The notes beneath the pieces were generated by a model. The model worked only from the letters and a program-made list of their open reading frames with translations, was not told the DNA's origin and did no database searches. Of a DNA stretch of 64,000 bases, positions 1-64,000 are shown one piece after another. Source of the stretch: Escherichia virus TH10. Numbering within the stretch: position 1 is the first letter of the stretch; each line of letters opens with the position of its first letter. Where the stretch lies: the sequence record MT446388.1; one strand, 5' to 3'. Position numbers and translations under genes: made by a program.

Positions 1-416
1 TCGAAACACAAATTAATTTGACTGCTGAAAGTGACGGTAAGCGAACTGGTATTTTTATCCCTCAAGACCCAGGCGCTGCTGGTAAATCCTACGCAACATC
101 CCTCATCAGGAAACTTGCCGAGAAAGGTTATCGAGCAAGAGCTAAACCAACAAATAAAGACAAAGTTACCCGATTTGCGGGGTTTTCTGCTGCTTCTGAA
201 GCTGGACTTGTAAAAGTCTTGAGAGGTAGTTGGAACGAAGCTTACTTCCAAGAACTTGAAGGCTTTTGTGGTGATGGTAAAACTAAAGATGACCAAGTGG
301 ATGCTACCAGTGATGCTTTCAACAGTCTTAACGAAGTTAAATTATTCAAGCCACCATCAATGGGTGCTCACACAGACTTAGTGAGAGGAAACCCATATGA
401 GGGGCTTAGACGTTGA
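1..416 (+). CDS. terminase large subunit, C-terminal fragment (gene starts upstream of window)
   Basis: Frame open from window edge; sits immediately upstream of portal gene; acidic DDQVDA motif near C-terminus as in terminase nuclease domains. Confidence 0.5.
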   Translation, partial: ETQINLTAESDGKRTGIFIPQDPGAAGKSYATSLIRKLAEKGYRARAKPTNKDKVTRFAGFSAASEAGLVKVLRGSWNEAYFQELEGFCGDGKTKDDQVDATSDAFNSLNEVKLFKPPSMGAHTDLVRGNPYEGLRR

Positions 417-423
417 TAGCTAG

Positions 424-1899
424 GTGAGAAGAATGGCAGAAATTACAGAAACACAAGAAAGCTTACCACCATTTAGAATGGGTGAAGTAGGTTCTTTGGG
501 TCTGAAGGTTAAGAATGGAAGAATCTATGAAGAACCTCGTCAGGCACTAAGGTTCCCTGAAAGTATTAAAACTTTCCAATTAATGATGCGTGACCCTGCT
601 GTAGCAGCATCTGTAAATATTATCAAGATGTTTGTCAGAAAAGTCAACTGGAGATTCGTACCTCCAAAGGGAAAAGAGCAAGACCCTAAAATGCTTGAAA
701 GAGCAGACTTCTTTAATTCTTTAATGGATGACATGGAGCATGATTGGGCAGATTTTATTAACTCTGTAATGTCATTCTGCACTTATGGGTTCTGTGTTAA
801 CGAGAAAGTTTATAAGAAGCGACAGGGTAAAAAAGGAAAGTACCAGTCAAAATTTGATGATGGTCTCATTGGATGGGCTAAATTACCAATCAGAAACCAA
901 TCAACACTTGATAAGTGGTATTTTGACGAAGACTTTAGAAAAGTTACTGGTGTTAGACAGAATCTGAGAAATGTTTCACATATTGCTGGAGCAATTAATC
1001 TTGGAGAAAGACCGCTAACAAGAAAACTTCCACGAGCTAAATTCATGCTGTTTAAGTATGATGATGAATATGGAAACCCAGAAGGTCGTTCACCATTACT
1101 TAATGCCTATGTACCGTGGAAGTATAAAGTTCAGATTGAAGAGTACGAAGCTGTTGGTGTTTCAAGAGACTTGGTAGGTATGCCAAAAATTGGTTTACCA
1201 CCAGATTATCTGGATGAAAATGCAGAACCTGAAAAGAAAGCTTTCGTACAATACTGCAAAACTGTTGTTAACGATATGATTGCTAATGATAGAGCAGGTT
1301 TAATCTGGCCTAGATATATCGACCCAGATACTAAAGAGGATATTTTCGAGTTCTCATTAGTTTCTAGACAGGGTGCTAAAGCATACGATACAGGTTCTAT
1401 TATTGATAGATATTCCAAGCAGATTATGATGGCATTTATGTCAGATGTTCTTGCTATGGGTCAGTCAAAATATGGTTCATTCTCTCTTGCAGATTCTAAG
1501 ACAAGCTTACTAGCAATGTCAGTAGATATTCTGCTTAAGCAGATTAAGAACGTAATTAACCGTGATTTAGTTGCACAGACTTATGTTCTTAATATGTGGG
1601 ACGATGAAGAACATGTACAAATCACTTATGATGATATCGAAACTCCAGACCTTGAAGCAATTGGTTCTTATATCCAGAAGACTGTTGCAGTAGGTGCTTT
1701 GGAAGTTGACAAAGAGCTATCTAACAAGCTTAGAGAGCATATTGGTCTCCCTCCTGCTGATGAGTCTCAGCCAGTATCTGAAAAGCTTTCTCCAAATAGT
1801 CAAAGCCGTTCAGGAGATGGTTATAAGACCGCTGGAGAAGGTACTGCAAAGACACCTTCAGCGAAAGACCCAAGCACAGCAAATAAGGCAAATAAATAA
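424..1899 (+). CDS. portal protein (true start may be ATG at 433)
   Basis: 491-aa ORF directly after terminase and before prohead protease; size and position typical of portal. Confidence 0.6.
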   Translation: MRRMAEITETQESLPPFRMGEVGSLGLKVKNGRIYEEPRQALRFPESIKTFQLMMRDPAVAASVNIIKMFVRKVNWRFVPPKGKEQDPKMLERADFFNSLMDDMEHDWADFINSVMSFCTYGFCVNEKVYKKRQGKKGKYQSKFDDGLIGWAKLPIRNQSTLDKWYFDEDFRKVTGVRQNLRNVSHIAGAINLGERPLTRKLPRAKFMLFKYDDEYGNPEGRSPLLNAYVPWKYKVQIEEYEAVGVSRDLVGMPKIGLPPDYLDENAEPEKKAFVQYCKTVVNDMIANDRAGLIWPRYIDPDTKEDIFEFSLVSRQGAKAYDTGSIIDRYSKQIMMAFMSDVLAMGQSKYGSFSLADSKTSLLAMSVDILLKQIKNVINRDLVAQTYVLNMWDDEEHVQITYDDIETPDLEAIGSYIQKTVAVGALEVDKELSNKLREHIGLPPADESQPVSEKLSPNSQSRSGDGYKTAGEGTAKTPSAKDPSTANKANK

Positions 1900-2399
1900 T
1901 GGCTGAAGTTATCTCTATTTCAAATGCTACACGAGTGCATTCGTATAGAGGTGTTCTTATCATTACTGACAAATTATCTGTAGAGGCTGGCTCAAGGGTC
2001 AGCCTTTCAGGCTATGTAAGTGATGGTGGAACCTCTGACGTTTTCACTATTTGCAGGTTACTTGATGCTCCAATGAGTGGAAAACCGTTTATTTCAGGAA
2101 ATTGTAGTGAAATTGTTAAAATTCCATTTGACAGTTCATGCCTTTTGGGTGTAAAGTTATATAACTGCGAGAATAAACGTATCAATGTTAATAGCATTGA
2201 AGCTGCTTTCATTACCCTCGACACTGCATTTCAATCTCCAATGACAGTTAATAAAGAAACAAACAGACTTGAGTACATTTTTTCACAAAATGATTACAAA
2301 GTACTTGTCAAAGGTAAAGTATATGATATGATTGTAAATGTGGTAGATGAATCTGGTAACCATTCAACAGTCCTTAAACAAAAAGTAAGGTTTAATTAA
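1899..2399 (+). CDS. hypothetical head-module protein
   Basis: ORF in tight structural operon, start overlaps upstream stop. Confidence 0.45.
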   Translation: MAEVISISNATRVHSYRGVLIITDKLSVEAGSRVSLSGYVSDGGTSDVFTICRLLDAPMSGKPFISGNCSEIVKIPFDSSCLLGVKLYNCENKRINVNSIEAAFITLDTAFQSPMTVNKETNRLEYIFSQNDYKVLVKGKVYDMIVNVVDESGNHSTVLKQKVRFN

Positions 2400-2731
2400 T
2401 GGGAACATTAACTATTGATGGTAAGAATAAAATCCTCGCCACGCTAACCCCAACGACTATTATTTTACACAATGTAGACCCAACGGCAGACCCTACAGCA
2501 AATAAGGTTACTCAGCCAGTGGCTATTTATTTTTCTGAACCGGATAATGGCTTAATTACCTCAGAAGATACAGTTAATATTACTGTTCCAGCTTCTGCAA
2601 CGGTCTCACACTATAGCTTGTGGGATGCTAACGATAAATGCGTGGCAACTGGTGCTCTTAGCAAACCTCAATTCTTTGCTGAAGAAGGTATCTATGTTAT
2701 CTCTTCAGTCTCTGTAGATTTAAACAAATAG
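2399..2731 (+). CDS. hypothetical head-module protein
   Basis: ORF in structural operon with overlapping start/stop (TAATG). Confidence 0.45.
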   Translation: MGTLTIDGKNKILATLTPTTIILHNVDPTADPTANKVTQPVAIYFSEPDNGLITSEDTVNITVPASATVSHYSLWDANDKCVATGALSKPQFFAEEGIYVISSVSVDLNK

Positions 2732-2742
2732 GGTGAGTAAAA

Positions 2743-4089
2743 ATGAGTTCGAATATCTTCAGACTTGCTGATAGATTATTCAACCAACCTTTACTAGCCA
2801 CTGAATCATTAGCTCACTCAGCAGCAACTTATGTGAATAACAGATTGCTGGGTGATGTCCAAGCAGCAGTAAACTTTGATAAACCCAAAGGCGAAGCAAG
2901 AAGTCTTTTAAAAGTAAAAGATGACATTGCTATTATCCCTATTATGGGTGGTTTAACCCATCGTATGACATTCATTGATGCAATGTGTACAGGTGGATTA
3001 AGCTCTTATGAAGGTTTGCGTAGAGGCTTTGACGAAGCTTTAGCAGATGAGTCAATCAAGACTATTGTTCTGCACATCGATTCTGGTGGTGGTGAAGCTT
3101 CAGGTTGCTTTGAATTAGCACGTCACATTATGGCTTCAAGAGGCCAAAAGAAAATTATTGCCTATGTAGATGAGTTCGCTTGTTCCGCTGCATATGCTCT
3201 TGCATCTTCTGCTGAAGAAATTATTGCATCACCAGATGCAGATGTTGGTTCTATTGGTGTAATTATGGTTCATCAGGAATTAACTAAGGCATTTGAAAAG
3301 AATGGCGTAACAATTAACGTCATCAAAGCTGGTGAGTTTAAAGGTATGGGTTCACCATTCCAAGCACTCTCAGAAGAAAGCAAAGAAAGACTTCAAAAGA
3401 GAATTAATGATACCTACGCAACCTTTACAGGTTTTGTAGCCGAATCTCGTAATCTCTCTGAAGAAGCTGTAAAGAATACTGAGGCGAATGTTTATTCTGC
3501 TCAGGAAGCTCTTGAACTTGGTTTAATTAACTCAATCATGTCTCAAGATGATTTCTTAAATTACTTACAAGGTTCTGAAGAGGCTCCTGTAAGTTTAAAC
3601 GTTAACAATTCAGGTGAAGAAATGACTGAACAAGAAAAGCAAGAACTAGAAGCTTTGCGTCTTCAGGTTGCTCAAATGAAAGCTAAAGAACAGGAAGCTG
3701 CTTTGTCAGATTTGACTAATAAGATTTCTGCTTCTGCTGAAGCTTTTGGGTTTGATGCAAAAGAAGCTGCAACGACTATTTTAGGTGCTGGTCTTGATAA
3801 CCCTCTGAGCGTTCTGTTTATGAATGCTATGGAAGGTGCTAACCAGAAACTTAATGAAACTATCGCGTCCCATGCTTCTGCAATGGAAGAAAAAGAATCA
3901 GAAATTACCAAGCTGAAAGAAACTGCTGGTGCTGTTCTTGAACATTCCAACGCTATGGAAGAAATGGGTAATGACGGCGAAGCTGATTTGGTTGAAGAAG
4001 AAAAAGAACCAGCTAAGAATGCTTCCGAAGACACCGCTGAACAACGCAAACTGGCTCTCCAGAATGCTCTAAAATCTCTTATTAAATAA
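2743..4089 (+). CDS. prohead protease (S49/ClpP-like) fused to coiled-coil scaffold-like C-terminal domain
   Basis: IDSGGGEASG and SAAYALAS serine-peptidase motifs; C-terminal half Glu/Ala/Lys-rich helical repeats; lies between portal and capsid genes. Confidence 0.7.
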   Translation: MSSNIFRLADRLFNQPLLATESLAHSAATYVNNRLLGDVQAAVNFDKPKGEARSLLKVKDDIAIIPIMGGLTHRMTFIDAMCTGGLSSYEGLRRGFDEALADESIKTIVLHIDSGGGEASGCFELARHIMASRGQKKIIAYVDEFACSAAYALASSAEEIIASPDADVGSIGVIMVHQELTKAFEKNGVTINVIKAGEFKGMGSPFQALSEESKERLQKRINDTYATFTGFVAESRNLSEEAVKNTEANVYSAQEALELGLINSIMSQDDFLNYLQGSEEAPVSLNVNNSGEEMTEQEKQELEALRLQVAQMKAKEQEAALSDLTNKISASAEAFGFDAKEAATTILGAGLDNPLSVLFMNAMEGANQKLNETIASHASAMEEKESEITKLKETAGAVLEHSNAMEEMGNDGEADLVEEEKEPAKNASEDTAEQRKLALQNALKSLIK

Positions 4090-4100
4090 GGAACACAATA

Positions 4101-4478
4101 ATGGCATATGAAGGTTTTACTAAGCTAGGTAAAAGAGAACCTCTGAATGATATCATTCTTTGGGAACAGGTTACCCCAACAGGCCACTCTCGTAAAGAGT
4201 ACACTCCAGTTGCTTCAACAGAATACCGTGTAGGTGAAGTTCTGAAAGCAGATGGTACTAAAGTTGCAGCAGGGGAAGAAACTCAGGCTGATTCTGTATG
4301 TATCGTTAACTTTTATGCAGACCTGCAACTGTCTTACCACGGTCAGTTGAAAGTTGTTGGTATTTACCGCGACGCAGAACTAAAAGACCTGCTTACTCTT
4401 GAATCAGGTGTTGATGCTGCCGCAGTCAAGACAGCTCTGGCTGCTAAAGGTATCGATTTCGTACCAACTGGCCTGTAA
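4101..4478 (+). CDS. hypothetical head protein (decoration candidate)
   Basis: Small ORF between protease/scaffold and major capsid gene with highly-expressed-looking codon usage. Confidence 0.4.
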   Translation: MAYEGFTKLGKREPLNDIILWEQVTPTGHSRKEYTPVASTEYRVGEVLKADGTKVAAGEETQADSVCIVNFYADLQLSYHGQLKVVGIYRDAELKDLLTLESGVDAAAVKTALAAKGIDFVPTGL

Positions 4479-4511
4479 TAACAATAATAAGACATTCTGG
4501 AGAATTTTACA

Positions 4512-5615
4512 ATGTTGACTAATTCTGAAAAAAGCAGATTTTTCCTTGCTGACCTGACTGGTGAAGTCCAGTCTATCCCAAATACTTATGGGTATATTTC
4601 CAACTTAGGTCTGTTCCGTTCAGCACCAATCACCCAAACTACTTTCCTTATGGACTTGACTGATTGGGATGTTAGCTTGCTTGATGCGGTAGACCGTGAT
4701 AGCCGTAAAGCAGAGACTAGCGCACCTGAGCGTGTTCGTCAAATCAGCTTCCCAATGATGTACTTCAAAGAAGTTGAAAGCATCACTCCTGATGAAATTC
4801 AGGGTGTACGTCAGCCAGGCACTGCAAACGAACTGACTACTGAAGCTGTAGTACGTGCTAAGAAACTGATGAAGATTCGTACCAAGTTCGATATTACTCG
4901 TGAGTTCCTGTTTATGCAAGCTCTGAAGGGTAAAGTTGTTGATGCTCGTGGTACTCTGTATGCTGACCTGTACAAGCAGTTCGACGTTGAGAAGAAAACT
5001 GTTTACTTCGACCTTGACAACCCTAATGCTGACATCGACGCTTCTATTGAAGAACTGCGTATGCACATGGAAGACGAAGCTAAGACTGGCACTGTAATCA
5101 ACGGTGAAGAAATTCACGTAGTTGTTGACCGTGTATTCTTCAGCAAACTGGTTAAGCATCCTAAGATTCGTGACGCTTATCTTGCACAGCAGACCCCACT
5201 GGCTTGGCAACAGATTACTGGTTCTCTGAGAACTGGTGGTACTGATGGAGTTCAGGCTCACATGAACACCTTCTACTACGGTGGTGTTAAGTTTGTCCAG
5301 TACAACGGTAAGTTCAAAGACAAGCGTGGTAAGGTTCATACTCTGGTGAGCATTGATGGTGCTGGTGCAGAGGTTGGTGTAGGACACGCTTTCCCTAACG
5401 TTTCTATGCTTGGTGAAGCAAACAACATCTTCGAAGTGGCTTATGGCCCATGTCCTAAGATGGGTTACGCAAATACACTTGGTCAGGAACTATACGTATT
5501 CGAATACGAAAAAGACCGTGACGAAGGTATTGACTTTGAAGCTCACTCTTACATGCTGCCATACTGTACTCGTCCTCAGTTGCTGGTAGATGTTCGCGCT
5601 GACGCTCAAGGCTAA
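4512..5615 (+). CDS. major capsid protein
   Basis: 367-aa ORF after protease/scaffold; strongly biased codon usage (cgt/ctg/ggt/gct); RBS ggag upstream. Confidence 0.7.
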   Translation: MLTNSEKSRFFLADLTGEVQSIPNTYGYISNLGLFRSAPITQTTFLMDLTDWDVSLLDAVDRDSRKAETSAPERVRQISFPMMYFKEVESITPDEIQGVRQPGTANELTTEAVVRAKKLMKIRTKFDITREFLFMQALKGKVVDARGTLYADLYKQFDVEKKTVYFDLDNPNADIDASIEELRMHMEDEAKTGTVINGEEIHVVVDRVFFSKLVKHPKIRDAYLAQQTPLAWQQITGSLRTGGTDGVQAHMNTFYYGGVKFVQYNGKFKDKRGKVHTLVSIDGAGAEVGVGHAFPNVSMLGEANNIFEVAYGPCPKMGYANTLGQELYVFEYEKDRDEGIDFEAHSYMLPYCTRPQLLVDVRADAQG

Positions 5616-5636
5616 TATTCTTAAGGAGGGTTATGA

Positions 5637-6086
5637 ATGTGTTATACAGGCAACCCAGCCAATAACCCTCTTGATAGAGTAAGAATCCTCTGCACAGACA
5701 CCAATAATGATGAAATTCTTATTGAACAGTCTGTGCTAGAGTGGTTCTATCTAGAATCTGGAAAGGATGAAAAGAAAGCAGCCATCAAAGCTCTTAAATA
5801 TTTACTCTTTCAAGTAGCCAAGATGGGAGATGAGAAGGTTGGTGGTGTTTATTTACGTAACTCTTCCAGATTCAAATCTCTGAAAGCTGTTTATGACGAC
5901 CTTGTTAAAAGCTCTGTTTCAGGACTACCCTATGCAGGTGGTATTAATCAGTGTGACATTGATATGCGTCGTCAGAATCCTTGCTCTGTCAAGAAATACA
6001 CAGAATATGGTGATGCTGCCAGATACGAAGGCAGAGATTACTGCAACCGTGTTAATGGCGTATTTATTATCGAGCGAGATGAATAA
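5637..6086 (+). CDS. hypothetical structural protein (head-tail joining candidate)
   Basis: ORF with aggaggg RBS in structural operon. Confidence 0.45.
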   Translation: MCYTGNPANNPLDRVRILCTDTNNDEILIEQSVLEWFYLESGKDEKKAAIKALKYLLFQVAKMGDEKVGGVYLRNSSRFKSLKAVYDDLVKSSVSGLPYAGGINQCDIDMRRQNPCSVKKYTEYGDAARYEGRDYCNRVNGVFIIERDE

Positions 6087-6568
6087 TGGTTAAAAGGGTT
6101 ATTCACCCCGCTAGAGCAAAATTAGTCGGGGCTATGAAGAACTTGCAAACGGCTAATGCTCAAGTTGGGTATTTTCAAGAACAAGGTCAACATAGCTCTG
6201 GTTTTTCTTATCCTGCTTTAATGTATTTACAAGAGGTTATTGGGGTTCCTTCAGCTTCTGGTAAAGTATATCGTAGGTTGTTTGAAATCACTATGATGCT
6301 AAACAAACAGACCTTGTTAGAGCAGACTAAGAAGAATCTATATAAGCAACTTAGCAGTCTCAATACAGACCCTTCAAATACCTTAGAAGCATTTGCAAAG
6401 AATGCTCAAAAGGCAATTAAAAGAGGTTTTGGTAATTCTGCTATCCTCCCTCCTAACGCACCTTCCACAGTCAAGAAAAAAGGCTTTAATGCACCTCTTG
6501 TTGAGACAGGTGACTTAAGGGATAACCTTGCTTATAAAATTTCTACTAAGAAGGGTATTAAAAAATGA
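6086..6568 (+). CDS. hypothetical structural protein (head-tail connector candidate)
   Basis: Translationally coupled ORF in structural operon. Confidence 0.4.
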   Translation: MVKRVIHPARAKLVGAMKNLQTANAQVGYFQEQGQHSSGFSYPALMYLQEVIGVPSASGKVYRRLFEITMMLNKQTLLEQTKKNLYKQLSSLNTDPSNTLEAFAKNAQKAIKRGFGNSAILPPNAPSTVKKKGFNAPLVETGDLRDNLAYKISTKKGIKK

Positions 6569-6966
6569 GGCTCTTAAACAGACACAGCTTTGTAGTAAAG
6601 CGTAAAGTCTCTGAAGACGGTTATTATAATGATGATGGTGATTGGGTAGCTTCACAAGATATTGTTGAGGTTAACTGTAAAGGTAATATCCAGCCATACA
6701 TCAAAGGTTCTGTAAAGAATGGTACACAGATTGCTTTACCGGAAGGTATTAGGCTAACCGATACAAGAATCCTGTATACCACATATAAACTTAGAACTTC
6801 AGATGATGTAGAGTGGAATGAGTCTGACATTGTTATGATTGATGGTCATGAGTATGAAGTATTTATGACTATGGATTGGTCACAGCAATTAGCCCATACG
6901 TCCCATTATGAATATATCATTATTAGAAGGGATAAAATGAATGCAGTTAGAAACAGCAGAACTTGA
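6565..6966 (+). CDS. hypothetical structural protein
   Basis: Overlapping start/stop in structural operon. Confidence 0.4.
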   Translation: MRLLNRHSFVVKRKVSEDGYYNDDGDWVASQDIVEVNCKGNIQPYIKGSVKNGTQIALPEGIRLTDTRILYTTYKLRTSDDVEWNESDIVMIDGHEYEVFMTMDWSQQLAHTSHYEYIIIRRDKMNAVRNSRT

Positions 6967-7540
6967 AAAAGGTCTAGTTAGAACCTTAGTGGATGTTATT
7001 GGTCACAGACTAGCTCGTGATAAAAATAATAGGCCAAACGTAATTAGAGCTTACCCTTCTGATAACTCAAATGACAAAGGTTTAAAACCTGACCAGCCAT
7101 TTATTACCGTATATTGTCAAGATGCTGCAACACCTTATGGTTGGGTTCTTGATAAGTTTGTTGAGGATGATGTAGTTTGCTACAGAATTGCTTTTCAGAT
7201 TCCAGTGTTAATTACGGTGAATGGTAAAGGTGCTCACAGTATTATGCTTGAGCTTAAACAACGATTAGAGATGAGTTCAGTCAGAGATTTAATCCTTGAA
7301 GAAACAGGAGCTACAGTACTAGACACTGGAGCAATCCCTAATGATTACACTTATCTCAATACAGATTTCGAAAATTCTGCACCTCTTGTTGTAACTCTTG
7401 TAAAAAACTCAGTCCTGAAAGATGAACGTGGAAGTATTATTGAGCGTGTCATTGTTGATGGTGAGTTAGTTTATGAAGAAGGACAAGAGCCACCAGAATA
7501 TACTATCCATCTAGATGTAGACTCCAAAGGGGTAAAATAA
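6941..7540 (+). CDS. hypothetical structural protein (neck/tail completion candidate)
   Basis: ORF directly upstream of putative sheath gene. Confidence 0.4.
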   Translation: MQLETAELEKGLVRTLVDVIGHRLARDKNNRPNVIRAYPSDNSNDKGLKPDQPFITVYCQDAATPYGWVLDKFVEDDVVCYRIAFQIPVLITVNGKGAHSIMLELKQRLEMSSVRDLILEETGATVLDTGAIPNDYTYLNTDFENSAPLVVTLVKNSVLKDERGSIIERVIVDGELVYEEGQEPPEYTIHLDVDSKGVK

Positions 7541-8893
7541 ATGTGGAATCCAATTGTTAATGTAGATATTACATTGAACACCGCAGGAACTACAAGAGAA
7601 GGTTTTGGTTTGCCACTATTCTTAGCTTCAACAGATAACTTTGAAGAAAGAGTGCGTGGTTATACTTCCTTAACTGAAGTTGCTGAAGATTTCGATGAGA
7701 AGTCTGCTGCATATAAGGCTGCTAAACAACTTTGGAGTCAAACTCCTAAAGTAACTCAGCTTTATATTGGTAGACGTGCTATGCAGTACACTGTATCAAT
7801 TCCTGATGCCGTTACCGAAAGTACAGACTACTCAATTACTGTAGCTGTCGGTGGGGGAATGTCACAACCATTCCAGTACACCTCACAAGGTGAAGATACT
7901 GCCGAGAATGTATTACAACAGTTTAAAACACAGATTGAAGCTGACCAATCAATTAAAGATAAAGTTTCAGTCAATGTTACTGGTAGCAACGGTTCTGCCA
8001 CAATGATTATTACCAAAGCTGGTGATAATGATTTTGTGAAAGTAACAACCACAGCACAGACTGTGTATATTGCAAGCACAACTGCTGATACAGCATCAAC
8101 TGCTCTGGCAGCTATTGAAGCTTATTCTACCGACTGGTATTTCATTGCAGCAGAAGACAGAACTCAACAGTTTGTCTTAGCAATGGCTTCTGAAATTCAG
8201 GCTCGTAAAAAGATTTTCTTCACGGCTAACTCTGATGTAACAGCACTACAAGGGACAGAACTAGCTAGTGCAAATGATGTTCCAGCACAACTCTCTAAGG
8301 GTATGTACACCCGCACAGTTTGCTTGTGGCATCACACAGCAGCAGAAGACTATCCAGAGATGGCATACATTGCTTATGGTGCTCCATACGATGCAGGGTC
8401 AATTGCTTGGGGTAATGCTCAGTTGACTGGTGTAGCGGCTTCTCTACAGCCAGCTAATAAGAGACCTCTGACAAGTATTCAGAAGTCAGCTTTAGATGCG
8501 CGTCACTGTAACTTTATTGACCTTGATGGTGGTGTTCCAGTGGTTCGTAGAGGGATTACTTCTGGTGGGGAATGGATTGATATCATCCGTGGTGTTGACT
8601 GGCTAGAATCAGACCTGAAAACTTCTCTGAGAGACTTGCTAATTAACCAGAAGGGTGGTAAGATTACTTATGATGATACTGGTATTACCCGTATTCGTCA
8701 AGTCATTGAAACCTCTCTACAAAGAGCAGTCAACAGAAACTTCCTGTCATCTTACACAGTTAATGTTCCTAAAGCCTCTCAAGTTGCTTTGGCAGACAAG
8801 AAAGCTCGTATCCTGAAAGATGTTACCTTCGCAGGTATCTTAGCAGGGGCTATCTTGGATGTTGACTTGAAAGGTACAGTGGCTTACGAATAA
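7541..8893 (+). CDS. tail sheath protein (candidate)
   Basis: 450-aa ORF immediately upstream of small tube-sized ORF, chaperones and tape measure; order sheath-tube-chaperone-TMP typical of contractile tails. Confidence 0.5.
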   Translation: MWNPIVNVDITLNTAGTTREGFGLPLFLASTDNFEERVRGYTSLTEVAEDFDEKSAAYKAAKQLWSQTPKVTQLYIGRRAMQYTVSIPDAVTESTDYSITVAVGGGMSQPFQYTSQGEDTAENVLQQFKTQIEADQSIKDKVSVNVTGSNGSATMIITKAGDNDFVKVTTTAQTVYIASTTADTASTALAAIEAYSTDWYFIAAEDRTQQFVLAMASEIQARKKIFFTANSDVTALQGTELASANDVPAQLSKGMYTRTVCLWHHTAAEDYPEMAYIAYGAPYDAGSIAWGNAQLTGVAASLQPANKRPLTSIQKSALDARHCNFIDLDGGVPVVRRGITSGGEWIDIIRGVDWLESDLKTSLRDLLINQKGGKITYDDTGITRIRQVIETSLQRAVNRNFLSSYTVNVPKASQVALADKKARILKDVTFAGILAGAILDVDLKGTVAYE

Positions 8894-8908
8894 TAGAGGT
8901 AAATTGGA

Positions 8909-9355
8909 ATGGCTATGTATCAGCAATATTCCCCTAAAGACGTTGTATGTAGCTGGAATGGTATTGCCATTGAAGGCTTTGCCCCAGACTCATTTTTACG
9001 TCTACAGAGAACATCACCACTTGTGACACCAGTTGTTGGGGCAGGTGGTCAAGTTGCTCTGACAAGAAATGCAGACAAGACAGGTACTATTGAGATTGAG
9101 CTAATGCAGACTTCTCTCTCTAACCAGATGCTTTCTGCAATTCAAGCTAAACAAGACAACATGGAACTTGAAGAAGATATCTCTTCTAACTTCGTAATCT
9201 ACGACCCATCAGGCTCTGTTCTGGCAACTGGTATTAATGCTTGGTTGCAGGAATTACCACAGATTGAACTTGGGCGTGACCAGAACTCTAAAACTTGGAT
9301 TTTTGGTTGTGAGAAGCTAGACTACACTTCTACAATTCCAGCGTCAAGTGTTTAA
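8909..9355 (+). CDS. tail tube protein (candidate)
   Basis: 148-aa ORF after sheath candidate, followed by strong terminator. Confidence 0.5.
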   Translation: MAMYQQYSPKDVVCSWNGIAIEGFAPDSFLRLQRTSPLVTPVVGAGGQVALTRNADKTGTIEIELMQTSLSNQMLSAIQAKQDNMELEEDISSNFVIYDPSGSVLATGINAWLQELPQIELGRDQNSKTWIFGCEKLDYTSTIPASSV

Positions 9356-9367
9356 TAAATCCTATAA

Positions 9368-9408
9368 GGGGGAGACTTTAAAAGGTCTTCCCCTTTTTTG
9401 TTTCTTTT
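9368..9408 (+). terminator. rho-independent terminator after tube gene
   Basis: gggggagact/ggtcttcccc stem followed by ttttttgtttctttt. Confidence 0.6.
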
Positions 9409-9427
9409 AAAGTATTAAGGAATCACA

Positions 9428-9826
9428 ATGAAAACAGAATCTAGAGTAATTAATGGTAAGAAAGTAAATATCGTTCTGCTTGGGGCAAGAGATGGTATTA
9501 AGATGTCTATGAAGTTGGGTAAGATTGTTGTTCCAACCTTTGCACAGATGCTGTCAAGTCTGACTGATAAAGATAAGAAAGAAGCTCCAATGGTTCCATT
9601 TAAAGAACTTGTTGAAGCTTGTTTTGACAGAATTGAAGAAATTAACCTTGAAGAAATGGCTACCCTGTTATTTCAAGGGGCAACTGTTGATGACTTCCCA
9701 CTTAATATTGATACATACTTCCAAGCAAACTATGGTGAGTTTATTGATTACTTAGCATTTGCGCTGGAGGCAAACTTCGGAAGTTTTTTCGAAGCAAGCA
9801 TTTTCAAAAGCCTAACTTCTCAGTAA
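9428..9826 (+). CDS. tail assembly chaperone (candidate)
   Basis: Acidic 132-aa ORF immediately upstream of tape measure. Confidence 0.4.
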   Translation: MKTESRVINGKKVNIVLLGARDGIKMSMKLGKIVVPTFAQMLSSLTDKDKKEAPMVPFKELVEACFDRIEEINLEEMATLLFQGATVDDFPLNIDTYFQANYGEFIDYLAFALEANFGSFFEASIFKSLTSQ

Positions 9827-9828
9827 AC

Positions 9829-10067
9829 ATGGGTAATACTCTACAGACACCACTGACTGATGCTGCTGTAGAGGCAACCTATGAAGAAGCAGACGAGATG
9901 AAATTTGTGCTTGCTATTTATGGTATGGAAGGGTGTAAAGAAACACTTGACCAACTCTTTGCTATGACATTCTCTGATTTATTATCATTGAGACAATTTC
10001 TTGAAATTCAGAGGTCGTATAAAGAGGAAATTGCTTACAACGAACTTAGAAGAGCAGGAAAAATGTA

Positions 10068-10068
<1 letters not shown>
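9829..10068 (+). CDS. tail assembly chaperone partner (candidate)
   Basis: 79-aa ORF between chaperone and tape measure; stop overlaps TMP start (ATGTAATG). Confidence 0.35.
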
Positions 10069-18081
<8,013 letters not shown>

Positions 18082-18083
18082 TA

Positions 18084-19256
18084 ATGGCAGTAGGTGAAAT
18101 TCAAATTAGTGCCTTGCCTCAAGCAGCTTTACCAATTGACCTTAGTGATATCTTCCATCTTAAGCAGGGTATTGAGGATAAGAGGTGTACTCTTGAGCAA
18201 TTACTTGCTCCACACGCAAGCCTAAGAAATAACCCTCATGGTGTTACTAAAACACAAATTGGTTTAGATAATGTTATTAATGCTCTTCAGTTAGTCGCTG
18301 CAAATAACTTATCAGATATTGTTAATGTAGCTGAGGCAAGAGCAAATCTACAGATTATGTCTTCAGAAGAGGTTAATAACCTTGTTCAGCAACATATTCA
18401 GGACAAGAGCAACCCACACAATACAACTAAGGCACAGGTAGGATTGAGTAATGTTCAGAACTGGACAACATCTAACCTTTATAATGAAGATGCAGATAAG
18501 TATGCTACAGCAAGAGCAGTAAATAACTTGTACAAGGCTGTTCAGGCTTCCTATCCAGTAGGTACTATCCATCTTTCCATGAACTCTGCAAACCCTTCTA
18601 CATACTTAATTTGCGGAGGTACTTGGGAGTTAGTCTCAAAAGGTAGGGCATTGGTTGGTTATGCCTCTGATGCAAGACCAGCAGGTTCTGTATTTGGTGC
18701 TTCAACTGTCACTTTGTCAGTTAATAATATGCCTCAACACTCCCACTCTGTATCTCTTAGTGGTGGTGGTCACACTCATAATGCAACTGTGTCAATCTCA
18801 GCTTTTGACTATGGAACTAAGACTACCAACTCTTTTGACTATGGAACAAAAGCTACTAACACAACTGGCAACCATACACATAGTGTGTCAGGTAACACGA
18901 GTACAAACGGTACTCATGACCATGACGTGTATCCTAGAGAAAATGATGGCACTGGTAATGCTGTAGCTGACTCTGATGGTGGTGGTGCAAGAAGGACATC
19001 AAGGACATCTAGTGATGGCGCACACTCACATAGTTTTAGTGTTACATCTGGTGCATCCGGTAACCACAGTCATACAGTCGGTATTGGTGCTCACAGCCAC
19101 ACAGTTGGTATTGGTTCACATACACACAGTGGTACTGTGACAGTTTCTTCTTCTGAGCATACACATAGTGGTAACACGAATAGTGTTGGTGGAGGTCAGG
19201 CTGTGAATATCGAACAGCCGTCCTTCGTGCTGTATGTATGGCAGAGAACAGCTTAA
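18084..19256 (+). CDS. tail fibre protein with C-terminal His-x-His repeat domain
   Basis: N-terminal duplicated NPHGVTKTQIGLDNV / NPHNTTKAQVGLSNV fibre repeats; C-terminal HSHSVS..HTHSVSG..HSHTVGIGAHSHTVGIGSHTHSG metal-binding-like HxH repeats; ends with terminator. Confidence 0.65.
   Translation: MAVGEIQISALPQAALPIDLSDIFHLKQGIEDKRCTLEQLLAPHASLRNNPHGVTKTQIGLDNVINALQLVAANNLSDIVNVAEARANLQIMSSEEVNNLVQQHIQDKSNPHNTTKAQVGLSNVQNWTTSNLYNEDADKYATARAVNNLYKAVQASYPVGTIHLSMNSANPSTYLICGGTWELVSKGRALVGYASDARPAGSVFGASTVTLSVNNMPQHSHSVSLSGGGHTHNATVSISAFDYGTKTTNSFDYGTKATNTTGNHTHSVSGNTSTNGTHDHDVYPRENDGTGNAVADSDGGGARRTSRTSSDGAHSHSFSVTSGASGNHSHTVGIGAHSHTVGIGSHTHSGTVTVSSSEHTHSGNTNSVGGGQAVNIEQPSFVLYVWQRTA
18804..18863 (+). 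repeat. perfect-frame 30-bp tandem duplication inside tail-fibre gene (SFDYGTKTTN / SFDYGTKATN)
   Basis: tttgactatggaactaagactaccaactct followed by tttgactatggaacaaaagctactaacaca. Confidence 0.8.
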
Positions 19257-19265
19257 TTTCTTTAC

Positions 19266-19287
19266 AGGGGCTTTATAGCCCCTTTTA
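19266..19287 (+). terminator. terminator-like hairpin after first fibre gene
   Basis: ggggc-tttata-gcccc followed by tttt. Confidence 0.45.
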
Positions 19288-19302
19288 AGAGGAAAATTTA
19301 TA

Positions 19303-21660
19303 ATGGCAGATTACAAGTTGAGTGAATTAAACTCAATCGACACAATCCGTTCAGACGACCTTCTTCATGTCAGAGTTAAAAAGAGACCTGAAATGCTAGG
19401 TGATGAAGACCGTCGAATGACCTATCAAGACTTCTTAGCATCTTTTAAGCTTGAAAGATTTGTCCAGATTGCTGGTAGTACTATGACGGGTGACTTAGGG
19501 ATTGTTAAGTTACTCTATGGCGGTAAGGCAGTATTTGACCCAACAGATTCTTCTGAGATTAATATTGGGGATGTTTTAAAGACTTTTAAAATTAACGCAA
19601 ATGGCCTTAAACTAACTATTGCAGATGCTTCGAGGTCAGCAACTGTTTATCATACTCTGAATAAACCAAGTCCTAATGAGCTTGGGATGAGAACTAATGA
19701 AGAGAATGATGCAAGATACTCAAGATTGGCTGTAAAAAACACCTTTAGCAGTACTCAAGCTATTCTCTCTGATAATGAAGCCCTTATTATTAAGAATACC
19801 ACACAAGGTGCGCCAATCTACATTAGTTGCCAAGATGCAGATGGCACTCAAAGATGGTATCTTGGCAATGATGCTTTTAGTAGAGATAACCTTGTTATCA
19901 AAAATGTTAAATATGGTGTCTATTTAGCTCTTTTAGACGGCCTATTATCCGTGAACAAATCACTCCAGATTGTTGGTCAAGTTCGACCTTCTGATTGGGC
20001 TAACTTAGATGCTAGATACTTTACTCAGACAGTCGCTAATCAGAGATTTGCACAGCTAGCTGGTGATAACACCTTTAGGGGTATTAATAATTTTGTAGGT
20101 GAGTTCAAAATTACCAGAGATAATGCTGCGTTAGTTATTAAGAATGCCTCTAATGCAACCGGACTATACCTACTTGGGGTGAAGGCTGACGGTACAAGCA
20201 AATTCTACTTAGGGACTGATACTTCTGACTCTGTAGTTAATCTGCACAACTACAGCACAAGCACAACCATCTCTTTGTCAGATGTGATTAGTGCTACTAA
20301 GACTGTGAGAATCACTGGTCAAGTTCAACCTTCTGATTGGACTAACATTGACTCTAGATACGTTCCGGCAGGAACTTTGAGCAATCTTGCTAAACTCAGT
20401 GACATGAATACTTTTAGGTCTGCACAAATTATTACACAAAATGGTTCATTGTTGCGACTAAAAAACACTGTTCAGGATAATGAACTGTACCTTTCTGGTC
20501 ATAATGCTGATAATGCGAGAAGGTGGTACATCGGGACTGCTGATAGAGCAAACCCATCTAGATTCATTATCCACAATGATAAAACTGTGACCACTATTTT
20601 TATGGAAGATGACTTTTTGCTAAATAAAACTGTAAGGATTACTGGTCAAGTACAACCTTCTGACTTCTCTAACTTAGATGCTAGATACTATACCCAATCT
20701 GCCGCAAACGCAAGATATATGCTTGCAAGCATCACTGGCTCAGCTTCTGAAGCAGATGGCGGTGATGGTGTTGCATGGAATGCAAAAACAGGTCTCTATA
20801 AGGTTACTAACACAAGTGGCCAGTCCTCTCTTCTTGTGTATCACATGTTTTTGGGCACTAGTTCTACGCCATCTGCACAATTAAAGTTTAATTTTAAAAA
20901 TGGTGGGATGTGGTATAGAACAGCAAGAGATAGCTATGGTTTTGAGGCCAGTTGGTCTAAAGTTTACACAGATACTCAAAAACCAACCCCTTCAGAAATT
21001 GGTGCATATACTAAAGCCGAAACTGACCAGAAAATTGCAACAGCAATTAGTGACTCTACAGACCTTAATAAAATCTATCCAGTAGGTATTGTAACGTGGT
21101 TTAACAGTAATGTTGACCCTAATACAGCACTTCCTGGGTTAACTTGGACGTACCTTAACAATGGTGTTGGTAGGACTATCAGGATTGCAGCAGCAAATGG
21201 TTCAGATGTTGCTACAACTGGTGGTTCAGACTCTGTAACGTTGTCTGTTGGTAACTTACCATCACACACCCATAGTTTCTCTGCTACCACTTCATCTTTT
21301 GATTATGGTACAAAGAACACTAATAACACTGGTGCTCACACCCACTCTGTAAGTGGTACTGCTAACTCTGGTGGTGGACACGCACATAGAATCTCACAAG
21401 GTGACAACGCTAACGTACCATCTGGTCGTGTTGCTTCATCAAACTCTGCTCAAACGCACGTTGGTTGGACAGAAAGTGATGGTGTTCACACTCACTCTGT
21501 AAGTGGTTCTGCTGCATCTGCTGGGGGACATGCTCATTCTGTAGGTATTGGCGCTCACAGTCACACAGTTAGTGGTAACACTGGTGGTACAGGTTCTGGT
21601 TCAGCATTCAGTGTTACTAACCAGTTCTACAAGTTAATGGCTTGGGTAAGAACTGCTTAA
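19303..21660 (+). CDS. long tail fibre / receptor-binding protein with triplicated internal domain and C-terminal HxH domain
   Basis: Three copies of V(R/Q)ITGQVQPSDW(T/A)N(L/I)D(A/S)RY spaced ~110 aa; C-terminal GGSDSVTLSVGNLPSHTHSF..FDYGTKNTNNTGAHTHSVSG..GGHAHSVGIGAHSHTVSG paralogous to C-terminus of 18084..19256. Confidence 0.7.
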   Translation: MADYKLSELNSIDTIRSDDLLHVRVKKRPEMLGDEDRRMTYQDFLASFKLERFVQIAGSTMTGDLGIVKLLYGGKAVFDPTDSSEINIGDVLKTFKINANGLKLTIADASRSATVYHTLNKPSPNELGMRTNEENDARYSRLAVKNTFSSTQAILSDNEALIIKNTTQGAPIYISCQDADGTQRWYLGNDAFSRDNLVIKNVKYGVYLALLDGLLSVNKSLQIVGQVRPSDWANLDARYFTQTVANQRFAQLAGDNTFRGINNFVGEFKITRDNAALVIKNASNATGLYLLGVKADGTSKFYLGTDTSDSVVNLHNYSTSTTISLSDVISATKTVRITGQVQPSDWTNIDSRYVPAGTLSNLAKLSDMNTFRSAQIITQNGSLLRLKNTVQDNELYLSGHNADNARRWYIGTADRANPSRFIIHNDKTVTTIFMEDDFLLNKTVRITGQVQPSDFSNLDARYYTQSAANARYMLASITGSASEADGGDGVAWNAKTGLYKVTNTSGQSSLLVYHMFLGTSSTPSAQLKFNFKNGGMWYRTARDSYGFEASWSKVYTDTQKPTPSEIGAYTKAETDQKIATAISDSTDLNKIYPVGIVTWFNSNVDPNTALPGLTWTYLNNGVGRTIRIAAANGSDVATTGGSDSVTLSVGNLPSHTHSFSATTSSFDYGTKNTNNTGAHTHSVSGTANSGGGHAHRISQGDNANVPSGRVASSNSAQTHVGWTESDGVHTHSVSGSAASAGGHAHSVGIGAHSHTVSGNTGGTGSGSAFSVTNQFYKLMAWVRTA

Positions 21661-21667
21661 TCCCTTG

Positions 21668-21696
21668 TTGACTGATTGTTAAGATGGTGTTAATAT
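21668..21696 (+). promoter_or_regulatory. sigma70-like promoter (TTGACT-17-TAATAT)
   Basis: -35 ttgact 21668-21673, 17-bp spacer, -10 taatat 21691-21696, upstream of 21740 gene. Confidence 0.5.
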
Positions 21697-21739
21697 TCTT
21701 TATGGGTATTCTCACCATCTTGGCTGATGAGGTGATTAA

Positions 21740-21937
21740 ATGCCTACAATCCTAGCAATTCTTCTAAAAAATCTAGGTAGCTTCTTCTGGAAACTCATTT
21801 TATCCCTTCTAAGTGAATACATGATTGAGAAAGTGTTCTTTAGGCTTGCAAGATACCTTGCGAGTAAAACAGACACACCTATTGATGATGAGTTCGTAGA
21901 TAACTTAGAAAAAGCTTTTAAGGGGGAGAATAAATGA
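21740..21937 (+). CDS. small membrane protein
   Basis: 65-aa ORF with hydrophobic N-terminal segment; coupled to next ORF (ATGA overlap). Confidence 0.4.
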   Translation: MPTILAILLKNLGSFFWKLILSLLSEYMIEKVFFRLARYLASKTDTPIDDEFVDNLEKAFKGENK

Positions 21938-22305
21938 AGTGGCTAGAGGAAGCTTTTAAAAATAATATTGGTGCAATTGTAGTTGGTATTTTTAGTGTTA
22001 TTGGGATGTATACCACCATGCAAGTTTCAAGTGGTAAACAAGAAGTGTCTGTCACAACAAAGTTACAGCAGCTAGATAATTATTCCAAAAGTAACTATTC
22101 AGCTATTCGTGATTTACAGTCTGACATGAGATTGATTCAGCTAGGGATGGAGAACCAGAAAGTTCAGTTAGAGAATGTTAAGGGCGAAAACGCAAAACTT
22201 ACCAAAACTCTTGATAAATTTTCTGACAGTGTAAATAATCTGGCTCAATCAGTATCAGCCCTCCAAGCTATTACTGAGAAGAACACAAAGAATACTGAAA
22301 AATAA
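21934..22305 (+). CDS. N-terminally membrane-anchored coiled-coil protein (possible lysis or host-interaction role)
   Basis: Single N-terminal TM segment (IGAIVVGIFSVIGMY) followed by helical Q/L/N-rich domain. Confidence 0.4.
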   Translation: MKWLEEAFKNNIGAIVVGIFSVIGMYTTMQVSSGKQEVSVTTKLQQLDNYSKSNYSAIRDLQSDMRLIQLGMENQKVQLENVKGENAKLTKTLDKFSDSVNNLAQSVSALQAITEKNTKNTEK

Positions 22306-22311
22306 AATTTT

Positions 22312-22346
22312 AAGGCTCCTTTTGACGGGAGCCTTTTTTGTTTTTA
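22312..22346. terminator. bidirectional rho-independent terminator between convergent late (+) and early (-) operons
   Basis: aaggctcc / ggagcctt stem with T-tract on + strand and A/T run on - strand; lies between convergent stops at 22305 and 22344. Confidence 0.65.
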
Positions 22347-23243
22347 CTTACCTACTGACAAAGGCGCTTCAATCTTTCCTGCATGTTGGTAGTTGTTAAT
22401 TCCACCGATAAAGTCACTTGCAGTGAGATGTTTTAGGTCACTTAAAGTGTTAAGTGGGATACCAATCTCAAAAGTTGGTGCATGGAACTCTTCATTGTTC
22501 ATCAGTTCATAAACCTGCTTCATATGGTTCTGATAAATCTGAGTATCTCCAAAGACACCTATCAAATATCGTGGAGTGTATCCAGTCATCTTACAAAGGA
22601 CTTCCAGAATAAAACCATAAGATGCAATGTTAAACGGAAGCCCTAAAAAGGTGTCTACAGAACGCTGATACCATTGTAAGTCAACTTCACCCTCGTTGGT
22701 GATATAAATCTGAAACAGAACATGACAAGGTGCTAAAGCCATCGAGTTTGCTGCAATATCTGCTGCATTCCAAGCATTAACAAGCATGTAACGGTCTGTG
22801 ATATCACCTTTCATCTTCGTTACTAAGGTTTCTAACTGGTCTACAACACAACCATTATGACCTTCAAAGTTTCTCCACTGAACCCCGTAGATTCTCCCAC
22901 CTGCATCTTCTAACCAGTCTTGCTCAGAAGAATAGTTAGAGCTTAACCAACGTTTAAAATCATCTGACCAGATAGTCCAACGTTCTCCATCATTTTCACC
23001 CCAAGTGCGATAACGGAGTTCACCAAGTTTATTCTCACCATTCAGGAACCATAAAGCTTCCCCAATGACTTGCCGTGTAAACACCTGTTTAGATGTTAAG
23101 AGTGGGAAACCAGTACGCATATCAAAACGAAACTTAGGTGGAGCAAATGCAGAGATAACATCTCCAGTTCGTGTAGTACGCAGTTCACCAACGGATAAAA
23201 CATGGTTCAGGATATTTTTGTAACTTGTATCTGCTTGTGACAT
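22344..23243 (-). CDS. thyA: thymidylate synthase
   Basis: Full-length match to ThyA signature blocks: RTGxG, GFPLLT-K, ALWFL, QWR, ALAPCH, QxYQRS-D-FLGLPFNIASY, GDTQIYQNH. Confidence 0.93.
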   Translation of the reverse strand: MSQADTSYKNILNHVLSVGELRTTRTGDVISAFAPPKFRFDMRTGFPLLTSKQVFTRQVIGEALWFLNGENKLGELRYRTWGENDGERWTIWSDDFKRWLSSNYSSEQDWLEDAGGRIYGVQWRNFEGHNGCVVDQLETLVTKMKGDITDRYMLVNAWNAADIAANSMALAPCHVLFQIYITNEGEVDLQWYQRSVDTFLGLPFNIASYGFILEVLCKMTGYTPRYLIGVFGDTQIYQNHMKQVYELMNNEEFHAPTFEIGIPLNTLSDLKHLTASDFIGGINNYQHAGKIEAPLSVGK

Positions 23244-23244
23244 A

Positions 23245-23790
23245 TCAAAAGTGTCCTTTTACTTGTGGAACATAAATTTCAAAGGTTGCTTTACCATCCT
23301 CTGATGGTTTTGACTGTACCTTTGTGAATACACGGTTATCATACAGCTTCTCAAAGAAGTTTTCAAAAGGTAAATGCACAGTGGCCTCTTCAGTAACTTT
23401 ATGGAAAACTGTATGGAAAACTACACCAGCATACGGTAAAGCATTGACAAGGACACCTGCACCACCAATTACAAAGACATCTTCATCAATAGAGCTATCA
23501 AGATAGTTCAAAAATGCTCCAAAGGATTCTTTACTGGCCTTAGCATACATTACCTCATCTTTGCCAAAGTCTATGCCTAAGTATGGTACAGAATTTGTTA
23601 AGATGAGGTTTGCACGTTCTGGTAAAGGCTTACTCCCCAGAGTCTTGAAAGTCTCGTTACCCATCACTACTAAGTTGTTTTTAGTAAGTCTCTTAAACTC
23701 TTGCATATCCTGTTTATGTCGAGGCCACGGCATACCAGTTGGAGTACCAAACTCCCCATTTTCACCACTTGCAAAGATTAATTTAATCAT
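23245..23790 (-). CDS. folA: dihydrofolate reductase
   Basis: GMPWP, VVMGNETFKTLG, PLPERANLILT motifs matching DHFR; directly upstream of thyA. Confidence 0.88.
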   Translation of the reverse strand: MIKLIFASGENGEFGTPTGMPWPRHKQDMQEFKRLTKNNLVVMGNETFKTLGSKPLPERANLILTNSVPYLGIDFGKDEVMYAKASKESFGAFLNYLDSSIDEDVFVIGGAGVLVNALPYAGVVFHTVFHKVTEEATVHLPFENFFEKLYDNRVFTKVQSKPSEDGKATFEIYVPQVKGHF

Positions 23791-24047
23791 TTTGTAAATC
23801 CTTTCTTAATGAACCAGTTGATAACATTCTTCACAGCTTTATTGCTATGGTAGATTAAGTGTGGTGTAGGTTGGTATGAACCATAAGCCCAGAAAGCAAT
23901 GATTGCATTACACCCTGTACACCTTGTACTCTCTTCAGCAATATGACCGTTGACTATTTCACTTACCTCACCTTGTAAGTCTGTACATCCACAATGTGGA
24001 CAACGGATAGGTGCTCCGTCAGACTCATAGCAGTGTTCAATTTTCAT
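23787..24047 (-). CDS. small zinc-ribbon protein
   Basis: CPHCGC ... CTGC four-cysteine pattern in 86-aa ORF. Confidence 0.5.
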   Translation of the reverse strand: MKIEHCYESDGAPIRCPHCGCTDLQGEVSEIVNGHIAEESTRCTGCNAIIAFWAYGSYQPTPHLIYHSNKAVKNVINWFIKKGFTK

Positions 24048-24563
24048 TTATTTAACCTCAAAAACTGGCTCAAGAGCCAATATAAAGTCTACACAGTCAT
24101 CTTCTTCATCCAGAATACCATCAAAGTTCTTAGGAACGAAGTCGAAGAGGCTCATAACAAAGCAGTCAGAAGTAACCCTGATAGTGCCTCCCATATTCTC
24201 TACAGTCAACACTGTACGGCTTTCTTTTACCTCTCTCAGAAGATTACTCACAAAGTCATCTAAGAAGTATTTCATCAGTGACTTAAAGCCTTTAGGGTAA
24301 TCTGTACCAGAGTATGTTTCAATCTGGGGCACAAGCTTAACATTTATACTAGTCTTTGTTAAGAACGTGCTAGAGAACATACTGTCAGGTAACTTACAAA
24401 CAGTCTTTCCAGTACCTTCATGTTCAATCTCAACAAAACCAGCTTCGTCACCACATGTAACTATTTTAAAAGATGCTTCATTCTCATACTGTGAAGCCAT
24501 AAACTTTTTAAGCATCTCTTTAAGGAAATCTGCATGAGCATCTTGTAAGTAGATATCAATCAT
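24048..24563 (-). CDS. hypothetical early protein
   Basis: 171-aa ORF in co-directional early cluster. Confidence 0.45.
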   Translation of the reverse strand: MIDIYLQDAHADFLKEMLKKFMASQYENEASFKIVTCGDEAGFVEIEHEGTGKTVCKLPDSMFSSTFLTKTSINVKLVPQIETYSGTDYPKGFKSLMKYFLDDFVSNLLREVKESRTVLTVENMGGTIRVTSDCFVMSLFDFVPKNFDGILDEEDDCVDFILALEPVFEVK

Positions 24564-24576
24564 AGTTAATCACCTA

Positions 24577-24936
24577 TTATGGGAACAGACACTTGATGTC
24601 ATCGTTTTTAAAAACAAAACTTGTGTAGTTATGACCATCAACATCCAGCCAAACAGCCTGAACATCTACACCATCAAGGTTGTGGTAAAGCTCTTTGATG
24701 AAGTGGTCTTTTACAATCTGGCTGCTAGTTGTTTCCAGCTTAATGTTTGAGATTGCTGAACCTACAGCCATATAGCCCATGACACGTTTCTTCTCAGTAT
24801 GCTTAATCTTACCATCTTTGTAAGCCATAATGAGATTGGAGAGAATCTTCACACCATAATACTTTTCAAGGTGAGTAGGTACACCATAAAAGCCTAATGC
24901 AAAGTTTTCAGAGTGGATAATGTTTTCACGTTTCAT
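24577..24936 (-). CDS. hypothetical early protein
   Basis: 119-aa ORF in early cluster. Confidence 0.45.
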   Translation of the reverse strand: MKRENIIHSENFALGFYGVPTHLEKYYGVKILSNLIMAYKDGKIKHTEKKRVMGYMAVGSAISNIKLETTSSQIVKDHFIKELYHNLDGVDVQAVWLDVDGHNYTSFVFKNDDIKCLFP

Positions 24937-24937
24937 A

Positions 24938-25237
24938 TTAATCTGCCAACCTTAAATTAAAATTAACACCAAATTTTTCACAGACACCCAACATATACTC
25001 AAGGGAGACATTACCAGTGAGGTGGATTATGTTGGATACACGAGCCTGAGAGATACCACAAATTTTAGCAACTTGCTCTTGAGAAAGACCTCTGGATTTA
25101 ATCTCTCTCTTAAAACGATGTGCAACGAAATCTCTCATTTCGTCTACATCCATTGGACAAATATAACTCTCCATTTCAGCCTCTCTGTCAGCCTCCCAAT
25201 CATCTTGTGGAGCATAAGGGTCAAAAACCTCATTCAT
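24938..25237 (-). CDS. helix-turn-helix DNA-binding protein (start likely ATG 25237, 8-nt overlap with upstream gene)
   Basis: C-terminal LSQEQVAKICGISQARVSNI HTH-like segment. Confidence 0.45.
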   Translation of the reverse strand: MNEVFDPYAPQDDWEADREAEMESYICPMDVDEMRDFVAHRFKREIKSRGLSQEQVAKICGISQARVSNIIHLTGNVSLEYMLGVCEKFGVNFNLRLAD

Positions 25238-25442
25238 CTTTCTTCTTCCGTTTTCGTGAAGTGTCAATCAATGAATCTATGTTTGTAGCCCTAACCTTTT
25301 CACGTTCATCGTTAAGATAATCGTCAAGAGCCTTTTCAATCTGTGAATCATCCTGACAGATGACTGTAAAGACTGTAAAGCCGTCTGTATCGTCAATTAT
25401 CTTACCATAACCGCTTCTGGGATGTAACTTTTTAAGAGCCAT
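25230..25442 (-). CDS. hypothetical small protein
   Basis: 70-aa ORF with basic C-terminus, adjacent to stop of upstream gene. Confidence 0.4.
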   Translation of the reverse strand: MALKKLHPRSGYGKIIDDTDGFTVFTVICQDDSQIEKALDDYLNDEREKVRATNIDSLIDTSRKRKKKDE

Positions 25443-25443
25443 A

Positions 25444-25827
25444 TCAAATACCTGTGCAGCTTCTGTTTTCTAAGAAATACTCAACACCATACATAGCTTT
25501 TTGCATCAAATCTTCTTTAAACTGGATACGATGATTGAGCATAGCCTGTACATCAATATCATCAGGGTGCTTCTCTTTAATATTTGCAGATTGCAGGAAA
25601 TACTCTGCAAGAACACGATACTGATAGTCAGTTACCTTATCAGTCATCTCTGTTAAAGACTCTTCAGAGATTGGTTTAAGTAGTTCACCTTTAGATAGGG
25701 CAACACCTTTAACAATCTGGCAAGTGTCTTCTGGAACACCTGATAAGTCCACATTTGGAAGTTCTGTTGCATTGACTGGTAAATTCATTGCCATAACCAT
25801 TGCAGCAGCTAATAAAATCTTTTTCAT
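25444..25827 (-). CDS. secreted/periplasmic protein (signal peptide)
   Basis: N-terminus MKKILLAAAMVMAMNLPVNA is a classical Sec signal peptide. Confidence 0.5.
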   Translation of the reverse strand: MKKILLAAAMVMAMNLPVNATELPNVDLSGVPEDTCQIVKGVALSKGELLKPISEESLTEMTDKVTDYQYRVLAEYFLQSANIKEKHPDDIDVQAMLNHRIQFKEDLMQKAMYGVEYFLENRSCTGI

Positions 25828-25871
25828 AATGACCTCAAAGTTATATTAAATTTTGTATTACATTGAGTATA

Positions 25872-25900
25872 AAAATAAGCTATAACACCTGACTTGTCAA
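25872..25900 (-). promoter_or_regulatory. candidate sigma70 promoter for 25444..25827 operon
   Basis: minus-strand TTGACA (plus 25895-25900) with 17-bp spacer and weak -10 TATTTT. Confidence 0.3.
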
Positions 25901-25960
25901 CAGATTTTATAGCTTATTTGGCAGATTTTTTATAAGGCTACTGCCATCCTTCCAAACTAT

Positions 25961-26018
25961 ACCAAACCTAACCCCACCTAACCCCACCTAACCCTACCAC
26001 ACCAGACCTAGCCTAACC
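25961..26018. repeat. pentanucleotide-periodic array (NNACC)x12
   Basis: ACC/GCC at exact 5-bp phase from 25961 to 26018 (accaa accta acccc accta acccc accta accct accac accag accta gccta acc). Confidence 0.85.
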
Positions 26019-26020
26019 TT

Positions 26021-26054
26021 GTTAAAAGACCCTCTTAAAGACCTTTTAAAAAGG
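26021..26054. repeat. conserved box copy 1 (gttaaaagaccctcttaaagaccttttaaaaagg)
   Basis: Near-identical to copies at 26149-26186 and 27428-27465. Confidence 0.85.
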
Positions 26055-26086
26055 TAAGTCTCATTTTAATGTAGCTGAGACTAACT
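26055..26086 (-). other. hairpin HP1 copy A (agtctca-12 nt loop-tgagact)
   Basis: Inverted repeat identical to 27466-27496; on minus strand followed by a short T-run. Confidence 0.6.
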
Positions 26087-26092
26087 ACCCAT

Positions 26093-26150
26093 ACCAGACC
26101 CTACCTTACCAAACCAGACCTCACTCTACCCCACCATACCGTATACTACC
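26093..26150. repeat. pentanucleotide-periodic array (NNACC)x12
   Basis: CC at exact 5-bp phase 26094 to 26150 with two imperfect units. Confidence 0.85.
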
Positions 26151-26186
26151 TCATTAAAAGACCCTCTTAAAGACCTTTTAAAAAGG
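26149..26186. repeat. conserved box copy 2
   Basis: cctcattaaaagaccctcttaaagaccttttaaaaagg. Confidence 0.85.
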
Positions 26187-26203
26187 AGCCTCCGAAGAGG
26201 CTA
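26176..26203 (-). terminator. rho-independent terminator of 26214..27259 operon
   Basis: minus-strand stem agcctc-ttcg-gaggct followed by ctttttaaaa; 10 nt downstream of stop at 26214. Confidence 0.65.
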
Positions 26204-26213
26204 CCTAGTCAAC

Positions 26214-26654
26214 TTAGAAAGGTTTTCTGCGTTGCTTGTTAATGTTAGCTTTCATAGCAGCTAAGTGGTTTTGCTGTTCAATTAGTCGTGAACGTTCTTG
26301 GTGGCTAAGTGCCATAGTGTTCACATTCTCAATCGCTTGAGTGGCTTGCTTTAAAGCACGACCAATCTTACCAGACATTTTACGTTTTGCAATAGTTGCT
26401 TGATGCTTAGGTTCAACCACACGATAACCAACACCCATTGAAGCAACCAGATAAATCTTCTCTTCTTTAAGAAGCTTCTCAATAAACTTCTCAAGTCGGT
26501 TTAGACGTGTAAGCGCATAAGCCTTCATTTCATCTTCGTACTTAACAATGTCACCTTGATAAGTTGGTTTCACAATACCTAAGAAGGTATCCATCTCAGA
26601 ATGTGATACAGTGTCACCGTAACTAAACTTTGCTGCTAATGCTTTTGTATTCAT
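26214..26654 (-). CDS. hypothetical protein (cassette gene 2)
   Basis: 146-aa ORF, basic C-terminus, 3-nt spacing from upstream gene. Confidence 0.5.
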   Translation of the reverse strand: MNTKALAAKFSYGDTVSHSEMDTFLGIVKPTYQGDIVKYEDEMKAYALTRLNRLEKFIEKLLKEEKIYLVASMGVGYRVVEPKHQATIAKRKMSGKIGRALKQATQAIENVNTMALSHQERSRLIEQQNHLAAMKANINKQRRKPF

Positions 26655-26656
26655 AA

Positions 26657-27262
<606 letters not shown>

Positions 27263-27357
27263 TTAGTTGATTGTTAAGTTGTTTGTAAAGAACCCTCAAC
27301 AGAAGACTCTTTAGAAACTTGGTAGATTTTTAACGTGGCTACTACCATCCACCCATA

Positions 27358-27429
27358 CCATACCGAACCTTACCTTACCAAACCAGACCGCGCCTTACCA
27401 AACCAGACCAAACATTACTTTACCCTACC
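27358..27429. repeat. pentanucleotide-periodic array (NNACC)x15
   Basis: CC at 27358-59, 63-64, 68-69 ... 27428-29 in constant 5-bp phase. Confidence 0.85.
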
Positions 27430-27465
27430 TCATTAAAAAACCCTCTTAAAGACCTTTTAAAAAGG
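27428..27465. repeat. conserved box copy 3
   Basis: cctcattaaaaaaccctcttaaagaccttttaaaaagg. Confidence 0.85.
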
Positions 27466-27496
27466 TAAGTCTCATTTTAATGTAGCTGAGACTAAC
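27466..27496 (-). other. hairpin HP1 copy B
   Basis: gtaagtctcattttaatgtagctgagactaac identical to 26055-26086. Confidence 0.6.
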
Positions 27497-27497
27497 T

Positions 27498-27595
27498 ACC
27501 CGCACTTTACCGCACCGGACCTTACCGGACCGCACATCACCGCACTAAACCAGACATCACATTACCTGACCACACCAAACCAAACATCACATTAC
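27498..27595. repeat. pentanucleotide-periodic array (NNNAC/NNACC)x20
   Basis: AC dinucleotide at every position ending in 4-5 and 9-0 from 27498 to 27595. Confidence 0.85.
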
Positions 27596-27623
27596 TTAAA
27601 AACCCTCTTAGAAGACTCTTAAG
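27591..27623. repeat. degenerate conserved box copy 4
   Basis: attacttaaaaaccctcttagaagactcttaag. Confidence 0.5.
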
Positions 27624-27658
27624 TGATGCTGGTGAGTACCCGTTGGTTTATGCTGCTC

Positions 27659-27686
27659 AGTATACTCACCAAATTTTCTATGTCAA
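27659..27686 (-). promoter_or_regulatory. sigma70-like promoter (TTGACA-16-TATACT) reading into the repeat array
   Basis: minus-strand ttgaca (plus 27681-27686), spacer tagaaaatttggtgag, -10 tatact (plus 27659-27664). Confidence 0.55.
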
Positions 27687-27693
27687 CAACTTT

Positions 27694-28794
27694 TTATTCG
27701 TAATCTCGAATAACTAACCCAACAGGGAACTGTAAAGAACCCTTACGAGTCATCTTCTGGAACTGAACAGTTAAAGGTTTCCCGATAAACTCTTCAGGAT
27801 GTTCAGCAAGATACTGTTTCTTCTCATGAGTAGTCTTCCATGAGACATCTACAAAGACGTTAGGAAGAGTCTCTACGACGAACTTACCATGACCACGTTT
27901 ATCAGTCTTTACACCAGTTACTTTAAACTCTTCAGTGTGCATCTTCTTGTGCTTAATCAAGAAGTATGAACGGTGACAACACTCATAGAAGGAGTCTTCA
28001 GAGATTGAACGGTACATTGCACCTTCAAACTTAGCTTCAACCCACTTATCATGAGCTTCATCAAACTCTTCCCAAGAGTTAACACGACGAGACTTAACAG
28101 GGACAACTTTACAGCCGTCTCTGAAGTCATTCAATGGTGAAGTCTCAATAATATCTCTACGCTCAGGCCACGTCTTAGTGCTGTCACAGATATCATACCA
28201 GTAGAACTGGAGTAGATGTCGGTCTGGATTGTCAGCATTCTTAATCATAGACACAATATCTTCTAAGTCCCAACCATGAGCATAAATCTCACCATCAAAG
28301 TCTTCTACTTGTGGATGCAATTTAAGCAACAAAAGCAAATCTGGGATTAGTTCTTCTGGGACGTTGTAAATAGTATTCTCACGAGAATAAGCCGTGAAGT
28401 TAACTAAATCAGCATCTCTTGAAATCCTACAACGGACACCATCAAGTTTCGGTTGAGCATCAGCAGGGAACTTCAGATACTTTGCGTGACTAACCTTTGC
28501 AGCATCATGAGCAAGCTGTACACCCACCTTTTCAGTATTCTGTGCAGACTCTTTTGTGTAAGCATAACCTTTACGGTCAACTTGCTTTTTATACTTAGCA
28601 GCAACTTCAAAGAGAGCTTGCTGTTCAGCGTTACGCTCATTCTTTTTACCGATGTTTTTAGGTTCTGCTGTATACTCTTCAAACATCATCTTGCCATTTT
28701 CTTTACCGTAGGTTGTGATAACTTTGTCGCCTACAGCAACACATGACCAGACGTTGAAGGAACCATCTTTATTTTGTTTGTACAGAATTGTCAT
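27694..28794 (-). CDS. ATP-dependent DNA ligase (start at ATG 28794 preceded by gagg RBS; ORF track extends to 28830)
   Basis: Nucleotidyltransferase motif I AQPKLDGVRCR (KxDGxR), motif III FDGEIYAHG, motif IV EGAMYRS, motif V LIKHK. Confidence 0.65.
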   Translation of the reverse strand: MTILYKQNKDGSFNVWSCVAVGDKVITTYGKENGKMMFEEYTAEPKNIGKKNERNAEQQALFEVAAKYKKQVDRKGYAYTKESAQNTEKVGVQLAHDAAKVSHAKYLKFPADAQPKLDGVRCRISRDADLVNFTAYSRENTIYNVPEELIPDLLLLLKLHPQVEDFDGEIYAHGWDLEDIVSMIKNADNPDRHLLQFYWYDICDSTKTWPERRDIIETSPLNDFRDGCKVVPVKSRRVNSWEEFDEAHDKWVEAKFEGAMYRSISEDSFYECCHRSYFLIKHKKMHTEEFKVTGVKTDKRGHGKFVVETLPNVFVDVSWKTTHEKKQYLAEHPEEFIGKPLTVQFQKMTRKGSLQFPVGLVIRDYE

Positions 28795-29122
28795 TTTTAA
28801 CCTCTGAGTGATACCAAGTATTGCAAGCATTACATGCGTAAAGCTCTAAGTCATTTTTATCTGGTTTATGAAAACAGTTTGCTCCACAGTGGCAACGAAA
28901 CGGCTTTCCACCAACTGTCAGGATGAAGGATTGAACCTTTCCATCAGGAGTTCGTACAGCATTTTTATTCTTGGCTTCTTTACTCATTTGTGCTATTACC
29001 TGTGTCAGATTTAATATAAGACCTATCACTACGTCTTTTAATGAAATGTACAAAGCATTTTGGTGTATTTTTTGCATCTTTAATATGCAACCTTTCGAAA
29101 CTGAGTACTGTGAAGATTGCAT
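28769..29122 (-). CDS. zinc-finger protein
   Basis: CHCGANC ... CNACN cysteine/histidine cluster in 117-aa ORF. Confidence 0.45.
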   Translation of the reverse strand: MQSSQYSVSKGCILKMQKIHQNALYISLKDVVIGLILNLTQVIAQMSKEAKNKNAVRTPDGKVQSFILTVGGKPFRCHCGANCFHKPDKNDLELYACNACNTWYHSEVKNDNSVQTK

Positions 29123-29143
29123 CTGTCATTGTTTGCTTAGATT

Positions 29144-29350
29144 TCATTTTCTCTTACCACCAATTTCCACGTCGATAACCTGAACACCACTAGCAACATC
29201 AAACTTGTGAGTAATACTCTCCACAGTGTAAGTCCAACCATCAATGCGAACCCATTCACCCTCTCGTGGTACTATTGGGTTTTGTTGGGCCACGGTTGCA
29301 GTGGAATAAACAACATCGTAGCAGTAGATATAGTGTACTAAAACTTGCAT
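29144..29350 (-). CDS. hypothetical small protein (start placed at internal ATG 29350 to avoid 92-bp overlap with lipoprotein gene)
   Basis: ORF 29144..29449 in track; internal Met lies 8 nt downstream of lipoprotein stop. Confidence 0.3.
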   Translation of the reverse strand: MQVLVHYIYCYDVVYSTATVAQQNPIVPREGEWVRIDGWTYTVESITHKFDVASGVQVIDVEIGGKRK

Positions 29351-29357
29351 ATTAGTC

Positions 29358-29618
29358 TCATCCATCAATAACAGTAGTGTGTGATTGACCATTTTTGCCA
29401 TATCTATAAGATGTTGTTGTTTGAGAGTTGGGGCATCTGACAACAACAATATCCCTGCTTATAGCATCACCATTGAGTTTGTAGATTTTGCAGTCTTGCA
29501 TCTCTGGAGGGAGGCTGTAAGAGGCATCTTTGTTTTCATAAGATGGGTTACAGCCAGCCAGAAAAATTACTCCAAGTGCAACCATTGCTTTCACACAACT
29601 CTTAACCTTATTGTTCAC
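29358..29618 (-). CDS. lipoprotein
   Basis: N-terminus MNNKVKSCVKAMVALGVIFLAGC has signal peptide ending in lipobox L-A-G-C. Confidence 0.55.
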   Translation of the reverse strand: MNNKVKSCVKAMVALGVIFLAGCNPSYENKDASYSLPPEMQDCKIYKLNGDAISRDIVVVRCPNSQTTTSYRYGKNGQSHTTVIDG

Positions 29619-29750
29619 GATAGTCTACCTCTCTGTATGTTTTTAAATAGTGAGTGATGAGTTCTGGTAATTCACTACGCTTAACGTTTGAACGAAGAAG
29701 TGTCCAGTCAAAACCTTTACCAACCCTTCCCCAGAGACTGTACATTTTCT

Positions 29751-29984
29751 TCATAGCAACTCCAGAATATCAATACGTTCACCTTTGAGTACTCCAGTAC
29801 GGTCTTTTGCAATCTTACCTTCAACAATAAGAATGTGTGCAGACCTTAAAGTGTCACTGTTAAAGGCTTTTACGAACTTGCTAGGCATCACTACAATACA
29901 CATCTCCTGAATCAACTCTGGAGTATAGCAGTTGTCGTGAAGTTGCTGAATAACGTCTGCAAGTGTCATTTTTGATGTCTCCAA
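29751..29984 (-). CDS. hypothetical early protein
   Basis: 77-aa ORF. Confidence 0.4.
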   Translation of the reverse strand: METSKMTLADVIQQLHDNCYTPELIQEMCIVVMPSKFVKAFNSDTLRSAHILIVEGKIAKDRTGVLKGERIDILELL

Positions 29985-30175
29985 TACTCAATGTCAATAA
30001 GTTCTTGTGCAATGCTTTTCAGATTACCTTTCAAGAAAACCTTCTCAGAACCTGAAAGAGATGAATTGTCAATTAACCTGCTCATTCTCTCAAACAACTT
30101 CTGCTTACGGTTCTTGATAGTCTCCTTTGAAGCACCTTTCATCATCGCTGCATGGGTTCTTCCACGGTGGCTCAT
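29966..30175 (-). CDS. hypothetical basic protein
   Basis: 69-aa Lys/Arg-rich ORF. Confidence 0.4.
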   Translation of the reverse strand: MSHRGRTHAAMMKGASKETIKNRKQKLFERMSRLIDNSSLSGSEKVFLKGNLKSIAQELIDIEYWRHQK

Positions 30176-30226
30176 AAGCCCTCCTATATAAGATATAGTA
30201 TAAGGTACTCTTCCATGAGCACCTTG

Positions 30227-30742
30227 TCAACTTAGTTTTGCAAACTCTCCGTGGAGTTTAATAGCAGCTTCACAGTAAGCTTTATGGGCTTCTTCTTCCG
30301 TTGTGTATGTTCCTATATGTATAGTCTTGCCGTTATGGTTAATCTGGGCTATCCACTTACCAGACTTGCTTCTACTTGTACCTTTTAAGTTTTTTGATGT
30401 TCTAGGTTGTCTCCTATTAGACATGTTCTGTTCTTTTGTGGCCTCTCTTAGATTGTCCCAAGCGTTATTCAAACCATCTCCATCTTTGTGGTCAATGTGT
30501 TTGTCAGGCCACTTACCTGTCATCCAGAACCAAGCAATTCGGTGATTACCTGTCCTGTATCCTAAAATCTGTGTGTGCATATACACACCAGACCTTGTGC
30601 GCTTAATTGCTCCGGCTTGGCTTCCAATAACCACCCTACTACTATGTGGAGGTCTGCCAATCCATGTTAAGACCCCTGTTTCGGGGTCATAATCTAACCA
30701 AGATTTTAACTGTTCATGTGTGAATCCACAATCTCTCATCAA
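30227..30742 (-). CDS. HNH homing endonuclease with AP2-like C-terminal DNA-binding domain
   Basis: HIDHKDGDGLNNAWDNLREATKEQN HNH motif; C-terminal GTYTTEEEAHKAYCEAAIKLHGEFA; paralog of 53064..53555. Confidence 0.7.
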   Translation of the reverse strand: MMRDCGFTHEQLKSWLDYDPETGVLTWIGRPPHSSRVVIGSQAGAIKRTRSGVYMHTQILGYRTGNHRIAWFWMTGKWPDKHIDHKDGDGLNNAWDNLREATKEQNMSNRRQPRTSKNLKGTSRSKSGKWIAQINHNGKTIHIGTYTTEEEAHKAYCEAAIKLHGEFAKLS

Positions 30743-33468
30743 TGTACCTCATACCAGCTCTTACCAACCTTACCAGTACCAGTTACCAGTGTTTCTTTCT
30801 TAAGACCTAAGTTCTTAGAAGCTTGTCCATAATACCAGTCAGTAACCGCTTTCACCTCTGCCGTCATACTTTCTGGACATTCCCAACTCGTCTCATCGTG
30901 ATATGCGCAGAGTAAACGAGCACCAATAGCTGGTTTGCGACCATTCAACTTCATCAAGCCTTCGTCAATCATACGACGACAAGCAAGGTTAATCGCCTCA
31001 TTTTGAATCTGAGCCTCTGAACCCATCAAAAGATAGTTCAATAATTTGTGTGGAGATTTACACCACAACCAAGCTCCAGCAACCTTTACAAAACCACCTT
31101 TAGAGATTGCAGCGGTCTTACCAAACACCTCTTCAAGTGCCTTTTTAGTTGCTTTGTAGTCAGCTTCCAAGTTATCTAATAGTTTCTTAATCTTTGGCAA
31201 ACGCACAAAGTAAGTCTGTTTAGTTAATGCACCTTCCTGAGTAGTAGCTGCCTTAATAGTTTTAGCAAACTTCTCATCACCTGCACCGAACAGTAGTGCA
31301 TAGATACCATTCTTAGCTTTCTTACGACCTTTGCTAATCTCATGAAGAAGATTCTCATCCTGAGTAGCTCGACAAGTCAAGATATCCTGCTCATCATTCA
31401 AGCTAAAGTAAATACTGTTCAGTGTATGTGCATCAGTCCCTGAATAGACAACGTACAGGTCATTCTCAGAGTCATAGCGAAGGTACTTATCAATCTCTGG
31501 GTTTAGGTACTCATCAAAATGTTTGCAGTAATAGCGTCCATCTTCTTGACGAATGAACTCAATCTCTTCTTTACCTTGCGTTACCGCTTTGGTGAAGTCT
31601 TTATCACCCATAAAGTTACAAAGAAGAACTAGCTGGGCTGAGTTCATATCTACAGATACTACGTTGGTTCCCTCTTCACAAATCCACACTGCCCTCATTG
31701 GTTCCCCATAGACAGCAGCACCAGACGGTACGTTTACAATACCATATTGTGTCATACGTCCAGTTGAAGTACCAAACACCATTGCACCAGCACTAAGGCG
31801 ACCATCAGGACGAATCTGGTTCAACCAACCTTTTTCATCATCCTTTGAGTTCTCAATAGTTCTGCGTCTGTGCATCAAAGTGTAGTATTTAGCAATCTTC
31901 TGTCCAAGCTCACCTTCAATCGTATCATAAGATGATTCAGTAAGTTTTGGTGAAGTACGGATTAAGCAAGGCTCAAGCAAATCTGTGTATTTCTTCACAG
32001 ACCAGTTATGCTCGATGTACTGTACACCTTCATGTTCAACATAACTCAAACCACACCGCTCAATCATTTCCTGCCACTTAGGATGCTTTGTAATCATCTT
32101 TTTATTGTCTTTGAAACGACAAACTTTGACAGGGCGACCATCTGAGTCTTTCTTGTAATTCCAGTCATCTGGAATCCAACCAACTGATTTCAAGTAGTCT
32201 TTAACAACTGCTACCTGAGTCATACGAGAAACTTCAAACTCAATTGGTGTATATGGTGCATCAATCAATCCTGTGTAGCGACTTGACTCAAGTTCAAAGT
32301 GGTTAACAACATGGCTGTTATAGTACTTCACAGTTTTAACAGTTTTTACTGGCTTCCAGTCTTTGCATTTCTTACCAATCTTTGCATTCAACTCGTTGCA
32401 AATTGCACGGGCATCCTTCATTGCTACAAAGCCTTCCTTGTACTCTTCACCAGTTACAGAGTTGGTTGGTGTATAGCAATTTCTCTTTTCAATGTTAAAA
32501 ATCTTTGTAGTTGGCTTACCAAATGGCTTGATTTCGTATGTCTGCATCTCACCGTTACGTACCTGCTGACGATACTTTGTTTTAGGGTACTTGGTAATTC
32601 TCTTCAGTCCATCTGCATGACCGAATGTTTCAACATACTCATTCCAAGCTTTTGCAAACTCTTCTCCAGTGACTTTACCTTTGGTCTTAATAGTTGGAGG
32701 TAGATGTGGTTCAACCTCTGAAGCAAGCTCATTAGTCAACTTGTCAAGTTCCTTTACATGGAACTCCATAAGCTCTTTATCAGCTTTCCAGCCATTGATA
32801 GCTTGTTGACTCATCCAGAAAGATGTTTCTTTAGCTCGCATGTAGGTTTCATAAGTGTCTATGCCACACTTCTTAAGCTTGAGATATTCATTATCAAGTG
32901 CCCGTTTAGTTTTGGCGTTAATACGGATATCTTCTACAACACGAGTGAAGATTTCTGCATTCCACACACCCCAATGTTCAATCTCTGGTTTACGAACACC
33001 AACACGAGCACCCCATGCAGCCAAACCATGAGCACCTTTATAACCCTTTGGAGTTGGTCTATCCATCCACTGAACACGAGACTGGATAAGAGAATCCTGA
33101 AAGAAATTACTCCACGGTTTACACTTTGGATTATCAAAGTTCCATAAATCAGGTGCAATGTGATTGAAAACCCACCAGTCATAACCGAGGCCGTTATGGA
33201 TGCAAAGTCGTTTTGCCTTTAACGCAAACTCAACACCTTCACGTAAACCACCCTTGATGTACTTAGTGTACTTGTGACCGAGGATAGGCTCATCTGTAAA
33301 GACCCATACAGGTGGCTCTTCATCGTCAGATTTATAGTCTGCGAAAGCCATTACGTGCACTTTAGTGAACTCAAGGAGTAAACCATCAGTTTCTGTATCA
33401 CCAACTAAATGTAAGTTTTTAAAATCTACGTTTTCCATTTTTACTCCCTCTAAAATCATTAACCTCAT
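30739..33468 (-). CDS. DNA polymerase, family A, with 3'-5' exonuclease domain
   Basis: N-terminal exo I motif GDTETDGL; C-terminal Pol A motif C YHDE; 909 aa. Confidence 0.85.
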   Translation of the reverse strand: MRLMILEGVKMENVDFKNLHLVGDTETDGLLLEFTKVHVMAFADYKSDDEEPPVWVFTDEPILGHKYTKYIKGGLREGVEFALKAKRLCIHNGLGYDWWVFNHIAPDLWNFDNPKCKPWSNFFQDSLIQSRVQWMDRPTPKGYKGAHGLAAWGARVGVRKPEIEHWGVWNAEIFTRVVEDIRINAKTKRALDNEYLKLKKCGIDTYETYMRAKETSFWMSQQAINGWKADKELMEFHVKELDKLTNELASEVEPHLPPTIKTKGKVTGEEFAKAWNEYVETFGHADGLKRITKYPKTKYRQQVRNGEMQTYEIKPFGKPTTKIFNIEKRNCYTPTNSVTGEEYKEGFVAMKDARAICNELNAKIGKKCKDWKPVKTVKTVKYYNSHVVNHFELESSRYTGLIDAPYTPIEFEVSRMTQVAVVKDYLKSVGWIPDDWNYKKDSDGRPVKVCRFKDNKKMITKHPKWQEMIERCGLSYVEHEGVQYIEHNWSVKKYTDLLEPCLIRTSPKLTESSYDTIEGELGQKIAKYYTLMHRRRTIENSKDDEKGWLNQIRPDGRLSAGAMVFGTSTGRMTQYGIVNVPSGAAVYGEPMRAVWICEEGTNVVSVDMNSAQLVLLCNFMGDKDFTKAVTQGKEEIEFIRQEDGRYYCKHFDEYLNPEIDKYLRYDSENDLYVVYSGTDAHTLNSIYFSLNDEQDILTCRATQDENLLHEISKGRKKAKNGIYALLFGAGDEKFAKTIKAATTQEGALTKQTYFVRLPKIKKLLDNLEADYKATKKALEEVFGKTAAISKGGFVKVAGAWLWCKSPHKLLNYLLMGSEAQIQNEAINLACRRMIDEGLMKLNGRKPAIGARLLCAYHDETSWECPESMTAEVKAVTDWYYGQASKNLGLKKETLVTGTGKVGKSWYEVH

Positions 33469-33498
33469 ACATTACTGCAAAAAATTATAAAAAGCAAG

Positions 33499-33527
33499 TT
33501 GACAATGCACTTGACAAGGTGTTAATC
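33499..33527 (+). promoter_or_regulatory. sigma70-like promoter in divergent region (tandem TTGACA boxes)
   Basis: ttgaca 33499-33504 and 33511-33516; -10 candidate ttaatc 33522-33527. Confidence 0.4.
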
Positions 33528-33634
33528 TTTGCGAAGTGGGTTTTTACTTAAAAGGTTACTTAACAGTTTAACTATACAGATACTTTAAAACTCTTAAAAG
33601 ATTATTTAATAGCTTTTAAAAAGCTTTAAAGTAT

Positions 33635-33651
33635 AACGTATAGAATACGTT
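33635..33651. promoter_or_regulatory. 17-bp perfect palindrome (operator-like)
   Basis: aacgtat-aga-atacgtt. Confidence 0.5.
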
Positions 33652-33695
33652 AAGATAAAAGATTAAAACTTAATAGCTACTTAAAAGAGGCTTAC

Positions 33696-34118
33696 ATGCA
33701 GAAAATGTTTGTTCACCCAGACATAGCTGACTTTGTTAGAGCTTTGCAGAAGTTGGAAGAACTTGACATTGCTGCTCAACGGGAATATGCTCACCATCAC
33801 AGGAGAATGGTTGATATACAACATGAAATAGAGTTGTCTGAAGACTATGAAGATGACTTAAAATGCTCTGTATTTGAGCATATGAAAGATGTTGCTACAG
33901 CGAGACGTAAAGCTAAAGACACAGTTGCTTTACTAGATTCTCTTAAAAAGAGGTTGCAAAGTGGTACAGACCTGTGTAATCTAGCATCACTGATTAACGA
34001 TGTTGAAACTTCTTGGGATAGGCACTATTATCCACGTTCTGAAAAGACACTTGACTTTTCTTCATCCGAAAACTTAAAATGTTCTAGAAAGAAACTTAAC
34101 CAACTGAGAGAGAAATAA
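33696..34118 (+). CDS. hypothetical protein
   Basis: 140-aa ORF, first gene of rightward operon. Confidence 0.45.
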   Translation: MQKMFVHPDIADFVRALQKLEELDIAAQREYAHHHRRMVDIQHEIELSEDYEDDLKCSVFEHMKDVATARRKAKDTVALLDSLKKRLQSGTDLCNLASLINDVETSWDRHYYPRSEKTLDFSSSENLKCSRKKLNQLREK

Positions 34119-34119
34119 T

Positions 34120-34932
34120 ATGAATATCGATGTAGAAAAGATGCTTGAAGAGAAAGGTGTTGATGAAGCATTCTTAATCAATGCTGTAGAAAGCATGGCT
34201 ATGATTCTTCGTGGAAACAACTATACAGAACAGTTTATGCCAAAAAGCTATAACTTGCCTGAAGATAAAACTGATAACGGTGCTTTTGCAGAGCAGGTTA
34301 ATATGATGCTGTGCGACAAAACACTTGCTTTAGCATCTATCGTTGTAGGTGTTGATGCTCTTGCAGAGTTCATTTTTTATGAAATGCAGAAAAATGACTA
34401 TGTTGCCATGACCTCTGAAGAGAAAGACCTGCTACTACTCGCAGGTAATGATGAACTAATTAACCTGTTAATTTCATCAACGAGTGCTGTAATGGCTGCT
34501 CTTGAGAAGCGCATGGAAGAGAAACTTTCACGATATGAAAAACTTGATTGGGGCGTAGAAGAATTAAACCCACGAATCAAAGAGATTATCCAGCAAACTA
34601 AAGAGTCTTTGGAAAAAGCTGTTGAAAATGACTCTGTAGCTGATATAGAACCACTTCAGGTGAAAGTTGCACTGATGATTCCAGCTATCTCTACGATGAT
34701 GAATATCGTTGCACTAATCCAACTTTCACAGATGATGGGTGTGAGTGTTGAGTTCATTGAGGAGATGACTGGTGGCGTTAGTATGCAAGCAATCAATGAT
34801 GTTCTTATGAGCATCGGTGCATCAATTATTGAAGAGAAACTACGCATCAACTTTGGTGATGAGTTTGTGAAGCAAGTTGCAGAGATGGCTGAAAAAGAAT
34901 CTTCTCAAGTGACTGCTAAACAATTGCACTAA
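34120..34932 (+). CDS. hypothetical acidic protein
   Basis: 270-aa ORF, Glu/Asp-rich with few basic residues. Confidence 0.45.
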   Translation: MNIDVEKMLEEKGVDEAFLINAVESMAMILRGNNYTEQFMPKSYNLPEDKTDNGAFAEQVNMMLCDKTLALASIVVGVDALAEFIFYEMQKNDYVAMTSEEKDLLLLAGNDELINLLISSTSAVMAALEKRMEEKLSRYEKLDWGVEELNPRIKEIIQQTKESLEKAVENDSVADIEPLQVKVALMIPAISTMMNIVALIQLSQMMGVSVEFIEEMTGGVSMQAINDVLMSIGASIIEEKLRINFGDEFVKQVAEMAEKESSQVTAKQLH

Positions 34933-34948
34933 TCATTTATAAACTTAC

Positions 34949-34975
34949 AAGCCTCCTTAGTTGGGGGCTTTTTAG
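34949..34975 (+). terminator. terminator-like hairpin
   Basis: aagcctcc-ttagtt-gggggctt followed by ttt. Confidence 0.45.
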
Positions 34976-34992
34976 TAATTGATGGAGATAAA

Positions 34993-35736
34993 ATGAGTAA
35001 TATCATTGCATTTACTGGAAAGGCACGTTCTGGAAAGGACACCTCTTGTTCTATTGTGAAGGCTATTTTGGAAGATGAGTATGGTTACAATGTTGCAGTA
35101 ATGGCCTTTGCAGATAACCTTAAGATATCTGCTTCCAAGATATTTGACCTTACTTGGAATGACCTTTATGGTGAAACTAAAGAGACTCCACAAGTATTTG
35201 ATTTATCATACCATGAACTTATGTTTAAAGTTGCGGAAGCTATGGAGTTCACCTTCAAAGATGAGAGATACCATCTTGACTTTAAGCTTATGTCAGAATT
35301 AACCGGACGATTAATTATGGAGCTTAAAAAGGTTGCTAAACCAACTTTATTAACACGTCTGGGGTTTAGTAAAAAATATAAATTCTCATCAAGGCAAATC
35401 CAACAGATTTGGGGTACTGAAGTTATCCGTAAAGTTATGGGTGATAAATTCTGGTCTAAAGACCTTGAAAAAAGGATGGTTAACTTCTTTGACGCTTGTG
35501 CAATAAGATATCAAGATGGTGTTGTTTTAATCAGTGATTTGAGGTTTGACTCTGAAGCTGAGTGGCTTGGAAGATTTCCACACCAAACTATTGAAGTAAA
35601 AAGAGACAATGTGGATAAGATTTCGTCACATGTTTCAGAAAATGGTATTTCCACCAAATATGAGCGTGACATTATTCATAATAATGGTACTCTTGCAGAC
35701 CTTGAGAACAAGCTAAGAGCTATTCTGAAAATTTAA
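34993..35736 (+). CDS. P-loop dNMP kinase-like protein
   Basis: N-terminus IIAFTGKARSGKDT closely resembles the T4 gene 1 dNMP kinase P-loop (GVKRSGKDT). Confidence 0.55.
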   Translation: MSNIIAFTGKARSGKDTSCSIVKAILEDEYGYNVAVMAFADNLKISASKIFDLTWNDLYGETKETPQVFDLSYHELMFKVAEAMEFTFKDERYHLDFKLMSELTGRLIMELKKVAKPTLLTRLGFSKKYKFSSRQIQQIWGTEVIRKVMGDKFWSKDLEKRMVNFFDACAIRYQDGVVLISDLRFDSEAEWLGRFPHQTIEVKRDNVDKISSHVSENGISTKYERDIIHNNGTLADLENKLRAILKI

Positions 35737-35744
35737 AAGAGAGA

Positions 35745-35945
35745 ATGAAGATGAGAGTAAAAGATAATTTTAAAGTTATTGACCATCGTTTAGTGGAACT
35801 CTCATCTCTTTCCAATGAAGTGATGTTTGAACGTCTTAAAAGAGTTGAATCACGAAGGAAAGAGATTGCAGATGAGATTTATGAACTGGACAAGATTGAG
35901 AATGGTTTAAAAGCAGAACTACAACGAAGAGGTGCTAATGTCTAA
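35745..35945 (+). CDS. hypothetical small coiled-coil protein
   Basis: 66-aa ORF, ATGTCTAA-type overlap with downstream gene. Confidence 0.4.
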   Translation: MKMRVKDNFKVIDHRLVELSSLSNEVMFERLKRVESRRKEIADEIYELDKIENGLKAELQRRGANV

Positions 35946-37923
35946 AGGTCGTAAATTAAAAGAGGCTGGTCAGTTTGTAGGTCATTGTGCATGTCCACGT
36001 TGTGGTTCGTCAGATGCTGGTTCAATCTATCACCATGACGATGGCTCTTACTCAATGACTTGCTTTAGTTGTAACAAAGGTTTCCCAGAATGGGATTTTG
36101 ATAAAGGACAAATCGTGAGCACTTATTCTACTGGTTCAGATAGCAAAAATCGTACATTCCGTGGGATGGATTTAGATGATGTAAAAGATAATCTTGAAGC
36201 TATGGACTTAAAAGACAGGAAGATTCCTGCAAAAGTCCTTGAGAGATTAGGTATCAAGGTTGATATTGATAGTGATGGTGAAATTGATGCACACTTCTAT
36301 CCAACTTACAAACGTAATGAAGATGGAAAGCTAGAGCATGTTGGTTACCGTGTTCGTCATCGTTACCCAGAAGACCACCCAAAAGAACACCTACGTGGTA
36401 AGTTAAAAGATTTTTCAGGTGGTGTTGGAGACATTAAAGGTGAACTGGCAATGTTTGGTTCATGGATTGCTCCAGAAGGTGGTAATCGCCTGTTCATCTG
36501 GGAAGGCGAGATGGAATGTGCTACAGCAATCTATATGACTTCTCTTGCGATTAAGGACAAATCTCGTCGTAAGAATTACTGTCATGTGTCCGTTCCATCA
36601 GGTGCAAACATCAAGTCTATCAAAGATAATTATCAGTACATTACATCATTTGATGAAATTTACTTGTGCTTTGATAACGATGAAGCAGGTGCTAAAGCTA
36701 CTAAGGAGGCTGCTGGTATCCTACCTATTGAGAAGGTTCGTTTATTCCAGTATCCAGAGGGTGTAAAAGACCTTAATGAATGGTGGACAAAGTTCTATAA
36801 AGAGAAAGATACAGTTCTGGAAGGATTTAAGCAGCGTATCTACAACGCACCTCGTTACTGCCCTGCTGGTATCAAGAACTTTGCAGACGGTTTTGAGGCA
36901 ATGAAGAATCGTGGTCAGATTCCATTGATTCCTTTCCCAGAATCTTTCGGGGATTTGAACAGACTGACTTATGGTGGCTACGGTTTAGGTGAGATTACAA
37001 CTATTGCAGCACCATCTTCAGTAGGTAAGTCAGCTTACACTCGTGAGATGATTTACTCAGCTTGGAAAGAAACTGATTATAATATCGGTGTAATTCCTGT
37101 AGAAGATACCTATGAAGAGTTGATGGAGATGCTCTGTGCAATCCACCTGAGCAAGCAGATTTCTGAGATTCCTTATGATGAACGGGATTGGGATGAATTA
37201 AAAGGAGCACACGCAGAACTATCTAAAGGCCGTCGTATCCATATCGTTGACCATCAAGGGGCAATTGACCAAGATAACCTGCTAGAGTTTGTTGACTATC
37301 TTGTTAACAGTTTAGACTGTAAGATTATCATTCTTGACCCTATCACGTTAGCCCTGTCACGTTCTGATACGGATGAAGAGGAAGTTTTGTCTGAGCTATT
37401 GCGTCGTTGCAAACGCTACCAGTATGCACAGGTAAACGTCTGTCACGTTCGTAAGAGTGCAGGTGGTCAGAAAGCTAACTCTGAAGGTGGAGATATCTCT
37501 GAAGAGGATATTAAAGGCTCTGGTGCGTATTTCCAGATTTCTATGAACAACATTCTGTTAATGCGTAACAAGGTTGACCCAGACCCTGTTAAGAAAAACT
37601 TGACAAAAATCAAGTTAACTAAATGTCGTCGTCATGGTAAGTCAACGGGTATTGCTGGTCATACTTGGTACAATCCAGATACAGGACGTCTCATTAAAGC
37701 ATCTGGTTGTGGAGTTGACATTGATGGTGCAGCAGAAAATATCCGTCAACAGTTTGGTATTGGTGAGGCTGAAGACCATTACGATGACTCTTTGCCACAT
37801 TATGAGGATGAAGTGTTTGACCGTGAGACTGGTGAAGTCTATACTGATGAGCAGCGTCAAAGTTCAACAATTCCACCAGTCGTAAGTGAGGATGCAGATG
37901 ACTGCCCGTTCGAAACTGAGTGA
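35932..37923 (+). CDS. bifunctional DNA primase/helicase (T7 gp4-like)
   Basis: N-terminal Cys4 zinc ribbon CPRCGS...CFSCNKG; TOPRIM-like WEGEMECA and CFDNDEAG; Walker A APSSVGKSAYT and Walker B IIILDPIT. Confidence 0.8.
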   Translation: MLMSKGRKLKEAGQFVGHCACPRCGSSDAGSIYHHDDGSYSMTCFSCNKGFPEWDFDKGQIVSTYSTGSDSKNRTFRGMDLDDVKDNLEAMDLKDRKIPAKVLERLGIKVDIDSDGEIDAHFYPTYKRNEDGKLEHVGYRVRHRYPEDHPKEHLRGKLKDFSGGVGDIKGELAMFGSWIAPEGGNRLFIWEGEMECATAIYMTSLAIKDKSRRKNYCHVSVPSGANIKSIKDNYQYITSFDEIYLCFDNDEAGAKATKEAAGILPIEKVRLFQYPEGVKDLNEWWTKFYKEKDTVLEGFKQRIYNAPRYCPAGIKNFADGFEAMKNRGQIPLIPFPESFGDLNRLTYGGYGLGEITTIAAPSSVGKSAYTREMIYSAWKETDYNIGVIPVEDTYEELMEMLCAIHLSKQISEIPYDERDWDELKGAHAELSKGRRIHIVDHQGAIDQDNLLEFVDYLVNSLDCKIIILDPITLALSRSDTDEEEVLSELLRRCKRYQYAQVNVCHVRKSAGGQKANSEGGDISEEDIKGSGAYFQISMNNILLMRNKVDPDPVKKNLTKIKLTKCRRHGKSTGIAGHTWYNPDTGRLIKASGCGVDIDGAAENIRQQFGIGEAEDHYDDSLPHYEDEVFDRETGEVYTDEQRQSSTIPPVVSEDADDCPFETE

Positions 37924-38175
37924 TAGCTATAAAAGAGAGGGGTTCATACCCTTCTTTGAAGAAAAAAGTTTAAATAAATTTCAGGAAGAGTGTTTGACAA
38001 AGGTTGATAGGTTCTATAGAATGCTCTACATGAAATGTGATGGGGGTGTCGAAGTAGAGAAAAAGTCCTATCACAATACTGTCACAGTCATCATCACTAT
38101 ACCTGAACATAATATTGGTTGGCTGTTTGTAATAAAAGAAAATGTGTTTGAATATCAAGTATATCGGAGAATATC

Positions 38176-38325
38176 ATGAAACACTCTAAAGCATTTGAAA
38201 AAGTTTTTGGGGATTCCTTAAAAGCCACTGCTGGAAAACCAGCAAAATACTATGAAGAGAAGCGTGTAAGAACTGGAAAAACTGCACGCAAAGCATCTTC
38301 TAAAGATAAGCACAACTTCCAGTAA
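38176..38325 (+). CDS. small basic protein (49 aa, below ORF-track cutoff)
   Basis: ATG 38176 preceded by ggaga RBS; MKHSKAFEKVFGDSLKATAGKPAKYYEEKRVRTGKTARKASSKDKHNFQ. Confidence 0.25.
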   Translation: MKHSKAFEKVFGDSLKATAGKPAKYYEEKRVRTGKTARKASSKDKHNFQ

Positions 38326-38332
38326 TTAATGT

Positions 38333-38361
38333 TTGACAATAGAGTATCAACAAATTAGAAT
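38333..38361 (+). promoter_or_regulatory. strong sigma70-like promoter (TTGACA-17-TAGAAT)
   Basis: ttgaca 38333-38338, 17-bp spacer, tagaat 38356-38361; 37 bp upstream of 38398 gene. Confidence 0.6.
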
Positions 38362-38397
38362 TGGTACTCTTCATAAATTGAGATAGAGGTTTAAATA

Positions 38398-39255
38398 ATG
38401 TCTAAAGTTGTTAAAATGAAAGCTCCGGTAGAGAAGTACAACGGTACTGAACGTCAAACTCTGCGTTACCTTCTGAAAGATGTCTGGTTTTATTACCTGA
38501 ACACTTCACCACGTCCGGGAAAAGGTAAGTCCATTGATAAGAAATTCCCAGGCAAAGACTGTAACTACAGCGTTTCAATTCTGGCAGAAGATGGTAACAA
38601 GCTGTTTAAAGAGTTTACTAAGTCTAAGAAAAACCCAGAAGGTTGGGATAAAGTTACTACTGAAGCAGTTGATGCAGATGACTTCGAAGAGAAGTTTGGT
38701 TGTAAACCACCTTTTGAAGCAGACACTTACTACATCTTGAAAGTAAGTCGTGCAGCAGCTTATAAAGACGGTGCTGTGTGGACAGCTAAACAGTCATTCC
38801 CTGTGATGCTGATTGAAGAAGTAAATGGTAAGCGTGTAGCTGTTAAACAGCCGATGAAGAAAATCAAAGCTCAAGCATCTGATAAACATGAAGATGACAA
38901 GAACTATGATGTAATTCATCCAGATATTGCAGTCGGTAACGGTTCTTTTGGTAGTGTGATTCTTTCTACTCACTTCTACACTTTTGAGAACAATGTTCTT
39001 ACAAAACCTATTCAGGAACAGTTTATCATTGATACCCTTGTACCTTACACTGGTGGTAACGGTGCTAATGGTGAACCTGAACTGGATGAAGATGAACTGG
39101 CTATGCTTGGTCTTGATGGTGTTGAAGATAACGGTGAAATCACTGAAGAAGATGCAACAGACCACAAACCTTCTAATGACTCTGATGATGGCGATGACGA
39201 AGACTTGCCAGACCCAGATGACGAAGAAGATGAAGACTTCGATACAGAAGACTAA
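38398..39255 (+). CDS. single-stranded DNA-binding protein (candidate)
   Basis: 285-aa ORF, highly expressed codon usage, extreme acidic C-terminal tail DDGDDEDLPDPDDEEDEDFDTED with penultimate aromatic; own promoter and terminator. Confidence 0.5.
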   Translation: MSKVVKMKAPVEKYNGTERQTLRYLLKDVWFYYLNTSPRPGKGKSIDKKFPGKDCNYSVSILAEDGNKLFKEFTKSKKNPEGWDKVTTEAVDADDFEEKFGCKPPFEADTYYILKVSRAAAYKDGAVWTAKQSFPVMLIEEVNGKRVAVKQPMKKIKAQASDKHEDDKNYDVIHPDIAVGNGSFGSVILSTHFYTFENNVLTKPIQEQFIIDTLVPYTGGNGANGEPELDEDELAMLGLDGVEDNGEITEEDATDHKPSNDSDDGDDEDLPDPDDEEDEDFDTED

Positions 39256-39273
39256 TCTCTAAAAAGTTACTTT

Positions 39274-39305
39274 AAAGCCCTGTACTTAGTATGGGGCTTT
39301 TTCAT
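39274..39305 (+). terminator. rho-independent terminator
   Basis: aaagccc-loop-gggcttt followed by ttttt. Confidence 0.55.
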
Positions 39306-39318
39306 ATGGAGAGCCATA

Positions 39319-40359
39319 ATGGAGAAGTACACATTAACAAAACTTCCAGATTCAGTTACACATGTCTTTATTGACTCTGACAGCATTGCCTATAAAGGTG
39401 CTTGTGTAGTTGAGAAAGCAAAGTATAAATACGTTAATAAACTCACAGCAGAAGAATCTGAACCATTTGATAATGCGAAAGATGCTGCAAGATGGTTAGC
39501 AGACCAGAGAATCCTTGTGGAAGAGCTTGGCCTGACATTTGATGAAGATGAATGGGAAAGACAAACTTGGAAAGAAGCTAAGAGTGAAAAAGAAGCTATC
39601 ATGGCTACTCAACAGGTGCTTCAGGAATGGCTTAAGATTGTTGGTAAAGAAAGAACTTGGGTAGGTTATTTAACAGAGAAGGGTGTGCATAAACATAAAG
39701 ACATTAAAGGTCTTGAGCACCAATATCAAGGTAACCGTAAAGATGCCGTCACACCAACACACTTAGTCGCTTGTCGTGAATACCTTTTATCCAGACCAGA
39801 GTTCAAGCTCTTAAAGGGGGGCTTCGAAGCCGATTCAATCGTAATTGCTAAAGCTGAAAATATGGGTAAGAAGGCTGCTCTTATGAGTATTGACAAAGAC
39901 CTTCGACAAGCTGAAGGAACTTATTGTATTGATATGACTTATGAAAAATCACCACTAATCTTTATTGCTGATAATAATGTTGGTGATATCTGGGATTGTC
40001 CTATCAAATCAAAACCAAAAGCTGCAAAAACAGTTGGTGTAGGTTTTAAATTCTTGTGCTATCAGGCTGTTGCTGGAGATAATGCAGACAACTACTTCGG
40101 ACTTAAAGGTGCTGGTAAAGTAGCTGTGATGAATGCTTTAGAGGGTAAAGAGACCTACAAAGAGTGTCTTGACGCTATCTATGAACTTTATGCTAAAAAA
40201 GATTCTTATACCTATGTGTCATGGGATGGACAGACTGTTACCAAAACACCATTAGAGTTAATGGAACAGCACTTCTGGATAGCATATCAAGAGAGAAATC
40301 CAAAAGACAATTTCTCTTTCAAGAAATATAATTGGGAGCCGTGTATGAATGAAGATTAA
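39319..40359 (+). CDS. 5'-3' exonuclease / flap endonuclease (RNase H-like, FEN family)
   Basis: N-terminal VFIDSDSIAYKG, central GFEADSIVIA and SIDKDLRQ matching FEN/T4 RNase H motif blocks. Confidence 0.65.
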   Translation: MEKYTLTKLPDSVTHVFIDSDSIAYKGACVVEKAKYKYVNKLTAEESEPFDNAKDAARWLADQRILVEELGLTFDEDEWERQTWKEAKSEKEAIMATQQVLQEWLKIVGKERTWVGYLTEKGVHKHKDIKGLEHQYQGNRKDAVTPTHLVACREYLLSRPEFKLLKGGFEADSIVIAKAENMGKKAALMSIDKDLRQAEGTYCIDMTYEKSPLIFIADNNVGDIWDCPIKSKPKAAKTVGVGFKFLCYQAVAGDNADNYFGLKGAGKVAVMNALEGKETYKECLDAIYELYAKKDSYTYVSWDGQTVTKTPLELMEQHFWIAYQERNPKDNFSFKKYNWEPCMNED

Positions 40360-40846
40360 AGGATTTGGCAATTGCCCTACCTACGGTCATTGGGTATCTT
40401 TATGTGGGGAAGTTGACCCCACTAAACATTTTGGTTTTGTCTATTTAGTATATTGTAAGAAAACCAGACAATATTATATAGGGAAGAAACAGTTTAATAG
40501 CGTGACCAAAAGAAAAGTTGCTGGCAAGACTCGGAAGAAGGTAGTCACTAAGGAGAGTGATTGGATGACTTACGAGACTTCTTCTGAGTATATTAAAAAA
40601 GATATTGAGAGCTTTGGAAAAGAATTTTTTGACTTTTACATTATCCAAACCTACTACACGAAAGGTGGTCTAGTTTATGGTGAAGCAAACCTCCAACATA
40701 AATTCGATGTAATGACAAAAAGGATTGACTCTAAGCTCAGACTCTTCTACAATGCCAACATTGCAGCAATTAAGTTTATCACTAAAGAAACTTATGAGGA
40801 TGCTGAAAAAAGAATCCATAAGGTAATGAAAGCAAATTGTGCTTGA
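40349..40846 (+). CDS. GIY-YIG homing endonuclease
   Basis: FGFVYLVYCKKTRQYYIGKK GIY-YIG signature near N-terminus. Confidence 0.6.
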   Translation: MKIKGFGNCPTYGHWVSLCGEVDPTKHFGFVYLVYCKKTRQYYIGKKQFNSVTKRKVAGKTRKKVVTKESDWMTYETSSEYIKKDIESFGKEFFDFYIIQTYYTKGGLVYGEANLQHKFDVMTKRIDSKLRLFYNANIAAIKFITKETYEDAEKRIHKVMKANCA

Positions 40847-40852
40847 TAACTA

Positions 40853-41098
40853 TTGAGAGAGAATAAAATGTTTAACAAAAGTAAAGCTGTGAGTCATGTA
40901 GCAAAAGTTGACAGCAAGATTGAAGAACTTGAGCGCATCCTTGCAAATGCCAGAGAGTCAATAATTAAAGAAGTTGAAGCTGTTGAATCTCAAATGCAGC
41001 ACCTAATGCTTAAACGTCAAGAGTTACGTGAGCATCTGGAATATATTGAAACACGAGAGCTAAAAGTTAACAGATTTTTAAGGAGTCCGAATGTTTAA
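40853..41098 (+). CDS. hypothetical small coiled-coil protein
   Basis: 81-aa ORF. Confidence 0.4.
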   Translation: MRENKMFNKSKAVSHVAKVDSKIEELERILANARESIIKEVEAVESQMQHLMLKRQELREHLEYIETRELKVNRFLRSPNV

Positions 41099-41846
41099 CT
41101 CAAGAGAATCAGTAAAAAACTGGAATCTTCGTTGCGGAAACACCCAAAAGCAACCTTACAGTGATGAGTATTGGGAATCTTTGAAATCCCAGTCTCTGTG
41201 TATGCTTGAAGAAGCAAAAGAGCTTGTAAAAGCAATTGAAGAGAAAGACCCCATTGAGACACTGGATGCTCAGGCAGATTTACAATATGTTCTTGACGGT
41301 TTGATTTACCTGTCACAACATGACCATAACGGTGCTATGGAAGCTGTTTGCCATAATAATGACCTGAAGTACACAGATGACTATGAAGAAGCTTTAAAAC
41401 GTCTTGCAGATATTGAGAAGCGTACTGGTCAAGAGTGTATTATCAGAATGTCAGTAGTTGATGGTAAAGAATGGTATGCGATTGTTCGTGCAGCCGATGG
41501 GAAGATTATGAAGCAATCAAATCTCCCTAAAGTACAGCTTGGTGAATACATTGTAGAACTTGAAAGCCAAGAACTTTTTGTGGTAGTATCTGAGACATGC
41601 GTTATCTGCAAAGGTATTGTAGATAGCTTAAAGGATTTGGGTGTAGATGGTTTTGTAGAAGTTAATCCAATTACCTCTAAAGCAGATAAAGATTTCTGTA
41701 AAGAGAATGGACTATGGATTGCAGATATTGTCTACTATGATGGTGAGCAGTTCCATGTAACCTCATACCCGAAACTGAATTATGATGCTAATAACCTGAA
41801 GTGCTGGTTAAAAGGGGTTGGTTATAATGGATTCACAGAACATTAA
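41091..41846 (+). CDS. hypothetical protein with MazG-like all-alpha NTP pyrophosphatase N-terminal region (candidate)
   Basis: LEEAKELVKAIEE...ETLDAQADLQYVLDGL resembles the EExxE...D MazG motif; weak. Confidence 0.35.
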   Translation: MFNSRESVKNWNLRCGNTQKQPYSDEYWESLKSQSLCMLEEAKELVKAIEEKDPIETLDAQADLQYVLDGLIYLSQHDHNGAMEAVCHNNDLKYTDDYEEALKRLADIEKRTGQECIIRMSVVDGKEWYAIVRAADGKIMKQSNLPKVQLGEYIVELESQELFVVVSETCVICKGIVDSLKDLGVDGFVEVNPITSKADKDFCKENGLWIADIVYYDGEQFHVTSYPKLNYDANNLKCWLKGVGYNGFTEH

Positions 41847-42150
41847 TAAAGAAGGTGTGGCTCAGAAGAGCCACTTCTCAAACTACAATATTTCTATGAC
41901 GGTGTTTATGAATGACCCGTTACTAGAAAAGTACGGAGAAACTCCAGATACACTTCTGGATAATGAACAAGTTTTAAGAGCAGTTCTGTACAAATACGGG
42001 ATTGATATTGAAAAAGAGTATTCTTTTGAAATTTGCCAACATAGAAATACTTTTGGTAAAGTTGTAGTCGCCCCCCTATTCATGGGTGTAGAAAGAACTG
42101 ACTATGGTTGGTTGTATCTAAAAAGAAACTTGGAGAAATACCGTGTCTAA
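41818..42150 (+). CDS. hypothetical protein
   Basis: 110-aa ORF. Confidence 0.4.
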   Translation: MVIMDSQNINKEGVAQKSHFSNYNISMTVFMNDPLLEKYGETPDTLLDNEQVLRAVLYKYGIDIEKEYSFEICQHRNTFGKVVVAPLFMGVERTDYGWLYLKRNLEKYRV

Positions 42151-42478
42151 AACAAAAAAGCTATCTTATGATGACATCATCTCAGGTGCTAAGTTAGGTG
42201 TTGACAGTATCGGACAAGATATCAAGCACGGGGACACAGTGATGTACTGTGATGACCGAAGAGGAAGAAGTGCAATCTTGTTTGGAAGAATTGTTTGCAA
42301 GATGCGAGGTAATTACGTTGTTGCAGACATGGATGAGAACACTACACAAGAGCTTGAAGCAATTATGAATGGCAACACCTCATCGTGGTTCCTGAATTGT
42401 ATGCACACTGCTTCAGTCACAAAGGTAAGTGATAAGTTTTACGACATGTGGCAGAATGAGCAAATTTTCAAGATTTAA
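42143..42478 (+). CDS. hypothetical protein
   Basis: 111-aa ORF followed by terminator. Confidence 0.45.
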   Translation: MSKTKKLSYDDIISGAKLGVDSIGQDIKHGDTVMYCDDRRGRSAILFGRIVCKMRGNYVVADMDENTTQELEAIMNGNTSSWFLNCMHTASVTKVSDKFYDMWQNEQIFKI

Positions 42479-42483
42479 ACTAG

Positions 42484-42507
42484 GGAGCCTCTTCGGAGGC
42501 TCTTTTC
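42484..42507 (+). terminator. rho-independent terminator (UUCG tetraloop)
   Basis: ggagcctc-ttcg-gaggctc-tttt. Confidence 0.7.
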
Positions 42508-42524
42508 ATCTGTAGGATTTAAAA

Positions 42525-44759
42525 ATGATTAAGACAATTAAAAAATCAAACGGTACAGTAGTAAGCTTTGACCCAGAAAGACTGAATAAGTGGGCATCAT
42601 GGGCAGATAAACGTGGAATTATCTGGTCAGAAGTCACTATGGAAGCTATGAAACGTGTCTATGAAGGTTGCACTACAAAAGAGATGCACCAAGCCATGAT
42701 TGATGTTTGTGTTGATAAACAAACTCAAGAGTACTCAGATATGGCTGGACGGCTACTTCTGGGGATTATCTACAAAGAAGCCTTTGGAGGCTTTACTAAG
42801 GTTCCTACGCTGATTACCTTCGTTAAAAATATGGAGAGAGCAGGACTTTGGGAGAAGATGGACTATTCACAGGAAGAGCTTGAATACCTGCAAGGTTACA
42901 TCGTGCACTCAAAAGATATCTCCTACGGTTATGCAGTCTTGAAACAGTTCAGAGACAAGTATGGCATCCGTGATATTAAAACGGGAAGACTTTTTGAGTC
43001 ACCACAATTTATGTTCATGGGTATGGCTATGAAAGCCTTTGAGAAGCAACCAAAGCACCGTAGACTGCAAGATGTTATCAAGCTGTACACTTACCTATCT
43101 GACCTAAAGATTAACGCCCCTACACCTTATTTAAATGGTTTAAGAGCTACTAAATCAGGTTATGCGTCATGTTGTTTGATTAAGGCGAACGATACTGCCG
43201 AATCACTTGGTATTGCTGCAAAGGTTGCTTATGACATGACTACAAAGCAAGCTGGTATCGGGATGCTGATGGAGACTCGCACTATTGGTGATGGTATCCG
43301 TCAAAACACGATTGAGCACATGGGTAAGCTGCCTTATTATAAGCTTGTACGTTCATCTGTAGAGGCAAACAAACAGAAGAGTCGTGGTGGTTCAGCTAAT
43401 AACTTCTACACTGCTCTAGACCCGCAGATTGAAGATTTACTGCGTTTGAAGCACCCGACAACGGTTCCTTCTAAACGTATTAATGAGATGGACTACTCAT
43501 TCGGCACAAACGATTATTTCTGGCAGTGTGTTCAGTATGATACAGACTGGTTGCTATTCTCTTACAAAGATGCACCAAAACTCTATGACATGTTCTACAC
43601 AGCATCTGCTGATGAGTTTGCTATGGCAGTTGGTCACGCAGTACATTCAGGAGTCAAGCACAGACGAGTCAAGGCTCGTGAAATTGCTAAGCTGTTTATT
43701 CAACAGCGTTATGCTACAGGTCGTGTGTATCCATTCTTCACTAACAATGCAAACACACATACACCATTTAAAGAACCATTGAAGATGTCAAATCTTTGCA
43801 TGGAAATTGTGTTGCCAGTGTATGGTTTTGAGAAAGAGACAGACCTTTACAGAGACGATGCTGTGAAAGAGGATGGTGAGGTGGCTCTTTGCTTCCTAGC
43901 TAGTTTGGTTGCAGGGAGAATTTCAGAAGATGAATACGCTGACGTTGCTTATTATGCTCTTGCAATGGTTGACTCCGTTATTGACCTTATGGATTATCCG
44001 TATCCGTCGATGCGTAACCATGTTCAGAAGCGTCGTTCTGTTGGGATTGGCCTTACAAATGTGGCTCATTACCTTGCGAAGAACTACGTGAACTACTCTT
44101 CACGAGCAGGTAAGACAAAGCTTCATGAGCTTGCTGAAATGCACTCTTACTATCTGCATGAAGCCTCTCTGAGACTTGCTAAAGAGCGTGGAGTTCCAGA
44201 GTACATGAAGTTCACTAAGTACCCTGAAGGCTGGGTTCCTCCAAAGACAGCTAACAAGAAGATTGATGAAAAGCATGATGCAAAACTACGATATGATTGG
44301 GATAACTTAGCACAACGTATCAAAGAAAATGGTGGAATCCGAAACTCTGTATTAGAAGCTTACATGCCTAATGAGAGTTCTTCACTAGCAACTAATACGA
44401 CAAATGGTTTGTACCCAATTCGTGACTTTATTTTAACTAAAAAGTCTGCAACTGGTAACGTACTGTTTATTGTTCCAGATTATGAAGAGTTGAAGTATGT
44501 CTATGAAATTGCTTGGTATATCGACACCTTTGATATGATTGACTGTTATGCAATTGTTCAAAAGTTCACTGGTCAAGCTATCTCTTCAGACTTCTATGTT
44601 GACTATGCAAAGTCTAAGAAGGTATCATTGGCTCAAGCTCTGAAGTACATGATTTATGCCAACTCGGTAGGTATGAAAACCATGTACTATCTGAACAGCC
44701 GTATCGGTGTAGGTAAATCTGCACTGCAAGATGCTTATTGCGAGGGTTGTGGTGTTTAG
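42525..44759 (+). CDS. nrdA: ribonucleotide reductase class Ia large subunit
   Basis: 744 aa; N-terminal ATP-cone-like segment; active-site SNLCMEI motif; followed by nrdB. Confidence 0.88.
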   Translation: MIKTIKKSNGTVVSFDPERLNKWASWADKRGIIWSEVTMEAMKRVYEGCTTKEMHQAMIDVCVDKQTQEYSDMAGRLLLGIIYKEAFGGFTKVPTLITFVKNMERAGLWEKMDYSQEELEYLQGYIVHSKDISYGYAVLKQFRDKYGIRDIKTGRLFESPQFMFMGMAMKAFEKQPKHRRLQDVIKLYTYLSDLKINAPTPYLNGLRATKSGYASCCLIKANDTAESLGIAAKVAYDMTTKQAGIGMLMETRTIGDGIRQNTIEHMGKLPYYKLVRSSVEANKQKSRGGSANNFYTALDPQIEDLLRLKHPTTVPSKRINEMDYSFGTNDYFWQCVQYDTDWLLFSYKDAPKLYDMFYTASADEFAMAVGHAVHSGVKHRRVKAREIAKLFIQQRYATGRVYPFFTNNANTHTPFKEPLKMSNLCMEIVLPVYGFEKETDLYRDDAVKEDGEVALCFLASLVAGRISEDEYADVAYYALAMVDSVIDLMDYPYPSMRNHVQKRRSVGIGLTNVAHYLAKNYVNYSSRAGKTKLHELAEMHSYYLHEASLRLAKERGVPEYMKFTKYPEGWVPPKTANKKIDEKHDAKLRYDWDNLAQRIKENGGIRNSVLEAYMPNESSSLATNTTNGLYPIRDFILTKKSATGNVLFIVPDYEELKYVYEIAWYIDTFDMIDCYAIVQKFTGQAISSDFYVDYAKSKKVSLAQALKYMIYANSVGMKTMYYLNSRIGVGKSALQDAYCEGCGV

Positions 44760-44814
44760 TTTTAACAACTATGAGGGTCGTAAAAGACCCTCTAAAAATA
44801 ACTTTGGAGAGAGT

Positions 44815-45072
44815 ATGAAGGACTTAATAGCAAATCATGAGTGGCCAATTTATCTGCTCTACAAACCTCGGAAAACGTTGTACTATGTAAGTAGTACAGA
44901 TATGATGATAAAACAAAATGATGACTCATGGGTCGATGGTGTGTCATACATCTCTACAGCAGATGGTAAAATCTATGCAAGACCATATGAGATGTTCAAT
45001 GAAGAAAATTGGGAAGTTCTAGACCGAAAACAAGCCTTAGAAATGATAAAGAAAGGAGAAATCACACTATGA
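44815..45072 (+). CDS. hypothetical small protein between nrdA and nrdB
   Basis: ATG 44815 after ggagagag RBS; ATGA overlap with nrdB start. Confidence 0.35.
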   Translation: MKDLIANHEWPIYLLYKPRKTLYYVSSTDMMIKQNDDSWVDGVSYISTADGKIYARPYEMFNEENWEVLDRKQALEMIKKGEITL

Positions 45073-46142
45073 TTAACCAACACCCAATCTTTTTAGGTGG
45101 TGAGAGAAAGACATTTGACTCACTTAATAAACACTACCCAAAAATCTTTGAGCTTTATAAACAACAAAAAGCACAAGATTGGTCAGAAGATGAGTTCCCT
45201 TTTGAACAATCACGTCTTGATTTTGAGAGTGTCCCAGCATCAATGTCAGGTGTAATGCTTGAGATTCTTAAGTGGCAGTGGGAAGCAGATACCCAAGTTG
45301 CTAAGAGCTTGGCATTCGCCTTTGCACCATTCATCTCTGATGACATCTATGCAACTGCAATTATGAAGCAGTCTGAGATTGAAAACCTACATGCTCTTAC
45401 TTACTCAGAGATTGTAAGGCAATGTATTAAAAACCCTGAAACAATTTTAGATGAGATTAACCAGAATGTTGCTGTACAAGACCGATTAAAAACTGTGAAT
45501 CGTGTTCTTGAAGAATTACTGGATGAAGGTATAAACTACCGCCTGAGTTATGTCCGTGATTCACTTCTGGACAAAGACCCTTTACACTTCCATAAAGTGA
45601 TTCTGAAAGGGCTGTTTGCAGTGACTGCACTTGAAGGCATTTCCTTCATGGCATCCTTTGCATGTACCTTTGCACTTGATGCTCAGGATAAATTTCAGGG
45701 TATTGCTCAAGCTGTCCAGAAAATTATGCTTGATGAAATCCTTCACACCAAAATTGATATTGAAGTTTTAAAAGAAACTTTAAGAGATGATGAGTGGCAG
45801 AAAGCTTTTCAACAAATTCTTCCAGAGATTAAAGTAATCTTAGATGAAGTAGTTGAAAGTGAAGAGAAATGGTCGTATTATATCTTCTCCGAAGGACGTG
45901 CTGTAGTTGGCTTAAACACAAAACTTCTTCATGAGTGGGTTTACTATAATGCTGCCCCACTGTATGATATGTTTGGCATTCCCAGAGATTTTGTAGCTCC
46001 TAAAGAACCACCTTTGAAGTATATGATTAAGAAGATGGAAATTGATAAAGAGCAGAATGCTAATCAGGAGCAACAGAACGGTGCGTACCTGTTGAATACT
46101 GTTGTAGATGATTTGAATAGTGGATTTTTAGAGGTTCCTTAA
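45069..46142 (+). CDS. nrdB: ribonucleotide reductase class Ia small subunit
   Basis: Ferritin-like di-iron motifs (EGISFMASFA, DEILH); start at ATG 45069 after aaaggag RBS. Confidence 0.8.
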   Translation: MINQHPIFLGGERKTFDSLNKHYPKIFELYKQQKAQDWSEDEFPFEQSRLDFESVPASMSGVMLEILKWQWEADTQVAKSLAFAFAPFISDDIYATAIMKQSEIENLHALTYSEIVRQCIKNPETILDEINQNVAVQDRLKTVNRVLEELLDEGINYRLSYVRDSLLDKDPLHFHKVILKGLFAVTALEGISFMASFACTFALDAQDKFQGIAQAVQKIMLDEILHTKIDIEVLKETLRDDEWQKAFQQILPEIKVILDEVVESEEKWSYYIFSEGRAVVGLNTKLLHEWVYYNAAPLYDMFGIPRDFVAPKEPPLKYMIKKMEIDKEQNANQEQQNGAYLLNTVVDDLNSGFLEVP

Positions 46143-46384
46143 TGACTTATGTGATTTACTCCAAAACTGGATGCCCTCAGTGTGAGACTGCAAAGAATTT
46201 TGCAAAAGCTCGTGGTATTGACCATGTTGTGAGAATGTTAGGGCAGGATTATGAACTGTCAGACCTGATGGATATTGCACAGATGCCAGTTCGTCAGATG
46301 CCATTCATCATGAAAACTGATGGACAAAACCTAAAACCTGTTGGAACGCTACAGAATTTTATGGCAGAGGTGAATAATGCTTAA
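46142..46384 (+). CDS. glutaredoxin-like protein (NrdH-type redoxin)
   Basis: 80 aa, N-terminal YSKTGCPQCETAK CxxC thioredoxin-fold motif; coupled to nrdB. Confidence 0.7.
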   Translation: MTYVIYSKTGCPQCETAKNFAKARGIDHVVRMLGQDYELSDLMDIAQMPVRQMPFIMKTDGQNLKPVGTLQNFMAEVNNA

Positions 46385-46583
46385 ACGCCTTTGGGAAGGT
46401 CTGGTTGTTGATGCACCAGCCATTGTGATTGGTATGCTGATTGTTAACCTATTTACTGATTTTGAACAAGGTTCATTGTTTGGGGCCATGTTACTATGGG
46501 TTATCTTTGAAATATTAGAGATACAGTTAGGCATCACTGAAAAACTAAGAAAACTCGTTTCGAAGTTTTCTAAAAAGATTTAA
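46377..46583 (+). CDS. small two-TM membrane protein
   Basis: 68 aa, two hydrophobic segments. Confidence 0.4.
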   Translation: MLKRLWEGLVVDAPAIVIGMLIVNLFTDFEQGSLFGAMLLWVIFEILEIQLGITEKLRKLVSKFSKKI

Positions 46584-46587
46584 AATG

Positions 46588-46613
46588 AAAGGGTCTCTTC
46601 GGAGACCTTTTTA
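46588..46613 (+). terminator. rho-independent terminator (UUCG tetraloop)
   Basis: gggtctc-ttcg-gagacc-ttttt. Confidence 0.7.
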
Positions 46614-46631
46614 GCATGTAAAGGGGCAATA

Positions 46632-48776
46632 ATGAACAAAGTACAGATTATTAAAAAGAATGGCTCACTCGAAGAACCTGATATCAAAAAAGTTTTAGCA
46701 GCAGTCACAAAGTCAGCTAATAGGGTTGGGTATAAAGAACTCCCACCAGATGTTACTCAAGCTCTTGAGTCAGCATTTATGAGGATTCTGGTAAAGTCCA
46801 CTAAGCAGAATAATTTGCTAATTTCAGTAAATGATATTCACAGTATTGTTGAGGGTGCTTTGGCAGAAGTCAATCACGAGATTTATGAGTCTTACTCAAC
46901 ATATAGAAATTACCGTAAAGAGGTTGCTCAAAATTGGGATGAACTCTACCAGAAGACTAAAGATACACTCTTCTTAGGTGACCGTGAAAATGCTAACTTT
47001 GACAGCAGTTTAATTTCTACGAAAGGTTCAATTATCCGTGGTTACCTGACTAAAGAAATCTTTAAACAGTATCATCTAACACCAGAGGAACTTGAAGCCA
47101 TTGAGAAAGGCTTTATCTATATCCATGATTTAAGAGACCTGATTTTTGGTGGTATTAACTGTTGCCTGTTTGACATTGGTAAAGTCCTGAAAGGTGGCTT
47201 TGAAATGTCCGGCATTGAGTACTGTGAACCTAAATCTGTACTGTCAGCGTTGCAGGTTATTGGTGACGTAGTACTTTCAGCAACTGCACAGCAATTTGGT
47301 GGTTTTACTTTAGCAGAGATTGATAAGGTACTTGTACCGTATGCTAAGAAGTCTCTACGCTATCATGCTGAGAAAGCATCATCTTATGGTATTCCTAAAG
47401 AGCATTACCACAATTATGTAATGGAGCAGTTACAAATTGAATTAACTCAAGGTTTTCAGTCACTTGAAATGAAACTGAACACTGTACCTTGTAGCCGTGG
47501 TGATTTCGCATTCACAACTTTAACATTTGGTTTACTTGACTCAGACATGTCTAATGAAGACAACCGGCTACAATACATGATTGCAAACACCATTCTTGAT
47601 GTTCGCATGAATGGACAAGGTAAGAGTAAGAAGCCTGTTGTATTCCCTAAACTGGTTTATATTCATGACCAGAAGAGACACGATGAGAATATCTGTCAAG
47701 GCCAACTGTACAGTAAAGCTATTGAGTGTTGCTCTAAAGCAATGTATCCAGATTTCTTAAGCGTATCTGGTCATGGTGCTGTAGCAGAGGCTTTTGAGCG
47801 TTCTGGTAAGGTAATTTCACCGATGGGTTGCAGAGCTTTCTTATCCCCATATCTTAACGAGAATGGAGAAGAGTTCTACGTTGGTCGTGCTAACATTGGT
47901 GCTGTATCTTTGAACTTACCAATGATTTACCAGTATTCTAAAGAGAATGGCTTAGATTTCTGGAAAGAGCTTGATAAGTACCTAGAGATGATTCGCAGCT
48001 TCCACAAGAAACGCTACGAAATGATTGCTAATATGCCAGCAAGTTCTAATCCCCTTGCATTTACACAAGGTGGCCTGTATAAAGGAACTAAGAAGCCTAC
48101 TGACAGGGTTGGTTGGGATATTGTGAAATCCTTCACAGCTTCTTTTGGGGTTACTGCGCTTGATGAGCTATCTGTTCTTGCTGAAGGTAAACGACTTCAT
48201 GAAGTTGGAAGCTATAGTTTTGCATATGATGTTCTGGCATACATCAACATGAAAACTGAAGAATTTAAAAATGAAGATGGCTTCTTATATGCCGTCTATG
48301 GCACTCCAGCAGAATCACTTTGTGGAACTCAGCTAAAACAGTTCAGAGATATGTTTGGAGTTATCAAAGGTGTTTCTGATAAGGAATACTTTACAAACAG
48401 CTTCCATATGAATGTTGCAGCAGACATTACACCATTTGAGAAGCAGGACTTAGAAGAACCCTTCTTCCATATCTGTAGAGGCGGCAGAATCCAGTATGTA
48501 AGGGTAGCTAACCCAGAAAACTTGCCAGCACTTAAAAGTTGTATTACCAGAGGGATGTTGAAGGGTTTTTATCAGGGACTTAACTTTGACTTAGCAATCT
48601 GTGAACATTGTGGTAACAGACCAAAGTCAGATGTTGAAGAGTGTGAAGTTTGCCACTCACATGATATCTCTGTGATTAACAGGGTGTGCGGGTACTTGTC
48701 ATTCACAAAAATTAAAGGTCAGTCTCGAATGAATGACGCTAAGATGGCAGAAATTAAGGATAGGGTTTCTATGTAG
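46632..48776 (+). CDS. nrdD: anaerobic ribonucleotide reductase (class III)
   Basis: C-terminal zinc ribbon CEHCGN...CEVCHS followed by glycyl-radical motif RVCGYL. Confidence 0.85.
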   Translation: MNKVQIIKKNGSLEEPDIKKVLAAVTKSANRVGYKELPPDVTQALESAFMRILVKSTKQNNLLISVNDIHSIVEGALAEVNHEIYESYSTYRNYRKEVAQNWDELYQKTKDTLFLGDRENANFDSSLISTKGSIIRGYLTKEIFKQYHLTPEELEAIEKGFIYIHDLRDLIFGGINCCLFDIGKVLKGGFEMSGIEYCEPKSVLSALQVIGDVVLSATAQQFGGFTLAEIDKVLVPYAKKSLRYHAEKASSYGIPKEHYHNYVMEQLQIELTQGFQSLEMKLNTVPCSRGDFAFTTLTFGLLDSDMSNEDNRLQYMIANTILDVRMNGQGKSKKPVVFPKLVYIHDQKRHDENICQGQLYSKAIECCSKAMYPDFLSVSGHGAVAEAFERSGKVISPMGCRAFLSPYLNENGEEFYVGRANIGAVSLNLPMIYQYSKENGLDFWKELDKYLEMIRSFHKKRYEMIANMPASSNPLAFTQGGLYKGTKKPTDRVGWDIVKSFTASFGVTALDELSVLAEGKRLHEVGSYSFAYDVLAYINMKTEEFKNEDGFLYAVYGTPAESLCGTQLKQFRDMFGVIKGVSDKEYFTNSFHMNVAADITPFEKQDLEEPFFHICRGGRIQYVRVANPENLPALKSCITRGMLKGFYQGLNFDLAICEHCGNRPKSDVEECEVCHSHDISVINRVCGYLSFTKIKGQSRMNDAKMAEIKDRVSM

Positions 48777-48783
48777 CATACAA

Positions 48784-49341
48784 ATGAATTACGAACTAAT
48801 ATATAATGCAATTATTAAGAAGGCACGTTCTGAAAGGGGTGTGCCTCTTACATACTACAAATGTCAAGGTAAGGGTTATGAAAGACACCATATCATACCA
48901 GTATGTCTAGGTGGCGATAAAATTAGTGGAGATAATATTGCTTTACTTACACCTAGAGAGCATTATATAGCTCATAAATTACTGGTTAAGATGTATCCAA
49001 ACAATCATAAGTTATGGTTTGCATGGAACAGGTTAGCTCATGATGGCCTAGATAGGAAAATATCATCCAGAGACTATGAAAAGGTAAGGGCTTTGAACTC
49101 GAAAGCTCTATCTATTGTGAATAAAGGTAGGGTTTTCACTGAAGAACATCGAAGACGATTAGGAGAATCTCAAATAGGCAATACAAAATCAAAAGGTTGT
49201 AAAAGGTCTATAGAAACAAGGAAGAAGATGTCAGAAGCCGGAAAAAAGCCAAAGAAAAAGAAAACTTGCCCTCATTGTGGTATGACTGGTGGTGCTGGTA
49301 ACATGACTCGATATCATTTTGACAATTGTAAGAAAAAATAA
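48784..49341 (+). CDS. HNH homing endonuclease inserted between nrdD and nrdG
   Basis: YERHHIIPVCLGGDKISGDNIALLTPREHYIAH HNH motif; C-terminal CPHCG zinc knuckle; ORF-track version (48733) overlaps nrdD 3' end. Confidence 0.6.
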   Translation: MNYELIYNAIIKKARSERGVPLTYYKCQGKGYERHHIIPVCLGGDKISGDNIALLTPREHYIAHKLLVKMYPNNHKLWFAWNRLAHDGLDRKISSRDYEKVRALNSKALSIVNKGRVFTEEHRRRLGESQIGNTKSKGCKRSIETRKKMSEAGKKPKKKKTCPHCGMTGGAGNMTRYHFDNCKKK

Positions 49342-49505
49342 CCTTATGTAAAACTTGACAAGGTGGTGTGAGTCTTGATAGGCTTACATCACCTTTTTTA
49401 TTGGATGTTAGATATGGCAGAGAGCATCATTGGCCTGTTCATAGGTTCTGTCTTACTGGGGTTCTTTTTAGGACTCTCTTATTGTGAGTTGAGAGATAAG
49501 TTAAA

Positions 49506-49706
49506 ATGTTTAAAATATCAAAAACGTTGATATACATACTTCACATTCTAATCTTCTTTTTTGGAGTTAGTGTTATGGTATGGGGTTTTTCAGACCCACA
49601 ATGGAGTTTCGCATATCATGGTCAGATGGATTTATGGTCATGCTTCAAACCATTTTTAGGGTTAGCTATAGCATTCAGTGCATTACCAACTAAGGTGAAA
49701 TTATGA
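49506..49706 (+). CDS. small membrane protein
   Basis: 66 aa, two hydrophobic segments. Confidence 0.35.
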   Translation: MFKISKTLIYILHILIFFFGVSVMVWGFSDPQWSFAYHGQMDLWSCFKPFLGLAIAFSALPTKVKL

Positions 49707-50098
49707 TTAAGTTGAACAAAAAACAGTTAGAGTGGATTAAAGATTACGCCTCAGAGTGTGGCTCTTGCGAAAAGAATCACGTAAGATACTCAACATTCCA
49801 TACGGTCTTCACATTGTACATAGGTGACAACGTTCTAAGTGATTCCGTAGAAGATGGTGTAGCGTTGCCTAATGAATTGCTTGACAAATTAGCTATAGTC
49901 ACTGGAACTTGGTCTGAAGAAGACGGTCATGAATTATTTGACAATGTTGTCTTCTACACCATTGAAAATATTATGAATCCAGAGTACATTATGCTAATGA
50001 CGTGTGCACAAGACTGTGTGCCATTACAAAACTTCATTAAAGAACACTGTGAAGAATTTATTACTAAACAAGTTCCTTGTCAGGTAGTGTTTGAATGA
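49703..50098 (+). CDS. hypothetical protein
   Basis: 131-aa Cys-containing ORF. Confidence 0.4.
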   Translation: MIKLNKKQLEWIKDYASECGSCEKNHVRYSTFHTVFTLYIGDNVLSDSVEDGVALPNELLDKLAIVTGTWSEEDGHELFDNVVFYTIENIMNPEYIMLMTCAQDCVPLQNFIKEHCEEFITKQVPCQVVFE

Positions 50099-50133
50099 GT
50101 AAAACAATTAAATAATATTGGTGAGGTAACGAG

Positions 50134-50619
50134 ATGAATTACATGGAGATTCGACCATTTGACACAGCTAATGGTGAAGGGGTTCGGATAAGCCTCTTCG
50201 TAGCTGGCTGTAAACATCACTGTGAAGGCTGCTTTAACAGGGAGTCTTGGAAGTTTAATGCTGGTAAAGAGTTTACTTATGCAAACCTCTACGGTATCAT
50301 TAAGTTAATGGATGATAATGCCATCAGTGGGCTGTCAATACTTGGTGGAGAACCTCTGGATGATAGAAACATTCAAGAGGTTACCAACATATGCAAACGT
50401 ATTAAAACCGTTTACCCAGAAAAATCTATCTGGCTCTGGACAGGTTTTCAGTTACATGAAAAAATTCACCTTGATGTGATGAAATATGTTGACGTGGTGA
50501 TTGATGGTAAGTATGATTCATCTAAACCAACAGTTAAACCATATCGTGGTTCTGATAACCAAAACCTCTGGAGAAAAGAGTATGGATGGCAAGGCGATTG
50601 TCAATGGAGAGCCGAGTAA
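50134..50619 (+). CDS. nrdG: anaerobic ribonucleotide reductase activating protein (radical SAM)
   Basis: CKHHCEGC CxxxCxxC cluster near N-terminus; size 161 aa. Confidence 0.85.
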   Translation: MNYMEIRPFDTANGEGVRISLFVAGCKHHCEGCFNRESWKFNAGKEFTYANLYGIIKLMDDNAISGLSILGGEPLDDRNIQEVTNICKRIKTVYPEKSIWLWTGFQLHEKIHLDVMKYVDVVIDGKYDSSKPTVKPYRGSDNQNLWRKEYGWQGDCQWRAE

Positions 50620-50743
50620 GTCTCGTCGTAAAGTAGGTTATCGGTAAAGGGCACTTTACAATGTTCTACAGAACAAACTTAACCGTTTGTGTCACTGAAA
50701 AAGAACTTAAAACATTTTGTGAAAAGATTGAGAGAGATATGAA

Positions 50744-51001
50744 ATGGGACTCTGGAATAGTTTTAAATCAAAAGTAAAAGCAGCACTAGCTTCATTAGGT
50801 ATGCTCACTGGTGTTGATGTGACTCACCTTATGCAGAACTTCAATATGGATGAGAAGCTGGCTAATGAGATTATGAAAAGTATCTATGTAGGCCGTGGTA
50901 AAGGTGGTAAGAAACAAGCCCACCGTCCGTCTGGTGCAGCAGCTATTAAACGAGCAGCTAAGAAAGCTCGTAACCGTAAACGTAATAAGAAGGCTAAATA
51001 A
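50744..51001 (+). CDS. small protein with highly basic C-terminus
   Basis: GRGKGGKKQAHRPSGAAAIKRAAKKARNRKRNKKAK tail. Confidence 0.4.
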   Translation: MGLWNSFKSKVKAALASLGMLTGVDVTHLMQNFNMDEKLANEIMKSIYVGRGKGGKKQAHRPSGAAAIKRAAKKARNRKRNKKAK

Positions 51002-51003
51002 TC

Positions 51004-51324
51004 ATGAGCAAAGTTTATAACACTCGTAAATTACAGATTTTCGTACTGTGCCAGTTTATGGCTAAAGAATATAACTTCTACTATTGTGGCACAGGATTCA
51101 TTAGTGACGATGATGGCTCGTATCTACCATTCAAAGAGGCTGTAAAACTCTTCAATGAAGAGAAAAGCTCTAAGAAAGATATTGAAAAGGTTAAGCTAAC
51201 CTACAGCAAGAAAGATAAGAAGATTATCTGCCTAGATAACTTTGTAAAAGTTACTGGAGAAGCAAAAGAGTTTATGGATGAGAGTGAGATTTCATTCACA
51301 AGCATCTTGAAAGTAGCTCAGTAA
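51004..51324 (+). CDS. hypothetical protein
   Basis: 106-aa ORF followed by terminator. Confidence 0.45.
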   Translation: MSKVYNTRKLQIFVLCQFMAKEYNFYYCGTGFISDDDGSYLPFKEAVKLFNEEKSSKKDIEKVKLTYSKKDKKIICLDNFVKVTGEAKEFMDESEISFTSILKVAQ

Positions 51325-51335
51325 ATAGATACTAT

Positions 51336-51366
51336 AAGGGAACTGTAAAGGTTCCCTTTTTATTTT
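51336..51366 (+). terminator. rho-independent terminator
   Basis: gggaac-tgtaaag-gttccc-tttttatttt. Confidence 0.65.
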
Positions 51367-51375
51367 GGAGATGAT

Positions 51376-51891
51376 ATGTATCTGTCAAACCTAAAACGTT
51401 CTGCTGCAATGTCAGTGTTAAGACTCAGCTTTGAGGAACGTCAAGAGTTCATTGACTCCCACCAATACGACCCTTCCAACTCCAATCACATGATTCTCTG
51501 GAATCGTGAGAGTACTCGTGAAAGAGCATTATTCCGATATTACCCACACTACACCATAGATAACCTGTATGAATGTTTTGTTGTGAAGAACACCATTACA
51601 GTGCTCAATAAACTCTGTAGATACACAGGCAGTCAATCCTTCACATTAGGCCATCACAAACCTGTTACAAAGGGTGGTGAGCATCACTGTGCAAACTGGT
51701 TTATTCAGACTAAACTTGATAACCAGAAGCAAGGGGATAACCTTCTAAGCACCCCTAAGATGACCTACGAAGAGCAAGAGAAATATATCAAAAATAATAT
51801 GCCAGATGTGCTTGACAACAACTATACAGATTTGGCAATATCTCTCCTGTTGAAGTTCGAGACAGTTTATAGGGCAACTTACAATGGCTAA
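51376..51891 (+). CDS. hypothetical protein with HNH-like nuclease motif (candidate)
   Basis: LGHHKPVTKGGEHHCANWFIQTKLDNQKQGD resembles an H-N-H core. Confidence 0.35.
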   Translation: MYLSNLKRSAAMSVLRLSFEERQEFIDSHQYDPSNSNHMILWNRESTRERALFRYYPHYTIDNLYECFVVKNTITVLNKLCRYTGSQSFTLGHHKPVTKGGEHHCANWFIQTKLDNQKQGDNLLSTPKMTYEEQEKYIKNNMPDVLDNNYTDLAISLLLKFETVYRATYNG

Positions 51892-52162
51892 AGAAAAGTG
51901 GGAGATTTTACCATTAGTCAGTGAAGGTGGTAATGGTTGTGAGATGTACATGATACGTGGTCATGTTCCAGAACCAATTGCGCTTGAGATGGTAAACAAC
52001 TTTACAGATGGTTCTTACAAAGACTTAGGAGAGCCAACTATAAAGCATCAATGGGTAAAACCTGTACCAGACAGCACAGGTAACTGTAGTGTACTTTACC
52101 ACGTTGTAGACCCTGTAAAATGCAAATCTGCAATGGCAGTAACAAGCGTAACCTTTGATTGA
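51884..52162 (+). CDS. hypothetical protein
   Basis: 92-aa ORF. Confidence 0.4.
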   Translation: MAKEKWEILPLVSEGGNGCEMYMIRGHVPEPIALEMVNNFTDGSYKDLGEPTIKHQWVKPVPDSTGNCSVLYHVVDPVKCKSAMAVTSVTFD

Positions 52163-52173
52163 GAGACAAAACT

Positions 52174-53055
52174 ATGAAAACTGTTATTGAAGCCGTCGTC
52201 ACCGCACAAGAGAAATTCTTCCACACAGAAAAATTTAATATCATCCAATTCCCATCTGGAGAAATTGGTGGAAACTTCTCTGAAGATTTTGTTAAGTTTA
52301 CTGAGCGTAATGCTGGTAAGATTGACAATGTTATACTTACTGTGCAGGGATATGATAAAGATACACTGTTTGCATTAGCTTTGGCTAAGGATGCCGTTGA
52401 CAGTCTTGTTCCCCAGAAATCAGCGATGAAAACCGTTGTTTTCGGGTTCTTACCAAATGCTCGATATGACCGCCACATGTTCAAAGGTGATGCAGCAGCA
52501 CTGAAAGTCTTTGCCAACCTAGTTAATGCAATGGGCTTTGATGCAGTATGTGCTCTTGACCCTCACAGCAATGTTGCAGAAAACCTATTTAAGTGCTTTC
52601 AGAGCATGAAGCAAAAAGATGTGGCAGTACACTTTGCAAGTGACCCACGCATTGATTTCTTGGTAGCCCCAGATGCAGGTGCAGCTAAGAAGACTGAAGA
52701 GACTGCTAAAGAGGTGGATAAACCATATATCACAATGTCTAAAATGCGTAACCTTAAGACTGGTGAAATTACTGGTATGCGAATCCTTGATGATGTTGAT
52801 TTGACCGATAAAACTGTTATGATTCTCGACGATATCTGTGATGGCGGTCGAACCTTCATAGAAGCAGCTAAACATCTTCGTGAAGCAGGTGCAAAACGTG
52901 TGGAACTCTATGTAACTCATGGCATTTTCTCTAAAGGTGTTGAAAGCTTACTTGACAATGGTATTGACCATATCTACACTACAAACACTTTAGGTGAAGC
53001 TAAAGACCGTGGCTTAACACATTACGGTCAAGTGACTGTAGCAACCATTGATTAG
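52174..53055 (+). CDS. prs: ribose-phosphate pyrophosphokinase-like protein (PRPP synthetase family; ADPR-pyrophosphokinase possible)
   Basis: PRPP-binding loop VMILDDICDGGRTF; ATG 52174 after gagaga RBS. Confidence 0.75.
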   Translation: MKTVIEAVVTAQEKFFHTEKFNIIQFPSGEIGGNFSEDFVKFTERNAGKIDNVILTVQGYDKDTLFALALAKDAVDSLVPQKSAMKTVVFGFLPNARYDRHMFKGDAAALKVFANLVNAMGFDAVCALDPHSNVAENLFKCFQSMKQKDVAVHFASDPRIDFLVAPDAGAAKKTEETAKEVDKPYITMSKMRNLKTGEITGMRILDDVDLTDKTVMILDDICDGGRTFIEAAKHLREAGAKRVELYVTHGIFSKGVESLLDNGIDHIYTTNTLGEAKDRGLTHYGQVTVATID

Positions 53056-53063
53056 GTAACAGT

Positions 53064-53555
53064 ATGAATAAGGGTTATTTTGAAAGATACCTAATATATG
53101 AACCAGATACAGGTTTATTAATTTGGAGAGTAACCCTTTGCAGTACCGCTATTGCTGGTAATGTGGCTGGCACAAGGTCTAAGAAGGGTTATACCCAAGT
53201 CCAGATAAATAAGAAGAGGTACTATGCACATAATATTGCATGGATTATGTCTGGAGGTGAGATACCAAGTGGATATGAGATAGACCACATAGACCTTGAT
53301 AAATCTAATAATAAGTTGGATAATTTAAGACTTAGCACAAAGTCACAAAATCAGAGGAATAGGGGTATATACAAGAATAATAAAACTGGTGTGAAGGGTG
53401 TAAGTTTTTGTAAACAAACAGGTCTTTACAAAGCAAGAGTCATGCTTTACCATAAAGAATACTTTTGTGGAAGATTTAAAACGGTAGAAGAAGCAAAAGA
53501 AGCTGTAATTAAAAAGCGAATAGAACTTCATGGTGAGTTTGCAAGACATAACTAA
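53064..53555 (+). CDS. HNH homing endonuclease with AP2-like C-terminal domain
   Basis: YEIDHIDLDKSNNKLDNLRLSTKSQN HNH motif; C-terminal EEAKEAVIKKRIELHGEFA shared with 30227..30742. Confidence 0.7.
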   Translation: MNKGYFERYLIYEPDTGLLIWRVTLCSTAIAGNVAGTRSKKGYTQVQINKKRYYAHNIAWIMSGGEIPSGYEIDHIDLDKSNNKLDNLRLSTKSQNQRNRGIYKNNKTGVKGVSFCKQTGLYKARVMLYHKEYFCGRFKTVEEAKEAVIKKRIELHGEFARHN

Positions 53556-53571
53556 GAGAGAGAGATAAAAT

Positions 53572-55353
53572 ATGAGTAAGTCACTTTACGCAGTACCAGC
53601 AGGTCTTAATGCAGATGCTTACAAGGCATCACATATATATCAGTATCCAGATGCTACGCAATATCTTATGTTGAACCTGACACCACGCAGTGATAAATGG
53701 TTTAACAGCCCCTTAGCAATTGACGGTGTAGTGGCTTTTGGTATTCAACGTTTTGTTAAAGATTACTTGATAGACCACTGGAATGCCACTTTCTTTGAAC
53801 GTGATAAAAGAGAAGCCATTGATGAAATCTTAGAAGTCATGAATGGTGTTCTGGGTAAAGATGCTATCGGTCGAGAGCATTGGGAAGCACTTCACGACTT
53901 AGGTTATCTACCAGTTGAAGTATACGCTGTAGAAGAAGGCACAGTTGTTCCAATGCGTGTCCCGATGATTGTCTTTCAGAACACTGTTTCAGGTTTTCAT
54001 TGGGTAGCAGGTTATCTGGAAGATGCTTTCTCTGCTGAAATTTGGAAGGCTTGCACCATTGCAACTATTGCATTGCATTACAAACGCATCTGTAAGAAGT
54101 GGGCTGACCTTACTTGTGACAATGACTTACATTTACCTTATCAGTGCCATGATTTTGCTATGCGTGGTATGTCCGGCTTTACTGATGACGCATTTAACGC
54201 TGTAGGTCACTTAACCAGCTTTAAAGGGACTGATAGCTTCCCTGCTGTATACACGGCTAAACGAATCTATGGACAGTCCTACCCAATCTCTGATATTGGT
54301 AGTTCTGTACCAGCCACTGAGCACTCTGTAATGTGTGCAAACATTGCTTGGGAAGGTGGTAATGAGTTGATTGAAGAAGAAAGACGCTTTAAAGGTGAGT
54401 TACAAACCTTCCGTCGTTTCTTAACAGAAACTTACCCAACAGGTATTGCAAGCATTGTTTCAGATACTTATAACTTCTGGAGAACTGTGTCAGAAATCTT
54501 ACCAGCACTCCGCAAAGAAATTATGGAACGTGACGGCAAACTGGTAATTCGTCCTGACTCTGGAGACCCTGTACATATTGTCACAGGTTATAAAGCAATC
54601 CACTTAGAGTGTGCTAAGAAGGCTTATTACGAACACCTAAGCAAGCTGGAAGCCAGTGACACAATGTTGAATGCTGTCCTGAACATGAAGCTTGAGAACA
54701 TCAACTATGGTATTGCTGGATGGCTACTGTCAGAAGGCTACGAGATGGTTGTTGACAGAGAAGACTTTGAAGTTGCTGATACAGTGATGTTGAAAAATGC
54801 TTATATGGTTGGTTCTGCAAACGTTGTAACACGTCCTGTAGCTGAGATTGATGGAGCTATTAAGACACTGTACAACATCTTTGGGGGAACTATTAACTCT
54901 AAAGGCTTTAAAGTACTGGATGAACACATTGGCCTTATTTATGGTGACTCTATCACACTGGAACGTGCAAACGAAATCCTGAAGCGTCTGTATGAAATGG
55001 GTTTTGCAAGCTCTAACGTAGTGTTTGGCGTAGGCTCTTACACTTACCAGTACATGACTCGTGACACCTTTGCATTTGCTGTTAAAGCAACTCTTGCAAG
55101 CATTGGTGGTAAAGAGATTATGCTTGCAAAAGACCCTAAAACAGATAGTGGTGTTAAGAAGTCTGCTTTTGGTGGTGTAGCACCTATGTGGGATGGTGAT
55201 AAGTTGAAAGCTGTAGATGGCTATGGATTCCAGAGCTTTGCAGATGTACTTGAACATCCAGCTTGTGCTCTACGTTTAGTCTTTAGTGACTCTGAGCAGT
55301 ACGGTTACACATCTCTTGGTGATATTCGAAATAATATTGACAAGCAGCTTTAA
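53572..55353 (+). CDS. nadV: nicotinamide phosphoribosyltransferase-like protein (NAMPT family)
   Basis: N-terminal NADAYKASHIYQYPDATQY block matching the NAMPT start; 593 aa, longer than typical NAMPT. Confidence 0.7.
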   Translation: MSKSLYAVPAGLNADAYKASHIYQYPDATQYLMLNLTPRSDKWFNSPLAIDGVVAFGIQRFVKDYLIDHWNATFFERDKREAIDEILEVMNGVLGKDAIGREHWEALHDLGYLPVEVYAVEEGTVVPMRVPMIVFQNTVSGFHWVAGYLEDAFSAEIWKACTIATIALHYKRICKKWADLTCDNDLHLPYQCHDFAMRGMSGFTDDAFNAVGHLTSFKGTDSFPAVYTAKRIYGQSYPISDIGSSVPATEHSVMCANIAWEGGNELIEEERRFKGELQTFRRFLTETYPTGIASIVSDTYNFWRTVSEILPALRKEIMERDGKLVIRPDSGDPVHIVTGYKAIHLECAKKAYYEHLSKLEASDTMLNAVLNMKLENINYGIAGWLLSEGYEMVVDREDFEVADTVMLKNAYMVGSANVVTRPVAEIDGAIKTLYNIFGGTINSKGFKVLDEHIGLIYGDSITLERANEILKRLYEMGFASSNVVFGVGSYTYQYMTRDTFAFAVKATLASIGGKEIMLAKDPKTDSGVKKSAFGGVAPMWDGDKLKAVDGYGFQSFADVLEHPACALRLVFSDSEQYGYTSLGDIRNNIDKQL

Positions 55354-55366
55354 AAGTATATGATAA

Positions 55367-55390
55367 GAGGCTCCTACGGGAGCCTTTTTA
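55367..55390 (+). terminator. rho-independent terminator
   Basis: aggctcc-tacg-ggagcct-ttttt. Confidence 0.7.
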
Positions 55391-55406
55391 ATTTCTGGAG
55401 AAGACT

Positions 55407-55742
55407 ATGAAAATCAAAGAAATGAACATCAACATTGTCTTAGAAGAACGTTGGGAGAACATCAAGAAGCCTGAAGATGGCCATAAGTTTCTTAACAAAA
55501 TTTTAGTAGCAGCTAAAGAAGAACTAACTGGCAAGGTCGCAGCAGCAATTACAATAAAGGTCTGTGTAAAAGGTCTTCCAGATAATCACCAATTTGCACT
55601 TGACGAGTTTAAAGAAAGCTTCTACAATCCAAACAAACAGATGCTTGAAAGTAACTTTGCAGTGTCTACAAGTATCGTCCATGACAGAAGCTTTATCCTT
55701 TACAAGAATATGAGAGGTGAGTCATGCAAGCATATTGGATAG
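55407..55742 (+). CDS. hypothetical protein
   Basis: 111-aa ORF. Confidence 0.45.
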   Translation: MKIKEMNINIVLEERWENIKKPEDGHKFLNKILVAAKEELTGKVAAAITIKVCVKGLPDNHQFALDEFKESFYNPNKQMLESNFAVSTSIVHDRSFILYKNMRGESCKHIG

Positions 55743-55900
55743 AAATTTTACTGTCACTTGGTAGTGTAGCAGTTCTTGTTTATCTTCTTTGTAAGTACTT
55801 TGCAGAACACAAGAAGTGTGACTACTGTAACGGAGAAGGGTATACAAGAGCAGGTTGTTGCCCTATGTGTGGTGGTTCTGGTAAAATGTTTAATAAGTAA
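55724..55900 (+). CDS. small membrane-anchored zinc-ribbon protein (58 aa, absent from ORF track)
   Basis: ATG 55724 to TAA 55898-55900; MQAYWIEILLSLGSVAVLVYLLCKYFAEHKKCDYCNGEGYTRAGCCPMCGGSGKMFNK: one TM segment plus CxxC...CxxC. Confidence 0.35.
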   Translation: MQAYWIEILLSLGSVAVLVYLLCKYFAEHKKCDYCNGEGYTRAGCCPMCGGSGKMFNK

Positions 55901-55928
55901 TTTAACAGTAAACTAAGAGGAAAGTATT

Positions 55929-58295
55929 ATGCGCATGGTAAATGACCACGCAGAAGTGATTAAGAGTTCAACTTCTTTAGAGACGTCTCAAGCACAGATT
56001 ACAATGACACCTGAAATGTTCAGCCTTTTGAGTTCTGGTGTATATACCTTTAAAGAAAGGGCAGTGATTCGTGAACTGTCATGTAACGCAGTAGATGCTC
56101 AGAAAGAAGCTGGAAAAGAGAATATCCCGTTCCATGTGCATTTACCTACTCGTTTTGAACCTTACTTTGAAGTCCGTGATTTTGGAACTGGATTGACTCA
56201 TGATAAAGTTATGAGTTTGTACCTAAACTACGGGGCTTCTACGAAGAATGACTCTAATGACTACATTGGTGCAATGGGTATCGGCTCAAAATCACCATTT
56301 GCAATTGCTCAGTCATTCACAGTGTCTAGCTATGTTGACGGTGTTGTTAATAAGTACTCTGTTTATCTTGAGAATGGTATCCCTCAAGTAACTAAACTGA
56401 CCACTAACCCAACAAAAGAACCTAATGGTTTAGCTGTACGTGTGGCAGTTGCTGACCACCGTATTTCAAAGTTCTTTGAAGAGGCTGGTAATGTATACTC
56501 ATACTTTGCTGTAAAACCAGAAAGTAATATTGATTACGACGATGTATTAGCAGATATGAACGTCATTGCCCGTGAAGAAGGTGTTTATGATGCCATGATT
56601 CATAAGCACAGCTGGCGTTCTAGTGATAACAGGACAGAGTTTAATGTGGTGATGGGTAACATTGCCTACCCTGTTAATATGGAAGCATTACTTGGCGATG
56701 ATTTCTTCAAAGTATTGCCAGAATTTTTCCGTAGGAGCGTAGACCTTGTAAACATCTACATGCCTATTGGTTCAGTTGCTATTGCAGCTTCTCGTGAAGC
56801 ATTGCAGATGAATGATACGACAAAAAATGTCATCATTGAGGCTACCAAAAAGATAACTGAAGCCATTACAAAGGATGTTATCAAAAAGATTAACAATCAG
56901 CCCACACTCATGGATGCTGCACAGGCTTATGCTGAGTTACGTTTGAACTCACGAGAGATGTTTAATGCTGTGTGTCCAAAGCTAGAGTGGGGAGGCATTA
57001 AGCTTGATTCTCTGGAAGAAGAATTGTTAAACATTCGTCGTGGAATTATCTACGCAGAAGACGGCTCAGTCATTTATGAACGTGACGGTAAAGGCAATAT
57101 TAAGGTTGATAGGAACGGGAACAATATCCCTAAAGTAGATTATCTTTATGACCCAGTTGCTTATGTCAAGTTCAACTCTTTAGAGAGTAAGATTCGTGCA
57201 ACAGCACTTTCCTACACTCAAGAGGCAAGCATGTTCAATATCTTTGGTGCAATGCGTAAAAGCCAAATTGAACAGTTTTTGTTCGTGATTAATGACCGTC
57301 GCAATAAAAACGGTACTGAGAAGACTGTAGGACGCAATCAAATTTTGCGTGGTGCATGTCGAGACTACGCCAGTGAGTCAAATCTGTTTCACAGATACAA
57401 TGGTATTGTCTTTGTATTCTCGACTGAAAAAGAGTTAGATGATTTAATCAATCTACACAAACTTGATAAAAGCTTGTTAAAGATTGTGAAGATGTCTGAT
57501 AAGGAACACCACTATCAGCGTAAAGAAGCTGTAAGGGGTGTTGTAAAACTCTGGAAAGCTGTTCCAGCAGAAGGTGTAGCTTCCTATAAAGAGGTTTCAG
57601 AGGACTTTGATACAATTGAAGAGCCTCAGCTTTACATTAAGGCAGTTGGCGACACAGTTGATGGCGAATGTTTTTGCTCATCTCCAGAAGATGTAGCCAA
57701 GTCAGTTGCTAATGTTACAGGGAAGACAGTCTATGTTTTCCGAAAAGCAAATTGGAAAAAGATACCAGAAGACTGGATTGAAGTAGATGAGAAACTCTTG
57801 AACGACAGCTTAACTGATGTTCATTGGATTAATCATAACAGATATATGACACGCATCTACATGAATGGTGTTCTTGACCTGACAAGCAGTTGGATTATTG
57901 CCAGAAACTTTACGTTCAATAACAGGAAGATTTCTCGTGGCTATTGCTATTCACGGGATACAAACAAAACTATCTTCCTAGAAGGAAATGAAGATGCTGT
58001 AGAGGCAATGTTTGGTAAAATCCAATACGTTGCTGCACCATTTGCATACACTTATACTATTAGTGTATTGAAAACTTTGAAAGACTGTCTTGACAATGAT
58101 ACAAAGCTTTACAAGAAAATTAAGAAAGCTGGTGACCGTATGGTCATTAAGGTGACAAACTACCTTTCAAAAAGAAAACAAGAAAACTTCTTGCTTTCTC
58201 ATTTGGATTGGAATAAAGTGTCACCCATCGAAGTGAGTAAGTTCTTAGGCTTTGATGTAAAATGTGTTCCAGAAGGGACTACAATTTACGATTAA
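55929..58295 (+). CDS. rIIA: rIIA-like protein with N-terminal GHKL-type ATPase domain
   Basis: N-box RELSCNAVDA, G1 box RDFGTGL, G2 box GAMGIGSKS; 788 aa. Confidence 0.6.
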   Translation: MRMVNDHAEVIKSSTSLETSQAQITMTPEMFSLLSSGVYTFKERAVIRELSCNAVDAQKEAGKENIPFHVHLPTRFEPYFEVRDFGTGLTHDKVMSLYLNYGASTKNDSNDYIGAMGIGSKSPFAIAQSFTVSSYVDGVVNKYSVYLENGIPQVTKLTTNPTKEPNGLAVRVAVADHRISKFFEEAGNVYSYFAVKPESNIDYDDVLADMNVIAREEGVYDAMIHKHSWRSSDNRTEFNVVMGNIAYPVNMEALLGDDFFKVLPEFFRRSVDLVNIYMPIGSVAIAASREALQMNDTTKNVIIEATKKITEAITKDVIKKINNQPTLMDAAQAYAELRLNSREMFNAVCPKLEWGGIKLDSLEEELLNIRRGIIYAEDGSVIYERDGKGNIKVDRNGNNIPKVDYLYDPVAYVKFNSLESKIRATALSYTQEASMFNIFGAMRKSQIEQFLFVINDRRNKNGTEKTVGRNQILRGACRDYASESNLFHRYNGIVFVFSTEKELDDLINLHKLDKSLLKIVKMSDKEHHYQRKEAVRGVVKLWKAVPAEGVASYKEVSEDFDTIEEPQLYIKAVGDTVDGECFCSSPEDVAKSVANVTGKTVYVFRKANWKKIPEDWIEVDEKLLNDSLTDVHWINHNRYMTRIYMNGVLDLTSSWIIARNFTFNNRKISRGYCYSRDTNKTIFLEGNEDAVEAMFGKIQYVAAPFAYTYTISVLKTLKDCLDNDTKLYKKIKKAGDRMVIKVTNYLSKRKQENFLLSHLDWNKVSPIEVSKFLGFDVKCVPEGTTIYD

Positions 58296-58301
58296 AGTGT
58301 T

Positions 58302-58331
58302 TGACAAGGGGCTTCAAAGCCCCTTAAAATG
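58302..58331 (+). promoter_or_regulatory. promoter-like element with hairpin in spacer (TTGACA-ggggcttcaaagcccc-TTAAAAT)
   Basis: ttgaca 58302-58307; 17-bp spacer is a perfect 6-bp-stem hairpin; -10-like ttaaaat. Confidence 0.4.
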
Positions 58332-58374
58332 GCATCACAAAATGATTTATTAACTAACAAGAGAGAGTAATAAG

Positions 58375-59484
58375 ATGACTACTAAAACTAAAGCACAGAT
58401 TGACGCAGAAATTTACAAACTGGTTAAAGAGGGCAAGCTGACTAAAACCGCTATTGCACAGAAATTTAACACCTCAACCCGTTCAGTCGGTCGTGCTGTA
58501 GAGCGTCATGAAGCAACCCTAAAAGGGAATAAAAAGGCAACTTCTACACCAGCTACGAAGACTTTGAAGCAAGTTGCTAAGACCTTTAAAAAGAAAGCTG
58601 GCAAACCAGTTGAAAAGGTCGTTAAAGACACTGTACAGAAAGCTCCAGTAAATAAACTGCACGAAGCTATGCAGAAAGATGACAAGATTGAGTACATGAT
58701 TACTGGTGATTCTGTAATTATGACTTATGGTTCAGAATCTGAAATTGTTGAGTCTACTCATCCGAACTATCAAGAGATTGTAGTTCATGTTGTGAAAGGT
58801 GAGTTCAAGAAAGCATTTGAACTGATGAACATTCGTAAGTCTATCGAAAACTTCACTCAGGGTGCTATCACAATCAAAGGCGACAAGCTATTCTACGGTG
58901 CTGTTGAGATGCGTTCTACTCTGGTTGACCGTATTCTTCACATGATGAAAACTGGTGATAAAGGTTTTGAACGACTTGTAATGTTCTTCGAAAAACTGAT
59001 GGAAAACCCATCTAAAGATTCTGTAGAACAACTTTGGGGATTTGTATCTCACCTTGATGTTGAAATTGATGAAGAAGGTTACATCATTGGTTGGAAGAAA
59101 GTCTCTACTCGTGAAGGTAAGCTGGTTGACTCCCACACCTACAAAGTTCCTAACGATTTGGGTAACATTGTAGAGATGCCACGTTGGATGGTTGATAATA
59201 ACCGTAACGTGACTTGCTCTCAAGGTCTTCATGTTGGTGCTTGGGATTATGTTCGTTGTTTCTCAGGTGATACAATTCTGAAGGTTCGTGTCCATCCACG
59301 AGACGTTGTATCCGTACCAACTGATTACAACGATATGAAGATGCGCTCGTCTCGTTATGAAGTTGCAGCAATCGTTGATAATCAACGTAAAGTGCTGAAA
59401 GCATGGGATGGCAAGACTGAAGCTTTACATGTCATCGTTGGTACTGCTGGAGAACTTATCTCCCAACGTAAACGTGAAATCTAA
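58375..59484 (+). CDS. rIIB-like protein (candidate, by synteny)
   Basis: 369-aa ORF immediately downstream of the rIIA-like gene; no motif I could confirm. Confidence 0.3.
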   Translation: MTTKTKAQIDAEIYKLVKEGKLTKTAIAQKFNTSTRSVGRAVERHEATLKGNKKATSTPATKTLKQVAKTFKKKAGKPVEKVVKDTVQKAPVNKLHEAMQKDDKIEYMITGDSVIMTYGSESEIVESTHPNYQEIVVHVVKGEFKKAFELMNIRKSIENFTQGAITIKGDKLFYGAVEMRSTLVDRILHMMKTGDKGFERLVMFFEKLMENPSKDSVEQLWGFVSHLDVEIDEEGYIIGWKKVSTREGKLVDSHTYKVPNDLGNIVEMPRWMVDNNRNVTCSQGLHVGAWDYVRCFSGDTILKVRVHPRDVVSVPTDYNDMKMRSSRYEVAAIVDNQRKVLKAWDGKTEALHVIVGTAGELISQRKREI

Positions 59485-59499
59485 TAAGTAATTTCTTAA

Positions 59500-59526
59500 A
59501 AGGCTGCTTCGGCGGCCTTTTTTATT
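59500..59526 (+). terminator. rho-independent terminator (UUCG tetraloop)
   Basis: ggctgc-ttcg-gcggcc-ttttttt. Confidence 0.7.
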
Positions 59527-59584
59527 TGTATTTTGTGCAGAGTGCTGTATAATTGTTGTCACGATAAACTAAACAGGAGAACCA

Positions 59585-60133
59585 ATGAAGAAATTGATTC
59601 TAGGTTTGTGCTTAATGTTTACAGCACACTTATCTTATGCAGTTGACTGCCCAGAGCTATCAATTAGCCAAAAAGTAAACATGTTAAAAGCTTACCAGTA
59701 TGGTGAGAATAACATGGGCAAAGGTTGGGGTATCACTCTAGCTGCTATAGCCTTACAAGAGTCAGAGTTAGGTCTGAAGGTAGAGAATAAAAAGACACAT
59801 GATTATGGTATTTTCCAGAATCACTTGAAGACTGTTGTAAAGCGTAACAAAATTAGCCCTAATGTGGCTAAAAAGAAACTCTTAAGAGACTTTGATTATG
59901 CTGCGAAGGAAACTCACAAAGAACTTGAGTTTTGGACAAAGGTGCATGGTCAGCCAAAGTCAAAGAAGACTTTACAAAAAGTTTTAGCATCATATAATGC
60001 TGGGTATTCGTACAAAATCCCTAAAGCTAAGAAATATTCTCAAGATGTCTATAACAATATGAAAGTGATTGCTCAATGTGAATTTGCAACAAACATTTCT
60101 AAGGTAAACCATGAAAAAATTAAGAAAGTCTGA
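59585..60133 (+). CDS. secreted lytic transglycosylase-like protein (SLT domain with signal peptide)
   Basis: Signal peptide MKKLILGLCLMFTAHLSYA; SLT-like blocks LQESELG, DYGIFQ, SYNAGYS. Confidence 0.5.
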   Translation: MKKLILGLCLMFTAHLSYAVDCPELSISQKVNMLKAYQYGENNMGKGWGITLAAIALQESELGLKVENKKTHDYGIFQNHLKTVVKRNKISPNVAKKKLLRDFDYAAKETHKELEFWTKVHGQPKSKKTLQKVLASYNAGYSYKIPKAKKYSQDVYNNMKVIAQCEFATNISKVNHEKIKKV

Positions 60134-60806
60134 TGAAGTACTGTGCCATGCTTATGACTTGCACCCTCATGAGTTAGGTCTTGATTCCTGTGTATGGACT
60201 CCAGAACAGTGCAGGGATTTTGAAGATACTGCAAGAGAAGTTGTATGTTCACTTGAAGAGTTCCATACATCAGAACCAATTGTGAGCGTTGTGGACAAAG
60301 AGACTGGACAAACTATAGGTGTAAGGCGTGATAGTTTAGTCATAGTCAATAAAGACCTTGTAGAAAAAGGTAACCTCATCTTAGCAGATATTGATGGCGT
60401 TCTTACAAATTTTAATCACGAAGATTGCTCAACGGAATTGACTGATGGGTCATTCTCACAGTACACTAATCTTCTTGATTCTGTAAGAGCAAAACCAACA
60501 TATGTTTTCAACATTATTGATGCAATTGCAAATCATGCAGCAGTTGGACTCTTGACAGCAAGAGGTGAATCTCAGAGAATACCTACTGAGATGTTTTTAA
60601 GGCACAATATAGAGCATGATTACTTGCTTTTTATGCGTGGTTTTGGAACTAACTCTATAAGTGCAGAAAGTTTGAAAGTGAGGATGATTCAGTCTTGCAT
60701 TCTTCCTTACTTTAATATAGTATGCTTTATAGAAGATACAGAGAATAATGTTCAGAAGGTAAACAGAGTCCTTCCACACATTAAAACTATGTTAGTTAAA
60801 CATTGA
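60111..60806 (+). CDS. HAD-superfamily phosphatase-like protein (candidate nucleotidase)
   Basis: HAD motif I LADIDGVLT; later LLTARGE and FIEDTENN. Confidence 0.4.
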   Translation: MKKLRKSDEVLCHAYDLHPHELGLDSCVWTPEQCRDFEDTAREVVCSLEEFHTSEPIVSVVDKETGQTIGVRRDSLVIVNKDLVEKGNLILADIDGVLTNFNHEDCSTELTDGSFSQYTNLLDSVRAKPTYVFNIIDAIANHAAVGLLTARGESQRIPTEMFLRHNIEHDYLLFMRGFGTNSISAESLKVRMIQSCILPYFNIVCFIEDTENNVQKVNRVLPHIKTMLVKH

Positions 60807-61282
60807 GAGAAGAACTTATGAACAATATCATTACGGTAGCACTGGACGATACGGCAAACAAATCTGAAGTAGTTCGTAAAATGATTCAAGGTAACTTTGA
60901 AGGTAAAATTTTCCGTGCTGTTAATGTAAAAGCTGACGGTAGCATTCGTGAATATCGTGCATTGTTGAACGTTAAGAAGCACGTAAAAGGTGTTGGTTCA
61001 ACGACTGCACACAAAGAAAACCTGATGACTATCTATGATATGGGTAAGGCTTCAGAGTTAGGTGCTGAAGGTATCGTTAAAGAAGGTGCTCCGTATCGCT
61101 CTTTCAATCTGGAAACTACTCTTATGCTTTCCTTTACAAGTGGTTCCAAAACAATCACTTATCTCTTTACTGATGCTGCAACGGTATCTGCTATTAAGGA
61201 TAGCACTGTCAAAGCTGGCGTAGTTGCTGCTGCAAAAGCTTCTTCGATGGCTGCGAATATCCTTGCTAAAGTCCTCGGTTAA
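60803..61282 (+). CDS. hypothetical protein
   Basis: 159-aa ORF followed by terminator. Confidence 0.45.
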   Translation: MREELMNNIITVALDDTANKSEVVRKMIQGNFEGKIFRAVNVKADGSIREYRALLNVKKHVKGVGSTTAHKENLMTIYDMGKASELGAEGIVKEGAPYRSFNLETTLMLSFTSGSKTITYLFTDAATVSAIKDSTVKAGVVAAAKASSMAANILAKVLG

Positions 61283-61292
61283 GGTTAAGATA

Positions 61293-61318
61293 CAGGCTCC
61301 TTCGGGAGCCTTTTTCAT
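61293..61318 (+). terminator. rho-independent terminator (UUCG tetraloop)
   Basis: aggctcc-ttcg-ggagcct-ttttc. Confidence 0.7.
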
Positions 61319-61334
61319 TTTAGGAGATTGTTAA

Positions 61335-61688
61335 ATGACATTTAAAGAGTTCTGTCAAGCTACTTTCATAATTGTTTTCTTAGTTGGGGCAGGTGTCTGG
61401 GGAGGATACTCTTACAGAGACTACCAAGTTGCTGAAACTGAGCTAAATAATGAGAAACTAATTAGTGTAGCTAAAGACGCTTATCAGGAAGGGTTAGTTA
61501 CACTGAGCACCAATTACAAAAATGATTTGAAAGATGTGCTTGCTAAGAATAAGCATACAAAAGAGGTACTAACATATGAAAAAACTAAGCCAGAGTTTTA
61601 TAATGTTTGTGTTACTGATAATTATGTCAGGGTGTTCAACGAACAAAGTGAACAGTACATTCAAAAACTCCCAAGTGAGCGAGAGTGA
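61335..61688 (+). CDS. i-spanin-like protein (Rz-like, N-terminal TM anchor)
   Basis: N-terminal TM FIIVFLVGAGVWGGY then soluble helical domain; contains embedded lipoprotein gene in another frame. Confidence 0.5.
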   Translation: MTFKEFCQATFIIVFLVGAGVWGGYSYRDYQVAETELNNEKLISVAKDAYQEGLVTLSTNYKNDLKDVLAKNKHTKEVLTYEKTKPEFYNVCVTDNYVRVFNEQSEQYIQKLPSERE

Positions 61689-61845
61689 TAAGTACACTCA
61701 AGAAGATTCAAGATTTACTATCAAAGGTAATACTGGTAGTGATGTGGCAGCAGCCCTTGAGTTCTATCGTGATGGATTTTACCAGTGCACAATCAAAGCT
61801 AATAACCTTATTGATATGATTTTATTAGGAAATAAACAGCAATGA
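61576..61845 (+). CDS. o-spanin-like outer-membrane lipoprotein (Rz1-like), overlapping the i-spanin gene
   Basis: MKKLSQSFIMFVLLIIMSGC signal peptide with lipobox-like MSGC; starts 113 bp inside 61335..61688 in a different frame. Confidence 0.5.
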   Translation: MKKLSQSFIMFVLLIIMSGCSTNKVNSTFKNSQVSESDKYTQEDSRFTIKGNTGSDVAAALEFYRDGFYQCTIKANNLIDMILLGNKQQ

Positions 61846-62111
61846 CAGAGAATGAAGATACTTTTTACGTAGAAGGTTACTTACTGTTACCGCGACCAAA
61901 AGAAACTTATATGCGAATTGACTTCATACCAACCATTATGGATAATGTGATGTGTCATATCTTTATGCAGGGTGTCACAGCGCAGCTTAAGCATGTTGGT
62001 AAAGAGTGCAAAATAAAGGTTGACACTCATCCAGAAATCAAAGAGAATCACTACACATGGTTCTTACCAGACTCTAAAGAAATCTTAGCAGTTCTTAAAA
62101 CGAGGAAGTAA
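61842..62111 (+). CDS. hypothetical protein
   Basis: 89-aa ORF, ATGA overlap with upstream gene. Confidence 0.4.
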   Translation: MTENEDTFYVEGYLLLPRPKETYMRIDFIPTIMDNVMCHIFMQGVTAQLKHVGKECKIKVDTHPEIKENHYTWFLPDSKEILAVLKTRK

Positions 62112-62113
62112 CT

Positions 62114-62437
62114 ATGCAGATTAACGGAAGAGACTTTGTAGCCGTTTACTACGAGAAAGGTAAAAAAGTTGGCGTAGCACAAGTATCTTATGGCAATGGT
62201 AAGTGGCTATATGGAACAATCGCAGTAGTAGGAACAAGAAGTGATACAAAAACCTTTAAAGATTGTGTTGACCTTCTTGAAGAATCCATCCAGAATCATT
62301 GGTGTCTGATATGGATGACTGACAATGAAGTGATAGAACGTTTCAAAAAGATTGATATCAACATTGACAGTATTGAGCATGTTGATTTATATGAGCTAAC
62401 TGAGAAGGTAAACTATGAAAGCTCTAGAAATAATTGA
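62114..62437 (+). CDS. hypothetical protein
   Basis: 107-aa ORF. Confidence 0.4.
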   Translation: MQINGRDFVAVYYEKGKKVGVAQVSYGNGKWLYGTIAVVGTRSDTKTFKDCVDLLEESIQNHWCLIWMTDNEVIERFKKIDINIDSIEHVDLYELTEKVNYESSRNN

Positions 62438-62642
62438 CAAAGATACTGGAGAAGTCGTATCTGCATGTGTTTTCATGAGCGATGACACAGTAATACCGTT
62501 TTACAATCTTGATGGTTTTAGTTTTACAGGTATAACTCCAGAAGAATACTTTGAAGACCTTACCTTTGCCAGAATTTCTATAGATACATTCTATAAATGC
62601 TTCTATGATGAAGGTAAAGAATTACGAGAAACTGAACTATAA
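62415..62642 (+). CDS. hypothetical protein
   Basis: 75-aa acidic ORF. Confidence 0.4.
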   Translation: MKALEIIDKDTGEVVSACVFMSDDTVIPFYNLDGFSFTGITPEEYFEDLTFARISIDTFYKCFYDEGKELRETEL

Positions 62643-62654
62643 GGTGTATGTTAT

Positions 62655-62855
62655 ATGGCTGACTTCTGCAAAGACTGTTCTATTGAAATGTTCGGACGTG
62701 ATACAGGTGACTTAAAAGGTCTTATCACTGAAGATGACTTTAAAGCTGGTTATGCAATGCCAGTAATCTGTGAAGGTTGTGGGTGCATCTGGGTAGACCA
62801 TGAAGGGCAACGTGTAAAACCTTCTGAAGATAAAGAATCTTGGGAGAGATGTTAA
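62655..62855 (+). CDS. small cysteine-rich protein (zinc-binding candidate)
   Basis: CKDC ... CEGCGC cysteine pattern in 66 aa. Confidence 0.4.
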   Translation: MADFCKDCSIEMFGRDTGDLKGLITEDDFKAGYAMPVICEGCGCIWVDHEGQRVKPSEDKESWERC

Positions 62856-62856
62856 G

Positions 62857-63642
62857 ATGGGTATTGTAAAAATCATCAATGGTGATATCTTTAATGCTTT
62901 TGATAAAGGCAAGTTTGATGTCATTGGACACGGTTGCAACTGTATGAACTTAATGGGTGCAGGTATTGCTGACAAGATTTCTAAACTTTACCCAAAAGCC
63001 TATGAAACTGACACAGAAGTTTACTTGTACGCAGGTGGCATTGGACATAAACCCTGTGAGGATTTACTAGGTAATATCTCTGTAGCACGTTTAGAACAAG
63101 GCCGTATAGCTAACCTCTACACTCAGCTTAAAACTGGTAAAGATGCCAGATACAGTGCTTTAGAGTCATCTTTGAAGAAACTTAACAGGTACTGCGAAGT
63201 CAATCAGTTGAAGAAAGTTGGTTTACCTATGATTGGTGCAGGTATCGGTGGACTTGACCATCAAGCTGTCACCGTTATCATCAATCAGGTAATGAAAAGC
63301 GTAGACGTTTACTTATATGTCTATGAAGGTGAGATGTACCACAAGTTACGCTCAGGTTGGAAGAACTATTGTGAACCAGAATATTTTGCAGGTATAGCAG
63401 TGTTCACAGATAATGCAGTTACCCTCTTCAGACGTAGAAAGGGTAAGATACATCAAAGTAACCCTCCGGTTGAAAAGATGTCTCTAAGTAACGCTCTAGT
63501 TACCCGCCTGTCAAAGAGCAATAATCGTATTGCTGTGACATTCGGTAGTGATGCAGATGCTTACATTTATGCGAGAACTGATGAGAATGTTAAGGCAATC
63601 TTCTCATCACCAGAAGTTACCTTCTTAGACGCAAAGAACTAA
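62857..63642 (+). CDS. macro-domain protein (ADP-ribose binding/hydrolase candidate)
   Basis: INGDIF...FDVIGHGCNCMNLMGAGIADKI and later VGLPMIGAGIGGLD match the macro-domain NAAN..GGGV and PxISTG blocks. Confidence 0.5.
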   Translation: MGIVKIINGDIFNAFDKGKFDVIGHGCNCMNLMGAGIADKISKLYPKAYETDTEVYLYAGGIGHKPCEDLLGNISVARLEQGRIANLYTQLKTGKDARYSALESSLKKLNRYCEVNQLKKVGLPMIGAGIGGLDHQAVTVIINQVMKSVDVYLYVYEGEMYHKLRSGWKNYCEPEYFAGIAVFTDNAVTLFRRRKGKIHQSNPPVEKMSLSNALVTRLSKSNNRIAVTFGSDADAYIYARTDENVKAIFSSPEVTFLDAKN

Positions 63643-63715
63643 GAAACTGTGTAGAATATACACAATAGACTAAGCCTTTCTTATCTGGTAAATTTTTCAG
63701 GTAAGGGGGGCTTTT

Positions 63716-63894
63716 TCATTTCAGAATTGTGCAGGTAAAAGTCTGGACAGAAATCTGTGGAGAGAATTTTGAACTCCAAAGGGAAAATTCATTTTCAAAC
63801 TGTGCAGGTAATCTCCAAAGAGCTTTTTCATTTTCAAAACGTGCAGACCCCGCTCAGGTCGGGCAAGAAAAATCATTTTAGAATTGTGCAGGTA
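63716..63894 (+). repeat. four direct repeats of ~22 bp (consensus TCATTTTCARAAYTGTGCAGGTA)
   Basis: Copies at 63716-63737, 63789-63810, 63828-63847, 63873-63894. Confidence 0.8.
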
Positions 63895-63918
63895 GGTTTT
63901 TATAGACAGCCAGACCAA

Positions 63919-63949
63919 CCCCTCTCCCCCTCTTACTCCCCCTCTCCCC
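63919..63949 (-). other. G-quadruplex-capable tract on minus strand
   Basis: plus-strand cccctctccccctcttactccccctctcccc gives four G4-5 runs separated by 3-7 nt on the minus strand. Confidence 0.6.
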
Positions 63950-64000
63950 AAAAGTCAAGAGAAAAATTTGTAGAGGATTGAAAAATAATTCTTGATTTGT

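Follow-up and report, generated by a model that had tools for sequence, protein, structure and literature searches.

The 64,000-nucleotide stretch of DNA analysed here, which we call the window, is by its sequence a Felix O1-like (Felixounavirus) genome. The region around the gene considered below is matched by 257 phage records, nearly all of them Felix O1-like myoviruses (Felixounavirus, Ounavirinae), with Escherichia, Salmonella, Shigella and Citrobacter as hosts. The layout of the window was read by mapping it onto the annotated relative vB_EcoM_ASO1B, which places plus-strand structural genes up to about 21.7 kb and a minus-strand block thereafter (Table 1). The gene lies in this block between the DNA polymerase and HNH endonuclease genes on one side and the DNA ligase gene on the other, 7.7 kb from the gene for the 785-aa tail fibre, and its immediate neighbours encode soluble proteins of 48 and 68 aa. 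An earlier note on this DNA had assigned the gene to a minus-strand early cluster. The gene is indeed co-directional and contiguous with those for DNA polymerase, HNH endonuclease, DNA ligase, thymidylate synthase and DHFR, in a block that also holds a transcriptional regulator and a run of small ORFs, and this gene order suggests pre-late expression together with the polymerase-ligase block. A scan for promoters and terminators gave results no better than those from shuffled sequence; in the annotated ASO1B genome a promoter is predicted ahead of the polymerase gene and a terminator behind that for the ligase.

Table 1. Positions of the genes, protein segments and motifs discussed in the text, in nucleotides of the window
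Feature	Position	Strand	Basis or remark
Tail-fibre gene	18084..19256	+	Mapping to vB_EcoM_ASO1B
Tail-fibre gene, 785 aa	19303..21660	+	Mapping to vB_EcoM_ASO1B
DNA ligase	27694..28830	-	Mapping to vB_EcoM_ASO1B
Lipoprotein precursor CDS, 86 aa, GTG start, TGA stop at 29358-29360	29358..29618	-	PHROG 902, E 4.9e-18; dN/dS 0.06
Mature lipoprotein, 64 aa	29361..29552	-	Variable tether of ~13 residues (CNPSYENKDASYS), then predicted compact all-beta domain (AF2)
Motif 2, VVRCPNSQTTT (consensus VVRCPNSxT[ST]T), with Cys62 (29433-29435)	29412..29444	-	Alignment
Motif 1, LPPEMQDCKIY (consensus LPxELxDCK[IV]Y), with Cys43 (29490-29492)	29481..29513	-	Alignment
Lipobox L20-A21-G22-C23; Cys23 predicted to be the lipidated first mature residue	29550..29561	-	Cys23 invariant, 123 homologues
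Type II signal peptide, residues 1-22, MNNKVKSCVKAMVALGVIFLAG	29553..29618	-	Read from the sequence; PROSITE-type rule applied by hand
Upstream 48-aa ORF, PHROG 2381 (no assigned function)	29608..29754	-	Stop overlaps lipoprotein GTG
HNH endonuclease	30227..30742	-	Mapping to vB_EcoM_ASO1B
DNA polymerase	30739..33468	-	Mapping to vB_EcoM_ASO1B
Rz-like i-spanin	61335..61688		PHROG 1152, E 2e-41
Lipoprotein, o-spanin candidate	61576..61845		Out of frame with and 3'-overlapping the i-spanin gene

The precursor opens with MNNKVKSCVKAMVALGVIFLAG followed by CNPSY. Its n-region carries Lys4, Lys6 and Lys10, residues 11-19 are uncharged and hydrophobic (VALGVIF), and the lipobox cysteine stands at position 23. 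The protein conforms to the rule for bacterial-type lipoproteins with a type II signal, which we applied by hand and as a regular expression (basic n-region, uncharged h-region, lipobox of the form [LVI][ASTVI][GAS]C, Cys at position 15-35), and its relatives have equivalent signals of 15-22 aa. A six-frame scan of the whole window with the regular expression returned three ORFs with lipoprotein signals, namely this one, the o-spanin candidate of Table 1 and a 40-aa antisense ORF. The start codon of the gene is ambiguous. The GTG at 29618 overlaps the 3' end of the upstream 48-aa ORF and is preceded by a Shine-Dalgarno-like GAGAGG run ending 9 nt ahead of it; a second in-frame GTG at 29594 would give a precursor of 78 aa (MWKAVIVLGVIFLAGC...), the length of most relatives. 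The 64-aa mature product is identical from both.

For the mature part, 157 Felixounavirus pairs with dS>0.1 give a median dN/dS of 0.06, and because such a value denotes strong purifying selection the gene must be regarded as real. Together with the invariance of Cys23, this bears out the ORF with signal peptide and lipobox described in the earlier note, and we hold it as virtually certain that 29358..29618 encodes a real lipoprotein of the PHROG 902 family. The ORF is short, begins with a non-ATG codon and is unannotated in some records (that of phage phAPEC6 is one; the annotated public copies examined are all labelled 'hypothetical protein'), features that would also suit a chance lipobox in a non-functional short ORF. 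The selection on the gene, its 652 homologous clusters with invariant cysteines and its survival as the only detectable part of an 841-bp region in Citrobacter and Shigella phages refute that reading, and its probability is negligible.

The PHROG 902 family

Against the PHROG profiles the window protein matches only PHROG 902, a family of no assigned function, at E<=0.01 (E 4.9e-18 over residues 2-83), and it shares with the family the full-length HMM match, a triad of cysteines and two motifs. A profile search run exhaustively over 1.84 billion representatives recovered 652 clusters, defined at 50% identity, at E<=1e-3, of which 99 reach E<=1e-10. Members have a median mature length of 69 aa. 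In an alignment of 123 sequences the only invariant columns are Cys23, Cys43 and Cys62, while P37, P63, T67 and K75 are kept in over 90% of the sequences and the consensus reads ...Y-x-LPxELxDCK[IV]Y...VVRCPNSxTTT...GK...; within a subset of 16 sequences both motifs are invariant.

In the AF2 model built from the 123-sequence alignment (mean pLDDT 75), a tether joins the signal helix to an antiparallel sheet of four to five strands, with strands at residues 44-49, 56-62, 65-73 and 76-82. The predicted hairpin of strands 44-49 and 56-62 sets Cys43 opposite Cys62, and we infer from this arrangement that the two would form a disulfide in the periplasm. The conserved motifs could be purely structural, as parts of a disulfide hairpin rather than of a binding surface. 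An earlier AF2 model made from 8 close sequences had a pLDDT of 54 and was too poor for use.

The family is already present in the databases, where it has no characterised member, and it shows no relationship to the characterised small envelope lipoproteins of phages. Precomputed tables give PF16225 (DUF4884) to nearly every homologue, among them member P0171, which carries it at E<=1e-5 in the gene-level table; a local hmmscan against Pfam-A found no PF16225 in the window protein or in any of the 123 members, even with the E-value limit relaxed to 1 to 10. DUF4884 is a domain of unknown function, so the label adds no mechanism. Scans of Pfam, NCBIfam and PADLOC returned nothing above threshold, and the matches seen to LPAM_1, Lysis_col, LptM, TrbK, EexN and YgdI/YgdR concern signal peptides only. 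The plasmid entry-exclusion lipoproteins TrbK and EexN were rejected as relatives, the window protein having no NCBIfam match to either; two other PHROG 902 members match these models below threshold, again through the signal peptide only (13.5 versus 23 bits and 17.5 versus 33 bits). Sequence searches of the PDB with two profiles gave matches confined to the signal peptides of unrelated lipoproteins, and a BFVD fold search retrieved only PHROG 902 members, none with known function. In the literature on Felixounavirus lipoproteins, Felix O1 exclusion, DUF4884 and phage-encoded lipoproteins we found nothing on this family.

By tblastn the family is present in 602 phage records. Beyond Felixounavirus these comprise 113-kb Vibrio phages (298 records), Certrevirus (Cronobacter phage CR8 and phages of Klebsiella and Enterobacter), Acinetobacter Saclayvirus and two groups of jumbo phages, the Asteriusvirus coliphages (phAPEC6) and those of Erwinia; the BFVD structural search extends the list to a jumbo phage of Yersinia and to T4-like phages of Aeromonas. 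A scan of bacterial genomes for the motif VVRCPNSxTT, based on the 16-sequence subset and covering one genome for each of 185,579 species, yielded just one locus, in Hylemonella gracilis, which has an island-like appearance in a high-GC chromosome. This near absence from bacterial genomes and the spread among virulent phages indicate that PHROG 902 is, as far as its sequences tell, essentially a family of virulent phages of Gram-negative bacteria. When the ORFs within +/-5 kb at 25 diverse phage loci were all clustered by BLAST, the lipoprotein gene was the only one in common, with no conserved neighbour or partner. At the loci examined, members always stand among small non-structural ORFs, close to replication or nucleotide-metabolism genes where the neighbours are annotated, and never adjoin tail or lysis genes. 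The upstream 48-aa ORF is not found beside PHROG 902 members of other phage groups.

The gene is dispensable, being missing from roughly one in six of the relatives sampled. In a blastn survey with an 841-bp segment covering both flanking genes, most of the segment was present in 161 of 256 records. Among 60 evenly spaced Felixounavirus records, nine (allfine, BPS17L1, NBEco004, REP9, fKMPT1, S19cd, P219, HY02 and RPN213) match only both flanks and span about 435-450 bp, the lipoprotein gene and the 48-aa ORF being cleanly absent together; in HY02, which we checked, the flanking genes are 9 bp apart. Phages of E. coli as well as of Salmonella occur in the group with the gene and in the group without it. 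Citrobacter and some Shigella phages show the converse, in that only the lipoprotein gene can still be detected, out of the whole segment, at the nucleotide level. These clean absences and the retention of the gene by itself point to a mobile, dispensable cassette in a slot for accessory genes. In SUSP1, of the sister genus Suspvirus, the slot is occupied by a different gene of 70 aa, whose match to Tad2-like proteins (Thoeris anti-defence) falls just below threshold (24.5 versus 25 bits). SUSP1 has no copy of the lipoprotein gene, so its published CRISPRi-ART fitness map (PMC11879866) is uninformative on it.

The membrane in which members are anchored can be predicted from the residue at position +2 after the lipidated cysteine. 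In E. coli, Asp at this position leads to retention in the inner membrane, with a strength that depends on the +3 residue. The window protein has Asn24 at +2 and no Lol-avoidance Asp, so that under this rule the Felixounavirus version is predicted to be sorted to the outer membrane by the Lol pathway. Asp stands at +2 in 28 of 203 PHROG 902 members, including the homologues of Cronobacter phage CR8 (AGC-DAS) and E. coli phage phAPEC6 (TAC-DAS), and the anchor membrane is thus apparently not conserved across the family. This suggests a target accessible from either membrane, and hence a periplasmic one more readily than a docking site under an outer-membrane barrel, with which the Asp residues in these members from enterobacterial phages would fit poorly.

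Comparison with Llp, Cor and the spanins

To our knowledge, Llp and Cor are, besides the spanins, the only well-understood small lipoproteins of virulent coliphages. In exclusion of the type represented by T5 Llp and by Cor of T1, phi80 and N15, a lipoprotein binds the phage's own receptor from the periplasmic side, which protects infected cells and progeny, and the earlier note had proposed such a role for the window protein. Both sides of the comparison share a mature length of about 60-65 residues, a short type II signal, a single conserved cysteine pair, a periplasm-facing location and an origin in virulent phages (PMC9586334). The genes are also alike in being expressed from non-structural regions, that of the window probably ahead of the late genes, as for Llp and Cor.

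The resemblance does not extend to detectable homology. T5 Llp (E 1e-19) and T1 Cor (E 3e-30) match PHROG 1119, 'Cor superinfection exclusion protein', and not PHROG 902; a comparison of the window protein with Llp by hhalign gave a probability of 51% with an alignment essentially restricted to the signal peptide; and neither Llp nor any other fold match to this group is among the fold-search matches listed. Membership of the window protein in the Llp/Cor family is ruled out by these results. Gene position differs as well. Whereas llp and cor lie beside or inside a tail or receptor-binding module, T5 llp at 80 bp from oad, the gene for receptor binding, and described as the neighbour downstream of pb5 (PMC9586334), and T1 cor within the tail-gene region, no receptor-binding gene adjoins the lipoprotein gene in the window or at any of the 25 loci. 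The earlier note had appealed to what small phage lipoproteins "in this position" are known to do; the distance to the tail fibre and the 25 loci without a conserved neighbour remove that argument.

The receptors are of different kinds. Llp and Cor target FhuA, a TonB-dependent transporter, whereas, according to the summary of the BASEL study, Felix O1 and related phages recognise LPS instead of a protein, and the Felixounavirus isolate of that study was entirely dependent on an intact LPS core (PMC8594841). It is hard to see an equivalent of the Llp mechanism for a receptor that is a glycolipid. Furthermore, the lipoprotein sequence stays constant while the tail fibre varies: by tblastn the former reaches an identity of 95% or more in 39 records and of 80-95% in a further 96, whereas for the 785-aa tail fibre identity does not exceed 80% in any record and is mostly 48-74%. 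Unlike Llp and Cor, PHROG 902 is conserved across phages with unrelated receptors, and the same motifs recur in phages of different bacterial orders (Vibrio, Acinetobacter, Aeromonas, Erwinia); some members even bear the signal for retention in the inner membrane. The combined evidence from homology, position, receptor type, co-variation and anchoring makes masking of the phage's own outer-membrane receptor very unlikely, and this part of the earlier proposal is not sustained. What does stand of the idea of an exclusion factor is a genuine small lipoprotein among replication-class genes, for which an accessory role in the envelope is plausible.

The Rz1-type o-spanins are likewise small lipoproteins routed to the outer membrane, from phages of Gram-negative bacteria, and the Felix O1 genome paper found no classical lysis cassette (PMC3185647), both of which would favour an Rz1-like o-spanin or another lysis component. 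The window, however, encodes a separate spanin pair in the classic overlapped arrangement (61335..61845), no i-spanin-like neighbour adjoins the lipoprotein gene, and Vibrio phage D239 shows the same coexistence, with its family member in the replication region and separately annotated Rz-like spanins elsewhere. The mature domain is also predicted to be folded and beta-rich instead of proline-rich and disordered, and the gene is naturally missing from viable relatives. We therefore rule out this reading as highly improbable.

Candidate roles in the periplasm

The best explanation overall, which we offer as a possible one, is a real accessory phage lipoprotein that may act as a stand-alone, membrane-tethered periplasmic effector on a conserved component of the envelope, possibly in exclusion after adsorption. 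The conserved signal, the cysteine triad, the spread across phages, the lack of a partner, the dispensability of the gene and its decoupling from the tail fibre all point to a stand-alone effector in the periplasm. Judging from the signal sequence, the protein would be exported by Sec, lipidated at Cys23 and cleaved by signal peptidase II. A beta-domain of about 50 residues would then hang into the periplasm on the tether of about 13 residues, locked in the modelled fold by the putative Cys43-Cys62 disulfide. It would act alone, with no phage partner, and bind a component of the envelope or periplasm that is conserved across gamma-proteobacteria; that the target is of this conserved kind rather than the phage's own variable receptor seems probable to us.

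An envelope-level accessory role such as exclusion is the single most plausible functional category. The benefit may be a non-essential competitive advantage, through the exclusion of secondary or competing phages after adsorption, for example at their entry through the periplasm or the peptidoglycan. Sp (spackle) and Imm of T4 are early accessory exclusion proteins of the envelope or periplasm in a virulent myovirus; they act after adsorption, on entry, and their genes show no linkage to those for tail fibres. Neither is a lipoprotein, Sp being helical and soluble in the periplasm and Imm a protein of the inner membrane. They serve as a working analogy for the preferred mechanism, likened to the window protein by role and not by sequence, and exclusion by the latter would resemble theirs and not masking of the Llp type. 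We propose exclusion as the biological role tentatively, the choice being guided mainly by prior knowledge of early envelope proteins of virulent phages.

A periplasmic factor for host takeover or protection, with no role in exclusion, is the main alternative. The tethered domain could inhibit some conserved enzyme of the periplasm, such as a muramidase or lytic transglycosylase, endonuclease I or a protease, or else modulate a machine of envelope stress or assembly; either way the infected cell would be stabilised, or phage DNA and progeny protected. Such a factor would fit motifs conserved across hosts, a stand-alone gene and a variable membrane anchor, and the slot that the gene shares with the Tad2-like anti-defence gene of SUSP1. 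The small beta-domain with its putative disulfide resembles the known periplasmic lysozyme inhibitors in general style only, and no sequence or fold link ties the window protein to known inhibitor families. The absence of the gene from about one in six relatives also weighs against a takeover or protective function. We regard it as rather unlikely, and the computed data do not separate it from exclusion.

The distribution of PHROG 902 indicates a logic different from that of Llp and Cor and independent of the receptor. With due reserve, we suggest that the family may be a pan-phage class of single-gene envelope effectors, in which a membrane-tethered, disulfide-locked mini-domain would act on a host machine of the periplasm or outer membrane, or on a peptidoglycan-cleaving activity, conserved from Vibrio to Escherichia and Acinetobacter, and provide receptor-independent exclusion of competitors or protection of the infected envelope, the gene being traded horizontally among unrelated virulent phages as a one-gene cassette. 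PHROG 902 is in any case a different and much larger family of lipoproteins (at least 652 clusters), common to Felix O1-like, jumbo, T4-like Aeromonas, 113-kb Vibrio and Acinetobacter phages. Should the target be a conserved envelope component, phages would have in it a receptor-independent way to remodel or defend the infected envelope. This would be relevant to the design of phage cocktails, as Felixounaviruses find wide use in the biocontrol of Salmonella and E. coli, and the protein could then serve as a small probe for, or inhibitor of, some conserved function of the Gram-negative envelope. If its effect is marginal, the gene would be one further accessory gene with no assigned function.

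A second possible envelope protein lies in the same minus-strand cluster, at 25444..25827. The earlier note had taken it for a Sec-secreted protein that may also act in the envelope; it matches only PHROG 4332 (no assigned function), and the part of the claim that holds is a plausible Sec signal, MKKILLAAAMVMAMNLPVNA followed by TE.

Replacement and loss of the lipoprotein cassette

In SUSP1, the slot equivalent to that of the lipoprotein gene and its upstream 48-aa ORF contains a gene of 70 aa, whose product gives a Pfam match close to threshold that is Tad2-like (Thoeris anti-defence 2). Its presence at this position suggests that the slot is a hot spot for accessory or counter-defence genes. 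In HY02 and eight other Felixounavirus records, the lipoprotein gene and the 48-aa ORF have been cleanly deleted, leaving the flanking genes abutting. These natural deletion records provide isogenic-like comparators that experiments can use as they stand.

In the window, the DNA polymerase gene is separated from the run of small ORFs by an inserted HNH homing-endonuclease gene, which some relatives have and others lack.

Variants and distant members of the lipoprotein family

C-terminal additions were seen in members of the family including P0028, P0040, P0103, P0162, and P0163. Some members have a helical tail at the C terminus ending in ...KLSxEEKxALGL, and an unrelated neighboring ORF that does not encode a lipoprotein (L034, a locus from another genome) ends in much the same way, with KLTPAEIKVLGL. 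Others carry either a ...VVIDGVEY... strand or a small module with a second Cys pair. Precomputed tables tag the family with PF16225 (DUF4884), the tag for member P0171 being unmarked in the gene-level table, which denotes E<=1e-5; local Pfam-A hmmscan never reported PF16225 for any of 123 family members.

The lone homologue in the bacterial genomes searched was found in Hylemonella gracilis ATCC 19624, adjoining an HTH regulator and a large secreted protein encoded on the opposite strand, in a region of a high-GC chromosome that resembles a foreign island.

Spanins and other predicted exported proteins

No lysis cassette was reported in the Felix O1 genome paper (PMC3185647). We identified an overlapped spanin pair in the window. 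Its first gene encodes an Rz-like i-spanin of 117 aa that has a transmembrane segment at the N terminus (PHROG 1152, E 2e-41). The second gene starts out of frame within the 3' end of the first and encodes an 89-aa lipoprotein (MKKLSQSFIMFVLLIIMSG/C) with a weak match to an Rz-like PHROG. Approximately 1.2 kb upstream of the pair lies a gene for a 182-aa protein with a sub-threshold match to SLT lytic transglycosylases (19.4 vs 21.3 bits), the product of which could be a secreted muramidase.

The earlier note had also named a 127-aa protein as Sec-secreted, and its signal is indeed plausible, with cleavage after VNA. Its only match was to PHROG 4332, no relative being found in Pfam, NCBIfam, or PADLOC.

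Locations of the features discussed
Feature	Location	Strand	Basis or description
127-aa protein	window 25444..25827	-	Plausible Sec signal; PHROG 4332 (function unknown)
HNH homing-endonuclease gene	window 30227..30742	-	
182-aa protein	window 59585..60133	+	Sec signal peptide, MKKLILGLCLMFTAHLSYA/VD; PHROG 600 (function unknown)
Overlapped spanin pair	window 61335..61845	+	PHROG match of first gene; out-of-frame overlap
SUSP1 70-aa gene	L050:3509-3721; NC_028808.2 31008..31220		
HY02 deletion locus	L051; NC_028872.1 60590..61024		
H. gracilis homologue	L009:5001-5282 (NZ_AEGR01000062.1)		
Non-lipoprotein ORF	L034:4223-4471		Similar C-terminal ending

Felixounavirus DNA at 86% identity or Felix-like tail fibers also occurred in records labeled as Staphylococcus or Campylobacter phages (GU169904.1, ‘Staphylococcus phage SA1’; MG065664.1, ‘Campylobacter phage A132’) and in an over-long Salmonella phage record (MG969406.1, ‘Salmonella phage GE_vB_B3’, 109 kb), all three of which are probably mislabeled or chimeric deposits.

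Follow-up and report, generated by a model that had tools for sequence, protein, structure and literature searches.

The three HNH open reading frames (ORFs) of this Felixounavirus (FelixO1-like) genome are likely free-standing homing endonuclease genes, whereas its GIY-YIG ORF likely represents a vertically inherited core nuclease, probably with a fixed, non-homing role. A sequence-only reading had proposed at least four homing endonucleases here: the three HNH candidates stand, with patchy carriage, exact insertion sites, intact motifs and low divergence, but the GIY-YIG candidate does not, given its fixed site, its background-level divergence and its lack of a DNA-binding domain. All four ORFs are real and each carries the domain assigned to it; no more endonucleases came to light among the ORFs tested, as a phmmer search of every six-frame ORF in the window (the whole 64,000-nucleotide stretch analysed), using the four proteins as queries, returned just those four, and no further endonuclease was detected among 30 other ORFs of the window that were scanned with Pfam and PHROG. 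NCBIfam gave zero matches for any of the four nuclease proteins, and a tRNA search of the window found none.

Over 200 GenBank phages share 93-95% identity with the window; 206 GenBank records span at least 80% of positions 30000-54000, mostly at 90-95% identity, and phage DR094 is collinear with the window over 1-48762, with no additional gene-sized insert. Near-identical copies of all four nuclease genes are already annotated in GenBank and these are thus known elements: the annotated Felixounavirus HNH genes are the same genes at the same sites, differing in nothing substantive, at 98-99.6% nucleotide identity for the HNH-AP2 genes and 99.5% protein identity for the nrdD-side gene. Examples include the 'MobE-like HNH homing endonuclease' of phage Barry and the 'HNH endonuclease' annotated between prs and nadV in FelixO1, VpaE1 and Si3. 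FelixO1 itself has been described with six HNH genes (PMC3185647), and 'Bacteriophage Felix 01' is a cited source of HNH-AP2 proteins in the literature on AP2 origins (PMC6781369, its ref. 53).

The HNH genes fall into two families, HNH_3+AP2 (two genes, 'a' and 'b') and a T4 Mob-like HNH with NUMOD3 and a zinc finger (one gene), and each forms a precise ~0.5-kb insertion where pol, nrdD or prs ends, at the stop codon:

30227..30739, minus strand: probable HNH_3+AP2 free-standing homing endonuclease gene 'a', assigned from domains, motifs and carriage, directly downstream of the DNA polymerase gene
30231..30732: segment missing from the 'empty' allele of AYO145A (pairwise alignment; AYO145A promoter annotation)
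30739..33468, minus strand: family A DNA polymerase gene (pol), uninterrupted in the window
46632..48776, plus strand: nrdD (anaerobic ribonucleotide reductase), uninterrupted (NRDD, 2.3e-114)
48695..48776, plus strand: recoded nrdD 3' end ('haplotype 2'), beginning right after the codons of the RVCGYL glycyl-radical motif
48770..49344: segment missing from the empty alleles of SapYZU01, ASO1A, ev108 and phiWec174 (alignment)
48784..49341, plus strand: probable T4 Mob-like HNH homing endonuclease gene, with an HNH motif, NUMOD3 and a C-terminal CxxC...HxxxC zinc finger
49360..49395, plus strand: terminator-like hairpin, annotated as a terminator in ASO1A
50134..50619, plus strand: nrdG (radical-SAM activase; Fer4_12, 3.4e-43)
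52159..53055, plus strand: prs (ribose-phosphate pyrophosphokinase; profile search)
~53055..53565: segment missing from the empty alleles of IME338, DaR-2019a and SUT_S720, from the prs stop to the nadV start; limits approximate, as some 40 nt of the empty alleles' short spacer are aligned within it (53282-53321)
53064..53555, plus strand: probable HNH_3+AP2 free-standing homing endonuclease gene 'b', between prs and nadV
53572..55353, plus strand: nadV (nicotinamide phosphoribosyltransferase; profile search)

Comparison with endonuclease-free relatives, which the earlier reading had suggested, defined all three insertion sites. Each HNH gene is intergenic, running from the stop codon of an intact gene to the start of the next and not lying inside an intron or intein, and the empty alleles are clean joins. 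The proposed setting beside polymerase, ribonucleotide reductase (RNR) and NAD+ genes is likewise confirmed, the neighbours being a family A DNA polymerase, a phrog_107 exonuclease, NrdA, NrdB, NrdD, NrdG, Prs and a NAPRTase-family NadV. In its combination of sites, this genome has three occupied and at least three empty (inside pol, at the exonuclease 3' end and inside nrdD).

Gene 'a', originally read as 30227..30742, is present but lies on the minus strand and likely starts at the ATG at 30739 rather than at the TTG at 30742, overlapping the pol TGA by 1 nt (TGATG); the segment missing from AYO145A lies in the interval that separates the pol stop codon from a promoter-like TTGACA belonging to the downstream genes. 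The 30227-30742 ORF matches HNH_3 (1.3e-14) and AP2 (2e-9, above the Pfam gathering score), and gene 'b' matches HNH_3 (2e-19) and AP2 (4e-4, at 21 bits under the 33.3-bit Pfam gathering score), with the HNH_3 matches of both covering the whole profile. The two had been called paralogs on the basis of shared N- and C-terminal strings, and indeed they have these strings in common and are full-length paralogs (39% identity, E 3e-27), the DH...N...NLR...N columns being invariant in 8/8 aligned HNH-AP2 paralogs. In VpaE1, Si3, SUT_S720 and phiWec174 pol is split by an insertion, and comparison of the pol 3' region is confounded by this second insertion site within pol.

The third HNH gene had been placed on the nrdD stop as a separator of nrdD from nrdG. 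It does lie between the two, but starts 7 nt past the nrdD stop codon and does not abut nrdG, from which it is parted by the terminator hairpin and three small ORFs. A 7-nt repeat (TATGTAG / TATGTAA) marks the junctions of the segment missing from empty alleles. In those alleles the hairpin directly follows the nrdD stop, whereas in the window it follows the HNH gene, which thus sits inside the nrdD transcription unit. Its product matches NUMOD3 (6e-5) and phrog_655 'homing endonuclease' (9e-58) and, weakly, the colicin/pyocin HNH DNases. The HNH motif residues H35/H36...N51...H60/H64, together with C162, C165, H178 and C182, match columns that are 91-99% conserved in 97 homologs (96-99% for the H35/H36, N51, H60 and H64 columns alone).

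This protein is 39% identical to T4 MobD over 125 residues (E 1e-14), and its relatives are annotated as MobE-like. In the products of the T4 mob genes, too, an HNH nuclease precedes a C-terminal DNA-binding region, and the genes are likewise intergenic in the RNR cluster, where mobE lies between nrdA and nrdB. T4 mobE is promoterless and co-transcribed with its upstream gene (PMC2790892), which the nrdD-side gene resembles in being apparently promoterless and in being placed after the nrdD stop but ahead of its terminator. The nrdG/nrdD interval also houses mobC in T4 (PMC2988022, Table 1), so that the RNR placement is, as had been claimed, a classic one. The T4 genes differ in belonging to Tevenvirinae rather than Ounavirinae and the insertions are not orthologous; furthermore, the MobE nick in nrdB was mapped experimentally, whereas the nrdD 3' end is here a predicted target.

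Each HNH gene is carried by some 20-25% of related records: 50/257 for 'a' in the allelic form seen here, 61/253 for 'b' and ~48/238 for the nrdD-side gene, the last counted as copies at least 90% identical. Between carriers the genes retain 96-99.6% nucleotide identity (97.7-98.6% for 'a'; 98.8-99.6% for 'b' in four carriers), compared with 72-100%, commonly ~90-95%, for their flanks, and dS values are 0-0.14 versus 0.1-0.7 for the neighbouring genes. Copies up to 99.6% identical thus sit in genomes whose flanks are 5-20% different, which argues for recent transfer.

These data also bear on whether the HNH ORFs are passengers that were once mobile, are now inactive or without targets, and are kept because precise deletion is rare. 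Homing endonuclease genes commonly end up stranded in this way, as with the defunct T4 I-TevIII (PMC2790892), and truncated or shortened copies occur among the relatives: DaR-2019a has a 339-nt 'homing endonuclease', Si3 a 177-nt 'HNH endonuclease' and VpaE1 a 1-nt indel. The window copies, however, are full length, catalytic and zinc-binding residues are intact, in answer to the earlier concern that catalytic residues might be lacking, and dN/dS falls well short of 1 in every comparison with a measurable dS. Targets are moreover plentiful, since most relatives keep empty sites, and together with the signs of recent transfer this makes stranding rather improbable.

Purifying selection on gene 'a' is strong (dN/dS ~0-0.05), which would also be compatible with a role that benefits the phage. 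At least one HNH protein could accordingly have been co-opted, whether for AP2/NUMOD3-based regulation, for attack on host or competitor DNA, or as a source of promoters for downstream genes. Many relatives have the pol 3' site filled, each by one of three or more diverged HNH-AP2 alleles that share their last 22 residues, and T4 endonuclease genes can embed promoters of essential downstream genes (PMC2988022). None of the genes is required, however, because each is missing from 75-80% of very similar viable phages, and no regulatory target was identified; we regard co-option as quite improbable.

We therefore retain homing endonuclease genes as the likely identity of the three HNH ORFs, each of whose products combines its nuclease with a separate DNA-binding module, AP2 in 'a' and 'b' and NUMOD3 in the nrdD-side protein, which also has the conserved CxxC...HxxxC. 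Apparently placed, with exact fit, at a conserved gene's stop codon, such a cassette would be transcribed together with that gene; no convincing promoter of its own or strong ribosome-binding site was seen for any HNH gene, and consensus promoter scans around these genes gave weak matches in near-background numbers, on which we place no reading. In a mixed infection, the enzyme would nick or cut a related phage's allele that lacks the endonuclease gene, within the adjacent conserved gene or close to it, and recombinational repair off the carrier genome would then copy the endonuclease gene along with neighbouring flank. We found no cleavage, nicking or inheritance data for any Felixounavirus endonuclease in the literature; cleavage, target sites, gene conversion and marker exclusion are predictions, and the marker exclusion in mixed infections put forward by the earlier reading is a reasonable analogy with T4 (PMC2988022, PMC2790892).

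At nrdD, the copied flank would include the recoded last ~80 nt of the gene, which are presumably uncuttable. This haplotype 2 is ~70% identical to the allele of four endonuclease-free genomes, compared with ~94% for the remainder of nrdD, with a sharp boundary at 48695; the window and 4/4 other carriers examined have haplotype 2 and 4/4 empty genomes have haplotype 1. Strict linkage between haplotype 2 and the HNH gene is nevertheless rejected at the population level, where haplotype 2 occurs at ≥95% identity in 92 records versus ~48 with the HNH gene, and Meda and SEP1 combine it with a precisely empty HNH site. As it is also found without the HNH gene, haplotype 2 could represent an older lineage of alleles instead of a patch conferring immunity. 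At the prs/nadV and pol sites, the few genomes examined give a mixed picture of flank association.

The GIY-YIG gene presents a different picture. As the earlier reading had it, it follows the exonuclease gene (there called 'FEN'), which it overlaps by 11 nt:

39319..40359, plus strand: 5'-3' exonuclease (phrog_107, 1.9e-63)
40349..40846, plus strand: SegE-type GIY-YIG nuclease, domain only, 165 aa, a core syntenic Ounavirinae gene

At the exonuclease 3' end, relatives often have an additional HNH-AP2 gene that the window lacks.

On the earlier proposal, this ORF would be, like the other three, a free-standing homing endonuclease that is still mobile and drives marker exclusion. The protein belongs to the SegE_GIY-YIG family (PF19835, 4.9e-27; residues 21-138 of 165) and keeps all of its family-invariant residues (G29, F30, Y32, Y43, G45, K47, W72, Y75, S78, E112 and N135). 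It shares the N-terminal nuclease domain of T4 Seg proteins such as SegE, including the conserved Tyr, Tyr, Glu and Asn positions; its best fold match is the I-TevI catalytic domain, a PDB sequence search giving chance matches only. Longer family members (230-360 aa) resemble complete Seg-type enzymes, and the gene is annotated as 'GIY-YIG homing endonuclease' in some relatives; the widespread label 'NAD synthetase' is a mislabel. Unlike the Seg proteins, however, it lacks the C-terminal DNA-binding extension, which is carried by more than half of the best 150 family representatives, those exceeding 190 aa. Identical placement in all relatives, named at the outset as telling against mobility, is found for this gene and not for the HNH genes: it occupies one fixed site in essentially all Felixounavirus records, being present in every one among the matches listed (222 records matched its locus), and the exonuclease-GIY-MazG gene order is the same in Moogle-like phages (87% identity) and in Erwinia phage phiEa104 of another genus (63%). 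Its nucleotide identity of 89-97% between relatives, again unlike that of the HNH genes, reflects divergence at or above background, and dS of up to 0.70 with dN/dS of 0.03-0.06 points to the strong purifying selection of a housekeeping gene. Current mobility of all four ORFs is therefore highly improbable.

A non-homing role could lie in host DNA degradation, as for T4 endonuclease II (DenA), feeding the adjacent nucleotide-metabolism module. The GIY-YIG protein is a domain-only nuclease of about DenA's size, encoded among exonuclease, MazG and RNR genes, and endonuclease II adjoins the RNR genes in T4-like phages too. Homology to an annotated endonuclease II protein is nevertheless rejected at an hhalign probability of 0.3%, the Pfam family is that of SegE and not DenA, and evidence for such host DNA breakdown by FelixO1-like phages was not found, which leaves a DenA-like enzyme unlikely. 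Similar domain-only relatives are found in hundreds of T4-like cyanophages, and we tentatively suggest, at somewhat short of even confidence, that the core nuclease may be a domesticated enzyme that serves DNA or nucleotide metabolism in a fixed role other than homing.

Beyond good annotation, the importance of these findings is slight. FelixO1-like phages find use in the typing and biocontrol of Salmonella and E. coli, and their mosaicism is known to stem in part from homing endonuclease genes; such genes also complicate large-phage phylogenies (PMC8594841). Modestly useful are the base-exact cassette boundaries, the candidate target region at the nrdD glycyl-radical motif and the recognition of the GIY-YIG gene as a conserved core nuclease that deserves a corrected name, with the caution that a nuclease domain alone does not establish the mobility of a gene. 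Were domestication of the GIY-YIG protein true, a whole branch of a 'homing endonuclease' family would really consist of housekeeping enzymes.

All four nuclease ORFs that the sequence-only reading had taken for selfish homing endonucleases are present in the window, where they encode the following products:

30227-30742, minus strand: pol-side HNH-AP2 gene, an HNH_3 domain followed by AP2
40349-40846, plus strand: GIY-YIG gene, Pfam SegE_GIY-YIG (4.9e-27)
48784-49341: nrdD-side HNH gene, combining an HNH motif with NUMOD3 and, at the C terminus, a zinc-finger-like CxxC...HxxxC; phrog_655 'homing endonuclease' (9e-58)
53064-53555: prs/nadV HNH-AP2 gene, HNH_3 followed by AP2

Phmmer searches with the four queries and Pfam/PHROG scans of the other ORFs revealed no further nuclease-type ORF in the window. 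The two HNH-AP2 ORFs, previously linked through shared terminal segments, are full-length paralogs with 39% identity, and the pol-side copy most likely starts at ATG 30739, in a one-base overlap with the pol TGA. The neighbours are likewise as described, namely family A DNA polymerase, 5'-3' exonuclease (phrog_107), NrdA, NrdB, NrdD, NrdG, Prs and NadV, and a MazG-like protein is also encoded among them. The nrdD-side HNH gene does lie at the end of nrdD, starting 7 nt past its stop, but it does not directly contact nrdG (50134-50619), as a terminator hairpin and three small ORFs intervene. The nrdD-nrdG interval (49345-50133), with small membrane-protein ORFs in the window, varies across relatives: Meda carries a different 111-aa ORF in place of the small ORFs, Si3 and SEP1 lack them, and VpaE1 and ASO1A have an additional ~300-nt ORF ahead of nrdG. 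The window also encodes a Macro-domain protein (62857-63642; Pfam 3e-7), which lies ~7.5 kb downstream from prs and nadV, the genes of NAD+ salvage, and may be connected with host defences that act through ADP-ribose or NAD+.

In a nucleotide search, 268 phage records match the 30-54 kb stretch, nearly all of them Felixounavirus (FelixO1-like myoviruses of Salmonella, E. coli and Shigella), and 206 of the 268 cover at least 80% of it at one place, mostly at 90-95% identity. Salmonella phage vB_Si_DR094 is collinear with window positions 1-48762 except at the locus that follows pol downstream and in a divergent stretch of tail-fibre sequence; the latter (19731-20965), without nucleotide match in DR094, is probably a host-range variable region. 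FelixO1-like sequence 91-98% identical to the window also occurs in GU169904.1 (Staphylococcus phage SA1), MG065664.1 and MG065668.1 (Campylobacter phages A132 and A126), which are probably chimeric or contaminated assemblies.

Comparison with relatives lacking each endonuclease resolves all three HNH genes as precise, patchy insertions, with base-exact boundaries at the pol and nrdD sites. The segments missing from empty alleles, as defined by alignment, are:

30231-30732: pol side, flanked by the pol stop and by a promoter-like TTGACA belonging to the genes downstream; empty in AYO145A
48770-49344: nrdD side, flanked by the nrdD stop and by the terminator hairpin of nrdD
~53055-53565 (approximate): prs/nadV, after the prs stop and ahead of the nadV start; empty in IME338 and DaR-2019a

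A 7-nt TATGTAR repeat is found at each junction of the nrdD-side segment. Using each HNH gene with ~500 bp of flank on either side as query, we found the pol-side HNH-AP2 allele in 50 of 257 records, the others being empty or having another HNH gene there, and the prs/nadV gene in 61 of 253; the nrdD-side locus is covered in full in 31 of 238 records, and copies of its HNH protein at 90% identity or more occur in ~48. No convincing promoter of their own or strong ribosome-binding site was seen for any of the three, which in lacking a promoter resemble the co-transcribed T4 mobE (PMC2790892); many T4 seg and mob genes are listed as promoterless and co-transcribed (PMC2988022). Across phages, three or more diverged HNH-AP2 alleles with 44-52% protein identity occur at the pol-3' site (window 30227-30300; sequences from related phages L001:30451-30978, L005:828-1379 and L011:728-1261), whose last 22 residues are identical in all (EEAHKAYCEAAIKLHGEFAKLS), a pattern suggestive of recombination or homogenisation inside the 3' end of the gene.

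Rather than degenerate relics, the three HNH genes retain intact catalytic and metal-binding residues: DH...N...NLR...N is unchanged across eight Felixounavirus HNH-AP2 paralogs, and in the nrdD-side protein H35/H36, N51, H60, H64 and four zinc-ligand positions match columns 91-99% conserved among 97 homologs. Furthermore, the HNH genes are 96.4-99.6% identical among carriers, with flanking bins ranging from ~72 to 100% (typically 90-95%), and their dS of 0-0.14 compares with 0.1-0.7 in the exonuclease, GIY-YIG, nrdG and MazG genes, the outlier being one older prs-site allele in ASO1A. Their dN/dS is well under 1 wherever dS is measurable, and on these sequence comparisons all three appear to be active genes that spread by recent transfer.

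Over the last ~80 nt of nrdD, the window and four other carriers (VpaE1, Si3, DaR-2019a and SUT_S720) agree at 92.5-100% identity, whereas four empty genomes (ASO1A, ev108, phiWec174 and SapYZU01) reach only ~70% there, against ~94% for the remaining nrdD. The break is sharp at 48695, directly past the codons of the glycyl-radical motif RVCGYL, and the ~24 differences between the haplotypes are mostly synonymous. Such recoding would be expected of an enzyme that recognises the conserved nrdD sequence in empty genomes, with the carriers' version refractory and co-converted with the HNH gene. The association is one-way, however, as ~92 records have the recoded haplotype (at least 95%) against ~48 with the gene, and Meda and SEP1 combine it with a cleanly empty site. 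The recoded haplotype without the gene is compatible with partial conversion tracts or gene loss, and equally with an older allelic lineage; we therefore treat the nrdD 3' end as an inferred target of the nrdD-side HNH. Flank patterns at the prs/nadV and pol sites are mixed among the few genomes compared, and the pol 3' comparison is confounded by a second insertion site within pol. The prs gene (52159-53055) is ~81-83% identical to most close relatives and 96% to SUT_S720 and is, judged by these identities, a local mosaic block adjoining the HNH-AP2 insertion.

The GIY-YIG gene occupies the same place in every Felixounavirus record among the matches listed (222 records match the locus), with the one exception of divergent phage CHB7, which matches only the exonuclease part of the query; some relatives score lower because an additional HNH-AP2 gene separates their exonuclease and GIY-YIG ORFs or because their exonuclease 3' end has diverged. 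By tblastn, 253 records hold the protein at 80% identity or more; Moogle-like phages of Shigella and Citrobacter have it at 87% and Erwinia phage phiEa104 has it at 63%, in the same gene order (primase/helicase, hypothetical, exonuclease, GIY-YIG gene, small ORF, MazG, nrdA). At the nucleotide level the gene is 89-97% identical to its counterparts in relatives, no higher than its neighbours are; its dS reaches 0.70 and its dN/dS (0.03-0.06) is like that of exonuclease, MazG and nrdG. An exhaustive profile search returned 2260 representative clusters, and 63 of the best 150 are domain-only proteins of at most 190 aa like that of the window, the others being extended at the C terminus in the way that DNA-binding modules would be expected to do. 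Residues G29, F30, Y32, Y43, G45, K47, W72, Y75, S78, E112 and N135, at least 97% conserved, are all present. Given these conserved residues, the fixed site and the background divergence, the product is very likely an active nuclease, but one encoded by a fixed core gene and not by a mobile element; a site shared by all relatives is what the sequence-only reading had itself named as refuting. Kinship with T4 endonuclease II was rejected by profile comparison. Hundreds of phage records, among them those of many T4-like cyanophages, name the family (phrog_447) 'NAD synthetase'; domain analysis detected no NAD synthetase domain in the window protein, so the label looks like a propagated misannotation.

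The window is itself empty at three additional endonuclease sites occupied in relatives, in pol (30739-33468), at the exonuclease/GIY junction (~40340-40360) and in nrdD (46632-48776). An insertion ~555 nt from the 3' end splits pol in VpaE1, Si3, SUT_S720 and phiWec174; an HNH-AP2 gene separates the exonuclease and GIY-YIG genes in VpaE1, ASO1A, Si3, DaR-2019a and FelixO1; and an HNH gene splits nrdD in Si3, SUT_S720 and phiWec174. The exonuclease 3' end exists as two haplotypes (~76-82% vs ~95%), partly tracking the extra HNH gene.

The published description of FelixO1 has six HNH endonuclease genes (PMC3185647), a subsequent comparison reports two or three per genome (PMC8300805), and 'Bacteriophage Felix 01' HNH-AP2 proteins are cited in literature on plant AP2 domain origin (PMC6781369, citing its ref. 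53). Near-identical copies in GenBank relatives are labelled 'MobE-like HNH homing endonuclease', 'HNH endonuclease' and 'GIY-YIG homing endonuclease', and in T4 mobC occupies the nrdG/nrdD interval and mobE the nrdA/nrdB interval, the T4 seg and mob genes explaining the marker exclusion of T2 (PMC2988022, PMC2790892). The window's endonuclease genes are therefore already known in kind, one more example, from a densely sampled genus, of a phenomenon that is well described. The homing interpretation holds for the three HNH genes, which are precise, patchy and of low divergence, but not for the fixed GIY-YIG gene with its background divergence; by analogy and from the population patterns, the HNH genes would act through cleavage and gene conversion and would cause marker exclusion.

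Follow-up and report, generated by a model that had tools for sequence, protein, structure and literature searches.

A probable divergent promoter region with a conserved repeat-bearing leader between the DNA polymerase gene and the rightward genes of a Felixounavirus

In Felix O1-type phages, a non-coding gap separates the leftward DNA polymerase gene from a set of rightward genes, which raises the question of what signals this gap carries and whether they are read as DNA or as RNA. For the 64,000-nucleotide stretch analysed here (the window), a 551-base query around the gap is 99.5–99.8% identical to many Felixounavirus genomes (e.g., LF82P3, AYO145A, and wV8-like phages), and by this measure the window is a Felixounavirus genome, that is, one of a Felix O1-type phage. 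The gene order in AYO145A is the leftward DNA polymerase gene, the gap, rightward genes for a 140-aa and a 270-aa protein, a terminator, dNMP kinase, and primase/helicase. The locus corresponds to the gap between genes 96 and 97 in the Felix O1 genome paper, whose authors assume that promoters diverge between the polymerase gene and gene 97 and report finding no sigma-70-like sequence in the gap (Whichard et al. 2010, PMC3185647). The literature searched yielded no transcriptomic or origin-mapping study of Felix O1-type phages and no mapped transcription start sites for them, and the text searched of the knockout-library paper on Bas63, a Felixounavirus, has no statement on the gap.

The initial annotation placed the gap at 33469–33695. 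The gap itself is real, but its left limit has to be moved. The first ATG of the polymerase open reading frame, at 33468, is in frame and has no ribosome-binding site; a second start lies further inside.

33436–33438, minus strand: probable DNA polymerase start codon, the annotated start in phage Mushroom (GAGGGAG-N5-ATG)
33444–33450, minus strand: polymerase ribosome-binding site GAGGGAG, annotated in Mushroom and Mijalis and invariant in the alignment

A strong ribosome-binding site precedes the ATG at 33438, Mushroom has its annotated start there, and relatives carry 1-nt indels within 33439–33468; the non-coding stretch is therefore taken to be 33439–33695 (257 bp). On these signals, translation of the polymerase most likely starts at 33438.

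The gap was compared across 16 Ounavirinae lineages, including Felixounavirus, Suspvirus, Mooglevirus, Yersinia phage, Pectobacterium phage, and Kolesnikvirus. Seven of the lineages come from Logan assemblies and represent uncultured relatives with an adjacent protein of only 44–58% identity; the Logan contigs supplied new diversity, and a protein-guided scan of IMG/VR added none. Relative to Suspvirus and Mooglevirus, identity amounts to 81–98% in the promoter core (33489–33534) and 80–86% in the leader that follows, as against 55–82% in 33439–33488 and 52–64% at third codon positions of the downstream gene. Conservation of the leader is position-specific over 160 nt and stands at the level of first and second codon positions. 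Read from these alignments, the gap is under purifying selection. It also contains, at 33540–33689, the 150-bp segment with the lowest duplex stability in the 64 kb (79% A+T, 4.7 sd from the mean). The significance of the region rests on motif density, this least stable duplex, and conservation, and not on its TTGACA boxes alone.

Two TTGACA boxes 12 bp apart (start to start) had drawn attention to the gap, and both are present, at 33499–33504 and 33511–33516. The hexamer is not enriched in the window (66 observed versus 69 expected), so that two such boxes by themselves could be due to chance. Their surroundings define a rightward promoter, here called P_R.

33479–33494, plus strand: A-rich UP-like element AAAAAATTATAAAAAG, within which AAAAAGCAAG is invariant; A-tracts are also found at both paralogous promoters described below
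33499–33504, plus strand: TTGACA box 1, the -35 element of P_R, with 6/6 matches, present in 16/16 lineages and aligned with the single TTGACA of distant genera
33509–33521, plus strand: ACTTGACAAGGTG with TTGACA box 2 (33511–33516), inside the P_R spacer, invariant across three genera
33520–33528, plus strand: extended -10 element of P_R, TGtTAATCT (hexamer TAATCT), 18 nt from box 1, with the TG at 33520–33521
33533–33546, plus strand: initial transcribed sequence GAAGTGGGTTTTTA, near-invariant, with GAAGT also in YenP778, L053, and L054

P_R combines the -35 hexamer of a sigma-70 promoter with a TAnnnT -10 element at 17 ± 1 nt that is preceded by TGn. The -10 hexamer has 3/6 matches to TATAAT, and its equivalents in relatives are TAATGT, TAGGCT, TACGAT, TATCGT, or TACATT at 17–18 nt spacing; YenP778 and Arno162 also have the TGnTAnnnT form of the extended -10 element. 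A rightward TTGACA-N17/18-TAnnnT lies 175–205 nt upstream of the ATG in every one of the 16 lineages, often with an upstream TG, and this holds also for genera whose gaps can no longer be aligned. Upstream of box 1, AAAAAG at -45 to -40 fits what we take to be the consensus of the proximal UP subsite. From the position of these elements, the start site is predicted to lie near 33535, which would give a leader of about 160 nt. TTGACA-N18-TAATCT, equal to window positions 33499–33528, is marked as a promoter in the AYO145A record (KR014248).

Box 2 has no standard place in such a promoter, and its conservation nonetheless indicates that it is clearly under selection. The 12-bp tandem is retained in lineages L056 and L057 despite different sequence between the boxes, and an 11-mer of the box 2 region recurs at the two paralogous promoters as well as at 49355 and 30230. 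A role as the -35 element of a second promoter was rejected, as no -10-like hexamer is found 16–18 nt downstream of it in any of the three modules.

A weaker promoter, P_L, may serve the polymerase gene from the opposite strand, back-to-back with P_R.

33492–33497, minus strand: candidate P_L -35 element TTGCTT, invariant, 1 bp from the rightward -35 box
33469–33474, minus strand: candidate P_L -10 element TAATGT, with T1, A2, and T6 invariant within an otherwise variable stretch

TTGCTT-N17-TAATGT has 6/12 consensus matches, and other candidates of similar score were picked by script in the window's clade. Its 17-nt spacing and the bases T1, A2, and T6 of the -10 hexamer are held in six lineages of this clade while the spacer sequence drifts, and in 10 distant lineages the best leftward promoter is back-to-back with the rightward one, with 1–5 bp between the -35 boxes. 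Two other leftward candidates, a perfect minus-strand TATAAT (33489–33484) and the leftward promoter marked in AYO145A, were set aside because they are not conserved outside Felixounavirus. The description of the gap as a divergent control region is thus supported by a rightward sigma-70-type promoter in 16/16 lineages and by a putative leftward one back-to-back to it. Another part of the initial interpretation, an operator for a dimeric HTH regulator at a palindrome, fares differently and is taken up with the hairpin below.

The leader downstream of P_R is dominated by a short repeat.

33547–33687, plus strand: array of nine same-strand T[TA][TA]A[ACT]AG motifs, starting at 33548, 33560, 33573, 33594, 33606, 33617, 33625, 33670, and 33681
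33685–33690, plus strand: ribosome-binding site AAGAGG of the first rightward gene (ATG at 33696), annotated in Mushroom

Nine copies on the plus strand of the 161-nt leader compare with 1.2 ± 1.0 expected from simulation of the leader's dinucleotides (0/3000 runs reach nine), and the array is the densest cluster of this motif in the 64 kb, with 10 per 200 nt versus at most 6 in simulated windows. The three copies of CTTAAAAG that had been recorded as repeats are found at 33547, 33593, and 33680, and all belong to the array; the window as a whole has 15 copies of CTTAAAAG versus 5.2 expected. In the window leader, the motif copies are mostly 11–13 nt apart. Same-strand arrays are present in 16/16 lineages, and 61% of their 82 neighbour spacings are 10–14 nt. 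The motif carries fixed C and G flanks and can be written (C)TTAAnAG. Its predominant variant is TTAAAAG in Felixounavirus and TTAACAG or TAAACAG in the Yersinia, Pectobacterium, and uncultured lineages, and the variant shifts jointly in two leaders of one genus, both being of the TTAACAG type in the Pectobacterium phages. The last copy overlaps the ribosome-binding site in the window and in most genera; in the Erwinia phages, about 54 nt separate it from the ATG. As RNA, the repeats are A/U-rich, lie on the mRNA strand, and are predicted to be mostly unpaired. Folding of the leader is weak (z-scores of -1.9 and -1.1 on the two strands), and a scan of 33300–33900 against Rfam at permissive thresholds gave chance-level matches only. 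The confinement of the repeats to the transcribed strand, their regular spacing, their fixed C/G flanks, and their reach into the ribosome-binding site would suit an element that is read from the transcript itself or within the elongation complex, which is the reading followed below.

The leader also contains one small structure.

33635–33651, plus strand: hairpin with a 7-bp stem and a 3-nt loop (AACGTAT-AGA-ATACGTT), showing compensatory changes

This is the perfect 17-bp palindrome of the initial annotation, which is indeed present at this position; it extends to 8-nt arms at 33634–33652 and has no close relative elsewhere in the window. Across seven distinct sequences, 100% of cells are paired, in three paired states (AACGTAT/ATACGTT, TACGTAT/ATACGTA, and TATGTAT/ATACATA), and two of the seven pairs are changed on both sides (AU to UA and CG to UA). 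In controls, 3/500 shuffles were as good, and slid partners lose the pairing. The stem is A/U-rich, and the loop is AGA, or AAC in Mooglevirus. Consensus folding of the leader gives covariation support for this hairpin alone. The near-palindrome AGCTTTTAAAAAGCT is likewise found, at 33611–33625, as part of the motif array; because it is almost invariant, it gives no covariation information.

The palindrome had been proposed as an operator bound by a dimeric HTH regulator. It lies, however, some 100 nt downstream of the predicted start, occurs only once in the window, and keeps its pairing through compensatory changes, and unrelated palindromes occupy the equivalent place in both paralogous modules. 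These four features agree better with an RNA hairpin than with a protein site common to the modules, and 33635–33651 is most likely, on the covariation pattern, an RNA hairpin in the leader. The HTH protein that was named is real in that it has an HTH_3 match, but nothing ties it to the DNA of the gap.

An nhmmer profile of promoter plus leader revealed the paralogous modules, two additional copies in AYO145A that lie beyond the sequence covered by the window.

AYO145A 24190–24333 (E = 7e-8): paralogous module in the divergent gap between Felix O1 genes 40 and 41, preceding the orf045/tRNA/structural unit
AYO145A 13441–13547 (E = 5e-5): paralogous module ahead of orf026

Both copies have an A-tract, two TTGACA boxes 12–13 bp apart with the second one within the spacer, and TAnnnT 17 nt from the first. 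Both leaders open with CTTAAAAGG or CTAAAAGG, followed by further repeats, a hairpin, and a ribosome-binding site. The hairpins are unrelated in sequence (AGATATC...GATATCT or GGGAGG...CCTCCC), and neither of these two copies is exceptionally A+T-rich. Suspvirus and Mooglevirus retain the tandem TTGACA boxes of the gap between genes 40 and 41, with other bases separating them. The gap analysed here thus appears to be one of three members of a promoter/leader class. The presence of three copies, the differing hairpins at the equivalent place, and the RNA-type covariation argue against a single-palindrome operator and against a unique origin, neither of which is likely.

Behind the leader lie two coupled genes and a terminator.

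33696–34932, plus strand: two coupled genes, encoding a 140-aa protein (33696–34118) and a 270-aa protein (34120–34932)
34950–34974, plus strand: intrinsic terminator AGCCTCC-TTAGTT-GGGGGCT-TTTTT, annotated as a terminator in AYO145A

Modelling gives the 140-aa protein as a long helical hairpin (pLDDT 84) to which no fold matches significantly; for the 270-aa protein, the model is all-helical and poor (pLDDT 46). Searches of Pfam, PHROGs, and PDB sequences with these proteins were uninformative on function. The idea that the genes encode a single-strand-binding protein was discarded, both models being helical without an OB fold, with the reservation that the 270-aa model is poor. The terminator separates the two-gene unit from dNMP kinase and primase/helicase, and no strong promoter follows it. 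For Felix O1, an RT-PCR table places ORFs 41, 42, and 96–99 in one expression class with a maximum at 25 min, and the same paper states that how transcription passes the many terminators and how it is timed is not known (PMC3185647).

Taken together, the gap is probably a divergent sigma-70 transcription start region of the replication module with a repeat leader that would be bound by a factor after initiation. Host RNA polymerase with sigma-70 would initiate in both directions from the gap, with a strong P_R firing rightward near 33535 and a weaker P_L firing leftward into the polymerase gene. The P_R transcript would begin with an untranslated leader of about 160 nt that holds about nine phased (C)TTAAnAG repeats, the small hairpin, and the ribosome-binding site. 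This leader would act after initiation, whether in the form of RNA or of the non-template strand within the elongation complex, and a factor would recognise its repeats. As to what the factor does, we tentatively prefer a mechanism in which RNA polymerase, once loaded with it, passes the intrinsic terminators within the units, in the manner of nut or put sites, and regard this as a possible rather than a likely account. Read-through is favoured because a terminator follows the first two genes without a strong promoter after it, and because terminator passage is unexplained in the Felix O1 paper. No candidate for an N-, Q-, or RfaH-like factor came to light, and the small neighbouring proteins have no family assignment. 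To our knowledge, the array of nine repeats is unlike any known antitermination site. It is conceivable, if rather doubtful, that the (C)TTAAnAG array plus hairpin is a new cis-acting leader element of three Ounavirinae units and the tandem-TTGACA core a distinct promoter design; the factor might then modify the elongating polymerase or control several mRNAs at once, and the core might have been passed among phages of enterobacteria, cyanobacteria, and clostridia or have evolved in them more than once.

The same leader could be read in other ways. An RNA-binding protein might coat the A/U-rich repeats, from a structure upstream as far as the ribosome-binding site, and repress translation, as T4 gp32 does with its own UUAAA-repeat leader and RegA with several mRNAs. 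This is somewhat unlikely when taken by itself, yet a translational operator of the T4 gene 32 kind is nearly as plausible as read-through. The last repeat over the ribosome-binding site, as found in most genera, fits translational control at least as well as it fits read-through, the repeats are predicted to be mostly unpaired on the mRNA strand, and three leaders with a common motif would suit one repressor with several targets. In T4, UUAAA/UAAA repeats and an upstream structure form just such an operator for gene 32 (PMC535899). However, neither downstream protein resembles a single-strand-binding protein (both models are helical without an OB fold, one of them poor), the array reaches 150 nt upstream of the start codon, far beyond what occlusion of a ribosome-binding site needs, and the last repeat of the Erwinia phages is about 54 nt from the ATG. 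A leader without any dedicated factor is an unlikely explanation. It would be the 5' untranslated region of highly expressed genes, with repeats that bind ribosomal protein S1 for translation or mRNA stability and a hairpin that protects from nucleases. The composition, the little stable structure (folding z-score of -1.9), and the lack of an Rfam family agree with this, and the features of promoter strength suit genes needed in quantity. A generic A/U enhancer, however, requires neither position-specific conservation over 160 nt at the level of first and second codon positions, nor fixed C/G flanks with regular 11–13-nt spacing across genera that can no longer be aligned, nor a motif variant that changes jointly in two leaders of one genus.

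Orientation and position of the repeats fit reading at the DNA level equally well, and two readings of that kind, both improbable, have been considered. The gap might be a transcription-activated replication origin, in which the promoter fires into a melting-prone A+T-rich element, the transcript or the opened duplex primes, and the repeats resemble iterons. The 150 bp of lowest duplex stability in the 64 kb are what an A+T-rich unwinding element would look like; they lie directly downstream of a strong promoter and between the polymerase and primase/helicase genes, and the repeat period is close to one helical turn. As T4 has several origins, three copies of the module would be compatible with this. 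The origin reading is nevertheless weakened because the module is present three times, with the other two copies not exceptionally A+T-rich, and because DnaA, IHF, and Fis sites are absent: a scan for consensus sites of IHF, DnaA, Fis, and CRP, for GATC, and for the oriC 13-mer found none. In addition, the repeats are units of 7–8 nt and not iterons of 17–22 bp, all of them lie within the transcribed leader with the last over the ribosome-binding site, and the hairpin shows RNA-type covariation. The minimum of cumulative GC skew also falls at the gap, but it was dropped as an origin signal because the skew tracks the direction of transcription, mirroring gene orientation everywhere in the window, and so adds nothing independent. 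In the other DNA-level reading, the 17-bp palindrome, TTGACAA-N5-TTGACAA, or both would bind a dimeric repressor, such as the HTH_3 protein (24938–25267), for early shut-off. The geometry of the palindrome is operator-like (17 bp, with half-sites about 10 bp apart), the HTH_3 protein exists, and a protein on the conserved box 2, in a spacer where it has no standard promoter role, would block RNA polymerase. This is countered by the place of the palindrome about 100 nt downstream of the start site, its uniqueness in the window, the different palindromes of the paralogous modules, and substitutions that preserve pairing; a palindrome at the promoter core, repeated at co-regulated promoters, was not found, and contigs of unrelated phages, for which a common repressor is improbable, carry the tandem-box core as well.

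Several phage systems come close to the arrangement seen here. As in nutL and nutR of lambda, which combine boxA with a boxB hairpin in the leaders of its divergent early promoters, a cis element in the transcribed leader lies just downstream of early promoters and consists of a linear motif followed by a hairpin, and there are terminators within the units. Unlike lambda nut, there are nine repeats here versus one boxA, and the hairpin at 33635–33651 has a 3-nt loop and an A/U-rich stem in place of the GAAAA pentaloop of boxB, so that it is not a purine-rich pentaloop hairpin of the lambda type. CTCTTAAAAG resembles what we take to be the boxA region of nutL, CGCTCTTAAAAATTAA. Together with CTTAACAG, it partially resembles the boxA class, for which we assume the consensus CGCTCTTTA / GCTCTTTAACAA, as judged by comparison.

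With the T4 gene 32 operator (PMC535899), the leader shares UUAAA-type repeats, an unstructured A/U-rich course into the ribosome-binding site, and a structured element upstream. It differs in length (about 150 nt versus about 70), in its fixed C/G flanks, and in that the genes it would regulate encode no recognisable single-strand-binding protein.

At T4 oriF and oriG and the primary origin of T7, a promoter is followed by an A+T-rich unwinding element. The gap has the same arrangement of a strong promoter leading into the most easily melted DNA, beside replication genes; unlike those origins, it exists in three paralogous copies, and its repeats run into a ribosome-binding site.

The kind of element is known, namely host-type divergent early promoters. 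The architecture, which combines tandem -35 boxes with a phased, hairpin-bearing repeat leader and exists in three paralogous copies, appears to be undescribed in the literature searched. The Felix O1 paper (PMC3185647) and the AYO145A record both cover this locus, and neither describes tandem boxes, a repeat leader, a hairpin, or paralogous copies. Felix O1-type phages serve as classic typing phages of Salmonella and are among those most used for therapy and biocontrol of E. coli and Salmonella. With one copy leading each of three transcription units, the module is a testable candidate for the missing control of timing and terminator passage, and its conserved repeat suggests that there is a factor to find. 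The module also marks DNA to spare when Felix O1-type phages are engineered, and it offers a compact strong promoter and leader.

The promoter core can further be compared with the PeSL cassettes of T4-type phages, composites in which a terminator-like stem-loop directly precedes the promoter and which likewise have near-consensus sigma-70 early promoters repeated within one genome (PMC2839356, PMC4122927). The presence of the tandem-box core in unrelated phage contigs also resembles a mobile PeSL cassette. In contrast to PeSLs, there is no stem-loop or terminator upstream of 33499, such composites being found elsewhere in the window, and tandem -35 boxes and a long repeat leader are outside the PeSL definition (PMC2839356, PMC4122927). 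No cultured phage outside Ounavirinae in the phage collection has the tandem-TTGACA core, and a literature search for the 11-mer TTGACAAGGTG gave no occurrence in any phage paper.

A search of IMG/VR for TTGACA-N6-TTGACAAGGTG returned, besides Ounavirinae, A+T-rich non-coding sites with an A-tract, tandem boxes, AGGTG, and TAnnnT. These sites share the core only, without the repeat leader, as would result from convergence or from a PeSL-like mobile cassette, and such a tandem -35 design in unrelated phage contigs may bear on how primary-sigma promoters can be built. In one group of contigs, the flanks match uvsW, gp55, and gp47 of T4-like cyanophages, and 28/29 positions are equal to the promoter of the second Felixounavirus gap; in another, the flanks are about 72% identical to Clostridium phages.

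The module predicted to drive the replication operon from the polymerase gap, namely a P_R-type promoter with a repeat-rich leader and a hairpin, has relatives elsewhere. In the annotated Felixounavirus relative AYO145A (locus L046), two paralogous promoter-plus-repeat-leader modules are found outside the window, each with a separate hairpin:

24186-24350, module copy preceding orf045 and located within the second divergent gap (Felix O1 genes 40/41)
13441-13640, module copy ahead of orf026

Also in AYO145A and outside the window, a 1.5-kb A+T-rich stretch at about 14880-16430 carries no annotated genes, is flanked by convergent terminators and holds several clusters of the TTAAnAG-type motif of the leader on both strands; it may lie close to the physical genome ends.

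The window itself contains intergenic short-period repeat blocks that are C/A-rich and built of ACCAAACC-like units, and these are probably the "repeat blocks" to which the initial annotation likened the repeats of the polymerase gap:

25952-26190, C/A-rich repeat block
27353-27600, C/A-rich repeat block

Besides terminator-like hairpins, these blocks contain ACCTnnTTAAAAGACCCTCTTAAAGACCTTTTAAAAAGG, a 39-nt box that is conserved. Sigma-70-like promoters are located at 25900 and 27686, and the blocks follow them downstream in the minus-strand direction. TTAAAAG and CTTAAAG units are common to the 39-nt box and the P_R leader.

The tandem-box core of the promoter (A-tract, TTGACA-N6-TTGACAAGGTG, TAnnnT) also occurs in non-coding DNA of IMG/VR contigs from outside Ounavirinae, the core-bearing loci being L096, L079, L095, L105, L134, L059 and L091, for example:

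L096, 3671-3693, minus strand, tandem-box core
L059, 1807-1829, tandem-box core

In one group of contigs the flanks match T4-like cyanophage uvsW, gp55 and gp47, and the core is identical to the Felixounavirus second-gap promoter at 28 of 29 nt; in a second group the flanks are approximately 72% identical to Clostridium phage CS266P4. Among the cultured phages of the collection searched, none outside Ounavirinae carried the core.

Two genes in the window are also of note:

30227-30742, minus strand, homing-endonuclease ORF with HNH_3 and AP2 domains, directly 3' of the polymerase gene
34120-34932, 270-aa protein within the replication module, labeled "minor tail protein" in databases

The endonuclease ORF has no counterpart at the same position in AYO145A, and Erwinia phages instead carry an HNH gene between the polymerase gene and the control gap. 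The 270-aa protein, predicted to be all-helical, is fast-evolving, with 41% identity between Felixounavirus and Suspvirus as against more than 80% for the leader upstream of it, and its database label looks like annotation drift.

Finally, promoter-like hexamers are fused with terminator hairpins at three places in the window, similar to the promoter/stem-loop composite (PeSL) motifs of T4-type phages:

49353-49395, ACTTGACAAGGTG at 49353, which also supplies the 5' arm of a terminator hairpin with a 16-bp stem
58301-58330, TTGACA-N18-TAAAAT at 58301 with a hairpin in the spacer
55337-55390, hexamer/terminator fusion

Follow-up and report, generated by a model that had tools for sequence, protein, structure and literature searches.

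[quoted passage not shown] Deletion of gp79-80 from Bas63 caused an approximately 20-fold loss of plaques on SIR2-HerA cells and a deeper depletion of NAD+, and the intermediate ADPR-PP was seen only when wild-type Bas63 infected defence-carrying cells (bioRxiv 10.1101/2024.02.11.579819). According to the same paper, neither host pncC nor nadR is needed for this protection. The Bas63 protein itself 'did not purify well', and for this reason every in vitro experiment relied on homologues, from SpbetaL1 and DyoEdafos; the enzymes studied in this way share about 34% (Adps) and 38% (Namat) identity with the Felixounavirus-type proteins. SpbetaL1 Adps and Namat together turn ADPR, ATP and nicotinamide into NAD+, with Namat favouring ADPR-PP over PRPP. 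While SpbetaL1 Adps gave no product in a Prs assay, Namat enzymes keep some PRPP-dependent NMN synthesis in vitro. K197 of the B. subtilis Prs and K162 of SpbetaL1 Adps are both essential, and in 97% of the Adps-clade genes namat is the immediate same-strand neighbour. No phage carrying both NARP1 and the second described pathway, NARP2, was found in that study.

The DNA studied here, referred to as the window, is a stretch of 64,000 nucleotides from the approximately 87-kb genome of Escherichia virus TH10 (MT446388.1). Its source genus is Felixounavirus (Felix O1-like phages): the region of interest has 96% DNA identity to Felixounavirus genomes, and the value is 96.4% over a further 25 kb of the window. 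The region contains three intact open reading frames, which encode a Prs-like, an HNH-type and a NAMPT-like protein; these and all features described below lie on the plus strand. We regard this locus, with high confidence, as a Felixounavirus NARP1 operon that counters host defence, because the two enzymes are orthologous to those of Bas63, the catalytic and adenine-clamp residues are conserved, the genes are adjacent and no NMNAT motif is present. A preceding reading of the sequence alone had proposed a variant of NAD+ reconstitution that relies on an ADPR-pyrophosphokinase and a nicotinamide-ADPR-transferase, and at 98% and 97% identity to gp79 and gp80 of Bas63 this variant is recognizable as NARP1.

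The gene for the ADP-ribose pyrophosphokinase, adps, begins at an ATG at position 52174 and stops at 53055 (293 amino acids). Its product passes the NCBIfam model TIGR01251 (ribP_PPkin) with 137 bits against a cut-off of 113, contains the Pfam matches Pribosyltran (PF00156) and Pribosyl_synth (PF14572), and matches PHROG 619 (E 2e-98). The ribose-phosphate binding loop DDICDGGRT, by which the sequence-only reading had recognized a Prs-family gene, was found by translation at residues 219-227 (52828..52854), within the Pribosyltran match. A flexible loop, K190-M191-R192 (52741..52749), was located by alignment to human PRPS1 and the Sulfolobus Prs, whose lysine and arginine align with K190 and R192, respectively. 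Adps therefore retains the catalytic Prs lysine (K190) and the arginine (R192) of the catalytic flexible loop; as judged from these alignments, K190 would also be the equivalent of K162 in SpbetaL1 Adps. Raw similarity does not discriminate between the two types of enzyme: SpbetaL1 Adps matches the window protein in a tblastn search with E 1e-17 and about 34% identity, aligned only from window residue 92, and cellular Prs entries in the PDB match it with E values from 1e-18 to 1e-14, so that Adps is not obviously nearer to SpbetaL1 Adps than to cellular Prs. The assignment is made instead because the protein is identical to the equally long Bas63 gp79 at 287 of 293 positions (98%) and because of its gene context; gp79 is among the query sequences that defined the Adps clade in the NARP1 paper. 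On this footing, the first enzyme appears to belong to the phage Adps clade and not to the cellular Prs proteins.

The second enzyme, the nicotinamide ADPR-transferase Namat, is encoded at 53572..55353. This is the NAMPT-family gene of 593 amino acids that had been read from the sequence; it matches NCBIfam PRK09198 with E 8e-141, together with the Pfam families NAPRTase and NAMPT_N. Its alignment with Bas63 gp80 is gapless over equal lengths, with 578 of 593 residues (97%) identical. SpbetaL1 Namat (9w5w/9w5x) is the best match in the PDB both by sequence (E 8e-129) and by fold (target-normalised TM 0.95), at about 38% identity. The window protein is nearer to it than to the Nampt of Xcc (1e-51) or human NAMPT (1e-41), and the fold search concurs.

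When the residues of SpbetaL1 Namat are mapped onto the window protein, all mapped ligand-contact residues are identical or conservatively replaced. The identical ones comprise D15, Y17, F195, R198, D221, A248, R327 and D329, as well as G458, D459, G488, S489, Y494, T496, R497 and D498; the conservative swaps are S190 to A196, A362 to S460, and F392 to Y490. Some database records begin Namat 32 codons late and thereby lose the active-site residues D15 and Y17. The Nampt-like core is kept, with F195, R198, D221, R327 and D329 corresponding to F189, R192, D215, R306 and D308 of SpbetaL1 Namat, and H251, present in the conserved segment ATEHS, is taken to be the retained catalytic histidine.

Two clamp elements were mapped in the window Namat. 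The selectivity-clamp loop (SCL; SDKWFNSPLAI, residues 40-50, 53689..53721) was located through the residue map to R40 of SpbetaL1. A Namat-type loop was defined by Arg, Lys or Tyr at the third position or a stacking residue beside it; the window protein has K42-W43 at the adenine-stacking position, and its S40-D41-K42-W43 is identical to that of Bas63, whose type of loop is described in the NARP1 paper as a lysine followed by a stacking residue at the fourth position. The motif of the selectivity-clamp helix (SCH; GSYTYQYMTRD, residues 488-498, 55033..55065) fits the published Namat consensus, which the corresponding control segments of HdNadV (GAQTYQRNTRD) and Xcc Nampt (GGALLQKVDRD) fail.

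These residues bear directly on the interpretation found in the databases, namely a classical salvage route in which PRPP comes from the Prs-like enzyme and NMN from the NAMPT-like one, with host NadR or PncC completing the path to NAD+. The family models indeed name a ribose-phosphate diphosphokinase and a nicotinate/nicotinamide phosphoribosyltransferase, all GenBank records agree with this, and the partial PRPP-dependent NMN synthesis retained by Namat enzymes in vitro is in keeping with it. However, the window Namat possesses the adenine-clamp aromatics that are specific for the use of ADPR-PP, Bas63, with its 97-98% identical proteins, was protected without host pncC/nadR while ADPR-PP accumulated, and the SpbetaL1 Adps yielded no product when assayed as a Prs. 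Salvage has thus already been largely refuted for the Bas63 orthologues, and we consider it very unlikely for the operon studied here.

NARP1 would operate in TH10 as follows. NAD+ would first be split into ADP-ribose and nicotinamide by a NADase effector of the host, such as SIR2-HerA, Thoeris, DSR1/2 or SEFIR; Adps would then spend ATP on adding pyrophosphate to the terminal ribose of ADP-ribose, and Namat would let nicotinamide displace the pyrophosphate of the resulting ADPR-PP, such that NAD+ is re-formed directly. Neither an NMN intermediate nor an NMNAT would be needed. This chemistry and the anti-defence effect are ascribed to the TH10 operon by analogy with the in vivo behaviour of Bas63 and the in vitro properties of the SpbetaL1 and DyoEdafos enzymes. 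The lack of an NMNAT gene (HxGH) noted in the sequence-only reading was borne out by a motif test, in which neither an HxGH motif nor a Nudix box was detected in ORFs of at least 60 amino acids in all six frames of the 64-kb window. An assignment to NARP2 was rejected on the same result, which covers the 64 kb of the window out of a genome of about 87 kb.

The stop codon of adps and the ATG of namat are separated by 516 nt (and not by 517 bp, as first given), and the HNH gene is, as had been read, the only gene between them; the two NARP1 genes are therefore same-strand neighbours with this gene alone interposed. The endonuclease gene (53064..53555; 163 amino acids) leaves gaps of 8 nt to adps and 16 nt to namat, and all three genes are co-oriented. 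Its product contains a full-length match to Pfam HNH_3 (positions 1-46 of 46; E 2e-19) and matches the HNH endonuclease family PHROG 99 with E 2e-67; 15 matched PHROG families are annotated as HNH endonuclease. The description of the protein as an HNH-AP2 endonuclease hence stands for its HNH part, while AP2, at 21 bits against a cut-off of 33.3 bits, is only suggestive. Likewise, the pair of genes is split by a homing endonuclease gene, which sits in the intergenic spacer, but neither adps nor namat is itself interrupted.

The same three-gene arrangement is found in 61 phage records, Felix O1 itself included. Members of the genus more often have an uninterrupted junction, which was found whole in most of 201 records. 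The HNH gene is absent from Bas63, and a direct reading of the junctions revealed that it replaces a 45-nt hairpin-containing spacer of that phage. It is far better conserved than the genes on either side: it differs from the copy in VpaE1 at 2 of 492 nt, while dS in the flanking genes ranges from 0.18 to 1.6. Taken together, these features mark it as an optional, laterally spreading homing-endonuclease gene that stands outside the pathway. In this respect it resembles other lytic-phage genes for free-standing HNH homing endonucleases (PHROG 99; HNH_3), which are likewise located between conserved genes, polymorphic in presence or absence and conserved much above their flanks; it differs from them in that its AP2 DNA-binding domain is weakly supported, and a target site and cleavage activity are putative.

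One might argue that such an insertion, having taken the place of the Bas63 spacer with its hairpin in a genus in which the uninterrupted junction prevails, has disabled or uncoupled the operon in this phage by separating adps from namat. Several observations speak against this. Both reading frames are full length, and a purine-rich ribosome-binding stretch is kept before adps and before namat. In comparison with the VpaE1 copies, dN/dS values of 0.04-0.13 reveal purifying selection on both genes, and the arrangement of the three genes is maintained in the 61 records mentioned above. The genes follow each other closely in one orientation, and the only terminator-like hairpins that a consensus scan placed on either side of the three-gene unit lie beyond its ends. 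The upstream hairpin (51336..51358, followed by a T-run), which is weak evidence alone, probably closes the transcription unit that comes before the block gp77-gp78-Adps-HEG-Namat; the downstream one (55365..55388; 10 pairs and a T-run), 12 nt past the namat stop, is probably the end of the operon unit. It should be noted that the scan returned 3 sites in 5.2 kb where 3.0 were expected. On balance, a loss of function or coupling of the operon is extremely unlikely.

The position of the middle gene also calls to mind extended forms of NARP1 in which a third pathway enzyme is encoded between or beside adps and namat, namely NARP1-AP (Adps-Adpp-Namat) of the Vibrio phage Gary and RyDEP-NARP1 of the mycobacteriophage DyoEdafos; Adpp in Gary and RyDEP in DyoEdafos occupy the very place that the middle gene has here. 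The third gene of the window encodes an HNH endonuclease and not the Macro-domain phosphatase (Adpp) or the RyR-domain glycosidase (RyDEP) of those operons. Searches of Pfam and PHROGs gave no Macro or RyR match in the middle gene or in the flanking small ORFs (51004-52162 and 55407-55900), and a Macro or RyR accessory enzyme as the middle gene was therefore rejected, the HNH_3 match included in that judgement. Since the gene is, in addition, optional in the genus and behaves as a mobile element, the chance that it supplies a third enzyme is vanishingly small. By the published logic, a phage whose NARP1 operon has no Adpp/RyDEP-type third gene should therefore stay sensitive to aRES-type defence, as might be expected for TH10.

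The length of Namat deserves separate consideration. An extra domain had been suspected from its 593 residues, and an additional folded element is indeed predicted, but it is internal and not a C-terminal extension. An 84-residue insertion (residues 344-427; 54601..54852) is predicted to fold confidently as an alpha/beta subdomain, is conserved across the clade of approximately 590-residue proteins, and has no counterpart in any solved Namat or Nampt; a fold search of the PDB with it gave no match. A small insertion, AWEGGNELIEEERRF (residues 259-273; 54346..54390), appears as a gap in the HMMER alignment with SpbetaL1 Namat and lies in a region that is variable in the alignment. Both insertions are also present in Bas63 Namat. 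The sequence-only reading had named a fused ORF created by a sequencing frameshift as a finding that would undo it; such an origin is ruled out by the equal length of the protein in more than 200 genomes and in Bas63. Namat owes its extra length to the insertion of a clade-specific subdomain. This subdomain might dock Adps to channel the labile ADPR-PP, exert allosteric control, or help the enzyme to evade a host inhibitor. It is conceivable, although rather unlikely, that the 84-residue subdomain adds a function absent from the SpbetaL1 enzyme and that, separately, the presence or absence of the endonuclease gene tunes expression of the operon, an idea that arises because this gene replaces the terminator-like hairpin between adps and namat.

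Conceptually, the TH10 operon adds nothing to NARP1: the system is already known, and its pathway, chemistry and anti-defence role were published in 2024 from a congeneric phage whose proteins are nearly identical. We found no paper that treats Felixounavirus and NARP1 together, and searching for Felix O1 together with the names of the enzymes brought up, by title, only genome descriptions and unrelated papers. In our view, the database labels Prs and NadV/NAMPT should become Adps and Namat. For Felixounaviruses used in biocontrol or therapy, resistance to NAD+ depletion of the SIR2, Thoeris and DSR type may be expected by analogy.

Among the described systems, the canonical NadV/Nampt enzymes (Haemophilus ducreyi NadV, 9KE8; Xanthomonas Nampt, 7YQO; human NAMPT) share fold and catalytic residues with the window Namat but lack the aromatics at clamp positions 3 and 7 as well as the insertions. 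NARP2 of the Vibrio phage KVP40 (Nampt plus Nmnat/Nudix) likewise employs a NAMPT-family enzyme of the phage to restore NAD+; it requires an Nmnat gene and uses PRPP, whereas the window has the Namat clamp and an adjacent Adps. NARP1 of the Bacillus phage SpbetaL1 (Namat crystal structures 9W5W and 9W5X; PMC12774641) follows the same two-enzyme logic, and its Namat has the catalytic core and the SCH motif GSxTYQYxTRD in common with the TH10 protein; it differs by the absence of the 84- and 15-residue insertions and by R40 in the clamp loop in place of K42-W43. Closest of all is the Bas63 operon, which occupies the same position between nrdG and rIIA and encodes proteins of equal lengths with the same clamp residues; the two loci differ in the 45-nt hairpin spacer of Bas63 as opposed to the 492-nt HNH gene of the window, and at 6 and 15 residues of Adps and Namat, respectively.

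Three tightly packed open reading frames occupy positions 52174-55353 on the + strand. The first (52174-53055; 293 aa) encodes a Prs-family protein that scores above the cut-off of NCBIfam TIGR01251 (137 versus 113 bits), also matches Pfam Pribosyltran and Pribosyl_synth, and carries the loop DDICDGGRT at residues 219-227. The third (53572-55353; 593 aa) specifies a NAMPT-family protein, matched by NCBIfam PRK09198 (E 8e-141) and by Pfam NAPRTase and NAMPT_N. The 516-nt gap between them accommodates a gene (53064-53555) for a 163-aa protein with a match to Pfam HNH_3 (E 2e-19). These coordinates and family scans confirm the gene order proposed in the sequence-only reading; of its HNH-AP2 designation for the middle gene, the HNH part stands, while the AP2 match lies under the threshold (21 versus 33.3 bits). 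The reported lack of an NMNAT gene was likewise borne out, as a motif search of all ORFs of at least 60 aa in the window found neither HxGH nor Nudix-box motifs. Directly upstream of the Prs-family gene, within 51376-52162 and inside the hairpin-bracketed block described below, lie two conserved ORFs. One, of 171 aa, belongs to PHROG 3500 and weakly matches an HNH-like domain, the other has 92 aa (PHROG 4726), and neither yielded a Macro or RyR match.

Both enzymes closely resemble those of the BASEL phage Bas63 (JohannRWettstein; MZ501086), a Felixounavirus according to the NCBI taxonomy and its GenBank record. The Prs-family protein is identical at 287 of 293 positions to gp79, the ADP-ribose (ADPR) pyrophosphokinase Adps, and the NAMPT-family protein at 578 of 593 to gp80, the nicotinamide ADPR-transferase Namat; both alignments are gap-free and the lengths equal. 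The description of NAD+ reconstitution pathway 1 (NARP1) began from these two Bas63 genes; without them, plating on SIR2-HerA cells is approximately 20-fold lower and the loss of NAD+ is deeper (bioRxiv 10.1101/2024.02.11.579819). The protection is independent of the host genes pncC and nadR, and ADPR-pyrophosphate (ADPR-PP) was detected only when wild-type Bas63 infected defence-carrying cells (bioRxiv 10.1101/2024.02.11.579819). Because the Bas63 protein purified poorly, the chemistry was shown with homologues from the Bacillus phage SpbetaL1: Adps forms ADPR-PP from ADPR and ATP, and Namat joins ADPR-PP to nicotinamide to yield NAD+, preferring ADPR-PP over PRPP (bioRxiv 10.1101/2024.02.11.579819). 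Judged by these identities, the window enzymes are orthologues of those of the founding NARP1 operon, which supports the suggestion that NAD+ is rebuilt here by an ADPR-pyrophosphokinase and an ADPR-transferase.

Adps cannot be told apart from cellular Prs by sequence similarity alone. In its catalytic flexible loop, K190 and R192 are retained; the lysine equivalent to K190 has been published as essential in both Bacillus subtilis Prs and SpbetaL1 Adps. Our assignment as Adps is based on the identity to Bas63 gp79 and on the adjacency of namat, an arrangement published to hold for 97% of the Adps clade. Two diverged adps alleles exist among Felixounaviruses (window 52100-52700, adps codons 1-180): the window/Bas63 type (at least 90% identity; about 55 records) and a type of approximately 78-82% identity (about 200 records, e.g., VpaE1 and Felix O1). 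Over the N-terminal 180 codons, dS relative to VpaE1 is about 1.6 and dN 0.21, against a dS of 0.18 in the adjoining namat, a pattern that suggests mosaic or recombinant ancestry under purifying selection. In PHROG 12872 (profile length 547), the N-terminal part (33-224) matches Adps and the C-terminal part (236-534) Namat, suggesting that some phages make Adps-Namat fusion proteins; the N-terminal half of Namat corresponds to PHROG 16547 and the C-terminal half to PHROG 15800, and split versions may thus also occur.

Among solved structures, that of SpbetaL1 Namat (9w5w/9w5x) is closest to the window Namat (E 8e-129), followed by Haemophilus ducreyi NadV (1.5e-105), Xanthomonas Nampt (1e-51) and human NAMPT (about 1e-41). 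For an AlphaFold model (pLDDT 93, pTM 0.91), too, the best superposition is with Namat (target-normalised TM-score 0.95). In the structural study of 2026, the defining feature of Namat is an adenine "selectivity clamp" (PMC12774641). Its motif reads GSYTYQYMTRD in the window protein (residues 488-498) and GSFTYQYNTRD in SpbetaL1 Namat, whereas the canonical H. ducreyi NadV (GAQTYQRNTRD) and Xanthomonas Nampt (GGALLQKVDRD) lack its aromatic residues. The clamp loop, S40-D41-K42-W43, is of the Bas63 type as defined in the structural paper (PMC12774641), and all mapped catalytic-core and ribose/phosphate contacts are identical or conservatively replaced. The comparison with characterised ADPR-transferases and NAMPTs thus places the protein with Namat. 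Classical salvage, with the two enzymes acting as Prs and Nampt, is contradicted by these clamp residues and by the Bas63 genetics and metabolomics.

The unusual length of the 593-aa protein is real, but the extra residues are internal and do not form a C-terminal extension. Relative to SpbetaL1 Namat, two insertions are present (residues 259-273 and 344-427), the larger of which AlphaFold confidently predicts to form a small alpha/beta subdomain; the extra domain that had been surmised is therefore a predicted internal one. Bas63 Namat shares length and sequence, insertions included, and matches of 95-99% protein identity exist in approximately 200 phage records, which rules out both a sequencing frameshift and a fused ORF. 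Alignment of 30 sequences showed that a clade of proteins of about 590 aa from Felixounavirus-like and related phages shares the large insertion, with variable sequence, and that the insertion is missing from 496-aa homologues, including enterobacterial chromosomal ones with the Namat motif. These chromosomal proteins (Klebsiella, Cronobacter, Kosakonia, Phytobacter; P0066, P0070, P0084, P0106 and others) are 46-48% identical and possess GSFTYQYNTRD, a Namat-type and not a NadV-type motif, in line with the homologues of NARP1 that PMC12774641 describes in bacteria. In some GenBank records the Namat coding sequence begins 32 codons downstream (561 versus 593 aa; phage ekra, L001 7669-9354, versus window 53572), which drops D15 and Y17, residues that bind nicotinamide in the partner protomer; the start codon has probably been misannotated in these records.

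In Bas63, no gene separates adps from namat; their junction is a 45-nt spacer with the hairpin GGGGCTTGAAAGCCCC followed by ATTTT, and one record annotates a terminator at such an uninterrupted junction. The window has the HNH gene in place of this spacer; the coding sequences on either side are kept, as is the purine-rich stretch that precedes namat. Most of 201 records contain the uninterrupted junction in one piece, and 61 phage records have the HNH gene. Between the window and VpaE1 copies of this gene, 2 of 492 nt differ, against a synonymous divergence of 0.18 in namat and 0.42-1.6 in adps, a signature we attribute to a recently spreading mobile gene. Phage ev035 (LR699048.1), derived from VpaE1, has the uninterrupted junction and VpaE1 (KM657822.1) and ev078/ev108 have the HNH gene; the locus therefore varies among closely related derivatives. 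The endonuclease gene is unlikely to have inactivated the operon: adps and namat are both intact, they evolve under purifying selection (dN/dS 0.04-0.13), and the same arrangement is kept in 61 genomes, Felix O1 included. Consensus scans place terminator-like hairpins at 51336-51358 and 55365-55388, which possibly bracket gp77-gp78-adps-HNH-namat as one unit. A paralogue of the HNH protein at 30236-30709 on the - strand (38.5% identity over 161 aa; tblastn E 2e-23) presumably represents a second free-standing homing-endonuclease gene. A further gene, probably homing-endonuclease-like, is the 202-aa ORF at 48733-49341, upstream of nrdG (50134-50619), which contains a NUMOD3 motif and weakly matches colicin/pyocin DNases (HNH-like).

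The DNA of the region is 92-96% identical to that of more than 200 Felix O1-like phages from Escherichia, Salmonella, Shigella and Citrobacter, and over a further 25 kb the best identity to known Felixounaviruses is 96.4%; by these values the window derives from a Felixounavirus distinct from every record in the collection. The relatives' records annotate the three genes as ribose-phosphate pyrophosphokinase, HNH (homing) endonuclease and nicotinamide phosphoribosyltransferase. Positions 50600-50900 are 51-65% identical to Bas63 and ekra versus 93-96% to VpaE1, and constitute a small replaced segment around a lysine-rich 85-aa ORF (50744-51001).

Two related pathways were considered and rejected. 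NARP2, which consists of Nampt and Nmnat, lacks its defining features here, with no HxGH or Nudix box in window ORFs of at least 60 aa. Extended NARP1 operons encode a third enzyme with a Macro or RyR domain; Pfam and PHROG scans found neither in the 163-aa middle protein, an HNH_3 member, and the locus therefore falls outside the published three-gene extensions. The large Namat insertion is the sole part of the finding beyond the existing explanation; the structural paper does not use the word "insertion" in its main text (PMC12774641). The reading of the locus as an NAD+ reconstitution module is supported and, since the operon is by sequence a near-identical orthologue of the one from which NARP1 was discovered, the system is one already known.
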